This document shows, one piece after another, positions 1 to 64,000 of a stretch of DNA of 64,000 nucleotides. Position 1 is the stretch's first letter; every line of letters begins with the position of its first letter. The position numbers and the translations under genes were made by a program. A model generated the notes under the pieces. That model had not been told where the DNA came from and made no database searches. It was given only the letters and a program-made list of their open reading frames with translations. Location: assembly GCF_022045235.1 (NCBI RefSeq), contig NW_027266330.1:51646001-51710000 (forward strand), written 5' to 3'. The DNA is from Haliotis cracherodii. Lineage: Eukaryota.

Positions 1-92
1 ATAAGCTGCATTTTTTTTTAAATGAGTGTCTGAAGAGTTTAGTCAGGGTCTGCAGCTTCTTAAGTCTGTGGGTCCTGATGGCACTGGTTAAA

Positions 93-440
93 CCGTATTC
101 GACGTAATAAGCGCCTCTAATAAGCGCCCACGGTGATATTTGCTGAGATATTGGCTAGTGAACAAGCCCAATTTGCATCCCTTCCGACTGATCAATGTAC
201 TTATTGATTGACTGACTTATTTTTTCGGTATAATACGCACATGTGTGTTATATGCACCCTTATTTATGGGCAATTTAATTCTGGAAAAATATATCTGTCG
301 TATATAAACATTTCGGGCAGTCAGCATAAACAAGGAAATATATTTTTCAACTATTTTTTTTTCACCAATATAATATTCAAATAAGAGTCCCCTATTTCTA
401 ATTTTGAGAGCAGCCCGGGCGCTTATTACGTCGAATACAG
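93..440. mobile_element. Tc1/pogo-type MITE, copy 1
   Basis: TIR ccgtattcgacgtaataagcgcc / ggcgcttattacgtcgaatacag; same family as the copies at 5320 and 6164, inverted. Confidence 0.8.
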
Positions 441-1310
441 TATATACTCACTGCCAAAGGAAACGCGTACCATAGAAACATATAGAGAACTATTTACATT
501 AAGAAGAAGATGTTTCCAATGTGTCCCACTAAATGACAAAACTAACAATCTGTCAAGCGTTACCACAGAGTGTCTTTATTCAATCAGGATGTGCTGCACG
601 TGATTTCCAAACTTTACATGCTTATCCTGCAGGGGACAAAATGGAGCATCTCTAGTCATGGATCTATGACGTCACATGTGATGCGTTCATGTGTGTCCGT
701 TTGAGCAGTATGTTCGTTTGTACATTGAACCAATCTAATATCTCTTGAGTATGTATAATTCTTAATATTAATAATATTAATCAACATGTATGGTATTCGT
801 GTTTCTTTTGTCGGTGAGTATATAGAGCCAAGGTGAGGTGAGGTGAAATTGGGTTTAACATCGCGTCCAAAATTATTGCACTTATATAGCGATGTGCATA
901 GCGGGCGTGCATGCACGTGTGTGTGTGTGGCTGCTTGTACTAGTCCGGACTGATGCCGATTTATAGTGCTAGCCCACTAAGATACCATGCCGCAGTTTAA
1001 CATGAATACCCCACACAGACACAGTATACTGACTCTGAGCCGACCAGTTTTAGCCCCTCAATGCCGAGCGCCAGACAGGGTAACAACAATTACCATCCTT
1101 TAACGTCTTTTGGTATGACGCAGCCGGGGATCGAACCCAGGACCTTCCACTCTCCGGGCGGACGATCTACCACTAGACCACAGAGGCGGTCTGTATACAT
1201 AGTCAAACAGTGAAGAACAGTGTTGTGGTCATACACAGATTAAAAAGCATTATAGAAACACACACCATACTATCATCTGTAAATAACCAAATCTGAACCA
1301 AAGGTAAGGA

Positions 1311-1666
1311 GTGAGGTGAGGTGAAATTGGGTTTAACGTCGCGTCCAAGATTATTGCACTTATATAGCGACGTGCATGTACGTGTGTGTGTTTGTGTGGT
1401 TGCTTGTACTAGTCCGGACTGATGCCGATTTATAGTGCTAGCCCACTGAGATACCATGCTGCAGTTTAACATGAATACCCCACTCAGACACAGTATACTG
1501 ACTCCGAGCCGACCAGTCCTTGTTTTAGCCCCTTAATGCCGAGCGCCAGACAGGGTAACAACAAGTACCATCCTTTTACGTCTTTTGGTATGACGCGGCC
1601 GGGGATTGAACCCCGAACCTTCCGCTCTCCGGGCGGACGCTCTACCACTTGACCACGGAGGCGGTC
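1311..1666 (-). mobile_element. tRNA-derived SINE family A (~350 bp, internal (CA)n, (TCACC)n tail), representative copy
   Basis: A/B boxes TGGTCTAGTGG and GGTTCGATCC in the consensus; 13-bp TSD ccaaaggtaagga. Other copies at ~831-1191(-), 13630-13987(-), 17208-17565(+), 17823-18003(+), 20316-20669(+), 22369-22725(-), 32696-33111(-), 35070-35396(-), 40170-40486(+), 45441-45670(-). Confidence 0.9.
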
Positions 1667-3767
1667 CCAAAGGTAAGGAAGCAAAGTGACATTGCGAGCA
1701 ATGATACCATTCGTGACCAACTCAGGTTATTCCGGGACAAGCCGAATAGCGACTCGTGACTCTCTCATGGCCATTTTTGTGACCGGGTTCCATATTCACG
1801 CAAACGGGCATACCTAAAACAATTGTCGAAAAGGGTGGAAACTGGACTTTTACAGTCAGTTAACTCTGTTGCCTTGGGTAGGCATGGCCTAATAAAAGTT
1901 TAAGTTATGGAAACAAATGCAACAAAAAATTGCTTCATCAGCCAATCAAATGCCAAGGAAAAACTTGCACAGCATTTATCATGTTTATCATGTTTATTGT
2001 TAATTGAGCTGTGATCACTCACCTGAGCATTGTTTAACGAGACAAGAAATAGTCCCTGGCTGCGGATATCATTTCCACACACAAACTGTCATTGTCTGAT
2101 TCTCATGAAACACCCGTTTATTGCAGCAAGCTTTTGTACAAACCAGTCAGTCACATGTCTTTGGTGTAACCTGATTGCAGTGAGCTGAATTTAAGCAGGG
2201 ATTACACTGAGATTGCAATGTGCCCTTGGACATGTTGAAGGGTAATTGGGAATTTTGTTTGAGATTTTGTTCAGAACTGGGTTCTTATTTCCTCAACTTC
2301 AGAGGTATTTTAACATTGTATTTTAACAATACAGCCAATTAGTGAGTGAGTGAGCGAGTTGGGTTAAGCGCCCCTTTTAACAGTATTCCAGTTATATCAC
2401 GGCGTGTCAGCTTAATGTAGGAGGAAAGTGATGCAGGTCTCAGACGTTTACCACTTCGGTGAAACCCACGAGCACAGGTATGGTCCTTAAAAACCTAGAA
2501 AAATAATTAGGGGCGGTCGGGTAGCCTAGTGGTTAAAGCGTTGGCTCGTCACGCCGAAGACCCGGGTTCGATTCCCAACATGTGTACAATGTGTGAAGCC
2601 CATTTCTGGTGTCCCCCGCCGTGATATTGCTGGAATATTGCAAAAAGCAGCGTAAAACCATACTTACTCACTAGAAACATAATTCGAACCCACAATCACA
2701 GGTTTCTGGCGTGCCCAAGGGAAGCAACTCTGTACAGCAAATCGCAGCCCCTTAGACGACTGGGCCACCCGCGCCCCCTACAGCCAATTAAATTATGCAA
2801 AACTTAGTACTGAAGCGTCTGGTACTGTTATACAGTCATCCCTAGAAGAGCCTTGGCAGCCTGTGACTTAAGCCACAAGTCTGAAGCCCAAGTCTTTTAA
2901 AATTCACTTCCGTCAAGTAAGCTTAGCTAATAATAGTCTTAACAGTAACAGACCCGTGAAGAAGGGTAGAAAAGGTCTTCAGCAACCCATGCTTGCTGTA
3001 AAAGGTGACTATGCTTGTCGTATGAGATGACCAACAGATCGGGTGGTCAGACTCGCTGACTTGGTTGATACATGTCATCGTATCCCAATTGCGTGGATCG
3101 ATGCTCATAATGTCAATCACTGGATTGTCAGGTCCAGACTGGATTATTTACAGGCCGCCCTCATACAGCTGGAATATTGCTTAGTGCAGGGTTAAATGTC
3201 AAACTTAAAAGTAACACTAAATTCAACTTAAAATAAGGCTCAGAACCAATTTCCGGAAAGAGTGAGTGAGTCAGTATGGTTTTACGCCGCTTTTAGCAAT
3301 ATTCCAGCAATATCACGGCGGGGGACACCAGAAATGGGCTTCATACATTGCACCCATTTCGGGAATCGAACCCGGGTCTTTGGCGTGAGGAGCGAATGCT
3401 TTAACCATTAGGCTACTCGACCGCCCCATTTTCCGGGAAGAAGACTCAAATGTTTTCTGCACACACTGACATAGCATTAGTTACTTTTATATGCCATCAT
3501 AACATAACATTTTTGTATTTCTGATTTTGGGATTTTTATTGACATTTCCTTCAGACATGGAGCTGAATATGGACCTCTGAATATGTCGAGATAAATCAAA
3601 TGAATTGTTATGTTACAGATATTTGCTGCAGACAATGGTTGAATGTCAGCCTCCAGGCAGGTCTGGATAAAATCCCTGTAATGATACACTGACACACAGT
3701 GACTTCACAGTGGTAGAAACTAACAGTTTTCGTCCACTAGTCCTTATAATGATAACACATAGCAAAC

Positions 3768-4185
3768 TAGGGCTGGGACAAGTCCAAATTTACTACCCGG
3801 GTACCCACCACCCTATTACCCGACACTACCAAGGTACCCACTGTAGGTCTCAGGAGATGTCTCAAAATGTCCGATTGGGAACATTTTCAGCATAGCCCTG
3901 GCAAAACGTATTTAGATACATGCATTTAACAATTTGGTCATTCATACACTGAAGTTGAATTAAGTTATATCTTTATTCAACCATATGAAAAATCAGAAGG
4001 AATGGGTGCATAGTCAGAAAGAAATGCGAACATTAGTGACTTCAGTGTAACCATAGAGTTCTAGATAATTTTTGTCATTAATGATTAAACAATATACCAG
4101 GTGACTAACCACAGGTCCTGTGGGTACCCGGGTAGTACTCAGTACCCACCCGACCCGGGTACCCGGGTTATCTGTCCCAGCCCAA
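3768..4185. mobile_element. hAT-type MITE, nested within another CAG..CTG-ended element (~3708-4289)
   Basis: TIR tagggctgggaca / tgtcccagcccaa; 8-bp TSD tagcaaac; subterminal tacccggg repeats. Confidence 0.85.
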
Positions 4186-5319
4186 TAGCAAACCCCTTAA
4201 AAATGGCACATTTCTACTGGGCCTTATGATACCTTAACTATTGGGCAGTTTGACAAGGGCTACAGGACTAGTGCCAATTTCTAACGCTGCTTGAATTGCC
4301 AAACTGTCAGCTGTACTGGGTGATACAATCTGACTTGTGACACTTTACCTAAGACAGGGATAGTAACATAGGACTCACAAATATGTTCAAGAATGCCCCT
4401 TGAATTTTTATTTTAACTATGCCAACATGAACAAGACATCCGTCCTCATACAAACCCAGGGAATGTAATTTCAAACTTGAGCTTGTGAATGAGGGGTTGC
4501 AATCTAGAGAGTCTGCCCCTCACTTGAGACTGACATTGATAAAACCCTATTCAATTTCTGAATCCTCAGTTATTTAAAGAATCATACTGTGCATGTAATA
4601 CTTTGCTGGTTGGTTGCTTTGTTGTTTTACGCCACACTCAGCAATATTCCAGCTATATGATGGCCGTCTGTAAATAATTGAGTCTGGACCAGACAATCCA
4701 GTGATTAATATCATGAGTATCGATCCACACAATTGGGATCGATGACATGCATCAACCAAGTCAGTGAGCCTGACCACCCGATCCCGTTAGTTGCATCTTA
4801 CGACAAGCAGAGTCACCTTTTCGGCAAGCATGGGTTGCTGAAGACCTATTCCACCCGGAATCTTCACGGGTCGCATGTAATAAGTAATAAAAAGAGATTG
4901 CTCAGATTACATTTGCCGGAGAACATGTATCACTGGTTCTTTTAACAAACATGGTATTAAAAAAGATATAAAATAAATGACTAAGAGTATCCTTCAGCTG
5001 TCAAGAACTAATTTTAACCATGCCATTGTCACTGTAACTAGTACAAGTAAAGGATTTTGAACCAGGAAGGTCATGCATGCCAATCAGCACAAGTCAGTGC
5101 CCATTTAGATTAAACCATCTGTCACACTCCGGGTACCTTGTATATATATGAAAGAGCTGCTTATCTTAATCATGACTAATCCCATCTAATCCAGTGTTAG
5201 CTGGGATAAACAATATGCTGATAATCTCTGGGTAATGACCTGATCCGACACAGACCTCTATTTCATAATGTTGACATTACTACAAGACAGAGATATATGT
5301 TGCATTTTATCTGGTATTA

Positions 5320-5669
5320 CCATATTCGACGTCATAATTAGAAATAGGGGGCTCTTATTAGAATATAATTTCAGTGAGAAAAAAATAGAATTGAAAGATT
5401 GTAAATTTTGTGGTTTATGCTGACAGCCCGAAATCATACAAAAGAAAAGTATGTGCGTATTAGACACTACAGATATATTTTCCAAAATTTAATTGCCCAT
5501 AATTAAGGGTGCATATATCACACGAGTGCGTATTGTACGCGAATAAATAAGTCTTGTGAACATTGATCAATCGGAAGGGGTGCTAATTGGGATTGTTCAC
5601 CAGCCAATATATTAGCAAATATCGCCGTGGGCGCTTATTAGAGCGGGGCGCTTATTATGTTGGATACGT
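5320..5669. mobile_element. Tc1/pogo-type MITE, copy 2
   Basis: Degenerate TIRs; internal sequence homologous to the copies at 93 and 6164. Confidence 0.75.
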
Positions 5670-5872
5670 TAATTATAAGTTTAAATATACAGTGTTTGGA
5701 ACTTTGTATTCGTTTTTAGAAACGCAAAAATGAAACCAAGAGACATAATTCAAGCTTGGCATTTGTGAATGAGTGAGTTGGGTTTAATGCTGCTTTTAAC
5801 AGTATTCCAGTTATATCGTGGCGCATTTGTGAATGCTGATAGTATAATTGTGTTGAGAATGTGTTTACTCAC

Positions 5873-5987
5873 TGTGTAGTCTGTCATCAAGGACGAAGTC
5901 CTCCCATGAATTCCTCACTTCCGATGGTGGGTTGTTCTGGTAGTCGGATCGGGTTGGGGGAACAATCTTCCACAGCCGGTAGATGAA
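5873..5987 (-). CDS. FBXO36: FBXO36 homologue, coding exon 2 (FIYRLWKIVPPTRSDYQNNPPSEVRNSWEDFVLDDRLH); later exons not found in window
   Basis: ttttaacAG acceptor, A|GTGAGT donor, 115 nt in frame with exon 1. Resembles FBXO36 IFRWWKI...PGE...EDFL. Confidence 0.85.
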
Positions 5988-6125
5988 CTGTTAAAACAAT
6001 CGACATGTCACATTACACAGTCTAACAAGGTGTCTTTTCTTTTTACAATTACATCATACACAGATCCAGAGTGCTACCCCCTGCCCCTATATTCCTCAAA
6101 CACAGACACCTTTTGAAGCATACTT

Positions 6126-6163
<38 letters not shown>

Positions 6164-6508
6164 CGGTATTCGACGTAATAAGCGCCCCGCTCTGATAATG
6201 GCCCCCAGCGAGATTTGCTGATATATTGGCTAGTGAACAATCCCAATTAGCACCAATTCCGTCCTCTATTAGCATATAATACACACCGCTTCATTTCCCT
6301 ATTCGCGTATATATATTTTTCCAGAATTTAATTGCCTATAATTAAGGGTGCATATAACACATGAGTGCGTATTATACGCGAATAAATAAGTCTTGTGTAC
6401 ATTGATCAATCGGAAGGGGTGCTAATTGGGATTGTTCACTAGTCAATATATCAGCAAATATCGCCGTGGGCGCTTATTAGAGCAGGGCGCTTATTACGTC
6501 GAATACGG
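6164..6508. mobile_element. Tc1/pogo-type MITE, copy 3, inserted in a (TA)n run
   Basis: TIR gtattcgacgtaataagcgccc / gggcgcttattacgtcgaatac, flanked by TA. Confidence 0.85.
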
Positions 6509-7365
6509 TAGTGCCAATTTCTAACGCTGCGTAAACACTGACAGACTACTTCAACATTCTTGGGGAAAACCCTGGGAATTCCCTATCACGAATAAATGCA
6601 GAGGCGTTGTTTCTGATCATTTTGACCCTTTAGTCTTGAACATAAGGAAAAGTGTGAGTTTAGCTGCATACCCGAAATGAGTATTGATTTAGGGTCTGAC
6701 TGAAATACCAAAAGTGAAAACGGACCTATAGTCCCTCGCAGAAATGGACCCATATAATAAACATAATTCAAGCTATGTAACGAAGTGCTACTGTTTCAAA
6801 CTGTCTTGAGTGTATGGCACATATACCCAAGTATTCATTGATAGTGACTATAAAGCATGTGTTGAAACCTTTTTAAGAACCCTTTCAATAAAACAGATAG
6901 GCCTATAGTTAAACTGTGTCCGTTAAGATATTTTGACATGGGAGGTTTGATATTTAAATATATTCCTGCAATCAATAAAAAGTTAACAAAAATATATATT
7001 ATTTTCTCTGTCATGAATACAAGATAATTCAAGTTAGTGACCAATGTTTAGTGGCTCGGTAAGGTGCGTGAGCGTAAATATATTATTATCATGATTATGA
7101 TTTGATATGATCACCGAATCAGAGTTACTGTGTACACTGTGCGATCAATCACTTCATAAGCAACGGGAATGTAAATAATGCACTTAAACATTGCCCTAAT
7201 CTGCTATGCCGATCCATTATTGATTCTATGACGAGTGAATATAACTTGCAAGGGTGTGAACTGTTAAGTGTTGCTGTCGACGAGCTGTTGACTGACTCGT
7301 CAAAACAAGGAAGTGGAATCTCGACAAAGAATGTGCTTTACCCTATACTCAAGCTACAAACCTAC

Positions 7366-7479
7366 CTCGTCTGGTGAAACGAATATATGGAAGAAATCCT
7401 TCGATGGAGACGGAGCTTGTTGACCATAATCAACAAGAGCATCATGCTCGTTCAACCACTGTGTCCACTTCGTCGCCAT
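7366..7479 (-). CDS. FBXO36: F-box only protein 36 homologue, coding exon 1 (MATKW...VSPDE, 38 aa)
   Basis: ATG in aaaATGg context, ends GAG|GTAGG (phase 0). GQQAPSPSKDFFHIFVS resembles the vertebrate FBXO36 N-terminus GQGPPPSKDYYQLLVT (recalled, not searched). Confidence 0.85.
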
Positions 7480-8160
7480 TTTGACGCTATCACCATCCCA
7501 ACCGACGGCTGCCTTAAATAGCTGCTCGGATAACGACACGGAACGAAACGAGCACCTGTCGGGTTTATACAAAAGTAGGATTTGTCACGAACACCAAATA
7601 CTGGACTGGTTCGCAGGGTCAAATTGAAGCTAATCGCGGGATCACAATGGACGCATGACTATGTAACGTTCAATGTTAGTGAGCACCAATACTCAATAAA
7701 TCAACCAAGCTACAAATGAATGCAGACATAAAGACGACGGTAATAACTTTTTTACACACACAATTAAGAATGTGTGAGTGCGTGTGAGCGTGTTTGTGTG
7801 TGTGTGTGTTTGTGTGTTTGTGTGTTTTATTAATAGCCAGTGAGGTTTATATACGTTTGGTCAGTGTGATTTATATTATTTAAAAGTAAAAAACAACAAC
7901 GAAATCGTTACGACACGTTCCTAAAATAACAGTTTGGGAGTTGTGAAGCATTTTTGTGAGTGAGTATGGTTTTGCGCCGCTTCTAGCAATATTCCAGCAA
8001 TATCACGGCGCGGGACACCACAAAATGGTTTTCATACATTGTACCCATGTGCGGAATCGAACCCAGATCTTCGGCTTAACGAGCGAACCCTTTAACCCCT
8101 AGGCTATCCCACCGCCCCCAAAGTTATCAAGAGACTCGATACTACAGTCCTGCTGCTAAA

Positions 8161-8440
8161 GGGGGCACGGGTGGCCCAGTCGTCTAAGGCGCCGCGATTC
8201 GCTGTGCAGAGTTGCGTCCCTTGGGCATGCCAGAAACCGATGATTGTGGGTTCCAATCCTGGTTCGCCCCGATTATGTTTCTAGGTTTGTCAGCGCCATA
8301 CCCGTGCTCCTGGGTTTCACCGAAGTGGTAAACGTCTGAGACCTGCATCACTTCGGGCTTTCCTCCCACATTAAGCTGACACGCTGCGAGATAACTGGAA
8401 TACCGTTAAAAGCGGCGTTAAACCCAACTCACTCACTCAC
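8161..8440 (+). mobile_element. tRNA(Leu-like)-derived SINE family C (~275 bp), representative copy
   Basis: Head GTGGCCCAGTCGTCTAAGGCG..long arm..GTGGGTTCGAATCCC in the consensus; TSD cctgctgctaaa. Other copies at ~2341-2778, 18015-18211, 26990-27272, 28364-28648, 34021-34287, 37774-38016, 40485-40727, 46440-46696, 51670-51865, 53966-54237, 63401-63657. Confidence 0.9.
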
Positions 8441-10702
8441 CCTGCTGCTAAAGAACAATAGTCTCCACTTGTATTAGTCTCGTGTGATGACGTCATAATT
8501 ATAGTCAGATTGATGAAGGCTGAAATTTGCATTGACCCCACAGACAATAAACAAGCATTGATGCCATTTGTTGCCGCTGTGATTCTATTTATAGGGGGGA
8601 AAACCCGCCCATCCATAATTAGACCTGACGCATGCACAGGCCATGCGCCGAAAACATATGAAATAGGGGCGAATTAGATGATGTGGTGAATGAGCTCTCT
8701 TTATTGGTATGTATGATTTAATTTTAAGTGAATATGATTCATGTGCATATATGACACGTGCTTCCACATTATTTGATTAACTGACGTAGTTGACAAATTT
8801 CGTTCGTGGTTGTGGAGGGCGTCACATGAAGTTTTTGACTCAGGTAAACATATTTAACTGATCCGTTTTTACCATCCCTCATCTACTGGTCTAATACACA
8901 GCCACGATTTACTCACTCCTTTCTGAGAAAGTCGGGGCGGTGGGGTAGCCTTATGGGTAAAGCGTTCGCTCGTCACGCCGAAATACCGGTTCAATTCCCA
9001 TAACGAGTACAATATTCCCATAACGAGTACGCCGTGATATTTCTGGAATATTGCTATAACCACATCTCTCACTCTAACTCTAATGCTGATTCTGCATCGG
9101 CCTTTACAGGCTCCGCGAGAGTGGGCATTTAAGACCTCGACCACTGCCATTATTGAAACAAAGCGGCTGAGTGAGGTGAACTCGACCCCTTCGTGTTTTT
9201 TAATAACCTTCAGTTGAGGAGCGGTCGGGTAGCCTAGTGGTTAAAGCGTTCGCTCGTCACGCCGAAGACCCGGGTTCGAAGACATGGGTACAATGTGTAA
9301 AGCCCATTTCTGGTGTCCCCTGCCGTGATATTGCTGGAATATTGCTAAAAGCGGCGTAAAACCACCCCCTCCACCCTCCACATACACACACGCACATAAA
9401 CTACTTTTCGCGAAGTCAGTTACGGTGTGCTCTATTAATAGTCGGGGAAAACCTAATTTTCTATATTTAGACCTGACGTCCGTCTACAGCTTTGTATATT
9501 AGAGTTAGGTGATAGGGTGCCTCATAACTACTGTAATAGTAAGTATTGTTAATAATCATAATTTGATTATTTATGATGTGCATATAAATATTGACAAGAT
9601 CTTCCGCAATAATTAATCGCATGAACAGTCTCATTAAAATCATATCTTAGTAGTCTAGTAGCTAAAAGCAATTTTCAATGCTAACCTTGCATTTGAGGTC
9701 CCACAGTGTTTTATTGCTGATTTTATAAGTTAAAGATATGTAGATCAAGAAACAACTGGATGCCAACTTGGCACCCTTGAGGATTTTAATTAAAATGTGT
9801 TTTAAAATATACCCTTGGAATCTCAAGCGCCAGCAGAGGACCGTATGGAGGCAAAATAAGTTGTTCGGTAAGTAGCACAAAATGGAGTACTTCCTGTACA
9901 GACTGTTTACATTAGTTATTCATTTTCTACCTCATTTTCACAAATAATATGGCACAATGGTAAGTTATTTTTGTTGTCCAACTGATTTATGACATAGACA
10001 TTGCAGTTATGCAGAGTAAATGAATGAGAGATAAGTGGGAAAAATAATTCAGATCAAAATGCAAACTAGTGAAGTGTCGTCTGCTAGGCTATGCATACCA
10101 ATGCTATCAAAAGCTGCATTAAACTTTATTTGTTGTTGAAATATATAACAACTATTTATATATGCATCAATATATTCATGTTTGCAAACTGTATGCAAAA
10201 TATCTCATGGAAATAATGTCTCCATTCACTTGAATTGATAGTTTGATGAAAACTGTATATACTACTTTCCAAACCACTTATCATACTGCCATAGGGTCTC
10301 TATTGACTATGCAAGTAAGGAAGAGATTTTATTTTATATTTGTCTCTAAATTGATTACTAAAATAAATTGAAAGGGTTTGATTTGTAGATACTATTTTCC
10401 TGAGAACTATTATGTTTGATATCAACCTACAAAGGAAAAAAAAGACATATTTGGCAATATGAGCCCTAAATGATTCAAATGAAATGTTACATAATTTTCA
10501 TCAAATGCAATATTGATTATTGGTACAGGTGCACTGGAAATATGTTAAATAATTGATGTATGTCTGTCAGTGGCTACAATTTCATAAATCAATTTCATAT
10601 TTATTTGAATTTTAAACTTTTTGAAACATTATAGTTAATATTTTGCTATTCAACTACCTTTCAATATATCATTAATATTTTTTTTATATTTTAAGAGAAA
10701 TA

Positions 10703-13240
10703 ATGAATCCTTTCTTTCTTCAATTTCAGTCGGGGGTTGAATGTTTATTCCAGCTGATTGGCTGTTGTAATAACCCAAATCAGAAGCTGACAGCTAATTC
10801 AACTAGTCAACGTATCATATCTATCATTGATGCTAGCAAGACCAGACAGGATGGCCTACATTTACTAATTGAAAAAAATAAATCTTCTTCTGATGTTAAT
10901 GAATTATTTTACCACAAAAACTGTGTTTCTACTTACACATCAAAGACCCACCTTAAAAGACTTTCAAAATCTTGTTCAGATAAATGCCTGCCAGAACCAT
11001 CCAAAAAGAGAAGGCGTCGTTCAGTTTCAAGCACTGACTTTAACTTTCTAAAACATTGCTTATTCTGTGGGAACCCATGTGAAATTGAAAAAGACTCTAG
11101 AAATCCTGGACGATGGAAGAGATCTCTTCTTTGCAGAACTGCAGATGATGGCCAAAGATCATTCAAGAATATAATGACGGTGAGATCAAAAACAACATCA
11201 GTTTACATGCCTTTGATAGACATGAAACCGGCTGACCCTGACACCATTTTAACTGCTATGAAGGAAGCTGACAGATTAACTAAACAAGTTGGACAAGATA
11301 TTGTTGTTTTCACATGTGACCAACAACTGTACAGGGTGGCAGTTCACATTTCATGGGCATACCCAGAAAGATTTCATAATTTCTTTCTGCGTCTTGGTGG
11401 AATGCATTTCCTTATGAACTTTATTGGATGTGTTGGCACACTGATGGCTGGAAGTAGATTGTCAGACATTCTTGAGAGCTCTTTCGGAAGTGTAGCAAAC
11501 ATGATGTCAGGAAAAAGATACCTTCAAAACTTACGAGCGTTAAGAATTCTTGTTGAAGAACTGTTAAGGAATGTGATAACAGAAGTATCCAAGACAGAAG
11601 ACTTATTGAACATCTTGGAAGGCAGAGCAAGACATGCCAGAACAACGCGATTGTGGTTGGATATGCTAATCAAACCAGTTTTGCTGATGCTACAGTTTGT
11701 CCGAGCTGAAAAAGAGGCTGATTGGCCACTCCATTTGCTTGCAGCGAAACTGATGATGCCATATTTCTTTGCTGTTGGACATCAGAACTATGCTCGTTAT
11801 GGCCTCTATTATCTTAGAACAGCAGAAGATCTAAATCCAGGACTACTTGAGAAGTTTCTCAAAGGGGAACACGTCACATGTCATACACCTGGTACTTGGA
11901 ATGGAATATGGACAGACATGATGATTGAAACTACTTTCATGAAATATGGAAAGGTCCAGATGGCATCATTGGCATCACCTTAAAGCCAAACACTCTGAAG
12001 ACATGGGCCTTGAGTCTTCATATTTGCAGTGTTTTGTCAAATGATATCTATGACATGACAAACCAGGACAAATCAACAAATCAAGTTCATAAAGAAGAAA
12101 TGAAAGGCCGAATTGCAGCAGATGCAAAAGATCGGGAAAACATTCGACAGAAGCTGCAAGAGTCAAGTGATCCACTAGACGTGTCTCAACTCCCTACTGA
12201 TAAACTTTGGCAGGTTGTGAGTGGCAGATTTGCAGACAGTACTGTGAATGTTCATAAGGCATTGGCAGGGGTCAGAAAGAAATGGAGAAATTTGAAAGGT
12301 CATGGCCAGATGGATTTCATAGGCCCTTGTCAAAGAAGATAAAGACTGTGGCTGTCTTGAAGAATCAATGTTCAGATTGGATCTGCCACGTTATATGACA
12401 CACATCTGATCTACTCCAGAATCATTGGACTTCAGGCCTCAGGAAGAGACATCAACATTTCTGAGGTCTTAAAGTTTGAGTTGGCACCAGTGCCTACTTC
12501 TATGTTTACAGATGCAGGTGTCATGAGAACAGCCACAAACAAAGCTACTTTGAGGAATCAATTGCAGGTTGAATTGTCAGAAAGCCTCCCAAAAAGCGGA
12601 CCAAAAAAGCATTATCATTGATGGTTCTGCAATGCTATGGGTGGTTCACTGGCCGAAAGATGGAAAAGTAAAAGATTTCATTGACAATGTTGCTTCATAT
12701 GTAATGAGGAAACTGAAAGACGCTGATGTGTACCTTGTATTTGACAGGTACTTTGGATACAGCATCAAAGGTGTCACAAGATCATCACGGGACAAAGAAG
12801 CCAACCGACAACACAAGATTTCTCTGTCCATGCCCCTCCCACCACAGAAGATTCTACTCACAGTTACTTCAAACAAAGTTCAACTGATAGATCTAGTAGT
12901 AGATTATCTGCAAGAGATGAGAGAATCGTTGAAAGTCTGCTCACACAAGCTAGTATTAACTGGAAGTTCCTCAGTACCTGTGGAGGTCAACAATGGTTTA
13001 CTGATTCATCGACAAGATCTCAAGACAACCCATGAAGAGGCTGATGTTATTATCATTCAGCAGGTGATATCTGTTGCAGAGTCAGTTGCCAATGCATCTA
13101 TCACAGTGGTGTGTGACAACACTGATGTGTTTGTGCTGCTACTGCATTTCTACCTATACCAACAATTAACGTGTCAGCTATGCATGGAGTCAACATCATC
13201 TGTCAACAAGAAGTGCATTGACATCAAAGCCACAGTGTGA
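10703..13240 (+). pseudogene. Decayed Academ-like DNA transposase with C-terminal XPG/PIN-like nuclease; frameshifted, probably internally deleted, 3' truncated
   Basis: Successive ORFs 10703-11983, ~11960-12342, ~12380-12570 and 12569-13240. Motifs TCDQQLY..RLGGMH..NYARY..IE, then IIDG..VFDRY..HEEAD..DNTDVFVLL. Element termini not identified. Confidence 0.7.
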
Positions 13241-15121
13241 ATGCATAAAGCAGTGTGAATGCATATTCGTTGCCCAATTAAAACGATCATTAAATAACAC
13301 AACTTCATCATCCGTATATTATGTCAAATTTGATATGCAGGAAACATGTGATATATGTTCACTGACAGTCATTTATCCATGCATTGCTTTGTATAACAGT
13401 TAATTTAACTTCGTTTCTACAGCCTAAAGTTTCGTTATACCCATAAATGACATCATAACAAGGCGATTTCCCAAAGTGTCGGGACAGCGACAGTAAACAT
13501 CGCATTTAACGATAAATAAATCACTGCTGTCGCTGCGTTGCGTTAATTAAGGTTGATTATTTTAAAACAACTAGATTGTTTGCTGTCTACGCGCAGCGCT
13601 GCGCTGCACACGCGCTGGTATAGTGTGGGAGGTGAGGTGAGGTGAAATGGGGTTGAACGTCGCGTCCAAGATTATTGCACTTATATAGCGACGTGCATCT
13701 ACGTGTGTGTGTTTGTGTGGCTGTTTGTACTAGTCCGGACTTATGCCGATTTATAAGGCTAGCTCACTGAGATACCATGTCGCAGTTTAGCATGGATACC
13801 CCACTCAGACACAGTATACTGACTCCGAGCTGACCAGTCCTTGTTTTAGCCCCTTAATGTCGAGCGCCAGACAGGGTAACAACAAGTACCATCTTTTAAC
13901 GTCTTTTGGTATGACGCGGTCGGGGATCGAGCCCCGGACCTTCCGCTCTCCGGGCGGACGCTCTACCACTAGACCACGGAGGCGGTCGTATAATGTAGGA
14001 AGAGTCACCTTCTTCAGTACAAATACATCAGATCTAGAGCTTCAAGTGTTTACCCAACACATCCCGAGTGAGTGGGTGAATATTTATAGTCACCTCGGCA
14101 ATATTTCAGCCATATCGTGACTAAATCAAGTTAGACAGTAATAATACATACAATGTTATTATAAAACCTGTCGTCAAAGGACAGTCAAATAATTAGATTA
14201 TCTCAGATGTATATTTTAAAACTAGTATTGAACCATAAACAAAATTTCACCATAAATAACAATACAGTATAAAAACGGGGCTAGGGATCGCCAGCAATTT
14301 AAGGTAGGCCACCATACTAGGAACCTGGGGACTTACAATACTTCAGCTACCTGCACAGTTCCCAAGCAGGATCAACACGTCTGGAACTGTACGCGCATCC
14401 TACTGTTTCATTTTGACACATAACTAGTTGGTTGTTGGCTCGTCGACAACGTTCAATTATTTATTGGCAAAGTGACTGAGTGAATTAATATTTTATGTCG
14501 CACCATCATTTTTTTCAGCCATGTAGCTACATATGCCAAAGAAAGACCTCAAAAGCACATGAATTCGTGGAAATTATACACTCGGGCGTTCCGCGCCCTC
14601 GTGTCTTCCTTTTTCACGATTTCTTTCTACATGATGGAAAGGGCTTTGTTTTTTATCCACGATCGCATTTCGCCAGCTGACTAAGCATAGACACACGGCA
14701 CCACTCACGATCCGGGTAGAGTATAGGTTTCCAGCACCCCATGCTTGTCGGACAGAGGCGACAAACGGGATCGGGTGGTCAGGCTCGCTGACTTGGTTAA
14801 GACATGTCATTGTATCCTAACTGCGTAGCTCGATGCTTATGATCTCAATCACTGTATTTTCTGGTCCAGATTCGATTATGAATTTTTACAGAACGCCGTC
14901 ATATAGCTGAGTATTGCTGAGTGCGGCGTTAAACAACAAACAAACAATTTATCCACAGGTGATGGACATTCACTTGTACTCTCGTGTCTTGAAACCATCA
15001 GCGATATTTAAGTAGCAGTTGTTTGACGCTTTCACAAACAGTTATTTAGCCTCGACATGTTTAAACTACCAAAGGTAAGTCTATTAAAGAATGTGATGTC
15101 GTTGACATTGCAGGCCTTGAA

Positions 15122-15244
15122 ATGAACTGGGTCCGTCTTTCCGTTTATGCTGCGATCTTGGTGAACTTTGGGCTGTTTTTGACTTTTGTGACACTAACAG
15201 CATGGGAAGTGCAGCCCGACCAGGCACCCAGGATGACCCAAGAG
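15122..15244 (+). CDS. TNF-like ligand gene 1, coding exon 1 (signal anchor/TM, 41 aa)
   Basis: MNWVRLSVYAAILVNFGLFLTFVTLTAW hydrophobic segment; GAG|GTTAGT donor, phase 0. Confidence 0.7.
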
Positions 15245-16151
15245 GTTAGTAAAACCATGCACATTCAAGGATATGTCGACACAATGCTTCACACAGCCAA
15301 GGCCAACTTGTATCCGCAACATCTCTTTACCTTCTAGTCTCGGTCTTGGACCCGTGAAGATCCGGGGTAGAAAAGGTCTTCAGCAACCCATGCTTGCCGT
15401 AAATGGCGACTATGCTTGTCTTAAAAGGCGACTAACGGATCGGATGATCAGGCTCGCTGACTTGGTTGATGGATGTCATCATATCCCAGTTGTGTGGATC
15501 GATGCTCGTGATGTCAATCAATCGATTGTCTGGTCCAGACTCGATTATTGCCGAGTGCGGCGTTAAACAATAAGCAAATAAAACAAACAAAAAGTTTTGC
15601 CCTTGATACATACATAAACACACACCGTGACAGATAATAGATATATCTTTTCTTTATTTTGTGAAATACCATATATATCGCATTTGGTCTGAAATTTGTT
15701 TTGTGACTAGTGAGCTAATGTTTTTTCATCCTCTGCTTTCATTACTGATCGTTATTATCCAAAATCCACTGTGATATTGACGGAAAGTATATCAGTCATG
15801 GTGAAATTATATTTATTGCATCCCCTCGCAAATACTTCTGTTCTTTTTGTGTGTTATGTATTTGTCTGAAATGTCAGAATATATAAATTTCAATGCACAT
15901 ACCATATATATCGCATTTGGTCTGAAATTTGTTTTGTGACTAGTGAGCTAATGTTTTTTCATCCTCTGCTTTCATTACTGATCGTTATTATCCAAAATCC
16001 ACTGTGATATTGACGGAAAGTATATCAGATAAAACATGATTTTTAACCACAGTGAAAAGTCCAGTTAGTGTTTTCGGATAAATATAGTAGTTTAACTCCA
16101 TGTATGCATACTGATACTGATGCGACGTTAAATTTTAACACACTCGCTCAC

Positions 16152-16860
16152 TCATATCATACCCCATATCAACTCGAGACCCCAATATTGTCCAGAAAGC
16201 TTGAGGGTTGATGTGGGGGTCGAGGGTTGATATGAGGTAGCAATGCTCATGGCAAGGAGGTAACTCTTCCTGGACTTATTCTCAAAGCTAGTTTACCACA
16301 CCTCGGAGGGTCGGTTCAAAATCCCATCTCCAAACTTAAAGCAGAAAGCGGGAAAATCAGCGTACATCACAAACTAGGGTAAAGGTTGCGTGCGTATTTC
16401 ATAAGCTGCTATTTTTAGAATTTTCTTCGAAATTGAGTTTCAATGAAGTCAACAGTTATTCTTAAAACTATCAATACAGCCGAATACGCGGTTGTAAATA
16501 GGTTTATTCTCTTCTGCAATCAGTTGTTATAATTTCCAGTGTGTTTTAGATTTAATTTATAAGGGACAATATCTAAAAAAATAATTAAATCCGACCCCAC
16601 CTTAATTCTATTAGCGGTATGCAGTTTTTACATAACAACGCAGTTACTTCCCTTCGGACATGCTTCGCCAAGCTCCTTCCCAGCGCGTGACACCTTCGTT
16701 ACACTCTCAGTAACATAGTATAGAGAGCTCCGGGAACGGGCTATCGCTGTGAGGAGCTTGAAACTTCGCAAACACGATTGAAATTACCACAGGCTCAGAT
16801 TATGAGGTATGATATGATAATAACCTTTTCATCATATACCATAACATCAAAGCTGTACTG
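16152..16860. mobile_element. Putative non-autonomous element with hairpin-rich ends (Crypton-like appearance)
   Basis: catatcataccccata at the left end vs tatgaggtatgatatg at the right; internal hairpin atatcaactcgagacccc..ggggtcgagggttgatat. Confidence 0.4.
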
Positions 16861-17207
16861 GACCCCATCTCCTCCTCCCCCACCCCCGACCCCTAGGCTT
16901 TAGATTCCAATCTTAAAACATCTCTAAATTCCGAAAGAACACGTTCACTTTGTTTGGAAGATAATGTCAGCGGAAAAGTATCCGAGCAGACGACGCAATA
17001 TCGATCGCCTATTCAAAATGCATTAGCAAGCCACATCAGCCCGGCCGGGGGTGTAATACGGGTCTGGGTTTTACACCCCATGTGATATTACCGTCTCCAT
17101 GTTGGCTCTATCGCACATGCAAAATACCTCATATTATTGATGGGTTGAAGCCCAGCTTCATGTCTATACATAGACAGGCAAATCTACGGAAGATCCTTTC
17201 TGCCATG

Positions 17208-17565
17208 AACCGCCTCCGTGGTCTAGTGGTAGATCGTCCGCCCGGAGAGCGGAAGGTCCGGGGTTCGATCCCAGGCCGCGTCATACCAAAAGACGTTAAA
17301 AGATGGTACTTGTTGTTACCCTGTCTGGCGCTCGGCATTGAGGGGCTAAAACAAGGACTGGTCGGCTCGGAGTCAGTACACTGTGTCTGAGTGGGGTATT
17401 CATGTTAAACTGCGGCATGGTATCTCAGTGAGCTAGCACTATAAATCGGCATAAGTCCGGACTAGTACAAACAGCCACACAAACACACACACGTACATGC
17501 ACGTCACTATATAAGTGCAATAATCTTGGACGCGACGTTAAACCCCATTTCACCTCACCTCACCT
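17208..17565 (+). mobile_element. SINE family A, in intron 1 of TNF gene 1
   Basis: Full length; TSD cctttctgccatg. Confidence 0.9.
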
Positions 17566-17686
17566 TTCTGCCATGGTGAAATTATATTTATTGCATCCCC
17601 TCGCAAATTCTTCTGTTCTTTTTGTGTGTTATGTATTTGTCTGAAATGTCAGAATATATAAATTTCAATGCACATCTCACTTACAG

Positions 17687-17717
17687 GAGACGGTGTTCGA
17701 AACGCTGAGGCAGCAAG
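17687..17717 (+). CDS. TNF-like gene 1, 31-nt micro-exon 2 (ETVFETLRQQ)
   Basis: ctcacttacAG acceptor, AAG|GTAAAA donor. Supplies the phase 0 to 1 shift needed to join exon 1 to exon 3. Confidence 0.55.
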
Positions 17718-18228
17718 GTAAAATAATGTTCCATTCAAATACAATAGTTAATGCAAATACCTCACTTAACCGTGGTTTTCATATGTACATGTATTGACCC
17801 CCAGTTCATTTCATTTGTTATGGATCGCCTCCGTGGTCTAGTGGAAGAGCGTCCGCCCGGAGAGCGGAAGTTTTGGGGTTCCCACCCTGGCCGCGTCATA
17901 CCAAAAGACGTTGTTACCCTGTCTGACGTTGTTACGCTGTCTTGCGCTCGGCATTAAGGCTAAAACAAGGACTTAAATTGTCGGCGCGGAGTCAGTATAC
18001 TGATTTACCTTCATATGCCCACTCGTCTGAAGCGCCGCAATTCACTGTGCAGAGTTGCCTCCCTTGGGCATGCCAAAAACCTGCATCGTGGCTTCGAGTC
18101 CAGTTTCGCCCCGATAATGTTTCTAGTTTGTCAGTACCATGCTCGTGCTCGACACACCGTGATATAACCGGAACAATGTTGAAAGCTTTGTTAAACCTGT
18201 CTCACTCACTCATGTGGTATATTTACAG

Positions 18229-18342
18229 TTGATCAGTCCAGATCTGAGGACACAAGTGTTTCATACCAGAGAGATGTTGACAAGTGCAATGCTAGTCGAC
18301 CAGCCTTACATCAAGCCTTCACAATACAGGACACGTCTCAAG
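18229..18342 (+). CDS. TNF-like gene 1, exon 3 (stalk plus strand A-like RPALHQ)
   Basis: atttacAG acceptor and AAG|GTAGGT donor; open frame VDQSRSEDTSVSYQRDVDKCNASRPALHQAFTIQDTSQ; phase 1-1. Confidence 0.7.
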
Positions 18343-18659
18343 GTAGGTTGCACGTGTTCAATTCAATTAAACATTTTATATCTGTAAGTGTAGTAGTTGT
18401 TTGTTTGTTTGTTGTTTAACTCCGCACTCGATGACATGGATCGATGACATGCACCAACCGAGTCTGACCACCCGCTCCTGTTAGTCGCCTCTTCCGACAA
18501 GCAGAGTCGCCTTTTACGGCAAGCATGGGTTGCTGAAGACCTATTCTATCCCGGATCTCCACGGGCCTGTAAGTGTGGTAGCAAAGATCACACAACATTA
18601 AGACAATAATAACAGGAAATATTTCTGTACACTGTATTTGTTTTTGTTTTTTTCTTAAG

Positions 18660-19039
18660 GCAGCAGCATTGTCAAGTTGGACGTCGGTGCTGCCACAGAA
18701 GAGATGACTGCTGCCTTGCTCCAAGGTTTCCAATTAGATGATGGCTCCATCAATGTGCTTGTATCCGGCTACTACGTCATCCTCATGGACGTGACCTACT
18801 TCTTCCGTGGCCACATCGATGGGTCACAAGTCAAGGTGTACGTGAGATGCGTCCAGTCCGACCCTGCGAAAGATCTTGTACGGATCTCACAATTATGCAG
18901 GATAGGGAGATATTGTTCCCTTACATTTCAGAGCATTTCGTATTTGTCTCTGACTGCAAAACTCCACTGTGAAGCCAACCATGCCAGTGATATAGTCACC
19001 GCCATTGCGAATACTCACATCAGCCTTGCATTCTTTTGA
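18660..19039 (+). CDS. TNF-like gene 1, last exon (divergent TNF homology domain); spliced protein 215 aa
   Basis: Long polypyrimidine tract plus AG at 18658-59. GFQLDDGSINVLVSGYYVILMDVTY fits the TNF pattern G-x-x-L-x-D-G-x-L-x-V-x3-G-x-Y; stop at 19037-39. Confidence 0.7.
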
Positions 19040-21435
19040 ACAGGCGATGTCCTTTTTTGGCATTTCCTACCACATGTATTTGTCCATATTTACCTGGGCC
19101 AGTTTAGATCACAATTGCATGACTAATACATTCAGGTTAAACGTTTACATTGGTTTAAATTGGTACTCAAGGTTGTTTTTTTTTAAATACAAAAAGATAA
19201 ATACCTACAATATTGGATTTAGAAAAGATCAATCGCGAATCTACTTTTAGTCATTGACATATAGTTCCAGCTTTCAAAGGGGCGGTCGGGTAGCCTAGTG
19301 GTTAAAGCGTTCGCTCGTCACGCCGAAGACTCGGGTTCGATTCCCGACATGGGTACATTGTGTGAAGCCCATTGCTGGTGTCCCCGCCGTGACATTGCTC
19401 GAATGTTGCTAAAAGCGGCGTAAAACCATAGTTACTCGCTCCAGCTTTCAAAGCCTTTATGCACATGTGTTCTGAGCTTATAAAAATATATATTATTGAA
19501 AACAAACATGCAACTTTTGGTTTAATAATTTCATAGGAACGTTAAGTATACATTTTCCTTCCATTGAGTATCATACCTGATTGTGTGGTACGTGTACATA
19601 CGTGAATGTCCAGCTTTAAACCATATTGTATTTTTACTGTTTGTATCGTTCGTTTCTTATTTGATCATACATGGAATATCGCCTTGGAGCACACGCAACT
19701 CAATGGACTGGACCGGTCAGTTTTAACGTTGTCATGACAGCATCAGTCGACTTGCGGGGAAGGTTCCAAGCCATGATCTCGAGCGTTTGGGCGATCTTTT
19801 CACCAAAAGTAGATAGAAACATGTTTTGGACCTTTTGGAATCTCGTAGTTGTGACAAACCACAGTTGAAACTGTTAACTATTTTGTACCATTTCCGTTTC
19901 AAAACGAATAATTTTAAAACTAATTTTTAAAGTCATAAGTCATAAAGTTAAGGCTGCTTAAACTACCGTACCCGCATCCACGAGGGTTTTTCTTATGATG
20001 AGGATTCGGATAAAGGATGATGTTTCGGAAGCAAAAATGTCGCCGTTCAAAGCCCCGTTACAAAACAGGTCATCTGCCTGACCAAACGGAAGTGTGACTT
20101 GTTCACGGGGTTTCTGCCACACTTGAGATATTGAAATTCGGTGATGGATATGGAGGTTATAGCTCTTATACCATTGTCAGTAAACTCGCCGTTCTGGGTT
20201 AACACAGAAGGAATTACGACCGTACAAAGTCCCGTTGTGGATATTCATACGGGCTCATTCCCACGACGACGCCCTCTATAATCCTTCTATTGTGACGAGA
20301 CTACTTGTACAAACTGACCGCCTCCGTGGTCTAGTGGTAGAGCGTCTGCCCGGGGAGCGGAAGGTCCGGGGTTCCATCCCCGCCCGCGTCATACCAAAAG
20401 ACGTTAAAAGATGGTACTTGTTGTTACCCTGTCTGGCGCTCGGCATAAGGGGTTAAAGCAAGGACTGGTCGGCTCGGGAGTCAGTATGCTGTGTCTGAGT
20501 GGGGCATTCACGCTAAACTGCGGCCTGGTATCTCAGTGGGCTAGCACTATAAATCGGCATCAGTCCGGACTAGTACAAGCAGCCACACACACGTGCATGC
20601 ACGTCGCTATATAAGTGCAATAATCTTGGACGCGACGTTAAACCCCATTTCACCTCACCTCACCTCACCTGCGCAAACTCACAAGGAGGCTTGGTGACAG
20701 GGGGCATATCACACTTTTAGCTATTTTCAAACATTGTACAATAGGTCGTCGATGATATTTATTTTGTTTGTTGTTTAACGCCGCACTCAGCAATATTCCA
20801 GCTTTTTTACAGAGGTATCTTAATAATCGGGACTGGACCAGATAATCCAGTGATTGGTTGCTGCATATCTCGACTCTTCCCGGATCGTCACTGGTCTTGT
20901 AGTAGCATCAGTAGTTGTAATAGAAGTAGTATTAACAGTAAGTAGTATTAGTACTAATATGAGTAGGAGTAGTAGTAGTAGTACAAGTAGTAGTACTGGA
21001 TGTAGGTGGTGATCAAGCTCGCTGACTTGGTTGATGCATGGCGTTGTTTGCCTGGATCGATGCTCATGATATCAATCACTGGATTGTCTGGTCCTGACTC
21101 GATTATGTTGGTTGGTTTGTTGTTTAACGCCGCACTCAGCAATATTCCAGCTATATGACGGCGATCTGTAAATAATCGAGTCTGGACCAGACAATCCAGT
21201 GATTAATATCATGAACATCAATCCACGCAATTGGGATCGATGACATGCATCAACCAAGTCGGCCAGCCTGACCACCCGATCCCGTTAGTCGCCTTTTACG
21301 ACAAGCATAGTCACCTTTTACGGCAAGCATGGGTTGCTGAAGACCTATTCTCCCCCGGAATCTTCACGGGCACAAACCGCCGTCATACGCATGTAGCTGG
21401 AGTAGTGCGGCGTTAACAAACAAACAAACAAACTA

Positions 21436-21692
21436 GTGGTGGTAAGGGAAGTAATAATAATAGTAGTAGTAGTAGTAGTCGCGGTGGTGGTAGGGGCGGT
21501 CGAAGAAGTGGTTGTATTTGTAGAAGTAGTGGTGGTGGCAGCAGTAGTGGAAGTTGTTTTTGTAGTAGTAGTGGTAGTTGAAGTAGTAGTGGTAGTAGAT
21601 GTAGTAGTAGTAGTAGTAGTAGTAGTCGTAGAGGAAGCAGGAGTGGTGATAGTAGAGGAATTAGTTGTGGTGGTAGTAGTAGAAGTAGTGAT
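21436..21692. repeat. Degenerate (GTA/GTG)n trinucleotide microsatellite
   Basis: Direct inspection; similar tract at ~20900-21000. Confidence 0.95.
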
Positions 21693-22839
21693 GCTTGTTT
21701 TTTTACTACAATAAACCCAATGTATCTTCACTTATACAGCATTCAGTACAGCTATAACCTAGTTTCAAACAACGGTGTTGTAATACTGTTATCCATGTGA
21801 CATGGTTTGTAAACATATGTCGGCCTAGAGTCATATACATTCACTGCTGAGGTGAACCGCCTGCACACCATACAAATAAACAGATGTGTCAAGGCCAGGT
21901 TCGTAGATCATCAGGGCATTAAATTTCAAATTTAAAGTGTGTTTCCGGTCCTTCATGTCAATAACGTTAGCTGACATTATACATTAGAGCTGTAACTGGA
22001 GGTCAGACATAGTATTACTGTTAACGTCAAGCAGGTTCTTATCTCATTCACACTGTGTTCTGCCTGGCAACAGTGTCAACTCTCTTGTCTAGACTATCAC
22101 TCAGGCCATGCATGGCCATGTGTTCTCATCCGATTTTTTGTTTTGTTTGTTGTTTAACCGACATCTCCGCAACATTCGAACTATATATTGGTCTGTAAAT
22201 AAATGAGTCTGGACCTGACACTCCAGTGGTTGATATCATGAGCATCGTTTCACGCAATTTGGATATGATGATATGCATCAACCAAGTCAGCAAGCCTGAC
22301 CACCCGATCCCTTCTTACTTCAAACAGGTTTTTTTTTTAACCGGTTTGTTGCAGTACAGTCCCGTTTCGAGGTGAAATGGGGTTTACCGTCGCGTCCAAG
22401 ATTATTGCACTTATATAGCGACGTGCATGTACGTGTGTGTGTGTGTGTGTGTGTGTGGCTGCTTGTACTAGTCCGGACTGATGCCGATTTATAGTGCTAG
22501 CTCACTGAGATACCATGCCGCAGTTTAACATGAATACCCCACTCAGACACAGTATACTGACTCCGAGCCGACCAGTCCTTGTTTTAGCCCCTTAATGTCG
22601 AGCGCCTGACAGGGTAACAAGAAGTACCATATTTAAACGTCTTTTGGTATGACGCGGCCGGTGATCGAACCCCGGACCTTCCGCTCTCCGGGTGGACGCT
22701 CTACCACTAGACCACGAAGGCGGTCGTTTCGATATGGAGGGGTGATGTTCCACATCTGAACAAGGAGAGAGCTCACCTGTGGCTCCTTGGTATGCCACAT
22801 GTCAGGAAACGAATTTCTATTCCAGTAAGTAGGTATATA

Positions 22840-23296
22840 CAGAGCTCCAGATAAGCTTTTGGTGTTATGGGTATTTTACCCATGCATTTTAAAATCATTG
22901 GGTATCAGTAATTGTGTATTTAAGTTAAATATTTAAAAACACTATTCATCTTGTCCCTGCAAACTGGTGTCGTGGGGGTTCGAGAGCTTTATAGGACTAA
23001 AAAATACCACGATACTTGCACAAGAAATTGTGATGACAAATGATCATGATGTAACTGTCATCGTGCAGTTTGGCAAGGTTGACGGAATGCCCGTTTATAA
23101 TTTCAAAATAAGTTGCTGATTTGCTAATCGAATACGCAGGGTTACTTCACAATATTTTGATGATACGGACAAGTTTTATTTTTGAAGCGTATCTAATGTT
23201 TGTTGCGTATTTGATACGCTTGGATTTTATTTTACTGCATATTTCTGCATTTCTGATGCGTATTTTACGCAGATACGCAGCTTATCTGGAGCTCTG
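22840..23296. mobile_element. MITE with 17-bp perfect TIR (hAT-like CAG ends)
   Basis: cagagctccagataagc / gcttatctggagctctg; TSD imperfect. Confidence 0.75.
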
Positions 23297-23629
23297 AATA
23301 TATATATATTTTGCCTGATTGTGATGTCTTGATCACGAACGGAGGACATTTCTCCACTCGGACAATTCACCAAACTGACATTTCAAGAAATGGGCTTTTC
23401 CCAACGCTGAATAATAAAAAAAACTATATAAAACAACTGGCATGTGATTTTCCATATAGTTTTATTTACAAGTTGCTCACCTGCATCTTAATAGGGATGG
23501 CACTGGAGATTGAAACAAAATCGGTTTTTTTAAATATTTAATCAAACATGCTGGAGCATGGAATTGATCATGTGCATGTCGAACAAGCACTGGAACTCGA
23601 ATTCCGTTTGGAATTGGAAGGATTAAGAG

Positions 23630-24870
23630 ATGTTATTACAATTTGCCGCAGTTTGTTACAATTGACAGAAATTGATACAACTGAGGTTGGAATTGATCAT
23701 GTTCAGGTCGAACAAACACTGTACCTCGAATTTTGTTTTGAGTAAATACAAATACTAAGAATTTAATGCATAATGGTCTTGATGAATTCAGTCGTTTCAA
23801 AGTCCCGATTTTGATTTCCTAACAGCTAATTAGTTGCACATTTAACACTTCATGCATGTGTCTCTGTATATTTGCAAATGAATCATATTTTATTACAATT
23901 TACCGCAGTGGTTATTACAATTTGCCGCAGTTTTATTACAATTTACCGCAGTGAAGGTATTACAGTTTAACGCAGTATGTATTACAATTTATCATATAAT
24001 GGGTAGGTTTCTCGGCAGGATAAAGCCAACGGATGAAAACGGATATTCACTGTTTATAAACAAACATGGCGTCGCCCTCGTCATTCGGCGATCGAGTCAG
24101 AATTAACCATCGGGAATCTGGATAAAGTACAGGTATAATTGCTATCAAAAGAACAGTCTAATCTTCTGAAAATCAGCGTCTAACTGTGACGTAGCTAAGG
24201 CATTTTATAAGTTTTGGCAACTTTGGAGATATAAATTTCGAAACAATTTTGAGAGGGCACGAGGCCTAGCCAAACGGGATCAGTAGCCATATCCGTGCTT
24301 GTAGACCTCTGCGGCTTGAAACCTTCTCCACAAATTAAAATAGTTGGATTTGGCCGAAATATGTTTGAATTGTTACCTTGTTTCGTTTTGTCGCTGTGTG
24401 TACATCTGACTACACTTCTTAACGTTATGACAGGACAGACCGACTGTCAACAATGTCTGGCCGTGACGTCTCATAGACTAGGGTTAGAGTAGCTGTCCTT
24501 TGACAAAGGGCAGTTACTCCAGCGGACAGACCGATGGAATGCCGCGCAAGACAATTAAAAACAGTTGTTGTTTTGCGTATATGTTGCTTCGCCACTGTAC
24601 AAAAAACAGATTTCAGTTGGAACTATATTGGCTACTGTCACTGTCCGACTGACACATCACTTACCCTGTGACGTAATAAATATTAATGCGCGCATTTCAG
24701 GAAAACTTGCAATGTCTCGGTAATGTTTGTGAACAAAGGCTCGCTAAATAAAATGTTTATTCCTAATGCAGGATATTTACCATCCCCAAACACACTCGCG
24801 TGATAACCTCTATTTACCGCAGTATTCCTTTTTACCGCAGTGTTATTATATCTTACCGCAGTTTATTAAC
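23630..24870. repeat. Dispersed ttacaattt(a/g)ccgcagt repeat array, split by an ~810-bp insert (~23995-24812)
   Basis: Motif copies at ~23636 and 23892-23990, resuming at 24813-24862. Confidence 0.6.
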
Positions 24871-24903
24871 AACGCTACGCTAAACCCATTTCTCCACACC
24901 TCA

Positions 24904-24915
24904 TTTCACTTTTCC
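24904..24915 (-). promoter_or_regulatory. Candidate IRF-E site ~270 bp upstream of the TNF gene 2 ATG
   Basis: Reverse complement GGAAAAGTGAAA fits the IRF1/2 consensus; motif match only. Confidence 0.3.
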
Positions 24916-25178
24916 GAATAATACTGATTCCCCAGGAATCTATCGACTGGCTTCATAAATAGATCCACCGCGTTGTCTGTGTTTGTAAACAACAATCCGA
25001 TTGCCAAGCACTCAGTCTAGACTTTGGAGTGCTTGGCAATCGGTTTGTACAATGTGCGAGTGCGCCTGTCGCCTTTTTACACGCCTTCATGTCGGCTCAA
25101 TCAGGAAGCTTGGTCGACCTTTCACCTACATTTCCACGAAAACGTCGCTTACCAGGAAGATAGCGTCCCACGATTAAA

Positions 25179-25622
25179 ATGGCGGTCCTGACCGTGCACA
25201 CTGAACCTCGCAAGGCAAAATACAAGCTGTGTGATGATGCATCTGGTATGTTGGAAAGCAGTAAAGTGGAACACCGCCCACATCAAAGGGACGCTACTGC
25301 AGGACGCTGCGACGGAGACTCACGCAGGGCGAAGCTGTACTTCGGTGTAGCTGTACTCTTAGTGTCACTGGGGGTCAATATCATAGGCGCAGTGTACCTC
25401 TGGAGAGCTGTTGGACGCGAAAGGAATGACGGTCCGCGAGCTGAGGCTCTTGTGTCGGTGTTGCACGATGAGGGCACGGTTTGCACGGACTGCGGGTCAC
25501 TTGGTGTTCAGCCGGGCACTTACAAGTCTGACTTGCACGGGCTTTACGTGCGTCACGTGACGGGATCATCCTATTTGTGTTGTTTACAAAATGCTGAAGG
25601 ATTATGGAGACTCGCCTCGATA
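25179..25622 (+). CDS. TNF-superfamily ligand gene 2, exon 1 (cytoplasmic tail, TM, CxxC..CC stalk; 148 aa)
   Basis: aaaATGg start; TM LYFGVAVLLVSLGVNIIGAVYLW; ATA|GTGAGT donor, phase 0. Confidence 0.9.
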
Positions 25623-26119
25623 GTGAGTAATTACACCCAAACATAACACACAAAAATATATTGAAATATGACATTGAGACTCTATGATTTACACTTCATA
25701 TATTAAATCCCCGTGATGATCCGGGCTAGAATAAGTCTTCAGCAAACCATGCTGGCCGTAAAAGGCGACTATGCTTGTCGTAAGAGGCGAGTAACGGGAT
25801 CGGGTGGTCAGGCTCGCTGACTTGGTTGATATATGTCATCGATGATGTCAATCACTGGATTGTCTGATCCAGACTCCATTATTTACAGACCACCGTCATA
25901 TAGCTGGAATATTGCTGAGTGCTCACTAGTTTACCCAACTAGATTATCCTACCGATAGCATAATCCAGTGTGAATAGGTTATCACGATCTGATAAATTCA
26001 CAATTGCGGTACCCAAGCGAAGTCAGGAACTACTTTCGATAAGCACCATGCCCCGAAGCAGTGTCAACTCGCTCATCAGAATACTGCGCAATAAGTTTAT
26101 ACAGATGTTTCTCGATGTC

Positions 26120-26651
26120 CATCTTCCCGAGGCAAGTGACTTAACTGACTATAAAAAGTCAAGTGTCCACCCTTGCCGAACTAGGCTGGTATTATGGAGT
26201 TACGTTTTGGCTGGACTAACTAGTCTATGCATAGGCCAATCACAATCGCGCAACGAAAGCGAAATTCAGTTCGTAAACTGTCATGCAGATTTCGGGCGAT
26301 AGCAGGATTTGAAAACCATTCGTTGTCAACAGATATTTTGCAATTTTGTTCATGCTTTTAATCAATGCGCTCACGTGATTTGATGCACTTCGCGATGTAA
26401 GACCCGTTTTATCACAATATAGATCTTGATTATCGATCAGAGCGTCTTGACTGGGCGCCGCCATTTTTTTGAAGCAAAAGCAAGTGATACGAGAGAGGGA
26501 ATCTGATTGGTCCATAGGAGAGGCATAGAAGGGACATAACTCGTAATAGCCACTGGTGGCGCTACGATCGAGTCCAGGAATTCCATCCTAGTTCGGCAAG
26601 GGTGGAAACTGGACTTTTGAAGTCAGTTAACTCTCTTGCCTCGGGAAGATG
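26120..26651. mobile_element. Non-autonomous DNA transposon, ~70-bp TIR, CA..TG ends, 9-bp TSD; in intron 1 of TNF gene 2
   Basis: TIR catcttcccgaggcaag... / ...cttgcctcgggaagatg; ctcgatgtc duplicated at 26111-26119 and 26652-26660. A related end fragment sits at ~1831-1886. Confidence 0.9.
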
Positions 26652-27507
26652 CTCGATGTCTAGTTGGCCCTATAAACGCGGCTTCTAATGATTTGGTACA
26701 ATAACATAAATTGCGCAGTTTCTTCATATGTGATTTCAATAGTTACATCTGCCAGTGAAATTACCTCTAAGTGCATGATACAGCTAGAATTACCCTCGTG
26801 CTCTCCATACATAGGCTCGCACAATACAATAGTTCTTCTCTATAATTGATATCTATCATACAGAAACACATTCGGCTTATAAGGTTTCTATCTGTTAGTC
26901 TGGATTGACATTTGGTAATGGAGCTCAAATTTCCGCTTGTAAAACAGATAAACGTCTTCTTGAGTCGTATAACGGTACGCATGTAAACGAGTGAGTGAGT
27001 GAGTTGGGTTTATAACGCCGCTTTTAACAGTATTCCAGTTATATCACGGCGTGTCAGCTTAATGTGGGAGGAAAGCCCGAAGTGATGCAGGTCTCAGACG
27101 TTTACCACTTCGGTGAAACCCACGAGCACGGGTATGGTGCTGAGAAACCTAGAAACATAATCGGGGCGAACCGGTATTCGAACCCACAATCATAGGTTTC
27201 TGGCATGCCCAAGGGACGCAACTCTGCACAGCGAATCGCGGCGCCTTAGACGACTGGGCAACCCGTGCCCCCACATGTAAACGAAGATAGATACCTGATA
27301 ACTGTTATTTTTAACAATCACGATAACAACTAGGGGTATCTTGATGTCATACATTTTTTAATAAGGTTAAGATAATGTACTTGTAGTTAAACTAGATTAA
27401 ACAAGCACGGAAACACAGAATGTATTTCCAGAATCACAAATCCGTGATCAATGTTACTACTTTGATTCCACAAATTGCAACCATATACAGAATTTGTATC
27501 TGTTTAG

Positions 27508-27625
27508 TTCACGAACAGGTTCTACAAACACACACAGTCAGGCACAATCCCAAGCGAAGCACCAGGAACTGACGAAGGCACTGGAGCTCACCTCTACGTA
27601 GACAGCGATGCCCTGAAGTCGGATT
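27508..27625 (+). CDS. TNF ligand gene 2, exon 2 (FTNRFYK...GAHLYVDSDALKSD)
   Basis: tgtttAG acceptor, T|GTACGT donor; contains TNF strand A motif AHL; 118 nt, phase 0-1. Confidence 0.88.
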
Positions 27626-28089
27626 GTACGTACGGTTGACATTATGTAGAAATGGATGTGAATTAGGACAGAAACTACTGCTCAATTGTGAGTGAGTACG
27701 TATGGTTATACGTTGCTTCTAGCAATTAACCAACATATCGGGGGACCAAATTGGGCTTCACACACTGTACTCATGTGGGAAATTAAACCCCGGTCTTCGC
27801 CGTGAGGAGCGAAGGCTTTAACCACCAGACCACCTCACCGTCACTGTTCAATTTCGAAATTTTGAACGTAGGCTGTTGCCCGTAAATTTGATTCCTTACT
27901 AAAACGGAGTTTGGAACGCCCACGGAACAGATTTGAGATATAAATCTTTTGAAATACATCTTTTCCTTCGAAGTAACGAGTAATAAACTGAATAAAATTC
28001 CAATTTAGATTAGATATTGCTGGCGGACCAATCAGAATGCTGGATTATTAAATGTTATGGCAGAATTCAGATTTCCTTTCATAAGGGCT

Positions 28090-28255
28090 AGGGCGGTCGG
28101 GTAGCCTATTGGTTAAAGCGTTCGCTCGTCACGCTGAAGACCCGGGTTCGATTCCCGACATGGGTACAATGTGTGAAGCCCATTTCTGGTGTCCCCCGCC
28201 GTGATATTGCTGGAATATTGCTAAAAACGGCGTAAAACCATACTCACTCACTCAT
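28090..28255 (+). mobile_element. Short tRNA(Asp-like)-derived SINE family B (~165 bp, (CACT)n tail), representative copy
   Basis: Head TAGCCTAGTGG..GTCACGCCGAAGACCCGGGTTCGATTCCC in the consensus; TSD ttcataagggcta. Other copies at ~2510-2672, 3261-3427, 7957-8119, 8934-9060, 9217-9365, 19279-19440, 27688-27842, 30868-31034, 32200-32340, 37397-37555, 44765-44912. Confidence 0.9.
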
Positions 28256-28687
28256 TCATAAGGGCTAAATAACAGGGACCATATGAAAGTTCCCAAAACG
28301 TAAATCGCAGACGAGGTATATATGAATTTAGTAGAACAGGGTATCAATTCTTCAGATTGAATACGGGGGCACGGGTGGCCCAGTCGTCTAAGGAGCCGCG
28401 ATTCGCTGTGCAGTGTTGCGTCCCTTGGGCACGCCAGAAACCTATGATTGTGGGTTCGAATCCCGGTTCGCCCCGATTATGTTTCTAGGTTTGTCAGCAC
28501 CATACTACCCGTGCTCGTGGGTTTCACCGAAGTGGTAAACGTCTGGGACCTGCATCACTTCGGGCTTTCCTCCCACATTAAGCTGACACGCCGTGATATA
28601 ACTGGAATACTGTTAAAAGTGGCGTTAAACCCAACTCACACACACACTAATATTATATTCCATTTCCGTCACCCATTTCATTCGCAG

Positions 28688-29085
28688 CGCCGTCCTTACA
28701 ATGGAATCAGGACTACGGCTACGGCTCAGCTTACAAAGGGATCGACATCAAAAGTGATGGAGAGAATCTTCACATAACAAAACCTGGCCTATATCACGTC
28801 TACTCCTTCTTCACGTTCAAAACTCACCAACCACGTCAACATCCTGACAACGTCTTACATACCATCAGAAGAAGCAACGCCCATCTGCCGAATTTGGGGC
28901 GCACTGTTCTTCTCATGGCCAAGAAGACCTTACCGGAAGCCAGCGAGAGATTCGTCACGAGTTATCTGTCCGCTACAGTCAGACTGAGGCAGGATGATCA
29001 CGTGTCTGTCACTGTCAGCAACATGTCACATGTCTACCGATATCCGCCATCAAATTTCTTTGGCTTGTACTACGTAGGGGAGTGA
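28688..29085 (+). CDS. TNF ligand gene 2, exon 3 (TNF homology domain); spliced protein 319 aa
   Basis: cattcgcAG acceptor; LQW...LHITKPGLYHVYS...TSYLSATVRLRQDDHVSV...NFFGLY, canonical THD motifs. Confidence 0.92.
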
Positions 29086-29435
29086 ACTGCCAGCGGGTAT
29101 TTGCAGTGTTTTTAAGAATTAGGTTGATCTGGTGTGAAACAATCTATATGCATTTTGGAAAAGGAATCATCTAGACAGGACTCGTGAACTAAATTACAGT
29201 ACATTGACACAAAAGAAGTAAAGAATAATGCGTGAGAGAGTTGAGTTTACCGCGGTCTTGGTATTATGAGGTGACTTGTACATGCAAGCATGTTTGGTCT
29301 ACATCCATTCCAGCATGGCGGCTCCCAGTTTCCTGTTCCCTGTGCTAATGAGGTTCGGGAGGTTACAATGACTGATCAGGCACATGGCCCGACCAGACAT
29401 TATATTTGATACAGCTGGAAAATACCACTCATTCA

Positions 29436-29788
29436 TTCGTTTCAACAAAGGTCTTCTCTTTCACCATCCTTGGTCAATCAGGATATTATATCTCCATTCT
29501 ATCATATGTACCCTGGACCATACGCCACCATTACAGGACATGTCATTCATGAGTGAAGTGTGATTGGACGACTATTTTAAGCGTCGTGTTATTTGAATCG
29601 GGCTCCCAACGAAGTTCGTTTCAACAAAGCTCTTCTCTTTCACCACCCTCGGTTAATCAGGATATCATATCTCCATTCTATCATATGTACCCTGGACCTT
29701 ACGCCGCCATTACGCCAAGTGTCACTGATATATGTGATTGGACGGCTATTTCAAGCATCGTGTTATTTGAATCGGGCTCCCAACGAAG
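29436..29788. repeat. Diverged ~178-bp tandem duplication downstream of TNF gene 2
   Basis: ttcgtttcaacaaag...gaatcgggctcccaacgaag occurs twice in tandem. Confidence 0.9.
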
Positions 29789-31054
29789 TCATGGTGGCGA
29801 GTGGGTTTATGGTTTGTATCGTAATAGAATGGCGATATGTTACACTGAATAATTGAGGTTGCTGTGATGCAAGTCATCTATTATTCGTCAAAGCAAAATA
29901 CATACATGGGCGGATGCATGCTTATTACAGAATGTATATGTACATGTATGCTAAAGACACAAATGGAATGGGGACAAACAAGAAATACTGTATAAAACTT
30001 ATAACTAGTAAACCATGATGTAAGGATTATTAGGAAAACGGTGCTTAAATATATATGTGTAAATTTCATTTTAGTCTTCGCACCAAAATTTGGACATGTT
30101 TGTATAATGTCAAATATGAGATCATTGATAAACGAGTCTGGCTTTTACAACTGGAAATTGAATTGTGACAGTTTCTTCACAGCTTCAAAACAAATAATTT
30201 ATGCGGAGTTTGTGAGAGATGGTGAAAGATAAATTAAATAAACTGAAAATATAATTTTCAATTCATTAGCAGTGTTCCAATTAACACGTAAAGCAGAGCT
30301 CAGCCCGGGCCGCATTTCAATCATTTTCCCTCACAAAGTCAAGGGATCTGCATGTTGAATGCCTTGTATAACGGATGTCATGTAGATTGCTATTCACGTT
30401 GATTCTTGCAGTGCAGTGGGTTTCACCAAAACTAGCAAACGTCTTAGGGCATGTCGTCATATATTTTCGCTAGCTCCGATCGCTCGCTCACTCCTTCGTT
30501 GAATGTCATGATTAGACTAGGTCTTCAGCAACCATGCTTGCCGTAAAAGGCGACTGACGGTATCGGTTGGTCAGGCTCGCTGACTTGGTTGATGCATGAC
30601 TTCGTATCCGAAGATCGATCCTCCTGATGTCAGTCTTTGGATTGTCTGGTCCAGACCCGAATATTTACCGACCGCCGTCATATAGCTGGAATGTTGCTGA
30701 GTGCGGCGTTAAACAAGAAACACTCCTTCACTCATTGTTTCAATTCCAATCAGCCTAACCCTTCTCTTTCAAATAATGCCAAGTTACATTAATACACTGT
30801 TATGAAATTCTTGTTAGGCAACACAGTTATTTGTATATATGTAAAGTGATAATTATTTGCATATTGACTGAGTGAGTGAGTGTGATTTTTCGCCGCTTTT
30901 AGCAATATTCCAGCAATATCACGGCGGGGGACACCAGAAAATGGGCTTCACACATTGTACTCATGTCGGGAATCGAACCCGGGTCTTCGTCGTGACGAGC
31001 GAACACTTTAACCACAAGGCTACCTGACCGCCCCTGCATATAAAGAGCCACACA

Positions 31055-31206
31055 TGACTCATTCGGGAAATCCTTGTAACGTGATGCGTGTGCATGACTT
31101 CACGTTTAGATTATTTCCTGGTGTTGATACATGCATGTATTTGGAACGTCATGTCGTGTGAAATATTCTATTGATAAACAAATGTGAAACCGGCATTATT
31201 TTGTGC
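31055..31206 (+). promoter_or_regulatory. Candidate enhancer, duplicated at 33293-33465, with an AP-1 site next to a kB/ETS-like site
   Basis: TGACTCAttcGGGAAATCC vs TGACTCAttCCGGAAATtc; also shares atttcctgg, gtgtgaaatat and acaaatgtgaaaccggcat. Confidence 0.4.
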
Positions 31207-32780
31207 ATTCATTTATTTCTGTGTTCATTTCAAACATGACGATCGGTTTGTCGATGATGGTTGCCTCGATGAGTATTAACCGTTACAATGAGCGGTGGTT
31301 TACATCTGCGTGGTAAGAAAAGGTCTTCAGCAGCCCATGCTTGTCGTAAAAGGCGACTAAAGTGATCGGGTGGTCAGGCTCGCTGCCTTTGTTGATGCTC
31401 ATGATATCAATCACTGGATTTTCTGGTCCAGACTCGATTATTTACAGATCGCCGTCATATAGCAGGAATATTGTTGGGTGCGGCCTTAAACCAAAAAAAC
31501 AAAAAACAGACTAACTGTTCCAATGAAAATGTAAATAGTTCTTTTCGTTTCGATTCAGACTTTATGGGCATTGTCTCTTTGTAAATTATGGCAACTTCTA
31601 TTTCAAGTGTGCCCATATTCCATAGTTTGCTAGCTTTCTGTTGGTTTTCTTTGGTAGGCCTGATGTTGCGTAACGCAGCAGTCACCTGCTGCGTAACGCA
31701 GCAGTCACCTGGAGTAACAAGCTGTGCATAGTTCATATATGGACCTGTCAACGCATGCTTGCCGTAAAAGGCGACTATGCTTGTCGTAAGACGCGACTAA
31801 CGGGATCGGGCGGTCAGGCTCTCTGGTTGATAGCATGTCATCGGTGTACGGTGAAACACAATCAGACAGGTGACACATCTGAGCATCCCAATCCCTCACG
31901 ACAAGCATTAAATACAATATTAAATGTCTGCATAATCCCCTTAGCTACCGTGTAGTCACCTTTAACCGATATTAGTTGAAGTCATAAATGAGGTTGGGTT
32001 TGTTGGCATCAACTCAATAGCAATGTGTTCAAAGTCCAAATCAAGAAAATGAACGTGCTAAAGTCCACTGGTTATAAAACGACACCTATTTAGTTTGGAT
32101 AGGTGATTTACAAAAAGCATCAATGACCCAGAACTGCCCGTCTCTCAACACTGTCTCAATTATTCGTCACGCCGTCACTCGTCACTCGCCGTCGCCGTCA
32201 CTCGTCACTCGTCACGCCGAAGACCCGGGTTCGATTCCTGACATGGGTACAAAGTGTGAAGCCCATTTCTGGTGTCCCCCGCCGTTATATTGCTGGAATA
32301 TTGCTAAAAGCGGCGTAAAACCTCACTCATTCACTCACTAATTATTCCTCATAACTACTTAGAACCCGAGAAAGTACACATTGAATGATGAACTTAGAAT
32401 ATGCAATGAAATACCCTTCATTGTTACATAAGGTTTCACTAGGGTGGGGAAGATTTTCCGACTAGGCCAAATAACAAAACAACCATTGATTTCTCATCAG
32501 TTTTCTTAATTTTCTTTGAAAACCCTCCTTTTTATTTTGATTTTCAAATCACTCTTACCAGCATTCACACTTACCCTAAACGAAAACAATCATATCAGCA
32601 AGACAAAGGTAGGCTTATGTGACTATTGTTCAAGGTGTGGTTACGGTCCACAAGAACAATTTCTGACCGGAAACCATTCTAAAAAGGTGGACGAATGAGG
32701 TGAGGTGAGGTGAAATGGGGTTTAACGTCGCGCTCAAGATTATTGCACTTATATAGCGATGTGCATGCACGCGCGCGCGC

Positions 32781-32842
<62 letters not shown>

Positions 32843-33479
32843 GACTGCTTGTACTTGTCCGGACTGATGCCGATTTATAGTGCTAGCTCACTGAGATGCC
32901 ATGCCGCAATTTAACATGAATACCCCACTCAGACAAAGTATGCTGACTCCGAGCCGACCAGTCCTCGTTTTAGCCTCTTAATGCCGAGCGCCAGACAGGG
33001 TAACAACAAGTGCCATCTTTTAACGTCTTTTGGTATGACGCGGTCGGGGATCGAACCCCGGGCATTCATCTCTCTGGGCGGACACTCTACTACTAGACCA
33101 CGGAGGCGGTCCATGGTAGAATGGAGATAAACACACTGCGGATTCGGCTTTAACTCCGTTTAGCGCTATCAGATATACAAGTAAGCAACTTTTTCATTGA
33201 AAACACAGTATTTTTTATCTCCTAATCATCAAAACAATTTTATCGTTTTTCAAGCTACATGTATAATTAGTGATATTTTAAGCGTCATACAATGACTCAT
33301 TCCGGAAATTCGTATACCATGAGTTAAGCGATGATCTTTATGTGTGCACGGCTTCAAGTTAAGATCATTTCCTGGTTATGTAAATACACAGATGGATCTA
33401 GAGTTTCGACGCCGTGTGAAATATCATTTTAATAGACAAATGTGAAACCGGCATGAGTTTGTGCCCCAGAATAGAAAAA

Positions 33480-33932
33480 CAGTAAACTACGGTTACAACG
33501 AGCTCAAAGGGACCACTAATTTTAGTTCGTTTGTTGTTCGTTTGTTTGTTGTTTAACGCCGCACTCAGCAATAGTCCAGCTATTTGACGGCGGTCTGTAA
33601 AAAATCAAGTCTGGACCAGACAATCCAGTAATTAATATCATGAGCATCGATCCACGCAATTGGGATACGATGACATGCATCAACCAAATCAGCGAGTCTG
33701 ACCACCCGATCCCGTTAGTAGCCTCTGACGAGCACAGTCGCCTATTACAGCAAGCATGGGTTGCTGAAGACCTATCCTTCCCCGGATCTTCACGGGTATT
33801 TTAGTTCGGAATAATCGTAGTTCGTAATAAGCAAACATACAGCATATATACAACAAATAGCCGGGACTAAACGCAAGTTCGTTGTATTGGTCAGATCGTT
33901 ATAACCGTGTTCGTTATAAACGTAGGTTACTG
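33480..33932. mobile_element. pogo/Tigger-type MITE carrying a nested family-D SINE (~33530-33797)
   Basis: TIR cagtaaactacggttacaacga / tcgttataaacgtaggttactg; nested SINE flanked by TSD attttagttcg. Confidence 0.75.
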
Positions 33933-35889
33933 TAAATACATAATGTGTTTATTTCACACATAATACAACCGCTATGTCGATGTTGTCCGATACTAGGAGT
34001 AACAGCCATTGTAATGAGAGGAGTGAGTGAGTGAGTGAGTTGGGTTTAACGCCGCTTTTAACAGTATTCCAGTTATATCAGCGTAATGTGGGAGGAAAGC
34101 CCGAAGTGATGTAGGTCTCAGAACGTTCACCACTTCGGTGAAACCCAGGAGCACGGGTATGGTGCTGACAAACCTAGAAACATAATCGGGGCGAACCGGA
34201 ATTCGAACCCACAATCACAGGTTTCTGGCGTGCCCAAGGGCCGCAACTCTGCACAGCGAATTAGACGACTGGGCCACCCGTGTCCCCTGTAATGAGAGGA
34301 GATTTAACTTATACAGTAACCGTTATTAAGGACCATTTGATATTCTCACTGTTGAAAAAGAAATTGTCTGCCACAAAAAATATATTGTCCCAAGGCGTTT
34401 TCCTTTAAAAGAACCCCATTCAGATAGTTTAAATCTAAACAAAATGAATTTAAAAATATCGAATCTCAAAAGTATGTTTAAATAATTATATGTACAATTA
34501 TAGGTCACAAAATGCAAAGTTGCGGTTAGTGCAATAGTCAACGGACGTTTGGTAATACATTTTGTGCTGAGATTGTAGTTCGAGTATTGGGAATACCAGA
34601 GAGCTTGCAATGTGGCACCCCAGGACACCGACCACTTGATATTCGGTGGAGAAGGGGGTACTGGGATTCTATCGAAACAAATAGATTGTCTTATGAAATT
34701 CATGAAAAAGAAATATGCCTCAGATTGTTGTAAAAAAATGAGATTGTCGGCCACAAAAAATAAATTGTTCCAAGGTGTTTTTCTAAAAAAAACATTCAGG
34801 CTCATAGATTTAATTACATGAAAATATCTAATCTCCAAACAAAAATTCTGCCCCCCTTCCGTGGACCTGCGTTTGTTTGTGCATCAAGCGCAAAATACAT
34901 ATTCAGTTATAGAAGCCTGAAAGTGGCTAAGTTACACCAGAAGGAATAAGTTAGGCGATGGGCAGCAGAAGTGGACTGCACACATTTAAGTAATATCTGA
35001 AATGCTGTTATCCACCAATGATTGGTGAGGTGAGGTGAAATGCACGTAAATAGCGACGAAAGGTGGACGAATGAGGTGAGCTGAGGTGAAATGGGGTTTA
35101 ACGTCGCGCCAAAGATTATTGCACTTATATAGCGACGTGCATGCACGTGTGTGTGTGTGTGTGTGTGTGGCTGCTTGTACTTGTCCGGACTGATGCCGAT
35201 TTATAGTGCTAGCTCACTGAGATACCATATGTCGCAGTTTAACATGGATACCCCAGTCAGACACAGTATACTGACTCCGAGCCGACCCGTCCTCGTTTTA
35301 GCCCCTTAATGCCGAGCGCCAGACAGGGTAACAACAAGTACCATTTTTTAACGTCTTTTGGTATGACGCGGCCGGGGATTGAACCCCGGAGGCGGTTCCA
35401 CCATTGATTGTATGTAATAAGTATAGTTCGCCATTGTCAATCAATTATGTTCTCTGTTAACCTCAATGTGCTATGTTGTGTTGCCTTCATAAATTCAGCT
35501 CATTTTAGTTCACGCAAGGGATTCACATTATCAAAGCGCAAATCAGAAATATCTCTTTTCCCGTGTAAGCGGGCATGTTATCATCAGCTATTTAAAAGCA
35601 ATTGGTCTGTGAATATAAATTTTAAATATGTATGTGAATAATAAAATGCTTATTTTTAAATTTGGTGTGATGCTATTATCTACTGACTTTATTGAAGGCT
35701 CTGTCCAGGGGGTTAAAGTATCGTAAAAGTATTGTCTCCCTGTGTGACACGTAATCCTACATCATCGATGTAACTATCATCAACGGGTGTTTTTAAGCCA
35801 ACTCATTGCTGAGTATTTTTTTAATATTGGCGAGTATTGTTCACAACCACCAGTAGCTAAAGTGATGACGTAAATCCTGCTGGGGTATC

Positions 35890-36160
35890 ATGCAGGAAGC
35901 AGAGGTATTGTAAGTCCCCATGATCCCCAGCGAGGTGGCCTAGCTTTGGTTACTGGTGGCCTATAGCCCGTGTTTTAAAACTGTATATATAACATTGTTA
36001 TGCTCAAATATGTTTCATAAATTGTTTCGAAATATATTATTTTCAAATAAAAAATAAAAACTTGCATTAATAACTAAATCGTATATATCTTAATCTTAAC
36101 TTGGTCTCGTCGCTATATGGCTGAAATAATGCCGATGCGACGTTAAATTTTAACTCACTG
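35890..36160 (+). mobile_element. Retroelement 3'-end fragment (family E); inverted homologue at ~14066-14356
   Basis: Shares gtattgtaagtcccca and the tail ctatatggctgaaata..cgacgttaaa..(cact) with the reverse complement of 14066-14356. Confidence 0.6.
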
Positions 36161-36357
36161 ACATGTCAGTTCAGGGAATCAAACCCGGGCCTTCAGCGTG
36201 ATGAGCGAACGTTTTAACCACTATACTACCCCTACTGTACGTCAATGATTATCTGTAAACGTCCCCGGGTTGACGGGAGAACAATATGGGTGCACCTTCC
36301 CTGTTGGGTCAAGTAGCAGGAAATACAAACAGCAATTGGCCCGCGAATTGAACAACA

Positions 36358-36738
36358 ATGGCCGACACGCCAGAGGACAGTTATCTGAGAGTGGAACATT
36401 TCCAATCACAGACAGAAACACAACCAATTCCAAGGAGATCCTGCACGACTAAACGCTGCATCGTTACGGCTGCTCTTGTTCTGTCGTTGTCTGTTAATGC
36501 AGTGGGTGTGTTCTATTGGTACTATCACCACTCCCAGCACGCCGTCAACGACGGTCAGTCAGCAGAAGTGTCTGAAGTTCTTACCAACACGTTATGCACG
36601 GGCTGCGCGGACATAGGCGTACATCCGGGCACAAGCAACATTTCCGATCTGGAGGATCTTTTTGTGCTTGAAATGCCTGGCTCGTCCTGTTTGTGCTGTC
36701 TGCAGAATATCGGGGGTCTACAGATGCTGTTGACGCTC
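36358..36738 (+). CDS. TNF-superfamily ligand gene 3, exon 1 (TM plus CxxC..CC stalk; 127 aa)
   Basis: TM CIVTAALVLSLSVNAVGVFYWYY; CTC|GTAAGT donor, phase 0; homologous to gene 2 exon 1. Confidence 0.9.
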
Positions 36739-38036
36739 GTAAGTTTTTAAAGCCCTCATTCATGACTGTCTTCAGAGAAATATTTGTATTTGTATTATAT
36801 ATTTTAGATAAAGGGATGATAATTCATCAAAAAATAATTTTGGAATATGCACGACGCCTGATAAGTGTTTTCACCAAAGTGACACCCATAAGATCATGGT
36901 TTTATCACTGAACCTGGATCATGGTGTCTCCGTCGCGATATGGCTCGAATGTTTTGTTTGTTTGTTTGTTTGTTTGCTGTTTAACGCCGCACTCAGCAAT
37001 ATTCCAGTTATATGACGGCTGTCTGTAAAATAAGCGAGTCTTGACCAGACAATCCAGTGATTGACATCATGAGCAACGATCCACGCAATTTAGATCGATG
37101 ACATGCATCAACCAAGTCAGCGAGCCTGACCACCCGGCTCGAATGTTACTCAAACGGCGTGTAACATACTGATTCAATGTCTTAGCCAGAAAAGGCTTGG
37201 TTTGTTGTTTTACGCCGCACTCAGCAATATTCCAGCTATACGACGGCAGTCTGTAAATAATCGAGTCTGGACAAGACAATCCAGTGATTGATATCATGAG
37301 CATCGATGACATGTTTCAACCAAGTTAGTCGCCTCTTACGACAAGCATAATCGCCTTTTATTGCAAGAAGGGGTTGTTGAAGACCTATTCTACCCTAGGT
37401 AGCCTAGTGGTTAAAGCGTTTGCTCGTCACGCCAAAGACCCGGGTTCGATTCCCGACGTGGGTACAATGTGTGAAGCCCATTTCTGGTGTCTCCAGCCGT
37501 GATATTGCTGGAATATTGCTAAAAGCGGCGTAAAACCATACTCACTCACTCAGTCACTATTGATTCACAAACCTTGTGTAAAAACAGGAATGAGTTTAAA
37601 AGATCTTTAAACAGTATTTCGGGATGCCAGATAAATTAGGGAAGACAGCTGAAAGTACACTGGTCGTAGAAGCCTGCCACTTTGATACGTGAAACCCACG
37701 AGCATTAGTCAAACAAAAGATAACCTTGCCAATGTCATGAGATTCGGAACCATGGATCCTTCCTCTGAGGGACGGGGGCACGGGAGACCCAGTCGTCTAC
37801 GGCAGAAACGTATGATCGTGGGTTCGAATCCCGGTTCGGCCCGATTATGTTTCTAGGTTTGTCAGCACTATACCCGTGCTCGTGGGTTTCACCGAAGTGG
37901 TAAACGTCTGAGACCTGCATCACTTCGGGCATTCCTCCCAGATTAAGCTGATACGCCGCGATATAACTGGAATACTGTTAAAAGCGGCGTTAAACCCAAC
38001 TCACTTACTCAATCACTCCTCTGAGGGACACATATA

Positions 38037-39545
38037 CTCTTCAAAAAAAGAAACTTGACAGATGTTCAACCACTTTTTGCCAAATATCTAAAATAATGAC
38101 ATTAAATGAGAACCAAATAAGTCAAACAGAAAGATGATGTGTCTATAATTCGCGAAAACACATGCAAAGCACATAAACGTAGCGTTTGGGGATCAATTTT
38201 ACAGCTTCATCCAAACGCAACCGCCTGTAAAAAAACGTGCAGCACAGGAGCCTGCATTTAAGCATGCAGGCCCCCCTGCTGAATGGGTATAAAAATCCAC
38301 ATCAACGGCTGATCATACAGTCCTTATAACGGCAGTAGAGGCGGTGACAGAATGCCAAGACTGAATGCAGCTCAACGGAACATCGCCATTGGGAGATTAC
38401 AAGCTGGAGCAACTCAGCAAGAAGTGGCCAGGCACTCTGGCGTATCCAGACAGACAATCTCTGCACTGTGGACCCGATACAACAACACCAACAGAATTGA
38501 CGACAGACCAAGGTCAGGAAGACCAAGGGTTACAACCCAAGCACAAGATCGATACATCTGGCTGCGATACCTCCGAGACCGCACTGCCACAGCCACGTCT
38601 ACAACCACACAGGGTACGCAGAATATCAGATCAAACGGTACGCAACAGACTGAGGGAGGCTGGACTTTTTGCACGAAGACCTGGTCGACGTCATGTATTG
38701 ACCCCACGTCATCTGGCGGACCGTCTGCTTTGGTGCCAACAGAGGGTTAGATGGGCACGTGCAAGGTGGACAAAATGTACTGTTTACTGACGAGTCCCGG
38801 TTCCTACTCACACGTGCTGTTGGGCGCGCACGTGTCTACAGACATCGGGGTGAACGTTACGCCCCCAACTGTGTGCAGCAGGTTGTCCCATTTGGCGGCG
38901 GGAGTGTCATGGTATGGGCCGGAATTCATCACGGTGGTAGAACGCCTCTCGTGCATGTGACAGGTGCATTGACAGGTGTGCGTTACAGAGACTTAATCCT
39001 GCAGCCTTACGTTCTTCCTCGCGTCAACGTTCATGGCGGACAGTTCCAGCAGGACAACGCTCGACCGCATATTGCACATGTTTGTCAGGGCTTCTTACGG
39101 CACAACAACATCCAGACATTAGCTTTGGCCAGCCCGGTCACCAGATTTGTCCCCGATTGAGCATCTGTGGGACGAGTTGGATCGACGCGTTCGCAGAAGG
39201 AATCCACCGCCCCAAACACCCCCCGGCGCTTCTTGATGCACTTCAGCATGAATGGCAGCACATCCAACAGCGTGTTATTGACAACTTGATTGCATCTATG
39301 GGTCGTCGGTGTCAAGCGGTGATTGATGCACGTGGTGGGCACAACCGATACTGACATTTTCTGTACCCCTGTGACATTAACTGTATCGTGTACGTGTGTC
39401 TGTCTAGGTGACACGATTAATGTTTTGAACATTGTATACATTGATCTTCAAACAGTGTTTCATTTATGGTTTCTGTGTCCTATTTTGAAACAATCGCATT
39501 ATATTACATTTTGAAAGTCGGTGTCAAGTTTCTTTTTTTGAAGAG
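38037..39545 (+). mobile_element. Full-length Tc1/mariner (DD34E) element with frameshifted transposase (38352-39354), in intron 1 of TNF gene 3
   Basis: 24-bp TIR ctcttcaaaaaaagaaacttgaca / tgtcaagtttctttttttgaagag with flanking TA. MPRL..GRPR, FTDESRF, QQDNARPH, and SPDLSPIE after correcting a 1-nt insertion. Confidence 0.93.
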
Positions 39546-40849
39546 TACATATTCGCGGGGCCTTTGAACAGTGTAAACCGAAACCAAGTACTCCATTTAC
39601 ACAACTCGTGCTTAGATTTCAGTACTCTGATGAAATCATGGTGTAGTTTTAGTGTTTCAGCTTAATACAGGAAATTAGCTCAGCTTATAACAATGTAATG
39701 TAATGACACATGTAAGGCTTATAACAGCTATGAGTAACTTTTTATTTATAGACCCGTTAAGATCTGGAGTAGAATAACCCATGCTTGCCGTAAAGGGCGA
39801 CTATGTTTGTCGTAAGAGGCGGCTAGCGGGATCGGGTGGTCAGGCTCGCTGACTTGATTGATGCATGTCATCGTATCCCAGTTGCGAAGATCGATGCTCA
39901 TGATGTCAATTACTGGATTGTCAGGTCCAGACACGATTATTTACAGATCACCGGCATATAGCAGGAATATTGCTGAGTGCGGCGTTAAACAAACGACAAA
40001 CAAACAAAGTCATGTTGCATAAACGTTTGTGCTTGATAAGTAGAATAGCAGACAGTGTGGTTGCAAACGCGTTACTGACGAAGACGTCACTACTCAAATG
40101 AGTCAGTAAGAGACAGTTAACCCCGACACATCAGTGACATCGTTCTGCATAAGAAATGCAACCCAGCCCTCGCGTCGTACCAAAAGACGTTAAAAGATGG
40201 TACTTGTTGTTACCCTGTCTGGCGCTCGGCATTAAGGGGCTAAAACAAGGACTGGTGGGCTCGGAGTCAGTATGTGTCTGAGTGGGATATTCATGTTAAA
40301 CTGCGGCATGGTATCTCAGTGAGCTAGCACTATAAATCGGCATTAGTCCGGACTAGTACAAGCCCCCCCCCCCCCCCCAACACACACACACACACACACA
40401 CAAACACACACACGTACATGCACGTCGCTATATAAGTGCAATAATCTTGGACGCGACGTTAAACACCATCTCACCTCACCTCACCTAAGGCGCCGCGATT
40501 CGCTGTGCAGAGTTGCGTCCCTTGGGCACGCCAGAAACCTATGATTGGGTTCCAATCCCGGTTCGTCCCGATTATGTTTCTAGGTTTGTCAGCACCATAC
40601 CCGTGCTCGTAAACGTCTGAGACCTGCATCACTTCGGACTTTCCTCCCACATTTAGCTGACACGCCGTGATATAACTGGAATACTGTTAAAAGCGGCGTT
40701 AAACCCAACTCACTCACTCACTCACTCCTCTCACACTATTTCATTGTGGACTGATGACAAGTGGGTTGCCAGACACCTATGAGATTATGTGCATGCCATT
40801 TCCCAATATTTCATCAGTCAGTGTTGTATCAGATTGCCTTTCTATTCAG

Positions 40850-40961
40850 TTCACTGCTCAATCCAACACCTCGTCCAGAGCTCAACAAACGGATGCCGAT
40901 TATGTCTTCAGTCGAAAGACCGGAGCCCATCTGTATCTTAACCGCGATGCATCGAAACGAA
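40850..40961 (+). CDS. TNF ligand gene 3, exon 2 (FTAQSN...TGAHLYLNRDASKR)
   Basis: tttctattcAG acceptor and A|GTAAGT donor; AHLY motif; 112 nt, phase 0-1. Confidence 0.9.
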
Positions 40962-41127
40962 GTAAGTAGACATTTCAATAAAACAATTGGCTAATAAAAC
41001 ACTCACATACACTGTCTTTTCAAGTAAACGTGACGGCACGTTTAGGATCCCAGGATAGAGTAAGTAACCTATGCACCATGATTGTCGTACGCGCCGACAG
41101 GCAGTCACATTGTTACCGCCTCTGTGT

Positions 41128-41365
41128 CTTGCCGTAAAAGGTGACTATGCTTGTCGTAAAAGGCGGCTATGCTTGTCGTAAAAGGCGGCTATGCTTGTCG
41201 TAAAAGGCGACTATGCTTGCCGTTAAAGGCGGCTATGCTTGTCGTAAAAGGCGGCTATGCTTGTCGTAAAAGGCGGCTATGCTTGTCGTAAAAGGCGGCT
41301 ATGCTTGTCGTAAAAGGCGGCTATGCTTGCCGTAAAAGGCGACTATGCTTGTCGTAAAAGGCGAC
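41128..41365 (+). repeat. 22-bp minisatellite (~11 copies) inside a family-D SINE
   Basis: Unit atgcttgtcgtaaaaggcggct, period 22. Confidence 0.95.
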
Positions 41366-41732
41366 GAACAGGATCGGGTGTTCAGGCTCGCTGACTTGGT
41401 TGATGCGTGTTATCGTATCCCAATTGCGTGGATCGATGCTCATAACGTCAATCACTGGACTGTCTGGTCCAGATTCGATTATTTTCAGACCGCCGTCATA
41501 TAGCTTGAATATTGCTGAGTGCGGCGTTAAACAACAAACAAACAAACAAACAAACAAACAACCGTTTCTGTGGTCAAGTGGATAGAGCGTCTGCCCGTAG
41601 AAGGCACCTGTTGTTACCCTGCCTGGTGCTTGGATCTATACACACACTTGGTTTGTATGTTTACACAATAAGACACATATGTATCAGTTAATTACACGCG
41701 GTATGTTTTAAAATTGTGAACATTCTTTTCAG

Positions 41733-42127
41733 GTGGATCGCTAGAATGGACTGATGAATCCAACGATTCCGCCTACGTAAGTAAAAGCGTCATCTGCGAC
41801 AACAAGACCCTCCAAATCAAACGGCGCGGCCTCTATCACATCTACTCCTGCCTCACACTCAAAACCCACGACTGGCACCGTTACCCTGACAAAACCGTTC
41901 ATATTATGACGAGGAGCAACGCAAACCTGCCCACACTCGGCAAGACTACCATTATCATGGCCAAGAAGACCTTACCGGAAGCCAGCGAGAGGTTCGGCAC
42001 GAGTTATCTGTCCGCTACAGTCAGACTGAGGCAGGGCGATCACGTGTCTGTAGCTATCAGCAACATGTCATATGTCTATCAACATCCGCCTTCTAATTTC
42101 TTTGGCTTGTACTACGTAGGGGACTGA
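41733..42127 (+). CDS. TNF ligand gene 3, exon 3 (TNF homology domain); spliced protein 295 aa
   Basis: ttcttttcAG acceptor; LEW...LQIKRRGLYHIYS...LRQGDHVSV...NFFGLY. Confidence 0.92.
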
Positions 42128-42958
42128 TCGCAAACAGTAACATAGTGGTGTACAATTTTGTAGTGTGCTGGTTATTTACACAGAAGAAACTTTCCCGACG
42201 GTTTGTTTGTTTTAACGCCGCACTCAGCAATGTTCCAGCTGTTAGACGGCGGTCTGTAAATAATTAAGTCTGGACCAGACAATCCAGTGATTGACATCAC
42301 GAGCATCGAGCTACGCAATTGAGATACATCGACATGCATCATCCAGGTCAGGGAACCTAACCAGCCGATCCGGTAATCGCCTTTGGCGATGTGCATGAGT
42401 TGATGTAGCTCAATTCTAACCCGGATCTTGACAGGGTCTTGCCATACGGTAATTTCAGAGTTTGCACAAAGATGTAACAATGGGTGACACATATATTGTA
42501 GCAGCACAAGATGAATGAAGTGTCAGATTGCCATTATTGAAACATACACCCTAGATCCGTTACACATTGCAACTAGTGTGTTTCTTTTGTGTTTTGTTCA
42601 ACGCCATAGAAATATTCCCGCTATATATTCAAGTCTCGCCATTGAAATCAAGTGTATTGATTTACGCCATTGGGATCGATGACACACAATCAACCAAGTC
42701 ATAGAGCCTGACCACCCGATCAATGTTTGATTGTTTGTTGTTCAACGCCGCACTAAGTAATATGTCAGCTATATGACGGCGGTCTGTAAATAATTGGACC
42801 AACCAGTGATTCATATCATGAGCATCGATCCACGCAATCGATGACATGCATCAACCAAGTCGGGTGGTCAGACTCGCTGAGTTGGTTGATGCATGTAATT
42901 GTATCCCAATTGCGTGGATCGATGCTCATGATGTCAGTCACTGGATTGTCTGGTCATT

Positions 42959-43200
42959 TGTGGACACAAATACATTGGAGAGTCTTCACGCCCCACAGAC
43001 ACTAGAATAAAAGCACACAAGACCTCTGTGGAAAAAAATCTGACATGAAGATCCTGACAACCATATTCTCCATCCAAGCATCAGTCATTAGAAAGAGAGG
43101 GAAGTTCCAGAAAGCATCGAAAGCCAAAGAAAGAAGCCAGGCATTAACAGAGACCAAAGTATCTACCAACCCAGTGTGTACTCCACTGTGCTATAATCAC
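42959..43200 (+). mobile_element. Penelope-like element fragment (GIY-YIG endonuclease C-terminal half)
   Basis: CGHKYIGESSRPTDTRIKAHK matches the C..YIGET.R....R..EH pattern; a later frame gives ESIE..GINRD. Confidence 0.65.
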
Positions 43201-43312
43201 ATCATCAACCACTATGGATATCTCGGTTGCCTTATTGCTTGTGTCACAACAGCCAACAACTTGTCATATCTACACTTCCAGCGTACCTACATGGATCCTC
43301 TCCTGTTGAATC

Positions 43313-44320
43313 CATTGGCTTTGTCATTATATTGTTATTTTTGTACATAAATCCTATCTATCTCAATGGCTTCGTCATAATATTGCTATCTTTGTACATA
43401 AATCCTATCTATCTAAATGGCTTCGTCATTATATTAACTTTGTACATAAATTCCATCTCATTGGCTTTGTCATTATATTGTTATTTTTGTACATAAATCC
43501 TATCTATCTCAATGGCTTCGTCATAATATTGCTATCTTTGTACATAAATCCTATCTATCTAAATGACTTCGTCATTATATTAACTTTGTACATAAATCCA
43601 ATCTCATTGGCTTTGTCATTATATTGTTATTTTTGTACATAAATCCTATCTATCTCAATGGCTTCGTCATAATATTGCTATCTTTGTACATAAATCCTAT
43701 CTATCTAAATGGCTTCGTCATTATATTAACTTTGTACATAAATTCCATCTCATTGACTCTGTCATTATATTGTTATTTTGTACATAAATCCTATCTATCT
43801 CAATGGCTTCGTCATAATATTGCTATCTTTGTACATAAATCCTATCTATCTAAATGGCTTCGTCATTATATTAACTTTGTACATAAATTCCATCTCATTG
43901 GCTTTGTCATTATATTGTTATTTTTGTACATAAATCCTATCTATCTCAATGGCTTCGTCATAATATTGCTATCTTTGTACATAAATCCTGTCTATCTAAA
44001 TGACTTCGTCATTATATTAACTTTGTACATAAATCCAATCTCATTGGCTTTGTCATTATATTGTTATTTTTGTACATAAATCCTATCTATCTCAATGGCT
44101 TCGTCATAATATTGCTATCTTTGTACATAAATCCTATCTATCTAAATGGCTTCGTCATTATATTAACTTTGTACATAAATTCAATCTCAATGGCTTTGTC
44201 ATTATATTGTTATTTTTGTACATAAATCCTATCTATCTCAATGGCTTCGTCATTATATTAACTTTGTACATAAATCCTATCTCATTGGCTTTGTCATTAT
44301 ATTGTTATTTTTGTACATTA
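43313..44320. repeat. Higher-order minisatellite: three 47-51-bp monomers form a 146-bp unit, ~7 units
   Basis: ttgg(a)ct..gtcattatattg recurs at 43315, 43461, 43607, 43753, 43898 and 44044. Confidence 0.93.
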
Positions 44321-44989
44321 ATCCCACCTAGTGTTGTGTAAACATGATATAATTTATTTACACTATGCGCTTACTCAACATTCACCCGATCATGGTTTTG
44401 ATTTGGTTTGTTGTTTAACGCCGCACTCAGCAATATTCCAGCTATGACGGCGGTCTGTAAATAATCGAGTCTGGACAATCCAGTGATTGATATGATGAGC
44501 ATCGGTCCACGTAATTGGGATACGATGACATGCTTCAACCAGGTCAGCGAGCCTGACCACCTGATCCCGTTAGTCGCCTCTCACGACAAGCATAGTCGCC
44601 TTTTACGGCAAGCATGGGTTGCTGAAGACCTATTCTACCCCGGATCTTCACGGGTACACCCGATGATGGAGCAAGAGGTAGCCATGTAACGTCGTGACAA
44701 GGAATAAAAGAAGTTGCTATACATTTGTAGTGTCATGTACTAGTATTTATATTCATTAGGCTATGGCTGTTGGGGTATCTTAGTGGTTCAGTCGTTCGCT
44801 TGTCACGACTAAACTCCGGTTCAATTCCCCCCCAGGGTACCATGCTTAAAGCCCATTTCATCTGTCCGCCGTCGTGATATTGCTGTAGAATTGCTGCTTA
44901 AAACTACTCACTCCTCACATTAGAATGTGAACAATATTGTAGTCGAGGTGAAAAGGTCCCGTTCAAGATCATTGGACGTAGATAGGGTT

Positions 44990-45420
44990 GTGTGCGTTCG
45001 TGCGTGCGTGCGTGCATGTATGTGTGTGGTGAGTGATTGCGTGGGTGAGTTCGTGCGTGTGTCTGGGTTCGTGTGAGCGAGTTTGTGTGTGCGCGTGTGA
45101 GTGAGTGAGTGGGTGTGTGCGCGTGAGTGAGTGAGAGGGTGCGTGTTTGTCTGTGTGTCTCTCTGTGTGAGCGAGAGATGCGAGCGAGTCGGTGTGGGAC
45201 CGTGTGTTAGTGCGTGGGTTCGTGTTTGTGTGTGTGTGAGAGAGAGAGGGTGAGAGATTGCGTGGGTGAGTTCGTGCGTATGTCTGGGTTCGTATGAGAG
45301 AGTTGTGTGTGCGTGAGTGAGTGAGTGCATGGGTGCGTGTTTGTGTGTGTGTGCGGGGTTGCATGCGTGTTTATGTGTGAGTGAGTACGTGCGTGAGTGC
45401 GTGCGTGCGTGCGTGCGTGT
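44990..45420. repeat. Compound (GT)/(GAGT)/(GCGT) low-complexity block with internal duplication
   Basis: Direct inspection; gattgcgtgggtgagttcgtgcgt occurs twice. Confidence 0.9.
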
Positions 45421-47073
45421 TTGAAATAGTTCTGACTCATGCCGTTTCTGTAGTGCTAGCCCACTGAGATGCAATGGTTTAACATGGATATCAGACACAG
45501 TATACTGATTCCGAGCCGGCCAGTCCTTGTTTTAGCCCTTTAATCTTAAGCGCCAGGCAGGGCAACAACAAGTACCATCTTTTAAAGTCTTTTGCTATGA
45601 CGCGGCCGGGGATCGAAGCCCGCTTCCGCTCTCCGGGCGGACGCTCTACCACCAGACCACGGAGGCGGTCACTATCCACCAAAGTGAACAATTTTGGCTC
45701 GCTGTAGACATTCACTCTTAGAACTTGCAATTTGTTCGCTAGTGCGTGATGTGTGTGAGGACAGCGTCAGTGCTGTTGATAGAGACTTGTCCTCCCAGAT
45801 CCTGCTCATATATGAATTGAAAAGTAATGTCTTTGAACAATTCTATGTTAATGTTTTTCTTACATTTGTGGCGACTAACGGGATCGGGTGGTCTGGCTCG
45901 CTGACTTAGTTGATGCATGTCATCGATCCGAATTGCGTGGATCGATGCTCATGATGTCAATCACTGGATTGTCTGGCCCAGACTCGCTAATTTACAGACC
46001 GCCGTCATATAGCTGGAATATTGCTGAATGCGGCGTTAAACAACAAACCAACCAAATCTTACAATTGCCCCGTCCACCAAGTTTTCACTGTTCACCTTTC
46101 ACTGTTGGATTAAATGTATGCTGTAGATGTGCTGTGTGAAGCCCATTTGTGGTGTCACCCGCTATTGCTGGAATATTGCTGAAAGTGGCGTAAAACATAC
46201 TCACTCGCTCATTCACTCTGATTCCTGCCTCTCGACATTGGATCTGACTGCACACATATGCCGACAACGACTATTTCCATCGTAGCTTGTGTAAAGACAG
46301 TACAACACTCGATTTCCCAAGCTGCGATACAAACAATCCTATATTTAGATAACAGCACTCAGTTTCAAAGTCGCGCTGACTTTCTAATTTGCTATGGATT
46401 TACGCCCCACACACAGAATACAAGGTTACCTAATGTTTGGACGCCCAGTCGTCTTAGGTGCCGCGGTTGGCTGTGCAGAGTTGCACGCCAAATACCTATG
46501 ATTGTGGGTTCGAATCCCGTTCCGCCCCGATTATGTTTCTAGGTTTGTCAGCACCATACCCGTGCTCGTGGGTTTCGCCGAAGTGGTAAACGTCTGAGAC
46601 CTGCATCACTTCGGGCTTTCCTCCCACATCAATCTGACACGCCGTGATATAACTAGAATACTGCTAAAAGCGGCGTTAAACCCAACTCACTCACTCAGAA
46701 GGAAAGTGTGATAGTACAATTACCCATTACTGGTGTGCAACATCACTACCCCCCCACCCCCCCACCCCCCGCCCCGCCGCTGTCAGCGTGAAACTATTTT
46801 CACTCAATACTTTTTCAACTCACTCACTAATGTTGGGAGGAAATGATTCTTTTCAACACGTGGTAAAATCGTATTCAGTGCTACAAACTGTACAGAGTTG
46901 GCGATAGAACGACACCTTTATTGTGTTGTGCACTCTTTGTAACACCCACACTGAGCAAATATGTGAATTCGCATTTTACATGAACTGCAAACTCAGTGAA
47001 CAAAGCACACATTCTGTGTTCATGCTTTATGTGTCAACGGAAATACACATAATATGGTGAGGGTTGTAACATC

Positions 47074-47085
47074 GAAAACGAAACT
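47074..47085 (+). promoter_or_regulatory. Candidate ISRE/IRF site ~350 bp upstream of the TNF gene 4 ATG
   Basis: GAAAACGAAACT matches GAAANNGAAACT; motif match only. Confidence 0.35.
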
Positions 47086-47427
47086 AGACAAAATACTGCT
47101 ACTTTTCGACGTTATATAATGAGAGCTTTGTCGATATTAGGTATTTCGGCTTTTCAAGCCGCAAAAGCCTATATTAGGCTTTTCAAGTCTTCAGTAGAGA
47201 GATGTTTTTGTCAGAACTGACGATCGTTATACTTCAATCCTTAAGCGTATTGTATAAATCGATCATGACGCTAGAACGAAAAAAGAATACTCGGTTTTTC
47301 CACTGAATTCTCGAGGAATTCAACTCGAGACGAAAGGCTAGTTGTGTTGCACACTTCGCATTCCTTAAAGCTAGGGATTGGTAGATTTTAAAACTGGCAA
47401 GAAATCAGATTCAATAGATCAGTCACA

Positions 47428-47784
47428 ATGTCTGCAGCATACAGCATCATAGACGAAGAAGACGGCGTCGTTAAAGAGAAGCACCGTTTGCCATGTGAAC
47501 AGACAACTGCCTGTCTCATAGTGACTCTTTCAATTTTTGTGAATCTGACATTAGGAGTCACTATATTTTTTAGCATTAATCTGGGATATGGTACAGAATT
47601 AGCATCCAGGACATCCCCATCTCGACATATGACTGACAGGTACTCCGTATGCACAGAGTGTCATTACTTTGGACACGCAGAGAAACATCCACGACACGGG
47701 AGACTTGTCCAGAGAGTGGAGACTAACGATGGACAGATTTGCTGCCTTCACCAAGCTGAGAGCCTATGGAGGCTTCTGAACCTG
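47428..47784 (+). CDS. TNF-superfamily ligand gene 4, exon 1 (TM plus CxxC..CC stalk; 119 aa)
   Basis: TM ACLIVTLSIFVNLTLGVTIFFSI; CTG|GTAGGT donor, phase 0. Confidence 0.9.
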
Positions 47785-48344
47785 GTAGGTGCCTTTGGTA
47801 TAAATATAATATGTGACATATCAGTAAAGGCGCTGTCGTGTCACTGCAATGAAGCATTTTTGTTTTTGGTTTGCTGTTTCATGCTGCACTCCAACAATAT
47901 TCTAGCTATATGACGATGGTCTGTAAATAATCAAGTCTGGACCAGACAATCCAGTGATTGACATCATGAACATCGATCCACGCAATGGGTTGGTTTGTTG
48001 TTTAACGACGCACTCAGCAGTATTCCAGCTATTTGACGGCGGTCTGTAAATAATCGAGTCTGGACCACCCAATCCAGTGATTGACATCAGGAGCATTGAT
48101 CCACACAATTGGGATCGATGACATGCATCAACCAAGTCAGCGAGCCTGACCACCCGATCCCGTTAGTCGCCTCTTACGACAAGCATAGTCGCCTTTTACA
48201 GCAAGCATGGGTTGCAATTAGGATACGATGACACGCATATACCAAGTCTGACCACCAAGTGTGATAAATATTAATCACGCGTATGGAATATGTATGTATC
48301 AATATTCAATAAAACAAGACCAACTTCTGAAACGATATTTCCAG

Positions 48345-48438
48345 ATACATATGAAGTCCTTGATGCAGCAACCGACGTCCCCCGGGCAAGTGTCGTTCCC
48401 GCCGCCGTCGGCGCACCTGTATCTTGACACACTACAAG
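48345..48438 (+). CDS. TNF ligand gene 4, exon 2 (IHMKS...PSAHLYLDTLQ)
   Basis: atttccAG acceptor and AAG|GTAATG donor; PSAHL motif; 94 nt, phase 0-1. Confidence 0.88.
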
Positions 48439-49990
48439 GTAATGCATGAATAGCTTCAGTCCGAACAAGCCACATTCAGCTATTTGTAATATGCAATACA
48501 TTGGGGGCGTGGGTTAACCCTGCGTTCAATTAAGAAATGAGTTTCATATGAATTTTCATACTGGAGTATGAACTCTTTAACCGTGCAAGTTAAAGTCATG
48601 TCCATTCCGGAGCTTGCCAACCAACACCATATAAAATTAATTTCTTAAACAAATTCGTACTTTGAAGTTAAAGCGATGCACATTTTACGGTGACGCTCAT
48701 TTTGGGCGATTTACGTTACCGGATACATTAGAATGCAGCTACCCTATTACGGGAATATTCGCCACACTTTCGCAAGACAAAGTAGTTCCAATTCCATAAA
48801 TAAAAAAGACACATTATTGTTAATAGACGAGAGTTACTTTTAGTAATTTTACATCAGAAATAACTTCCTTTTTTCACCCGAGCTTCACCTCAATGAAATT
48901 ACCAAAAATGTTGACGTTGATCTCACAACCGGGGATCGACTTTTTTGCGGGTTTTTTCGAAGGGACATTCGCTGATTCAGGGATCGTACATACATACATG
49001 TGACATGTAAGTAATCAGAAACATTTTGATAATCTACGTATTGTTATTTGTTTTTATGGTTTTCATTGTAACGAAGGGCAATAGTCAGAAATGCCGATAA
49101 ATACCGTTGTCGTTTTGCGTGATATTGCGTGATATTGCGTCAGTCATGGGATCACGAAGGACAGAAACTTTGACAATTTCTGTAGAGTTTACCAAATCAT
49201 TGTTATGAATCTATTCGTAATTTCCTAATTTTTATTGCGATACTCTTCCGATGCATATTCTATAAAATATTGAGCCTTTGTATGCAACGACTAGAAGAAT
49301 ATATCTCTCAAATCAGGGACTCGTGAAGATTCCGGGGTAGAATAGGTCTTCAGCAACCCATTCTTGCCGTAAAAGGTGACTATGCTTGTCGTAAAAAGGC
49401 GACTAACGGGATCGGGTGGTCAGGCTCGCTGACTTGGTTGATACATGTCATCGATCCGAATTGCGTGGGTCGATGCTCATGCTGTCAATCACTGGATTAT
49501 CTGGTCCAGATTCGATTATTTACAGACCGCCGTCATATGGCTGGAATATTGCTGAGTGCGGCGTTAAACAACAAACAAACAAACAAACAAACAGGTGAAA
49601 GTGATACACAGTGTAAAATCTGAATTTTACTTTCTTTACTTTTCAAACAAGTGCAGTTTTTCGAGCACAGCGTTCGTTTTCACGCCTAAGTTATTTCGCT
49701 TATGTTCATATAGACAGTTTATAGACCTATTCGTGACTAAGACCACATATCATTTGACCCTGAGTAAATATCCTATATTTTGATTGAGTTTCAAAATATA
49801 CACTAAATAACGCCGTAATGGTGATTTAGTAAAGTGTCAAAAATGGCGAGATTTCGAAATTCCAAATTTCAGAGGTCATTTTCAGTAATATTGCTTTGCC
49901 GGAAATGACAGTGGATGATATCACGGAACAGGGAACTTTTCACGGAATTGGAAACTGCAGTGTGTTTGTCTGCGTGATGTAATATATATA

Positions 49991-51479
49991 CTCAACAACA
50001 AAAGTTCCTGTGACACCAATGTTTTAGTGTATTTTTCAAACAAGTAAAGTTTTCAATATTGTATTACATGTATGGAATCAAGTCACAAAAACGCAACTGC
50101 TACAGAAAAGCATGCATTCCATGCAAAAGTTGCCTTTTATGCAAGCCCCATGCATTTCACTACCCAAGAATGGGTATATAAACTTGTTCATTAACGGGAT
50201 TCCATATGCATTGTTTAGCATCGTGCTGACAACAACCACTCAGAAGAACAACAAAATTACGAAATTATTCAACATTACGAAATGCCACGCCTGTCCCCAA
50301 ATGGGCGTCTGCGAGCCATTGGTATGCTTGAAGCAGGATCGAGTAACCGTGATGTTGCAAGACAATTAAAGTATAAAGAAACACCATTTGGTGTTTATGG
50401 CAACATTGGCAACAGACGAATGCAGTCAGAGACCATCCTCGGAGTGGCAGGCCATGCGTAACCAATAATCGACAAGACAAATGGATTCGAACAACACACC
50501 TACGAAATCGATTCCAGCCAGCAACAGTGACTGCAAGAAGCATCCCTGGCCTTCGACGAATATCTTCACAAACCGTACGTCGTCGCCTCAGATGTGCAGG
50601 GACTGTCGCCAGAAGACCCGCCAGACGTCCCATTTTGACAGGAAACCACCGTCAGTGGTACAGACAGCGTCTACGCTGGACGGCCATGCAGTGGGGACAA
50701 GTTCTATTCACTGACCAGTCTCGTTTTCACCTCAGCCACGGCGATGGACGGATTGGAGTGTACCGACGTCGAGGTGAACGTTACGTCAATCAGTGTGTCA
50801 TGGAAGAAGATCGGTTCGTGAGCGGCAGCGTTATGGTATGGGGTAGGATAACAGCAAGACAGAGGACCCGTTTAATAGTGGTAGAGGGAAATTTCAATGG
50901 ACAGCGCTACCGCGACGAGATCATCGGCCCTGTTGTTCTACCGTTTTTGCGCCGTCATGACCCAGGCATTACCTTTTAACATGACAACGCCCGGCCTTAT
51001 ATTGCTCGACTTGTTCAGGATTCTCTTTAACAAAACAACGTGAATGTAATCCCCTGGCCGGCTCGCTCCCCTGATCTCTCACCAATCGAGCACATGTGGG
51101 ATGAGATGGATCGGCGTCTTCGACGTCAACCACGTGTTCAGCAGACAATCCAGGAACATCGAAACATGCTCCAGCAGATATAGACAGATATCCCACAGGA
51201 CTTTGTGCGAAGCCTGGTCCATTCCAAGAGACGATGATGTGTTGCTTGCATCGCAACCAGAGGTGGACACACACGCTATTGATTTGTAAATGGACATTTT
51301 GGCATGTTCATGTTTTTGTATGAAATCACGCATTTTCTGAAGTCAGTATGGCAAAGTAAACCATTTGAACACTTACAGGAGTCGTTTATCTGTTGGAAAC
51401 CGAAAATGTTTCAGATTTGGTAAAAAATATAACTTAGCATTAAATCTTATTCAATGTCACAGGAACTTTTGTTGTTCAT
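49991..51479 (+). mobile_element. Second full-length Tc1 element (different family), transposase 50282-51282 with stops and frameshifts, in intron 2 of TNF gene 4
   Basis: TIR core caacaacaaaagttcctgtgaca / tgtcacaggaacttttgttgtt, TA flanks. FTDQSRF, HDNARP, WPARSPDLSPIEHMW, GGHTRY. Confidence 0.9.
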
Positions 51480-51854
51480 TATATATAAATTATAAACGGG
51501 CCATGTGTCCAGCAAATAAACTTATCACATCACCTTAAACTTCAAATACGCTTTGGGCTTTGTTTCAATGTTCAAATACCTCGATTGACTGTGACAGTGT
51601 AAAGAGAAAGGCCGTATGTGGACAAACCATAGGTTTTGTAGTAGTTTCGCTTCACATTGAAGTGTTTTTCAGTTGTATCACGACTTGACGGCTTGAAGTG
51701 GGAGTGAAGCCCGACTTATTGCACGTCCTGCCGGTTTACACTTAGGCGAAACCCACGAACACGGGTATGGTCCTGACATAGTGAATTTTGGAACTCAAAC
51801 CTTCGAGCAAAGATCCTTAGGGACGCTACTGTCCACAGCGAAATTACATCGTTC

Positions 51855-51887
51855 TTTGACGACAGCTGATCTTTGGACTTTTGTGTT

Positions 51888-51950
<63 letters not shown>

Positions 51951-51997
51951 ACTATCTATCTATTTGACGACAGCTCATCTTTGGACTTTTGTATTTG

Positions 51998-52075
<78 letters not shown>

Positions 52076-52116
52076 ATCTGTATCTTTGACGACAGCTCAT
52101 CTTTGGACTTTTGTAT

Positions 52117-52179
<63 letters not shown>

Positions 52180-52226
52180 GTTTGACGACAGCTCATCTTT
52201 GGACTTTTGTATTTTATCTATCTCCC

Positions 52227-52260
<34 letters not shown>

Positions 52261-52351
52261 ACGACAGTTCATCTATGGACTTTTGTATTCTATCTATCTG
52301 TCTGTCTGTCTCTTTGTATGTTTGACTACAGTTCATCATGGACTTTTGTAT

Positions 52352-52399
<48 letters not shown>

Positions 52400-52446
52400 A
52401 CTATCTATCTATTTGACGACAGCTCATCTTTGGACTTTTGTATTTG

Positions 52447-52480
<34 letters not shown>

Positions 52481-52585
52481 TTGACGACAGCTCATCTTTG
52501 GACTTTTGTATTTGATCTATCTATCTATCTATCTATCTATCTATATCTGTATCTTTGACGACAGCTCATCTTTGGACTTTTGTAT

Positions 52586-52656
<71 letters not shown>

Positions 52657-52749
52657 GTTTGACGACAGCTCATCTTTGGACTTTTGTATTTTATCTATCT
52701 CCCTGTCTGTCTGTCTGTTTGACGACAGTTCATCTTTGGACTTTTGTAT

Positions 52750-52792
<43 letters not shown>

Positions 52793-52960
52793 GTTTGACG
52801 ACAGCTCATCTTTGGACTTTTGTATTTTATCTATCTCCCTGTCTGTCTGTCTGTCTGTTTGACGACAGTTCATCTTTGGACTTTTGTATTCTATCTATCT
52901 GTCTGTCTGTCTGTTTGTATGTTTGACGACAGGTCATCATGGACTTTTGTATTTTATCTA

Positions 52961-53000
<40 letters not shown>
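51855..53000. repeat. Compound minisatellite: ~33-bp anchor (tttgacgacagctcatctttggacttttgtatt) plus variable (TATC)/(TGTC)n, 14 units
   Basis: Counted anchors from ~51858 to ~52925. Confidence 0.95.
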
Positions 53001-53001
<1 letters not shown>

Positions 53002-53076
53002 GTAAATATAAACAGCAAAGCCCTTTAACTTATTAGGAAGATAACGGATCATAATCAGAAGCCTCTACCCTTTCAG

Positions 53077-53474
53077 AATCTGACTACAAATGGAGCGATG
53101 AGTTCGGGTATGGGGCTGCCCACGTGACAGGGGGAATCAAGATGGCGTCGGGAAGATTACAAATATCACATCCTGGCTACTATAACATCTACTCCTTCAT
53201 CACGCTGAAGACGAGATCGGAACTAACCAGCAACCTGAGAGTGAAACATTCAATAAGAAGAATCAGCAAGCATCCAGAACCACATACTGATATTGTGTTA
53301 CAAAGAAGTGCTTCCATGTCCAGAATTAGTGAAACATTCATCAACAGTTATCTAGATGGTGTGATTAAACTCGATGCAAAAGACGAAATATATGTTGACG
53401 TTTCAAATGTAAGTTCTATTTATAAGTATGCACCTTCCAATGTATTTGGTTTACATCTTGTAAGATATATATGA
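53077..53474 (+). CDS. TNF ligand gene 4, exon 3 (TNF homology domain); spliced protein 282 aa
   Basis: ccctttcAG acceptor; YKW...GRLQISHPGYYNIYS...SYLDGVIKLDAKDEIYVDVS...NVFGL. Confidence 0.92.
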
Positions 53475-53634
53475 TATAGGCATAGGGATTAGTTTCATAT
53501 ATATATCCCAATCTCTATATACGAGCTTTATAAGTATGCACCTTCCAATGTATTTGGTTTACATCTTGTAAGATATATATGATATCGGCATAGGGATTAG
53601 TTTCATATATATATCCAAATCTCTATATGCGAGC
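53419..53634 (+). repeat. 108-bp tandem duplication spanning the TNF gene 4 stop codon
   Basis: 53419-53526 vs 53527-53634, 3 mismatches. Confidence 0.95.
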
Positions 53635-55282
53635 TTTAATTTCACAACATGGTTGAAATCTTGATCACCAAAATGTAACTGTAAATCAATGCATGCCGTT
53701 TGTCAAATTCGCTGTGTGTGCCATACCATATGTTACAATGTCCTGCCACGCCCACCCACTCCCGAATTTCGGTAATTACACGTCCCTGCGTATTGTGTAG
53801 GCAGTAATTACGTTTCAAGGTTTGACACTTGTAATGAAATGATATAATTTTCAGGGGACAGCTACAGCTATACAAAAAGTATATAATAAAAAGATATTCC
53901 ATGTGTCGAGTGAAATATCATATTTCTCTCATCGACTGCCGAGGGAGATCATTACTTTTATTACAGGGGGCACAGGTGGCCCAGTCGTCTAAGGCGCCGC
54001 CATTCGCTGTGCAGAGTTGCGTCCCCTGGACACGCCAGAAACCTATGGTTGTGGGTTCGAATCCTGGTTCACCCCGATTATGTTTCTAGGTTTGTCAGCA
54101 CCATACCCGTGCTCGTGGGTTTCACCGAAGTGGTAAACGTCTTAGACCTGCATCAATTGGGGCTTTCCTCCCACATTAAGCTGACACGCCGTTTTATAAC
54201 TGGAATAATGTTAAAAGCGGCGTTAAACCCAACTCACTACTTTTATTACATAAATATGGTAGGTTGTAATTATGATATTTGCATTTTGTTTTCCTTCATT
54301 TGCTGTAGCATTGGACAGATTCATTCCTGTTCCTCTACGTCTTGGTTTGGAAATTCTTCGATGCGCGATAGACGTTTTCACAAGTCTTTTCCTTTGTAAG
54401 CGTGTATATATTACAGTCAATTTGTAAACTGTGATTCTCTCAGGCAATTTATAAAATGTGTAAATATTTCAGTCATTATGACTGAAAAATCTGTCCATTT
54501 CTTTAACAGATTGACTCAAATTGATTAAGACGAGCAAAGGGGCCTAAAAACATCAAAATAGATTATCATGTATGATTAGAAGCCAAACAATGTAAAAATG
54601 TACAGTCTCTTGGTGATGATATTAAACATATAAATGTTTGAAATTCGTTATCATAATAATACAGATGGACATATTTTTCAGTGAATTTGTAAAATAACTG
54701 AATATTCAGGCGTTTAATGAATTTCCTAATTGAACAGTTTGCACACTTTGACTGTAGAAATATAAACACGATAAATAAAGCAATGTTCAGGAGAAATATT
54801 TACTTTGTGTCAAAATAGTGTAAAAGAAAATCGCACAATTACTAAGCAAGTGACTTATCAAAACTTCGTCACCATTACCGATGCTACCTACAAAGATACC
54901 TACATTTCCTTATTATTTCCAAAATTGTATTTCATTATGTTGATCAATGTGACCATACGCTCTTATACTATCAATAAAAGTGACAAATGCGCTTACGAAT
55001 TGCGCAGCACAGGTTGCGAACTAGTCTAGTTAACTGCTATATCATCCGGGTACTCACGGGAAAAACAATAACAAAGGCAACAACCAGTCCCGGGGAATTG
55101 CTTTAGATCAGTGCCCCTTCAGACCCACTTTCACCTCACCCCAAGCACTCTTTCATGAACCATATGAAACGGACGTAAAATATACCTTGCTGGCATACAA
55201 TGTATAGAAAAAGAGATTTTTAAAAACATTGTGGTTTATCAGCGCCTGTGTGGGTTATGTATTCGAGAAGACACGCTTATGA

Positions 55283-55385
55283 GGTTTTGGTAGACAGAGC
55301 ATGCCCTGGGGAGCCCTAAAAACCAAGGGGGCAAGGCCCCCGCAGTTTTTCCCGACCCCCAGGGCATGCTCTGTCTACCAAAACC
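55283..55385. repeat. Perfect 29-bp inverted repeat with a 45-nt spacer containing a GC hairpin
   Basis: ggttttggtagacagagcatgccctgggg (55283-55311) / ccccagggcatgctctgtctaccaaaacc (55357-55385). Confidence 0.92.
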
Positions 55386-57204
55386 GAGGGAAAGTGTTTT
55401 TCCATACTTATAAACCGTCTAAATTGATTAAATGTTATAACGAGCATCTATGAATGAGGCGCTTCATTATAGCGCTTCCTTGAAGACGTGATATCATAAC
55501 TTGCACGTGAAATTCGCTGACTTGCCAGGCGTTCAAGAGCACTTGCATGTGTCAACAACAAAACACAACTAAAATACTTACTTTTAAATGAAAGTGAAAT
55601 CTTCGGTTTCTAAGTGTTTGTGTTGCAATATTCCACTTCTTTAAAACTTTACAAAACTAAAATTCGCAAATCTTTTGAAGGTGTTTTTTGCTTTACAAGA
55701 TTTTCGATTTTAAACAATCCAACTGTTACATAGCGGTAGTTGTGACGTAACGGCTAGCAGTTACTGCACGTGCAAATTGTGCTGCATTGATTAGCTTTTG
55801 TTTAAAAGCAAGTGTTTTGAAACCTCGCTGTCCTTTCACCAGAGACTCTGAAGTGATGCCGCTTTTAAATGTCCACTCGGAACTGTACACATGACATTCA
55901 ATTTTAATTGAATTAAAATTTTGAATTTCTACTTGTTCTCATTTTTTCAGGTACTTGGTTAAACCTGGGATTTGAGGTTTTACATTCAAAGTGAAACCTC
56001 CCGAACGAAAACAAAACCTCATAATAGGTTTTACTTTGAAAGTAAAACCTCACAATAGGTTTTAATGCCTATAGAAAGAACTCTCTTAATTAATAGAGTC
56101 AGAGATCCCAATGAATAGGTTTATAAAAAGGCTCCAAGGTGTATCCTGGGGTGGACCATGCTTTTCCCGATTCCTATGGCAGTGAGTGAGTTGGGTTTTA
56201 ACGCCGCTTTGAACAGTATTCCAGTTATATCACGGCACGGGTTTGCTGCAGAGGACACCTCAGTAAGTCATTCACGTAGCAGCACGTCGAGATACCTTAA
56301 CGTGAAGTACGGCACGTCAAAATGAGCGAAACGATAAAAGTAACGGGAGGGATTTCCGAACATGTTCGTGAACCTGTGGCGATAACAAATGTCATCATGA
56401 ATTAACTGGTTGATAATTGAAAGGTGATGATACAGATAAAATAGATTCTGAGGTAAATTTATAGATTGCTCTGGACTTGTCAGTCTTGACACGGATCGAG
56501 TCCACAGTTTGGATGTGCATTTCTTCGTTTTGTTCACTAGGATGGGTCGTAGCAAGGAAATTCTTGAACGGGGTTTCAGACAAACTCTCTGACTTATCCC
56601 GGTGTATACAGACACGCTGAGTTCAATATTAAAGGGTCCAAATGATCAGAAACAACGTATATGCCTCTGTTTTTATTCGGTTTTCCCCAGGAATGTGGAC
56701 GCAGTCCGTCAGTGTCACATTTCAAGAACATGGCCTCGTGACAAAATGTGTCGTTTATACACTCATGAACGTCAGTTTCGCGGACATGTGACCGACCGAC
56801 CTCTCGTTCAATGGAAAAGCAATATATTGTGTAAATTTCACATTAAAAATTATTTTATGCTGTCCACAATGTGCAAACGCAGCATCACAAAAGGAAAACT
56901 GATTTATCAAAACTGGGCCAAACGTGTGATAACAGCTAAGCGACAGTTCTCAACTCAAATGTAAGAGTTTGCGATCTAAAGGATACAGCTTGTCCATGAT
57001 ATTGTTCTACGTACCCTTTGACAACCTTTGTATAAGATGTTGCAAGTTCAGAATCGATCGGACTGCATGAACCGTATACAAAGATGGATTCCAAGCTGTA
57101 TAGAATTGGGTGGATGCGAGTTTATGACATTTTTCACAGACTTGTCCAGGTGTGTCTAATATACACTAATGACAAAGATAAGTGGACTGATGAAATGACA
57201 GTGC

Positions 57205-57385
57205 AGGTGTGGTGTGAATATCTGGCGTGTCCATCATGTTGGGGATCCTGCCATTCCGCCTGAAGAGCCACCTCAAGCGCTGGGCCAAGTTGGACAGTGC
57301 TTGGTCTCTGGCGTACACACAACGCCCGCTAACATCCCAGTCAGGGGACTTACCGAGCCAGTTCAATATCCGTATGCCTTGTCTT
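57205..57385 (-). mobile_element. Degenerate Tc1 transposase C-terminal fragment
   Basis: Minus frames give ILNWLGKSPD..WD and RPSTVQL..AL..EW, as in Tc1 C-termini. Confidence 0.55.
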
Positions 57386-58285
57386 CGGTGCTGATCAGTG
57401 GCGACATGGGAGAATTGGATGGGGAAGAGAAGAATCGGAAGGGGAAGGAGGGCAGGCAGTTGGCAGTAAACTTACGACCCTTAAGGACCCGTGAAGATTC
57501 CGGGATGGAATAGTCTTCAGCAACCCATACTTGCCGTAAAAGGTGACTATGCTTGTCGTAAAAGGCGACTAACGGGATCGGGTGGTCAGGCTCGCTGACT
57601 TGATTTATGCATGTCATCGATCCCAATTGCGTGGATCGATGCTCATGATATTAATCACTGGATTGTCTGGTCAATTGAACATGTTATTGACGTAGGATAC
57701 GAACATATGTAGGTATAAAGCTTAATGTTTACACCGTTGTCATTGAAGAATGAAAAATCGGACACGTTTCTACAAATACATAACAGATGAGAATGTTAAC
57801 AGTATTTGGCAAAAGACATGTTCATCGCTATTTTAAAAATTGTTGCACATACTAATTATTCTTTTTGATTAACATTACGCCAAATGGAATCGGCGGATAA
57901 TCCAGACTAGTTATTCTCTAGCATTGACATTTTATATTTTATACCCTACTGAGCTCTTCCAAAATAAAAGGTTGTTCTGCATGTTTCTGATACATAAGAA
58001 GATAAGGATAATCTCATCTTTCTTTCAGTGTGAAATATATCAACACGAGTCAATAAAAGCGTGTAATCTATTGGTGTTGACAAGAAACGTGTGTGAGATT
58101 ATTTGTATCTTCCGAAAATAATTGTTCAACGTTTTCATTTTGTAAACAAGGGGTACGTTTTCGCGACTTGTCCAAAGGCGGCAGGTCATAAACTCCGGTC
58201 TCGGGACCGAGAGTTGGTCGCTTCGACCTTGACCGTGGCGCGAAAACGACTTTCACCTTGACCGCAGCGCGAAATTCAAAACAAC

Positions 58286-60282
58286 ATGGCGGATGGAGGA
58301 ATCTGCAGTACTGGGTTGGCTGCGTTGACAGACGCTATCGATGAGCCAAACCAGTTTTTGTTTGATTATTTATTAAGGCCACAATATCGAAGAAGATCGT
58401 CTTTATTATCAAGTGCCTGTCTTCTTGAAATGCAGCCAGACGACCATCCTCATCATGAGGAGTATGCTGAAGTGATTGTCCCCCGATACTCAACTGATGA
58501 TTTCCAATCTCACTTCAGGTTGCACAAGACAAGCTTCGAACAGCTGTGTCAGGTATTACACCAAACAGATCCGAGTATTGTCACTACCTTCTCTGGAGGT
58601 AATACGCCTGTGTCCCTGGAAAAGTCGACTATGATCACGCTTTGGTACCTTGCAAATCAAGATTCCATGAGGACCATCAGCGTTAAATTTGGAGTAGCCA
58701 AGAGCAGTGTCCACTCGGTCGTACACACGGTGAATACAGTGATTGAAAAGATTGCAAAGAAATACATAAACTGGCCTGATGCACAGTTGCATCAATTGCA
58801 TCAGAATTTCAAGACCGTGTAGGATTTCCAGGTAAGTAGACAAGTGGATATCCGGATAATTTTCATAGATAATTGTATTCATTTGTATGATTATTTATAT
58901 TGCTAAACTATCATCTATTGATCATGTTGAAACATGTCACGTATATTTTTGTCGGGTCTTAGACCAGTTCATAATATATAATTGTATAAGTTGTAACAAT
59001 ATACATGATGAATATACTCTGAATTTGTGTCCTTATATATAGGCCTACTTGAAAACCTTTATGTCCCCTTTGACTTTTAGTCCCCCTCCGCTGCATGCTA
59101 ACCTGCACTGTAACATAGCAGTGTGGCGAATAGCATCTGTACAAGTCCATATAAGTCATTAGCCAGGCAACAGGAGGACCTGGGGGGTCAGGTTAGAAGG
59201 AAGTGAGGCAAAGTAGTCTGTTGTAGCCTATAAGTGCACAGACCCGTGCAGATTCCGGGGTAGTATAGGTCTTCAGCAACCCATGCTTGCCGTAAAAGGT
59301 GACTATGCTTGTCCTAAAAGGCGACTAACGGGATCGGGTGGTCAGGCTGCTGACTTGGTTGATGCATGTCATCGATCCCAATTGCGTGGATCGATGCTCG
59401 TGATATCAGTCACTGGATTGTCTGGTCCAGATTCGGTTATTTACAGACCGCCGTCATATAGCTGGAATATTGCTGAGTGCGGCGTTTAACAACAACCTAA
59501 CCAACCAACCAACCAACTATAAGTGTACATTGTAGAGCAGACATATTTTTTATGCTATCAGGAGTCATTGGAGCCATCGATGGTTGCCACATTCCCATTA
59601 AAGCTTCATCAAGTCACCAGGAGGAATACAACAACAGGAAAATGACCCATACAGTCATCTTACAGGCAGTCTGTGACAGCTATCTATCTATCTATCTATC
59701 TCCAAAGTAATGTCTTAGAAATATAGACAAACAAACTGTTTTGTATTCAATCACAATTGTATTTCAATATATTTCAACCTAATTTACAATGAACAAATAA
59801 CAAAATTATGTTAACAATCTATGACCATGTGTCTGTTTGTTTCAGGAGTACCTGGATCAGCCCATGATGCACGTGTTTTCAGCCATTCAAACCTGTCTCA
59901 GTCTATTCAAAGTAATATGGCTCAGCACTTTCCTGATGGAAAGTATCATTTGGTAGGGGATTCTGCATATGCCCTAAAGAAATGGCTGATGGTTCCATAC
60001 AAGGACCATGGTAATTTGAAGATGGCTCATTTGAAACAGTCTCAAATAAGAATTGTACTTGAAATTGCTTTTGGGCATTTGAAAAACAGGTTTCGTAGGT
60101 TAAAGTATATTGATTCCAAAATTCCATGTCTCCTACACAACTTCTGCAAGTACCATGATGATGATGTTCCAGACAGTGTAGAGTCTGATGACAGCTACGG
60201 TGTAGCTACTCCTCAACCCACTGGCAATACCAGCAGTACTGCTGGCTCACAGAAGCATGATGCAATTGCCAATTCCTTATAA
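58286..60282 (+). pseudogene. PIF/Harbinger (HARBI1-like, DDE_Tnp_4) transposase pseudogene with introns
   Basis: Segments 58286-58831 (FRL..LWYLA..FGVAKSSV..GFP, frameshifted near 58820), 59562-59680 (GVIGAIDGCHIPI..YNNRK..LQAVCD) and 59846-60282 (PGSAHDARVF..GDSAY..EIAFGHLKNRFR). Confidence 0.85.
59241..59517 (+). mobile_element. SINE-like family D (~270 bp, no clear tRNA head, (AAAC/AACC)n tail), representative copy
   Basis: Most abundant repeat in the window. Copies at ~2951-3200, 4607-4871, 14700-14947, 15349-15590, 18395-18567, 21107-21371, 22138-22311, 25709-25922, 30515-30720, 31315-31500, 33530-33797, 36950-37395, 39751-40005, 41128-41560, 42200-42438, 42668-42955, 44394-44655, 45870-46053, 47857-48215, 49317-49592, 57486-57672. 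Confidence 0.9.
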
Positions 60283-60657
60283 ATCATAACCTCACATCAG
60301 GTGTAACGGTCAACAAAGTGGTTAATTGACATTCCATCCGCCATTTCAGCTGTAGTCCATATCAGAATACAGATATGTGATTACTAACACATACATGGCT
60401 TAAAACAGCCTGTTACAAATGGGAGTCATGATGACTCACCACATATTTTTTTAATTTTTTTTTTTTTTGGGGGGGGGGGGGGCATTTTCTAAACTCGGGA
60501 GTATATTTCAAAACAATTACTCTCAACAGTGAATAACTTCCAAACTTTATGAAACCTAAGACACATTACTGATAACCATTGACATAACAATTTAAACATA
60601 CATGTAGTCTGTTCTTATATTATATTCAAACTATAGTGTATGATACAAAAGTATCAT

Positions 60658-61055
60658 ACAGAGCATGACAGAGCATGCTAAATTGACTGGTTGAGTACAG
60701 CATGACACAGCATGCTAAATTGACAGGTTGAGTACAGCATGACACAGCATGCCAAATTGACAGGTTGAGTACAGCATGACATAGCATGCTAAATTGACAG
60801 GTTGAGTACAGCATGACACAGCATGCCAAATTGACAGGTCGAGTACAGCATGACACAGCATGCTAAATTGGCAGGTTGAGTACAGCATGACACAGCATGC
60901 TAAATTGACAGGTTGAGTACAGCATGACACAGCATGCCAAATTGACAGGTTGAGTACAGCATGACACAGCATGCTAAATTGACAGGTTGGATACAGCATG
61001 ACACAGCATGCTAAATTGACAGGTTGAGTACAGCATGACACAGCATGCTAAATTG
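60658..61055. repeat. 37-bp tandem minisatellite (~10.5 copies)
   Basis: Unit acagcatgacacagcatgctaaattgacaggttgagt, no spacers. Confidence 0.95.
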
Positions 61056-61104
61056 AGAACAGCCTTACATTAAACTGCATGTAGAGATTGCTGCAGAGCA
61101 TCAA

Positions 61105-62302
61105 ACCGACAAACAAACCGACCCAAACATAGCTAAAACTACCACACTAGCATACATACACGAAAATTGGCCAAATTGGTGTCACATTTACACGGACGGA
61201 TCCTCAGATCCGACCTCCAAACACACAGGTTTCGAAGTCCACACCACACAACCAACTAAAACCACACGATCCTTCCGACTCCCAAACAACCAATCAATAT
61301 TCACGGCAGAACTAATGGGCATTGCCTCAGCCCTCCATAATCAAGAATCCAAAAACCACACAAAAAATCCTAAAATTTACCGACTCCCTAAGTGGACTGC
61401 AAGCCCTCTAAAACAAAAATACCAAAAACCGACCTAAATTAATAAATCAAATACTTAAAAGCTCCAACGACCTAACTAAGGCAGGCAAACAAATAACCTT
61501 CTTGTGGATACCCGCCCACGTAGGAATATACGGTAATGAAAACGCCGATAAAGCACCTAAACTATCCCTCAAAATCCTAGAAATAAGCTCATAATCAGAA
61601 ATTAAAAGCGTAAACAAGCAAAAACTCACAAAACAATGGCATAACCTATATCTAAACTCAAATAGCCAAATCAAAAAAGTGCTCAGCAAACCACTAACCA
61701 AACCAAAAATACTCCGTCCATAAAAAAAAATCGACAGAGTAATCACTAAACTCCAAACAGGACACACCAACCTAATTAACCACCTAAGAAAAATAAAAGA
61801 AACACACTACAGGTGACTGCCCACACTGCAAACAACCAGAAACCCCAGAACACGCACTCATCCACTGCACACACTACCTAACACATCGAACCGCATTACA
61901 AACGACCCTCAATCTAAACAAGGCTCTCACTCTAGAAGCAATACTAAACCCACAAAATAAACTAGAAAACTTCAAGGCCTTAGGAATATTCTTGATAAAA
62001 ACGGAACTAATAAAACGCATATAAAAACACAATAACCTACCAAATCAAAATCACATAAACGAACAAACATCCACCATACCCAGCTCCCTTAGTTCTCCTC
62101 CCCAACCCCATCGGCATCTATTCCAAATCTCAAAATTCCCAAATTCTATATCAGCAACCCCTAAACCCCCCTCTTGGGTTGCACAGATCATTTTCGCCCC
62201 TTTTGCGGAAACACATTAAATGGTCTGGCCAGGCCCGTGTGCGAAATACGCATCAGTTGGAAAGCGCACGTTAAATCTCCAAAGTAAGTAAGTAAGTAAG
62301 TA
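61105..62302 (+). mobile_element. 5'-truncated I/Nimb-group LINE (RNase H, CCHC knuckle, 3' UTR, (GTAA)n tail)
   Basis: Fragmented frames HIYTDGS, SIFTAEL, TDSLS, LWIPAHVGIYGNENAD, KLQTGHT and CPHC..ETPEHALIHC. 8-bp TSD agcatcaa at 61097-61104 and 62303-62310. Confidence 0.88.
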
Positions 62303-64000
62303 AGCATCAATAGCTCCCCGCCATATAATGTTATGTGCAGAGGAAGGAAGTGTAAGCTATGGGAGGAGAGAATTTGTGTTAAGTACAAATTGGTTGTTGT
62401 TAATGTACTTATCTTTGGAAAGCACAATAAAAGAAACAGTGTCTTTAATTGGTCAGCACAAAGAAAACCCAGGCAAGACAACTGGGCCTGTCAGGCAAAA
62501 CTTGATATATACCCAAATTAGTACCTATAAAAAAAATCCTATATAGATAATACAACAAATGTCACTCTAAAGCATGCTTTTGCAGCAAATATCAATATTT
62601 CTGGTCAAAATGTTGGTTGGTTTAAATAAAGCAAACTTTTGAAATAGTAAACACAAAAAATGTAATGAATCCACTCTAAATATACTTCATTTCAAATGTA
62701 AAATTTCACGAAATCATTCATGGATTCCCATTTATCTAGCAGCAAGTTAGGAACATACAGTTTGGTCACGTTATCTATAAATATTGAGAATTATCTTACA
62801 TATTGTAAAAACAACGGCCATAGGTCACTTTTCTCAAAAACTTCTTTTAAGTAATCACAAACTAAAAATTGAAAAAATTGTAGATATACAAAAAACCCAA
62901 CCCCATTTGAACAACGTCTCTGTGAAACATGTGATGTCTCAGAAGATGAACAACATTACGCACTGTTTTACATAATACAACCAAGAAAGAGAATCACAAA
63001 TAATCCCCAATCATGATAAAGAATTTGGTACAATGTGTTAAAAGGAGCAGATTCTTAATAAGTTTACCAACAGTTATCCAGAAACAACTTCCAAGATCTG
63101 TTAACATATCAACAATTACAAACAAATTCCTTGTACATGTATGTACAACATTACCATAGTTTTGCTCAATTGTCATATTGCTTCCATATCATTATAATAC
63201 ACTTGTTTTAGAAATTAAATTGTACCTCTTTTGAATGTTGAATGTTCCTGTGTTTTTTAATTGTCGTTTATTGTGCATGTATTTTGTATTTTGTGATTGT
63301 GTAATATTGCCACTGTTTCTTCATGGAATGTTCCGCAATACATACATGTATCTCATCTAAAACATCTTTGTTGTATAATAGTTTCTTACAGTTATTTTAC
63401 GGGGGCATGGTTGGCCCAGTCGCCGAAGGCGCTGCAATTCGCTATGCAGAGTTGAGTCCCTTGGGCACGCCAGAAACCTATGACAGTGTGTTTGAATCTC
63501 GGTTCGCCCCGATTTTGTTGTCAGCACAAAACCCTTGCTCGTTGGTTTCACCAAAGTTGTGAACGTCTAAGACCTGCATCACTTCAGACTTTCCTCCCAC
63601 TTCAAGCTGACACGGAATACTATTCAAGACGGCGTTAAACCCAACTACCTCACTCACTCTTGTGTATGGTTCCGTTTGGTTAACTGGGTTTGTGTTGCGA
63701 TTGCTTCCGGCTTAGATTGGAAATTTGTTACTATGTTCAACCCCAACATCGTGAAGATATCATGGAACCGCATTATCTTTATGGAAAATAATTGCAAACT
63801 ACAGACCAACCTGTTGATTTCCTATGTATCCAGAAGCAAAGAACATATACGGGTGCATGATCTCTGCTGGAAGTTATTTTTTTTTTTGTCAAAGCAGTAA
63901 ACCATGCAGAAACGTAAACCGCCGCATGAAACGGTATGTACCATACATTACATACAGTGAAGTATTTAAAACAATGCTGTGCTCAACTATGCACAGCAAG

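Follow-up and report, generated by a model that had tools for sequence, protein, structure and literature searches.

A tandem TNF-superfamily locus in black abalone with three conventional ligand genes and one diverged member

Four TNF-like genes stand in tandem in the genome of the black abalone, Haliotis cracherodii, and we consider it likely (probability of about 0.7) that this locus belongs to a larger TNF-superfamily cluster of abalones, with genes 2-4 as conventional ligands and gene 1 as an atypical one. Tandem TNF arrays are no surprise in molluscs, and automated annotation already includes this one. Black abalone is endangered and has been reduced by bacterial disease, and the cluster offers a concrete candidate cytokine set for this species, with a copy number that seems to vary between close relatives. 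Gene 1 illustrates that Pfam-based counts of invertebrate TNF genes can miss conserved members, and gives a chance to test whether TNF ligands that act as decoys or do not form trimers also evolved in animals other than vertebrates, and a tract shared by genes 2 and 3 makes partial concerted evolution inside a cytokine domain testable; these two are modest extras, of more weight to specialists than the array itself. A literature search, which covered few of the subscription titles in which work on mollusc TNFs is mainly published, returned no description of the abalone cluster, of gene 1, or of gene conversion among invertebrate TNF genes.

Four co-oriented genes in a repeat-rich region

The window, which is the whole stretch of 64,000 nt analysed here, contained four plus-strand genes with start-to-start distances of 10,057, 11,179 and 11,070 nt. 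All nine introns had GT-AG ends, and the spliced frames were free of internal stops, encoding proteins of 215, 319, 295 and 282 aa for genes 1 to 4, each with a single hydrophobic stretch close to the N-terminus (hydropathy 1.95-2.26 over the best 19 aa). Genes 2-4 had a common three-exon layout with intron phases 0 then 1, the second intron falling 7-11 codons past the strand-A His, and gene 1 had four exons with intron phases 0, 1 and 1. The features are as follows:

15122..15244, plus strand: gene 1 exon 1; start codon, tail of 7 aa and putative hydrophobic anchor (aa 8-26) that includes the conserved membrane Asn; model identical to a RefSeq protein
17687..17717, plus strand: gene 1 exon 2; 31 nt encoding a short stalk, entered in phase 0 and left in phase 1
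18229..18342, plus strand: gene 1 exon 3; remaining stalk, then a probable strand A that includes His79, and a phase-1 intron 10 codons past the His
18660..19039, plus strand: gene 1 exon 4; degenerate TNF-like jelly-roll domain and stop, assigned by Pfam (15.1 bits, under the cut-off), Atlas (TNF 0.95), fold searches and a mollusc TNF homology domain (THD) profile
25179..25622, plus strand: gene 2 exon 1; 55-aa tail, membrane helix and CxxC...CC stalk module; model identical to XP_071085561.1
27508..27625, plus strand: gene 2 exon 2; linker and strand A
28688..29085, plus strand: gene 2 exon 3; TNF homology domain and stop (Pfam 58.8 bits, FasL structure E 6.8e-06, Z 18.0 to mouse TNF)
28913..29081, plus strand: gene 2 tract in common with gene 3, from the last part of strand E through strand H; 13 of 169 nt differ, probable gene conversion
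36358..36738, plus strand: gene 3 exon 1; 33-aa tail, membrane helix and cysteine stalk; model identical to XP_071084754.1
40850..40961, plus strand: gene 3 exon 2; linker and strand A
41733..42127, plus strand: gene 3 exon 3; TNF homology domain and stop (Pfam 53.5 bits)
41955..42123, plus strand: gene 3 copy of the homogenised tract, placed by a constant shift of the gene 2 coordinates
47428..47784, plus strand: gene 4 exon 1; 29-aa tail, membrane helix and cysteine stalk; model identical to XP_071086144.1
48345..48438, plus strand: gene 4 exon 2; linker and strand A
53077..53474, plus strand: gene 4 exon 3; TNF homology domain and stop (Pfam 42.6 bits)

An alternative in-frame acceptor for exon 3 of gene 4 lies at 53059 and adds 6 aa.

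The spacing of about 10-11 kb, the GT-AG splicing into uninterrupted proteins and the single three-exon layout of genes 2-4 had all been proposed in the first-pass annotation, and each was borne out on the spliced models. That annotation had also described the genes as hidden among repeats; repeats that recur elsewhere in the window do make up about 41% of positions 15122-53474, but the genes were not hidden, as all four models equal RefSeq H. cracherodii predictions letter for letter. This match, and that to orthologues from three other abalones, supports the predicted junctions indirectly.

Searching the window by tblastn with 14 TNF proteins recovered only the 13 exons and a duplicated end of gene 4, the remaining matches being short with E of at least 0.05, and so revealed no extra TNF genes or fragments. 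The window also contains no receptor sequence. The four proteins contained no furin-type R-x-K/R-R site, so shedding by the furin route is not indicated. With the patterns applied here, we found no kappa-B-like sites within 1.5 kb upstream of the four starts and no AU-rich nonamers near the genes.

Genes 2-4 encode conventional TNF ligands

Against Pfam PF00229 (cut-off 23 bits), genes 2, 3 and 4 scored 58.8, 53.5 and 42.6 bits, whereas gene 1 scored 15.1 bits with its last exon and 13.6 bits with the full protein; the proposal of a TNF domain in each of the four genes thus held for genes 2-4 and fell below the threshold for gene 1. Alignments of genes 2-4 contained the hallmark residues (strand A His, Trp, GxY..YS, SY/FL and FG), and each protein carried one strong hydrophobic segment after a tail of 29-55 aa, from the position of which we infer a type II topology. 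Fold modelling among these three covered gene 2, the predicted model of which had a helix at 48-79 and pLDDT block means of 88-98 over aa 171-319. This model aligned with mouse TNF over 139 residues (Z 18.0, rmsd 1.8), compared with Z 12.4 for the best C1q row, and by sequence gene 2 matched a FasL structure at E 6.8e-06. The CxxC...CC stalk module had no Pfam match and no usable Atlas match, and its four cysteines were invariant in an alignment whose rows were picked by that very motif. These results indicated that genes 2-4 are clear TNF ligands.

Origin and copy number of the cluster among abalones

Genes 2-4 fell in one clade whose named members were all from Haliotis (plus one record without a name), with support of 95/89 and 95/93 in two trees built on a sample in which one Gigantopelta protein was the sole identified vetigastropod from outside the abalone family. 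Identity among paralogues was 31-53%, and that to the H. rufescens orthologues 89-95%. Orthologues of genes 1-3 were found in H. rubra and H. asinina, indicating that the genes are not recent. Relatives lay on scaffolds of equal length within each species, with seven TNF-like proteins on a scaffold of 63,398,646 nt in H. cracherodii and eight on a scaffold of 83,060,790 nt in H. asinina. Gene-2-like proteins numbered six in H. rufescens, all on one scaffold and five of them 93-99% identical, versus two in H. cracherodii, and genes 2 and 3 were retained as distinct orthologue lines in four species. Tandem duplication before the sampled Haliotis species split would have built such a cluster, with copy number still shifting.

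The earlier description of a locally duplicated array stands for genes 2-4, and for gene 1 the evidence points both ways. In the free tree, gene 1 fell outside a 39-row clade (99/99) containing genes 2-4; its best profile scores were to bivalve TNFs of another clade (Potamilus, 15.4 bits; Magallana, 11.7 bits), with which it also has in common a Gln and a Cys ending strand E, and it lacks the cysteine stalk. These observations favour a reading in which genes 2-4 are a local expansion and gene 1 belongs to an older, separate TNF lineage, adjacent through ancient linkage or relocation. However, the gene 1 branch measured 4.4 substitutions per site, which makes long-branch misplacement likely, and forcing gene 1 into the clade of genes 2-4 was not rejected (p-AU 0.115). 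The intron position of gene 1 also matches that of genes 2-4, with its His and phase-1 intron in the same register as in gene 3, and in H. rufescens and H. asinina it lies on a scaffold of the same length as that of genes 2 and 3. We regard a separate origin of gene 1 as a serious possibility at somewhat below even odds; our preferred reading remains that of a larger abalone cluster with three conventional ligands and an atypical one.

A homogenised tract in genes 2 and 3

Over strands F-H, genes 2 and 3 shared a 169-nt tract with 92% identity, synonymous sites included. Codons at shared residues were identical in 41/46 cases within the last 56 codons versus 37/97 before them, and four-fold sites in 19/22 cases in the tract part versus 16/50 before. 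No such identity step appeared in the gene 2/4 and gene 3/4 comparisons, and the tract scan was exceeded in none of 200 permutations. The pattern of silent sites points to gene conversion as the probable cause, although the same region is also better conserved than the rest in comparisons with other paralogues (73-80%), and few protein sites group paralogues by species (one site in each of 5/6 species pairs). The first-pass annotation had called the array fast-diverging; divergence among the copies is also uneven, because genes 2 and 3 are homogenised at their 3' end, and gene conversion would hold this third of the domain, trimer-facing strands F and H included, alike in the two genes.

Proposed function and receptor use

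Ligands of the TNF family act as cell-surface trimers that bring TNF receptors together. By sequence, genes 2-4 encode a tail, a membrane helix, a small stalk module that has cysteines and a helix, and, at the C-terminus, a jelly-roll domain whose fold was modelled for gene 2; their trimers would cluster TNF receptors on neighbouring cells, for example haemocytes or gill epithelium, driving immune or cell-death signalling. The outer loops A-A', A'-B' and C-D had diverged, with 4/11, 3/11 and 3/9 identical residues between genes 2 and 3 and 1/11, 4/11 and 0/9 between genes 2 and 4, which suggests that the receptor preference of genes 2-4 probably differs, in keeping with the different receptors proposed in the first-pass annotation.

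The E-F and G-H loops behaved otherwise, with 8/8 and 9/12 residues identical between genes 2 and 3; the converted tract spans both, and would tend to make the two proteins alike at part of the receptor surface. This likeness, together with the near-identity of the extra gene 2 copies in H. rufescens and the lack of correlation between ligand and receptor numbers across invertebrates described in bioRxiv 10.1101/2024.07.27.603686, would fit an array in which genes 2-4 use the same receptor or receptors, additional copies adding dose or expression sites and conversion keeping function alike. The differences among genes 2, 3 and 4 in the other three loops and the separate orthologue lines of genes 2 and 3 argue against such redundancy, which we consider unlikely. 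Still more speculative is a combinatorial cluster, in which the interface kept by conversion would let genes 2 and 3 form mixed trimers with different receptor faces, and gene 1, conserved and keeping the TNF fold but incapable of building the usual trimer, would act as a dimeric ligand, a decoy or a dominant-negative subunit; if true, gene 1 would represent a class of invertebrate TNF overlooked by domain searches.

Gene 1 is most likely a strongly diverged TNF homologue

It is by fold, profile and intron position alone that gene 1 is TNF-like, a weaker case than the first-pass annotation had made. Among its orthologues, PF00229 was the sole Pfam family matched, in 4/4 (best E 5.5e-05), and Pfam C1q was matched in 0/4 at E up to 5. 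On the mollusc THD profile, gene 1 sequences scored 8-16 bits versus 4.8 bits for the top one of 1004 shuffled or reversed controls, and in the Atlas, TNF clusters reached 0.92-0.95 (211/256 features in common at 0.95), versus 0.82-0.85 for C1q clusters. The structural model was poor (mean pLDDT 49.6, four sequences). With this low-confidence query, TNF ligands filled 30/30 rows listed by Foldseek, and a wide search by VIA-align gave TRAIL at Z 10.9 (rmsd 2.6, 101 aligned), with a phage fibre domain (Z 10.1) tying with the top TNF rows and C1q at Z 9.2. The membrane Asn of gene 1 was common to 52/70 aligned ligands.

Comparison with genes 2-4 was not significant by BLASTP or profile-profile alignment (E 0.15). 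In a distant alignment, residues nearly universal in the 55 other rows were present in 0/4 gene 1 orthologues, namely the conserved Trp (54/55), three aromatics of the trimer core (strand C Tyr, 53/55; strand F Tyr/Phe, 49/55; strand H Phe/Tyr, 50/55) and the Gly of the FG/FFG motif (54/55). The domain was conserved nevertheless, with 56-89% identity across four species and many invariant columns, including C153, C169, C175 and C193. C169 and C175 lay on either side of the E-F turn in the low-confidence model; a TNF group with an EF disulfide (BAFF, APRIL and EDA) is defined in PMC6224509. At the N-terminus, a 19-aa hydrophobic segment follows 7 residues and is a putative membrane anchor, though it may instead be a cleaved signal peptide. 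A word-based, insensitive search found relatives of near length in 4/9 candidates, all from Haliotis, and longer relatives in 0 of 231. The only TNF-family sequence matches of gene 1 in the PDB were mouse GITRL chains at E 0.8-1.4, which is not significant, and GITRL likeness by sequence was dropped.

These cumulative results suggested that gene 1 is most likely a conserved, strongly diverged TNF homologue with a remodelled subunit interface, a short stalk and almost no tail. By analogy with GITRL, OX40L and mouse 4-1BBL, it would most likely be an atypical ligand or modulator with looser or non-canonical assembly, and it may assemble or signal differently from other TNF ligands. The losses themselves are no proof of odd assembly, because the strand-F aromatic is also missing in RANKL and CD40L (bioRxiv 10.1101/444554), which are grouped with conventional trimers in PMC6224509.

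The sub-threshold Pfam score, the absence of most TNF hallmark residues, and the C1q and phage fibre matches, both in the fold search (Z 9.2-10.1) and, for C1q, in the Atlas list, could also be taken to mean that gene 1 encodes a jelly-roll protein of C1q or another type, such as a membrane lectin, and no TNF homologue. We consider this very improbable, given the absence of Pfam C1q matches, the top rank of TNF in the Atlas, Foldseek and VIA-align lists, the significant THD profile match, and the type II layout, intron register and location inside a TNF cluster. Least probable of all is that one or more of the four genes are decaying copies or assembly artefacts, as the repeat-rich region and the lost hallmarks of gene 1 might suggest, since all frames are intact, four species retain the gene 1 domain, and the four genes, at 23-53% identity, are too different for haplotype duplicates.

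Comparison with known systems

The closest parallels to the array are in bivalves, with 65-67 TNF genes on one chromosome, about half of them in tandem, reported for Mercenaria mercenaria (PMC8905726), and 23 TNF genes including tandem duplicates for Crassostrea gigas (as cited in PMC8905726 and PMC7674686). As described in PMC8905726, these are lineage-specific tandem ligands with one membrane helix and one TNF domain, like those found here; the abalone locus differs in belonging to a gastropod, in the fewer genes seen, in having a gene 1 under the Pfam cut-off, and in the probable partial gene conversion of genes 2 and 3. Among individual molluscan ligands, disk abalone AbTNF-alpha and Ab-Fas ligand, pearl oyster PmTNF and oyster CgTNF-1/-2 are reported to be induced by bacteria or LPS (PMC12367993, PMC11869874), and, in a comparison by description, are type II TNF ligands like genes 2-4.

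FasL/TNFSF6 and TL1A/TNFSF15 were the top solved-structure sequence matches for gene 2 and the mollusc profile and have the same fold as the gene 2 model, structural alignments with conventional ligands giving 21-30% identity. The RefSeq name "TNFSF6-like" on genes 2 and 4 is a similarity label, and, unlike FasL and TL1A, the abalone proteins carry the CxxC...CC stalk module that lacks a Pfam match.

For gene 1, the nearest comparison is the divergent group of GITRL, OX40L and 4-1BBL, of which mouse 4-1BBL and mouse GITRL are dimers. Members of this group have a short, low-similarity domain, as gene 1 does, and in mouse 4-1BBL the strand-F residue is polar and the E-F loop contains a cysteine (bioRxiv 10.1101/444554, PMC6224509), as appears to be true of gene 1. 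GITRL ranked low in the gene 1 fold search (Z 7.2-8.3), and any likeness to the group is to be read as an analogy that probably arose by convergence.

In tunicates, a separate lineage, TNFSF genes are also reported to have duplicated in tandem often and independently and to change rapidly in number (PMC12843592), indicating that the pattern is general and not peculiar to the abalone locus.

A tandem cluster of four TNF-like genes

We built predicted gene models from a six-frame motif scan, the ORF list and direct reading of the sequence, which gave four genes on the forward strand:

15122-19039, + strand: gene 1, four exons, 215 aa
25179-29085, + strand: gene 2, three exons, 319 aa
36358-42127, + strand: gene 3, three exons, 295 aa
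47428-53474, + strand: gene 4, three exons, 282 aa

Consecutive starts lie 10,057, 11,179 and 11,070 nt apart, all nine introns are GT-AG and no internal stop occurs in any of the four frames, in agreement with the first-pass annotation, which had described same-strand genes about 10-11 kb apart that splice into open frames, with one 3-exon layout shared by genes 2-4. Its description of the cluster as hidden did not hold up: the four models are letter-identical to database proteins named for Haliotis cracherodii (two labeled 'TNFSF6-like' and two 'uncharacterized'), indicating that these genes were already in automated annotation. Repeats recurring within the window make up ~41% of the cluster span.

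Genes 2-4 are TNF ligands in a clade with only Haliotis among its named members

The last exons of genes 2, 3 and 4 matched the Pfam TNF family (PF00229) at 58.8, 53.5 and 42.6 bits, respectively (cut-off 23), and the solved structures closest to gene 2 by sequence were FasL and TL1A. A structure model of gene 2 built on 70 sequences contained a membrane helix (residues 48-79) and a high-confidence jelly roll, which superposed on mouse TNF with a Z score of 18.0 and an rmsd of 1.8 over 139 residues. Residues 100-159 were modeled at moderate confidence as a small cysteine-containing module that combines strands with a helix. This CxxC...CC stalk module, encoded in exon 1 of genes 2-4, probably forms disulfide bonds and had no match in Pfam or in the Atlas. 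Of 151 related proteins that we screened, 81 had the pattern, indicating a widespread trait of the ligand class and no local oddity.

A first tree comprised 95 domains, namely 76 motif-bearing hits of 230-430 aa (hits without the motif were excluded), 16 other rows and three window genes, and placed genes 2-4 within a 20-row clade (support 95/89) whose named members were all from Haliotis. The clade of genes 2-4 was recovered (95/93) in a second tree of 59 rows, from which 40 rows had been removed for speed or for long branches and to which four gene 1 rows had been added. Twenty outgroup rows were looked up, of which 18 were molluscs. Genes 2 and 3 have orthologues in H. rufescens, H. rubra and H. 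asinina, and their duplications are therefore older than those splits.

A homogenised tract in genes 2 and 3

The whole proteins of genes 2 and 3 are 53% identical. In one tract (28913-29081 in gene 2, 41955-42123 in gene 3) only 13 of 169 nt differ, compared with 46 of 127 directly upstream, and the identity ends at the stop codon. Shared residues use the same codon in 41 of 46 cases in the last 56 codons versus 37 of 97 earlier, and identical four-fold sites number 19 of 22 versus 16 of 50. Because the 56-codon cut was picked post hoc, we added a free tract scan with 200 permutations per gene pair. The observed score was reached in none of them for genes 2/3, twice for genes 2/4 (a short 8/8 stretch in strand C) and 42 times for genes 3/4.

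The gene 2 and gene 3 proteins of three other species showed a similar contrast, with 84-89% identity in the tract and 37-47% across the initial part of the domain. The tract spans strands F, G and H with the E-F and G-H loops; the A-A', A'-B' and C-D loops are diverged. Only a small number of sites unite the gene 2 and gene 3 paralogues by species, and the tract is fairly well conserved against other paralogues too. We consider gene conversion the best reading of these comparisons, although strong nucleotide constraint could have produced such a tract instead.

Gene 1 is a divergent TNF-like homologue

The TNF domain that the first-pass annotation had assigned to all four proteins was not matched at threshold in gene 1 (PF00229, 15.1 bits, cut-off 23), and sequence and profile comparison of gene 1 with genes 2-4 gave no significant match. 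In the 59-row tree, gene 1 arose outside the gene 2-4 clade on a branch of 4.4 substitutions/site, but forcing it into that clade was not rejected (p-AU 0.115). The observations of the first-pass annotation were right for the most part, and their interpretation was right in part.

Several independent hints identify gene 1 as a TNF homologue. PF00229 was the sole Pfam family matched by its orthologues (4/4), and scores against a mollusc domain profile were 8-16 bits (best of 1004 controls, 4.8); in this alignment, strands B to G followed one another in the expected sequence. The closest Atlas clusters were TNF, and its structure model, of low confidence (mean pLDDT 49.6), retrieved only TNF ligands among the 30 Foldseek matches listed; a wide fold search with this low-confidence model was less specific (TRAIL Z 10.9, phage fibre 10.1, C1q 9.2). 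Like that of gene 3, its phase-1 intron follows the strand-A His by 10 codons, and the anchor retains an Asn present in 52 of 70 aligned ligands.

The relatives of gene 1 that were found came only from three other Haliotis species (56-89% identity). The protein has a 7-residue tail and a stalk of half the length without the cysteine module; its loops are short, and four cysteines of the domain are invariant. In all four species its orthologues lack the Trp, the FG-motif Gly and the aromatics of strands C, F and H, residues kept in 49-54 of 55 other alignment rows. The three lost aromatic positions presumably correspond to human TNF Tyr59, Tyr119 and Tyr151, residues with a stabilising role in the trimer (PMC5529296). 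Mouse 4-1BBL, which has a cysteine in the E-F loop and a polar residue in strand F, is described as a dimer, and RANKL and CD40L likewise lack the strand-F aromatic (both from bioRxiv 10.1101/444554) but are listed in the conventional trimeric group in a portion of PMC6224509. An unusual subunit assembly of gene 1 is therefore only plausible, by analogy, and we term gene 1 TNF-like without classing it as a canonical ligand.

The H. rubra orthologue of gene 1 (P0015) is annotated as 145 aa without a membrane anchor; it may be a soluble form, or the prediction may have been cut short because the contig is short.

Repeats and splice sites around the genes

Intron 1 of gene 1 contains a perfect 130-nt duplication (15666-16028) and a 104-nt duplication (15797-15900 and 17572-17675, 99%), the latter with its second copy reaching to within 11 nt of the exon 2 acceptor; a strong donor (15075) and an acceptor-like site (15113) lie 39 nt apart shortly upstream of the start codon. 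Inverted repeat copies (26990-27295 and 28340-28648, 93% over 311 nt) flank exon 2 of gene 2 and could pair and loop out this 118-nt exon, the skipping of which would cause a frameshift. Two Tc1/mariner-like elements, both bounded by terminal inverted repeats and with disrupted transposase frames, lie in intron 1 of gene 3 (~38040-39545) and intron 2 of gene 4 (49994-51476), of which only the latter gave a (weak) Pfam transposase match. At the 3' end of gene 4, a 108-bp tandem duplication (53419-53638, 97% match) copies the end of the coding sequence (56 bases) together with the stop codon and the first part of the 3' UTR, leaving the protein unchanged. An in-frame alternative acceptor of exon 3 (53059) would add six residues; the database protein uses 53077.

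Tandem arrays occur at 41128-41363 (22-bp unit), 43309-44303 (146-bp unit), 51889-53001 (~60-68-bp unit, ending ~75 nt upstream of the last acceptor of gene 4) and 60662-61056 (37-bp unit). Five low-scoring tRNA-like matches of 30-38 bits (1116-1187, 2521-2579, 3359-3415, 19284-19355 and 37393-37464), one called tRNA-Asp by ARAGORN, overlap repeated DNA and thus probably represent the head portion of a short repeat derived from a tRNA. Three long frames at 10676-13240 (435, 137 and 228 aa) have the appearance of one broken mobile-element gene, with only a weak DUF6589 match below the Pfam cut-off. A broken DDE_Tnp_4 transposase, presumably Harbinger-type, lies at 58262-60282 (3' piece 55.6 bits; 5' piece with a weak helix-turn-helix match).

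Proposed function

Type II TNF ligands trimerise and cluster receptors via their outer loops (PMC6224509). Other abalone and oyster TNFs react to bacteria or LPS (PMC12367993, PMC11869874), and one TNFSF10-like transcript decreases after Vibrio challenge (PMC11250055); the cited passages tie none of these to genes 1-4. Against this family background, genes 2-4 would act as ligands in immunity or cell death and would differ in part in the receptors they bind, the products of genes 2 and 3 may assemble together, and gene 1 would serve as an atypical ligand or modulator.

The cluster beyond the window and comparison with known arrays

Seven TNF-like proteins of H. cracherodii all carry a scaffold size of 63,398,646 nt and eight of H. 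asinina one of 83,060,790 nt, the matching sizes suggesting adjacent TNF-like genes outside the window; in H. rufescens a single scaffold holds nine, including six that resemble gene 2. The cluster is probably larger than its part in the window, and its copy number seems still to be in flux. Certain H. rufescens copies are 97-99% identical to each other and could be assembly duplicates.

In the literature searched, which lay outside most subscription journals, we found no published account of this abalone cluster; gene 1 and the gene 2/3 conversion tract are the parts that deserve follow-up. Up to 27 TNF paralogues are reported from a single mollusc (bioRxiv 10.1101/2024.07.27.603686), and tandem TNF arrays are described from Mercenaria, where one chromosome carries 65-67 of the genes (PMC8905726), C. 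gigas (as cited in PMC8905726), tunicates (PMC12843592) and vertebrates (PMC7674686). Like these, the abalone array consists of tandem TNF genes, and it is a further example of an already described type.

Follow-up and report, generated by a model that had tools for sequence, protein, structure and literature searches.

The stalks of three tandem TNF ligand genes of the abalone Haliotis cracherodii share a cysteine motif, C-x2-C-x26-29-C-C, encoded in all three on the forward (+) strand. We provisionally regard the segment around this motif as a real stalk domain of molluscan and nemertean TNF ligands, apparently an unnamed one, in an otherwise known ligand family. The module spans about 55 residues between the membrane anchor and the TNF domain, and is probably a constrained, folded extracellular unit. 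For its role we propose that two intrachain disulfides would staple a small collar onto a three-helix neck stabilising the ligand trimer, a model whose prospects we consider evenly balanced. The identity of the genes as TNF superfamily ligands is unchanged by this finding; the function of the module is a prediction, and the likeliest version of it has a functional precedent.

Gene models and the motif in the window

The window, by which we mean the whole 64-kb stretch of DNA analysed, contains the motif just as it had been predicted for genes 2, 3 and 4, with the first cysteine codon at 25482, 36595 and 47650, the start of the adjacent cysteine pair at 25578, 36694 and 47740 (all +), and 28, 29 and 26 residues, respectively, separating C-x2-C from CC. 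The six reading frames contain three instances of C-x2-C-x20-35-CCL, and 30 simulations of the window with a third-order Markov model gave 0.13 on average; the pattern was picked post hoc and its three instances belong to paralogues, which makes conservation outside the window the stronger evidence.

Genes 2, 3 and 4 each form a three-exon frame without stops and with GT–AG borders, encoding 319, 295 and 282 aa, respectively. In gene 2 (+), exon 1 (25179..25622) encodes the cytoplasmic tail, the transmembrane helix, a stalk linker and most of the module, as indicated by its open reading frame, its GT donor, a contig join and 86% identity to Haliotis rufescens P0001, the closest named protein. 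The transmembrane segment at about residues 53–76 (25335..25406) is a hydrophobic stretch with an S-x3-N motif, matching the AlphaFold helix 54–86 of P0001, while the module (25473..25622) would consist of a strand with C-x2-C (25482–25493), a short helix, a loop, a beta-hairpin ending in CC (25578–25583) and the start of an amphipathic helix. Exon 2 (27508..27625), defined by contig joins, tblastn and the extent of the helix, supplies the remainder of the module helix in approximately its first eight codons, followed by a linker and the first TNF-domain strand; exon 3 (28688..29085) contains the TNF homology domain (PF00229, E 9.5e-16) and is supported by a contig join and by its frame. The contigs come from runs presumed to be RNA and carry neither expression level nor strand: they show the GT..AG joins 25622->27508 in three of four runs and 27625->28688 in four of four, and one contig of 1386 bases covers all three exons. 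None of the joins listed from these presumed-RNA contigs belongs to gene 3.

The first exon of gene 3 (36358..36738, +; C-x2-C at 36595, CC at 36694–36699) is recovered at E 8.6e-13 by a module profile that includes gene 3 itself. Its predicted exon 2 (40850..40961, +) has AG/GT borders, an open frame and a tblastn match with P0006, and its exon 3 (41733..42127, +) holds the TNF homology domain in frame (PF00229, E 3.4e-14). One extra cysteine, the fifth, stands two residues before CC (36688–36690, +), at a position occupied by tyrosine in P0006, the closest database relative. Exon 1 of gene 4 (47428..47784, +; C-x2-C at 47650, CC at 47740–47745) is the top match of a profile built from distant rows (E 0.0012); a predicted exon 2 (48345..48438, +), with AG/GT borders, an open frame and a tblastn match with P0008, is followed by exon 3 with the TNF homology domain in frame (53077..53474, +; PF00229, E 8.3e-11). 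The last 17 codons of this domain are repeated just past the stop as a short tandem duplication (53493–53579, +). A phase-0 GT donor closes each exon 1 (25622, 36738 and 47784), with the first cysteine of CC 15 codons away in all three genes.

Membership in the TNF superfamily is indicated by the last exons, all three of which score above the Pfam cut-off for PF00229 (TNF), and by the top Foldseek matches, FasL, TL1A and TNF, at E ~1e-10. The single N-terminal hydrophobic segment, modelled as a high-confidence helix in P0001, agrees with a type II anchor. Gene 1 of the same window has a membrane-anchor exon (15122–15334, +) and a last exon (18659–19036, +) that resembles TNF but has diverged strongly, its TNF score lying below the cut-off (PF00229, E 0.024), and the profile search of 2857 window ORFs found no cysteine module in it. 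The introns of the neighbouring genes contain broken transposase-like frames, which to judge from their motifs may be Tc1/mariner, at ~38300–39350 in intron 1 of gene 3 and at ~50300–51180 in intron 2 of gene 4 (+), and two long transposon-like frames at 10676–13237 and 58262–60279 (+) are, judging from their motifs, presumably Academ-like and PIF/Harbinger-like, respectively. A database protein of 154 aa, P0004, has the first 23 residues of gene 2 fused straight to the TNF domain, without membrane helix or module, and may be a mis-prediction or a soluble isoform.

Conservation and taxonomic range

With full-length P0001 as query, 71 proteins were retrieved, 41 of which are full-length-like (membrane helix, 230–600 aa); the 30 set aside comprise 29 fragments or proteins without a clear membrane helix, two of them with the motif, and one unrelated match of 1307 aa. 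All four cysteines are present in 38 of the 41 full-length-like proteins. For 19 of the 41 the best-scoring stretch started no earlier than query residue 150, downstream of the cysteines, so that these were not picked for the cysteines; 16 of the 19 carry the motif. The three full-length-like proteins without it come from a fish, a sawfish and Sinanodonta, the last with C-x2-C and without CC or helix. Two near-identical proteins of Sinanodonta woodiana, P0037 and P0092, keep C-x2-C while CC and the helix are absent; they may have undergone a natural deletion, may be copies in decay or may result from a faulty gene model.

Carriers of the module are found among gastropods (Haliotis, Gigantopelta), bivalves (Mytilus, Pinctada, Saccostrea, Crassostrea, Ylistrum, Mizuhopecten, Argopecten, Ruditapes, Mactra, Sinanodonta, Potamilus) and nemerteans (Tubulanus, Lineus). 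A tree of 56 proteins based on their last 155 residues, midpoint-rooted for drawing only, places the module in both major halves and on every major branch, nemerteans included. With a profile made from nine distant rows, none of them from Haliotis, the three window exons take the first places among the 2857 ORFs, gene 4 at the top, albeit weakly (E 0.0012, 0.059 and 0.13, with the next match at 0.27). In alignments A2 and A3 the invariance of the four cysteines is partly circular, the rows having been picked by the motif.

Taking the spliced gene 2 as reference, module identity equals or exceeds that of the TNF domain in six of nine comparisons and is lower in three, and it is higher than that of the cytoplasmic tail and of both linkers in all nine. 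Judged by sequence identity, conservation of the module is close to that of the TNF domain and higher than that of its non-membrane flanks. The original prediction had called the flanks unalignable, which is apt for the poorly conserved cytoplasmic tail and linkers but not for the transmembrane segment, which can be aligned and often carries S-x3-N. Might the motif nevertheless be due to chance or recent duplication only, with paralogues sharing an unconstrained stretch? The three genes are indeed tandem paralogues, but the faster divergence of the flanks, the presence of the motif in 38 of 41 full-length-like matches and its spread over both halves of the tree, including nemerteans, refute this explanation, to which we give practically no credence.

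Of 43 aligned proteins, 28 have the S-x3-N motif in their membrane helix (A3, at P0001 columns 68 and 72), among them all three window genes (25335–25406, ~36480–36520 and ~47500–47560, +), and is absent from the branch of nemertean, scallop and clam proteins. A buried asparagine can drive the oligomerisation of membrane helices, and S-x3-N may act together with the module.

A word-limited search with the module profile recovered 24 proteins from 4403 candidates. PF00229 is present in 18 of them; the others are P0079, an isoform of a named TNF gene without PF00229, and five short forms resembling exon 1 alone, and no non-TNF host of the module is apparent among these 24 matches. Five database proteins resembling exon-1 read-throughs diverge from their spliced relatives at one and the same point, 15 residues from the first cysteine of CC, where they run on with Val-Ser, and these relatives group in the tree with mussel and clam or with unionid proteins. 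As the read-throughs part at the same position and their relatives group among bivalves, the intron position appears to be common to bivalves, as far as proteins can tell. Searches reaching further were less productive: the search with alignment A5 for deuterostome and annelid relatives gave only four proteins, a metagenome scan produced 282 pattern matches with none confirmed, and the ESM Atlas had no usable match for P0001 residues 100–165. A full-length mussel protein did retrieve TNF clusters from the ESM Atlas, with Mollusca as the commonest taxon, a result that says nothing on the range of the module.

Predicted structure and comparison with known folds

A single membrane helix precedes the module and the TNF domain follows it, and with the orientation taken from the family the module would be extracellular. 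Its first cysteine is found 15–41 residues past the membrane helix, and CC 31–101 residues ahead of the TNF domain. The predicted elements follow in a fixed order: a first strand (V-C-x-P/D-C) leads into a short helix and a loop of variable length, after which come a beta-hairpin with L-C-C-L in its second strand and an amphipathic helix of approximately 18 residues; the spacer between the two cysteine pairs measures 17–32 residues, with a median of 27. In the AlphaFold2 model of P0001 these elements correspond to strand 105–109, helix 110–113, strands 127–131 and 137–142 and helix 144–161, with module pLDDT of ~70–80 in the full model, i.e. moderate confidence, and the module modelled alone has the same order of elements (mean pLDDT 67, pTM 0.44). 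Hydrophobic residues flank the cysteines in 54–56 of 60 distinct modules and occupy helix columns 147, 150, 151 and 154 in 86–100%, and the hydrophobic periodicity of the helix peaks at 90–100 degrees. Separate conservation and this periodicity uphold the expectation of a small cysteine domain with an amphipathic helix after it.

The module had also been claimed always to end at the boundary of exon 1. The donor is indeed constant, but the predicted helix continues for about eight residues into exon 2: the intron follows P0001 residue 153 and cuts the helix 144–161, which would carry the module past the boundary, and hydrophobic columns 154–155, just beyond it, are conserved.

The view that no named domain has this pattern is borne out by searches of Pfam and PDB sequences. 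The three window modules match no Pfam family at E up to 1, a set of 40 modules gives just scattered weak single-member matches, none above the curated cut-off, and in 43 full-length proteins TNF alone recurs, with C1q weak in three. PDB sequences contain no match to the module profile at E up to 10. Structural searches with a 54-residue model of moderate confidence were equally blank: Foldseek returned nothing from PDB and BFVD at E up to 0.001, and none of 48161 chains reached a Z of at least 5 in VIA-align, the best match of this moderate-confidence model having Z 3.7 and rmsd 3.7 over 51 aligned residues. The known folds considered were KH, LAGLIDADG and eIF1-like beta-alpha-beta-beta-alpha. 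Blank fold searches are, of course, no proof of a new fold. Neither a match to a described domain nor a loss of the cysteines in orthologues without a confident fold was encountered.

Two cysteine-rich candidates were considered and rejected. A RING finger has eight cross-braced Cys/His ligands, whereas the module has four conserved cysteines and no conserved histidine, and zf-C3HC4 gives weak sub-threshold scores in two of 40 modules. The core of the TNF receptor cysteine-rich domain is given as CXXCXXC or CXXCXXXC in bioRxiv 10.1101/2024.07.27.603686; no third cysteine stands at the required spacing in the alignment, and no receptor-domain family appears in the Pfam results.

Proposed role of the module

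What could such a module do in the stalk of a TNF ligand? Adjacent residues in a beta-strand point their side chains to opposite faces. CC lies inside the predicted strand 137–142 of P0001, and since the side chains of neighbouring strand residues face opposite ways, the pair would suit two cross-strand bonds better than one metal site. The extracellular position and the predicted strand around CC together make disulfides seem likelier than metal, two options that the original prediction had named side by side. In the model that we favour, the four invariant cysteines would pair in the secretory pathway as two intrachain disulfides tying strand 1 to the strand that holds CC; the simplest pairing would be C1–C4 and C2–C3 on opposite faces, if the strands are antiparallel neighbours. 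In genes 2 and 4 the four cysteines of the module, an even number, are the sole ones of the ectodomain. The helices of three chains would then pack into a short neck with the beta-part as a collar, and the neck would keep the three TNF domains joined at their N-termini and at a set height over the membrane, stabilising the signalling trimer much as added trimerisation domains do on engineered TRAIL and CD95L. Because TNF ligands are trimeric and the amphipathic helices are directly upstream of the TNF domains, the location of three such helices would favour a short bundle.

Several observations count against the neck: the moderate confidence of the model, a proline within the helix region in eight of 60 modules, at least five cysteines in the wider stalk window in 32 of 54 proteins, and the absence of CC from P0037 and P0092. 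The module's own sheet could also bury the whole hydrophobic face of the helix, leaving none for the trimer. Furthermore, TNF domains trimerise unaided (PMC7905041), so a neck is not strictly required.

An alternative with a monomeric unit would keep the disulfides and dispense with the trimer contacts. The module would then be a rigid spacer, or would offer a partner such as a sheddase, a co-receptor or a matrix protein a site for docking or masking, and it would control how the ligand is released or presented and not how stable the trimer is. Conservation among close paralogues is as strong as in the TNF domain, loop included, the loop carries signatures specific to clades, and vertebrate ligand stalks are sites of proteolytic release (PMC7905041 and PMC6678900), all of which would be expected of such a site. 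Distant members, however, keep just the cysteines and the hydrophobic positions of buried type around a loop of 17–32 residues, and as the loop varies while cysteines and hydrophobics stay, a structural core fits better than a shared binding surface. Nor is there a strict furin site (R-x-K/R-R) on either side of the module in any of 52 proteins. We consider the spacer or docking reading rather unlikely.

Metal binding would turn the same cysteines into a small zinc ribbon, with one zinc per chain or between chains. Zinc ribbons combine C-x2-C with a distant cysteine pair on a beta-hairpin, an arrangement that the module resembles, and C-x2-C-G is typical of zinc knuckles, though only eight of 60 modules have it. 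The sub-threshold RING-finger scores (E 0.015 and 0.35 in two of 40 modules) point the same way; a RING, however, requires eight ligands and the module has four. TRAIL provides a precedent for cysteine-bound zinc in an extracellular TNF ligand (PMC6678900). The extracellular, glycosylation-prone location, with N-glycosylation sequons in 16 of 54 modules, and the adjacent cysteines within a predicted strand make a zinc site, in our estimate, an improbable one.

If the cysteines bonded between chains instead, or if collars made contact with each other, the module would cross-link chains or trimers into covalent trimers or higher-order clusters suited to receptors that require clustering. A fifth cysteine at the hairpin turn, 5–6 residues before CC, in nine of 54 proteins and the extra one two residues before CC in gene 3 could serve this purpose, and clustering raises the activity of CD95L and TRAIL (PMC6678900 and PMC12219679). 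Exactly four cysteines are nonetheless the rule (50 of 60 modules), and the fifth cysteine of gene 3 is missing in its close relative P0006; we deem cross-linking improbable as well.

The remaining reading concerns the first cysteine pair alone, with C-x-P-C at the strand-to-helix junction acting as a redox switch that gates ligand activity in an oxidative burst. Thioredoxin-type C-G-P-C occupies a strand-helix junction, as the motif does in our model, and 28 of 60 modules have proline as the second inner residue. The window genes, by contrast, have D, G and E at this position, and C-x2-C is accompanied by CC in all but two of the proteins compared, as structural pairs would be. We regard a redox switch as very improbable indeed, and return to the disulfide-stapled neck as the preferred reading.

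The module gives a concrete hypothesis for the stabilisation or release of invertebrate TNF trimers. Recombinant molluscan TNFs made as the TNF domain alone may miss an element that sets activity. With a second conserved domain, which nemerteans have too, annotation and classification of these genes also gain a new marker.

Comparison with known TNF ligands

Molluscan TNF families are large—the Pacific oyster has 23 TNF genes (cited in PMC7674686)—and in the text portions available are described as membrane anchor and TNF domain alone. This applies to PmTNF, MgTNF-3, AbTNF-alpha and ChTNF, members of the same family given as a transmembrane region plus TNF domain; a stalk cysteine module goes unmentioned in the available text on them (PMC12367993, PMC11869874), where figure alignments might show the motif. 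The portions seen of bioRxiv 10.1101/2024.07.27.603686, PMC12843592, PMC7674686 and PMC7905041, and likewise of PMC6678900, PMC12219679 and PMC11762692, contain no stalk cysteine module in their text. A literature search by titles and abstracts, whose coverage excluded most subscription journals, found no description of it.

The abalone ligands share the membrane helix, the stalk and the C-terminal TNF domain with TNF superfamily ligands (PF00229) at large, the nearest solved being TRAIL (TNFSF10), RANKL (TNFSF11), FasL (TNFSF6) and TL1A. The four-cysteine stalk module, which is probably folded, is in contrast a feature of the abalone ligands in a region that solved TNF ligand constructs do not cover: the cysteines are at profile positions 108–141, and in none of the 60 PDB sequences listed does the best-matching stretch begin before position 165.

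Vertebrate stalks had been taken as mostly unstructured or coiled coil, and the premise that they lack features of this kind proves too strong. A fish ligand, P0072 of Coilia grayii, which we take to be CD40L-like although its source record says hypothetical, has at the place of the module a cysteine pair followed by a helix-like amphipathic stretch, with C-x12-C in place of C-x2-C...CC. A profile comparison of the module with this one fish stalk gave a probability of 0.1%, with only the TNF domain aligned, and kinship of the module with vertebrate stalks is a lead only. Trimer stabilisation, which we propose for the module, is itself a feature of the TRAIL stalk (PMC6678900). More speculatively, the module might be an ancient unnamed fold that already formed the stalk when TNF ligands arose in early bilaterians, its collar stapled by disulfides onto a neck of three helices and setting membrane-bound, shed or clustered signalling; lophotrochozoans would have kept it through their TNF expansions, and the cysteine-plus-helix stalks of CD40L/TRAIL type in vertebrates would be its eroded remnant. 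We think this unlikely; were it true, it would explain why stalks of this type stabilise trimers and would supply a compact natural trimerisation tag.

The closest functional parallel is provided by engineered necks, in which tenascin-C, the coiled coil of surfactant protein D (SP-D) or a leucine/isoleucine zipper is placed on TRAIL or CD95L: a helical segment placed ahead of the TNF domain anchors the ends of the three chains and increases activity, as reported for tenascin-C, SP-D or zipper fusions of TRAIL (PMC6678900) and for CD95L with fixed N-termini (PMC12219679). These necks are heterologous fusions, and their likeness to the module is one of functional analogy. Should the neck reading hold, the module would be the natural counterpart of the trimerisation tags on therapeutic TNF ligands.
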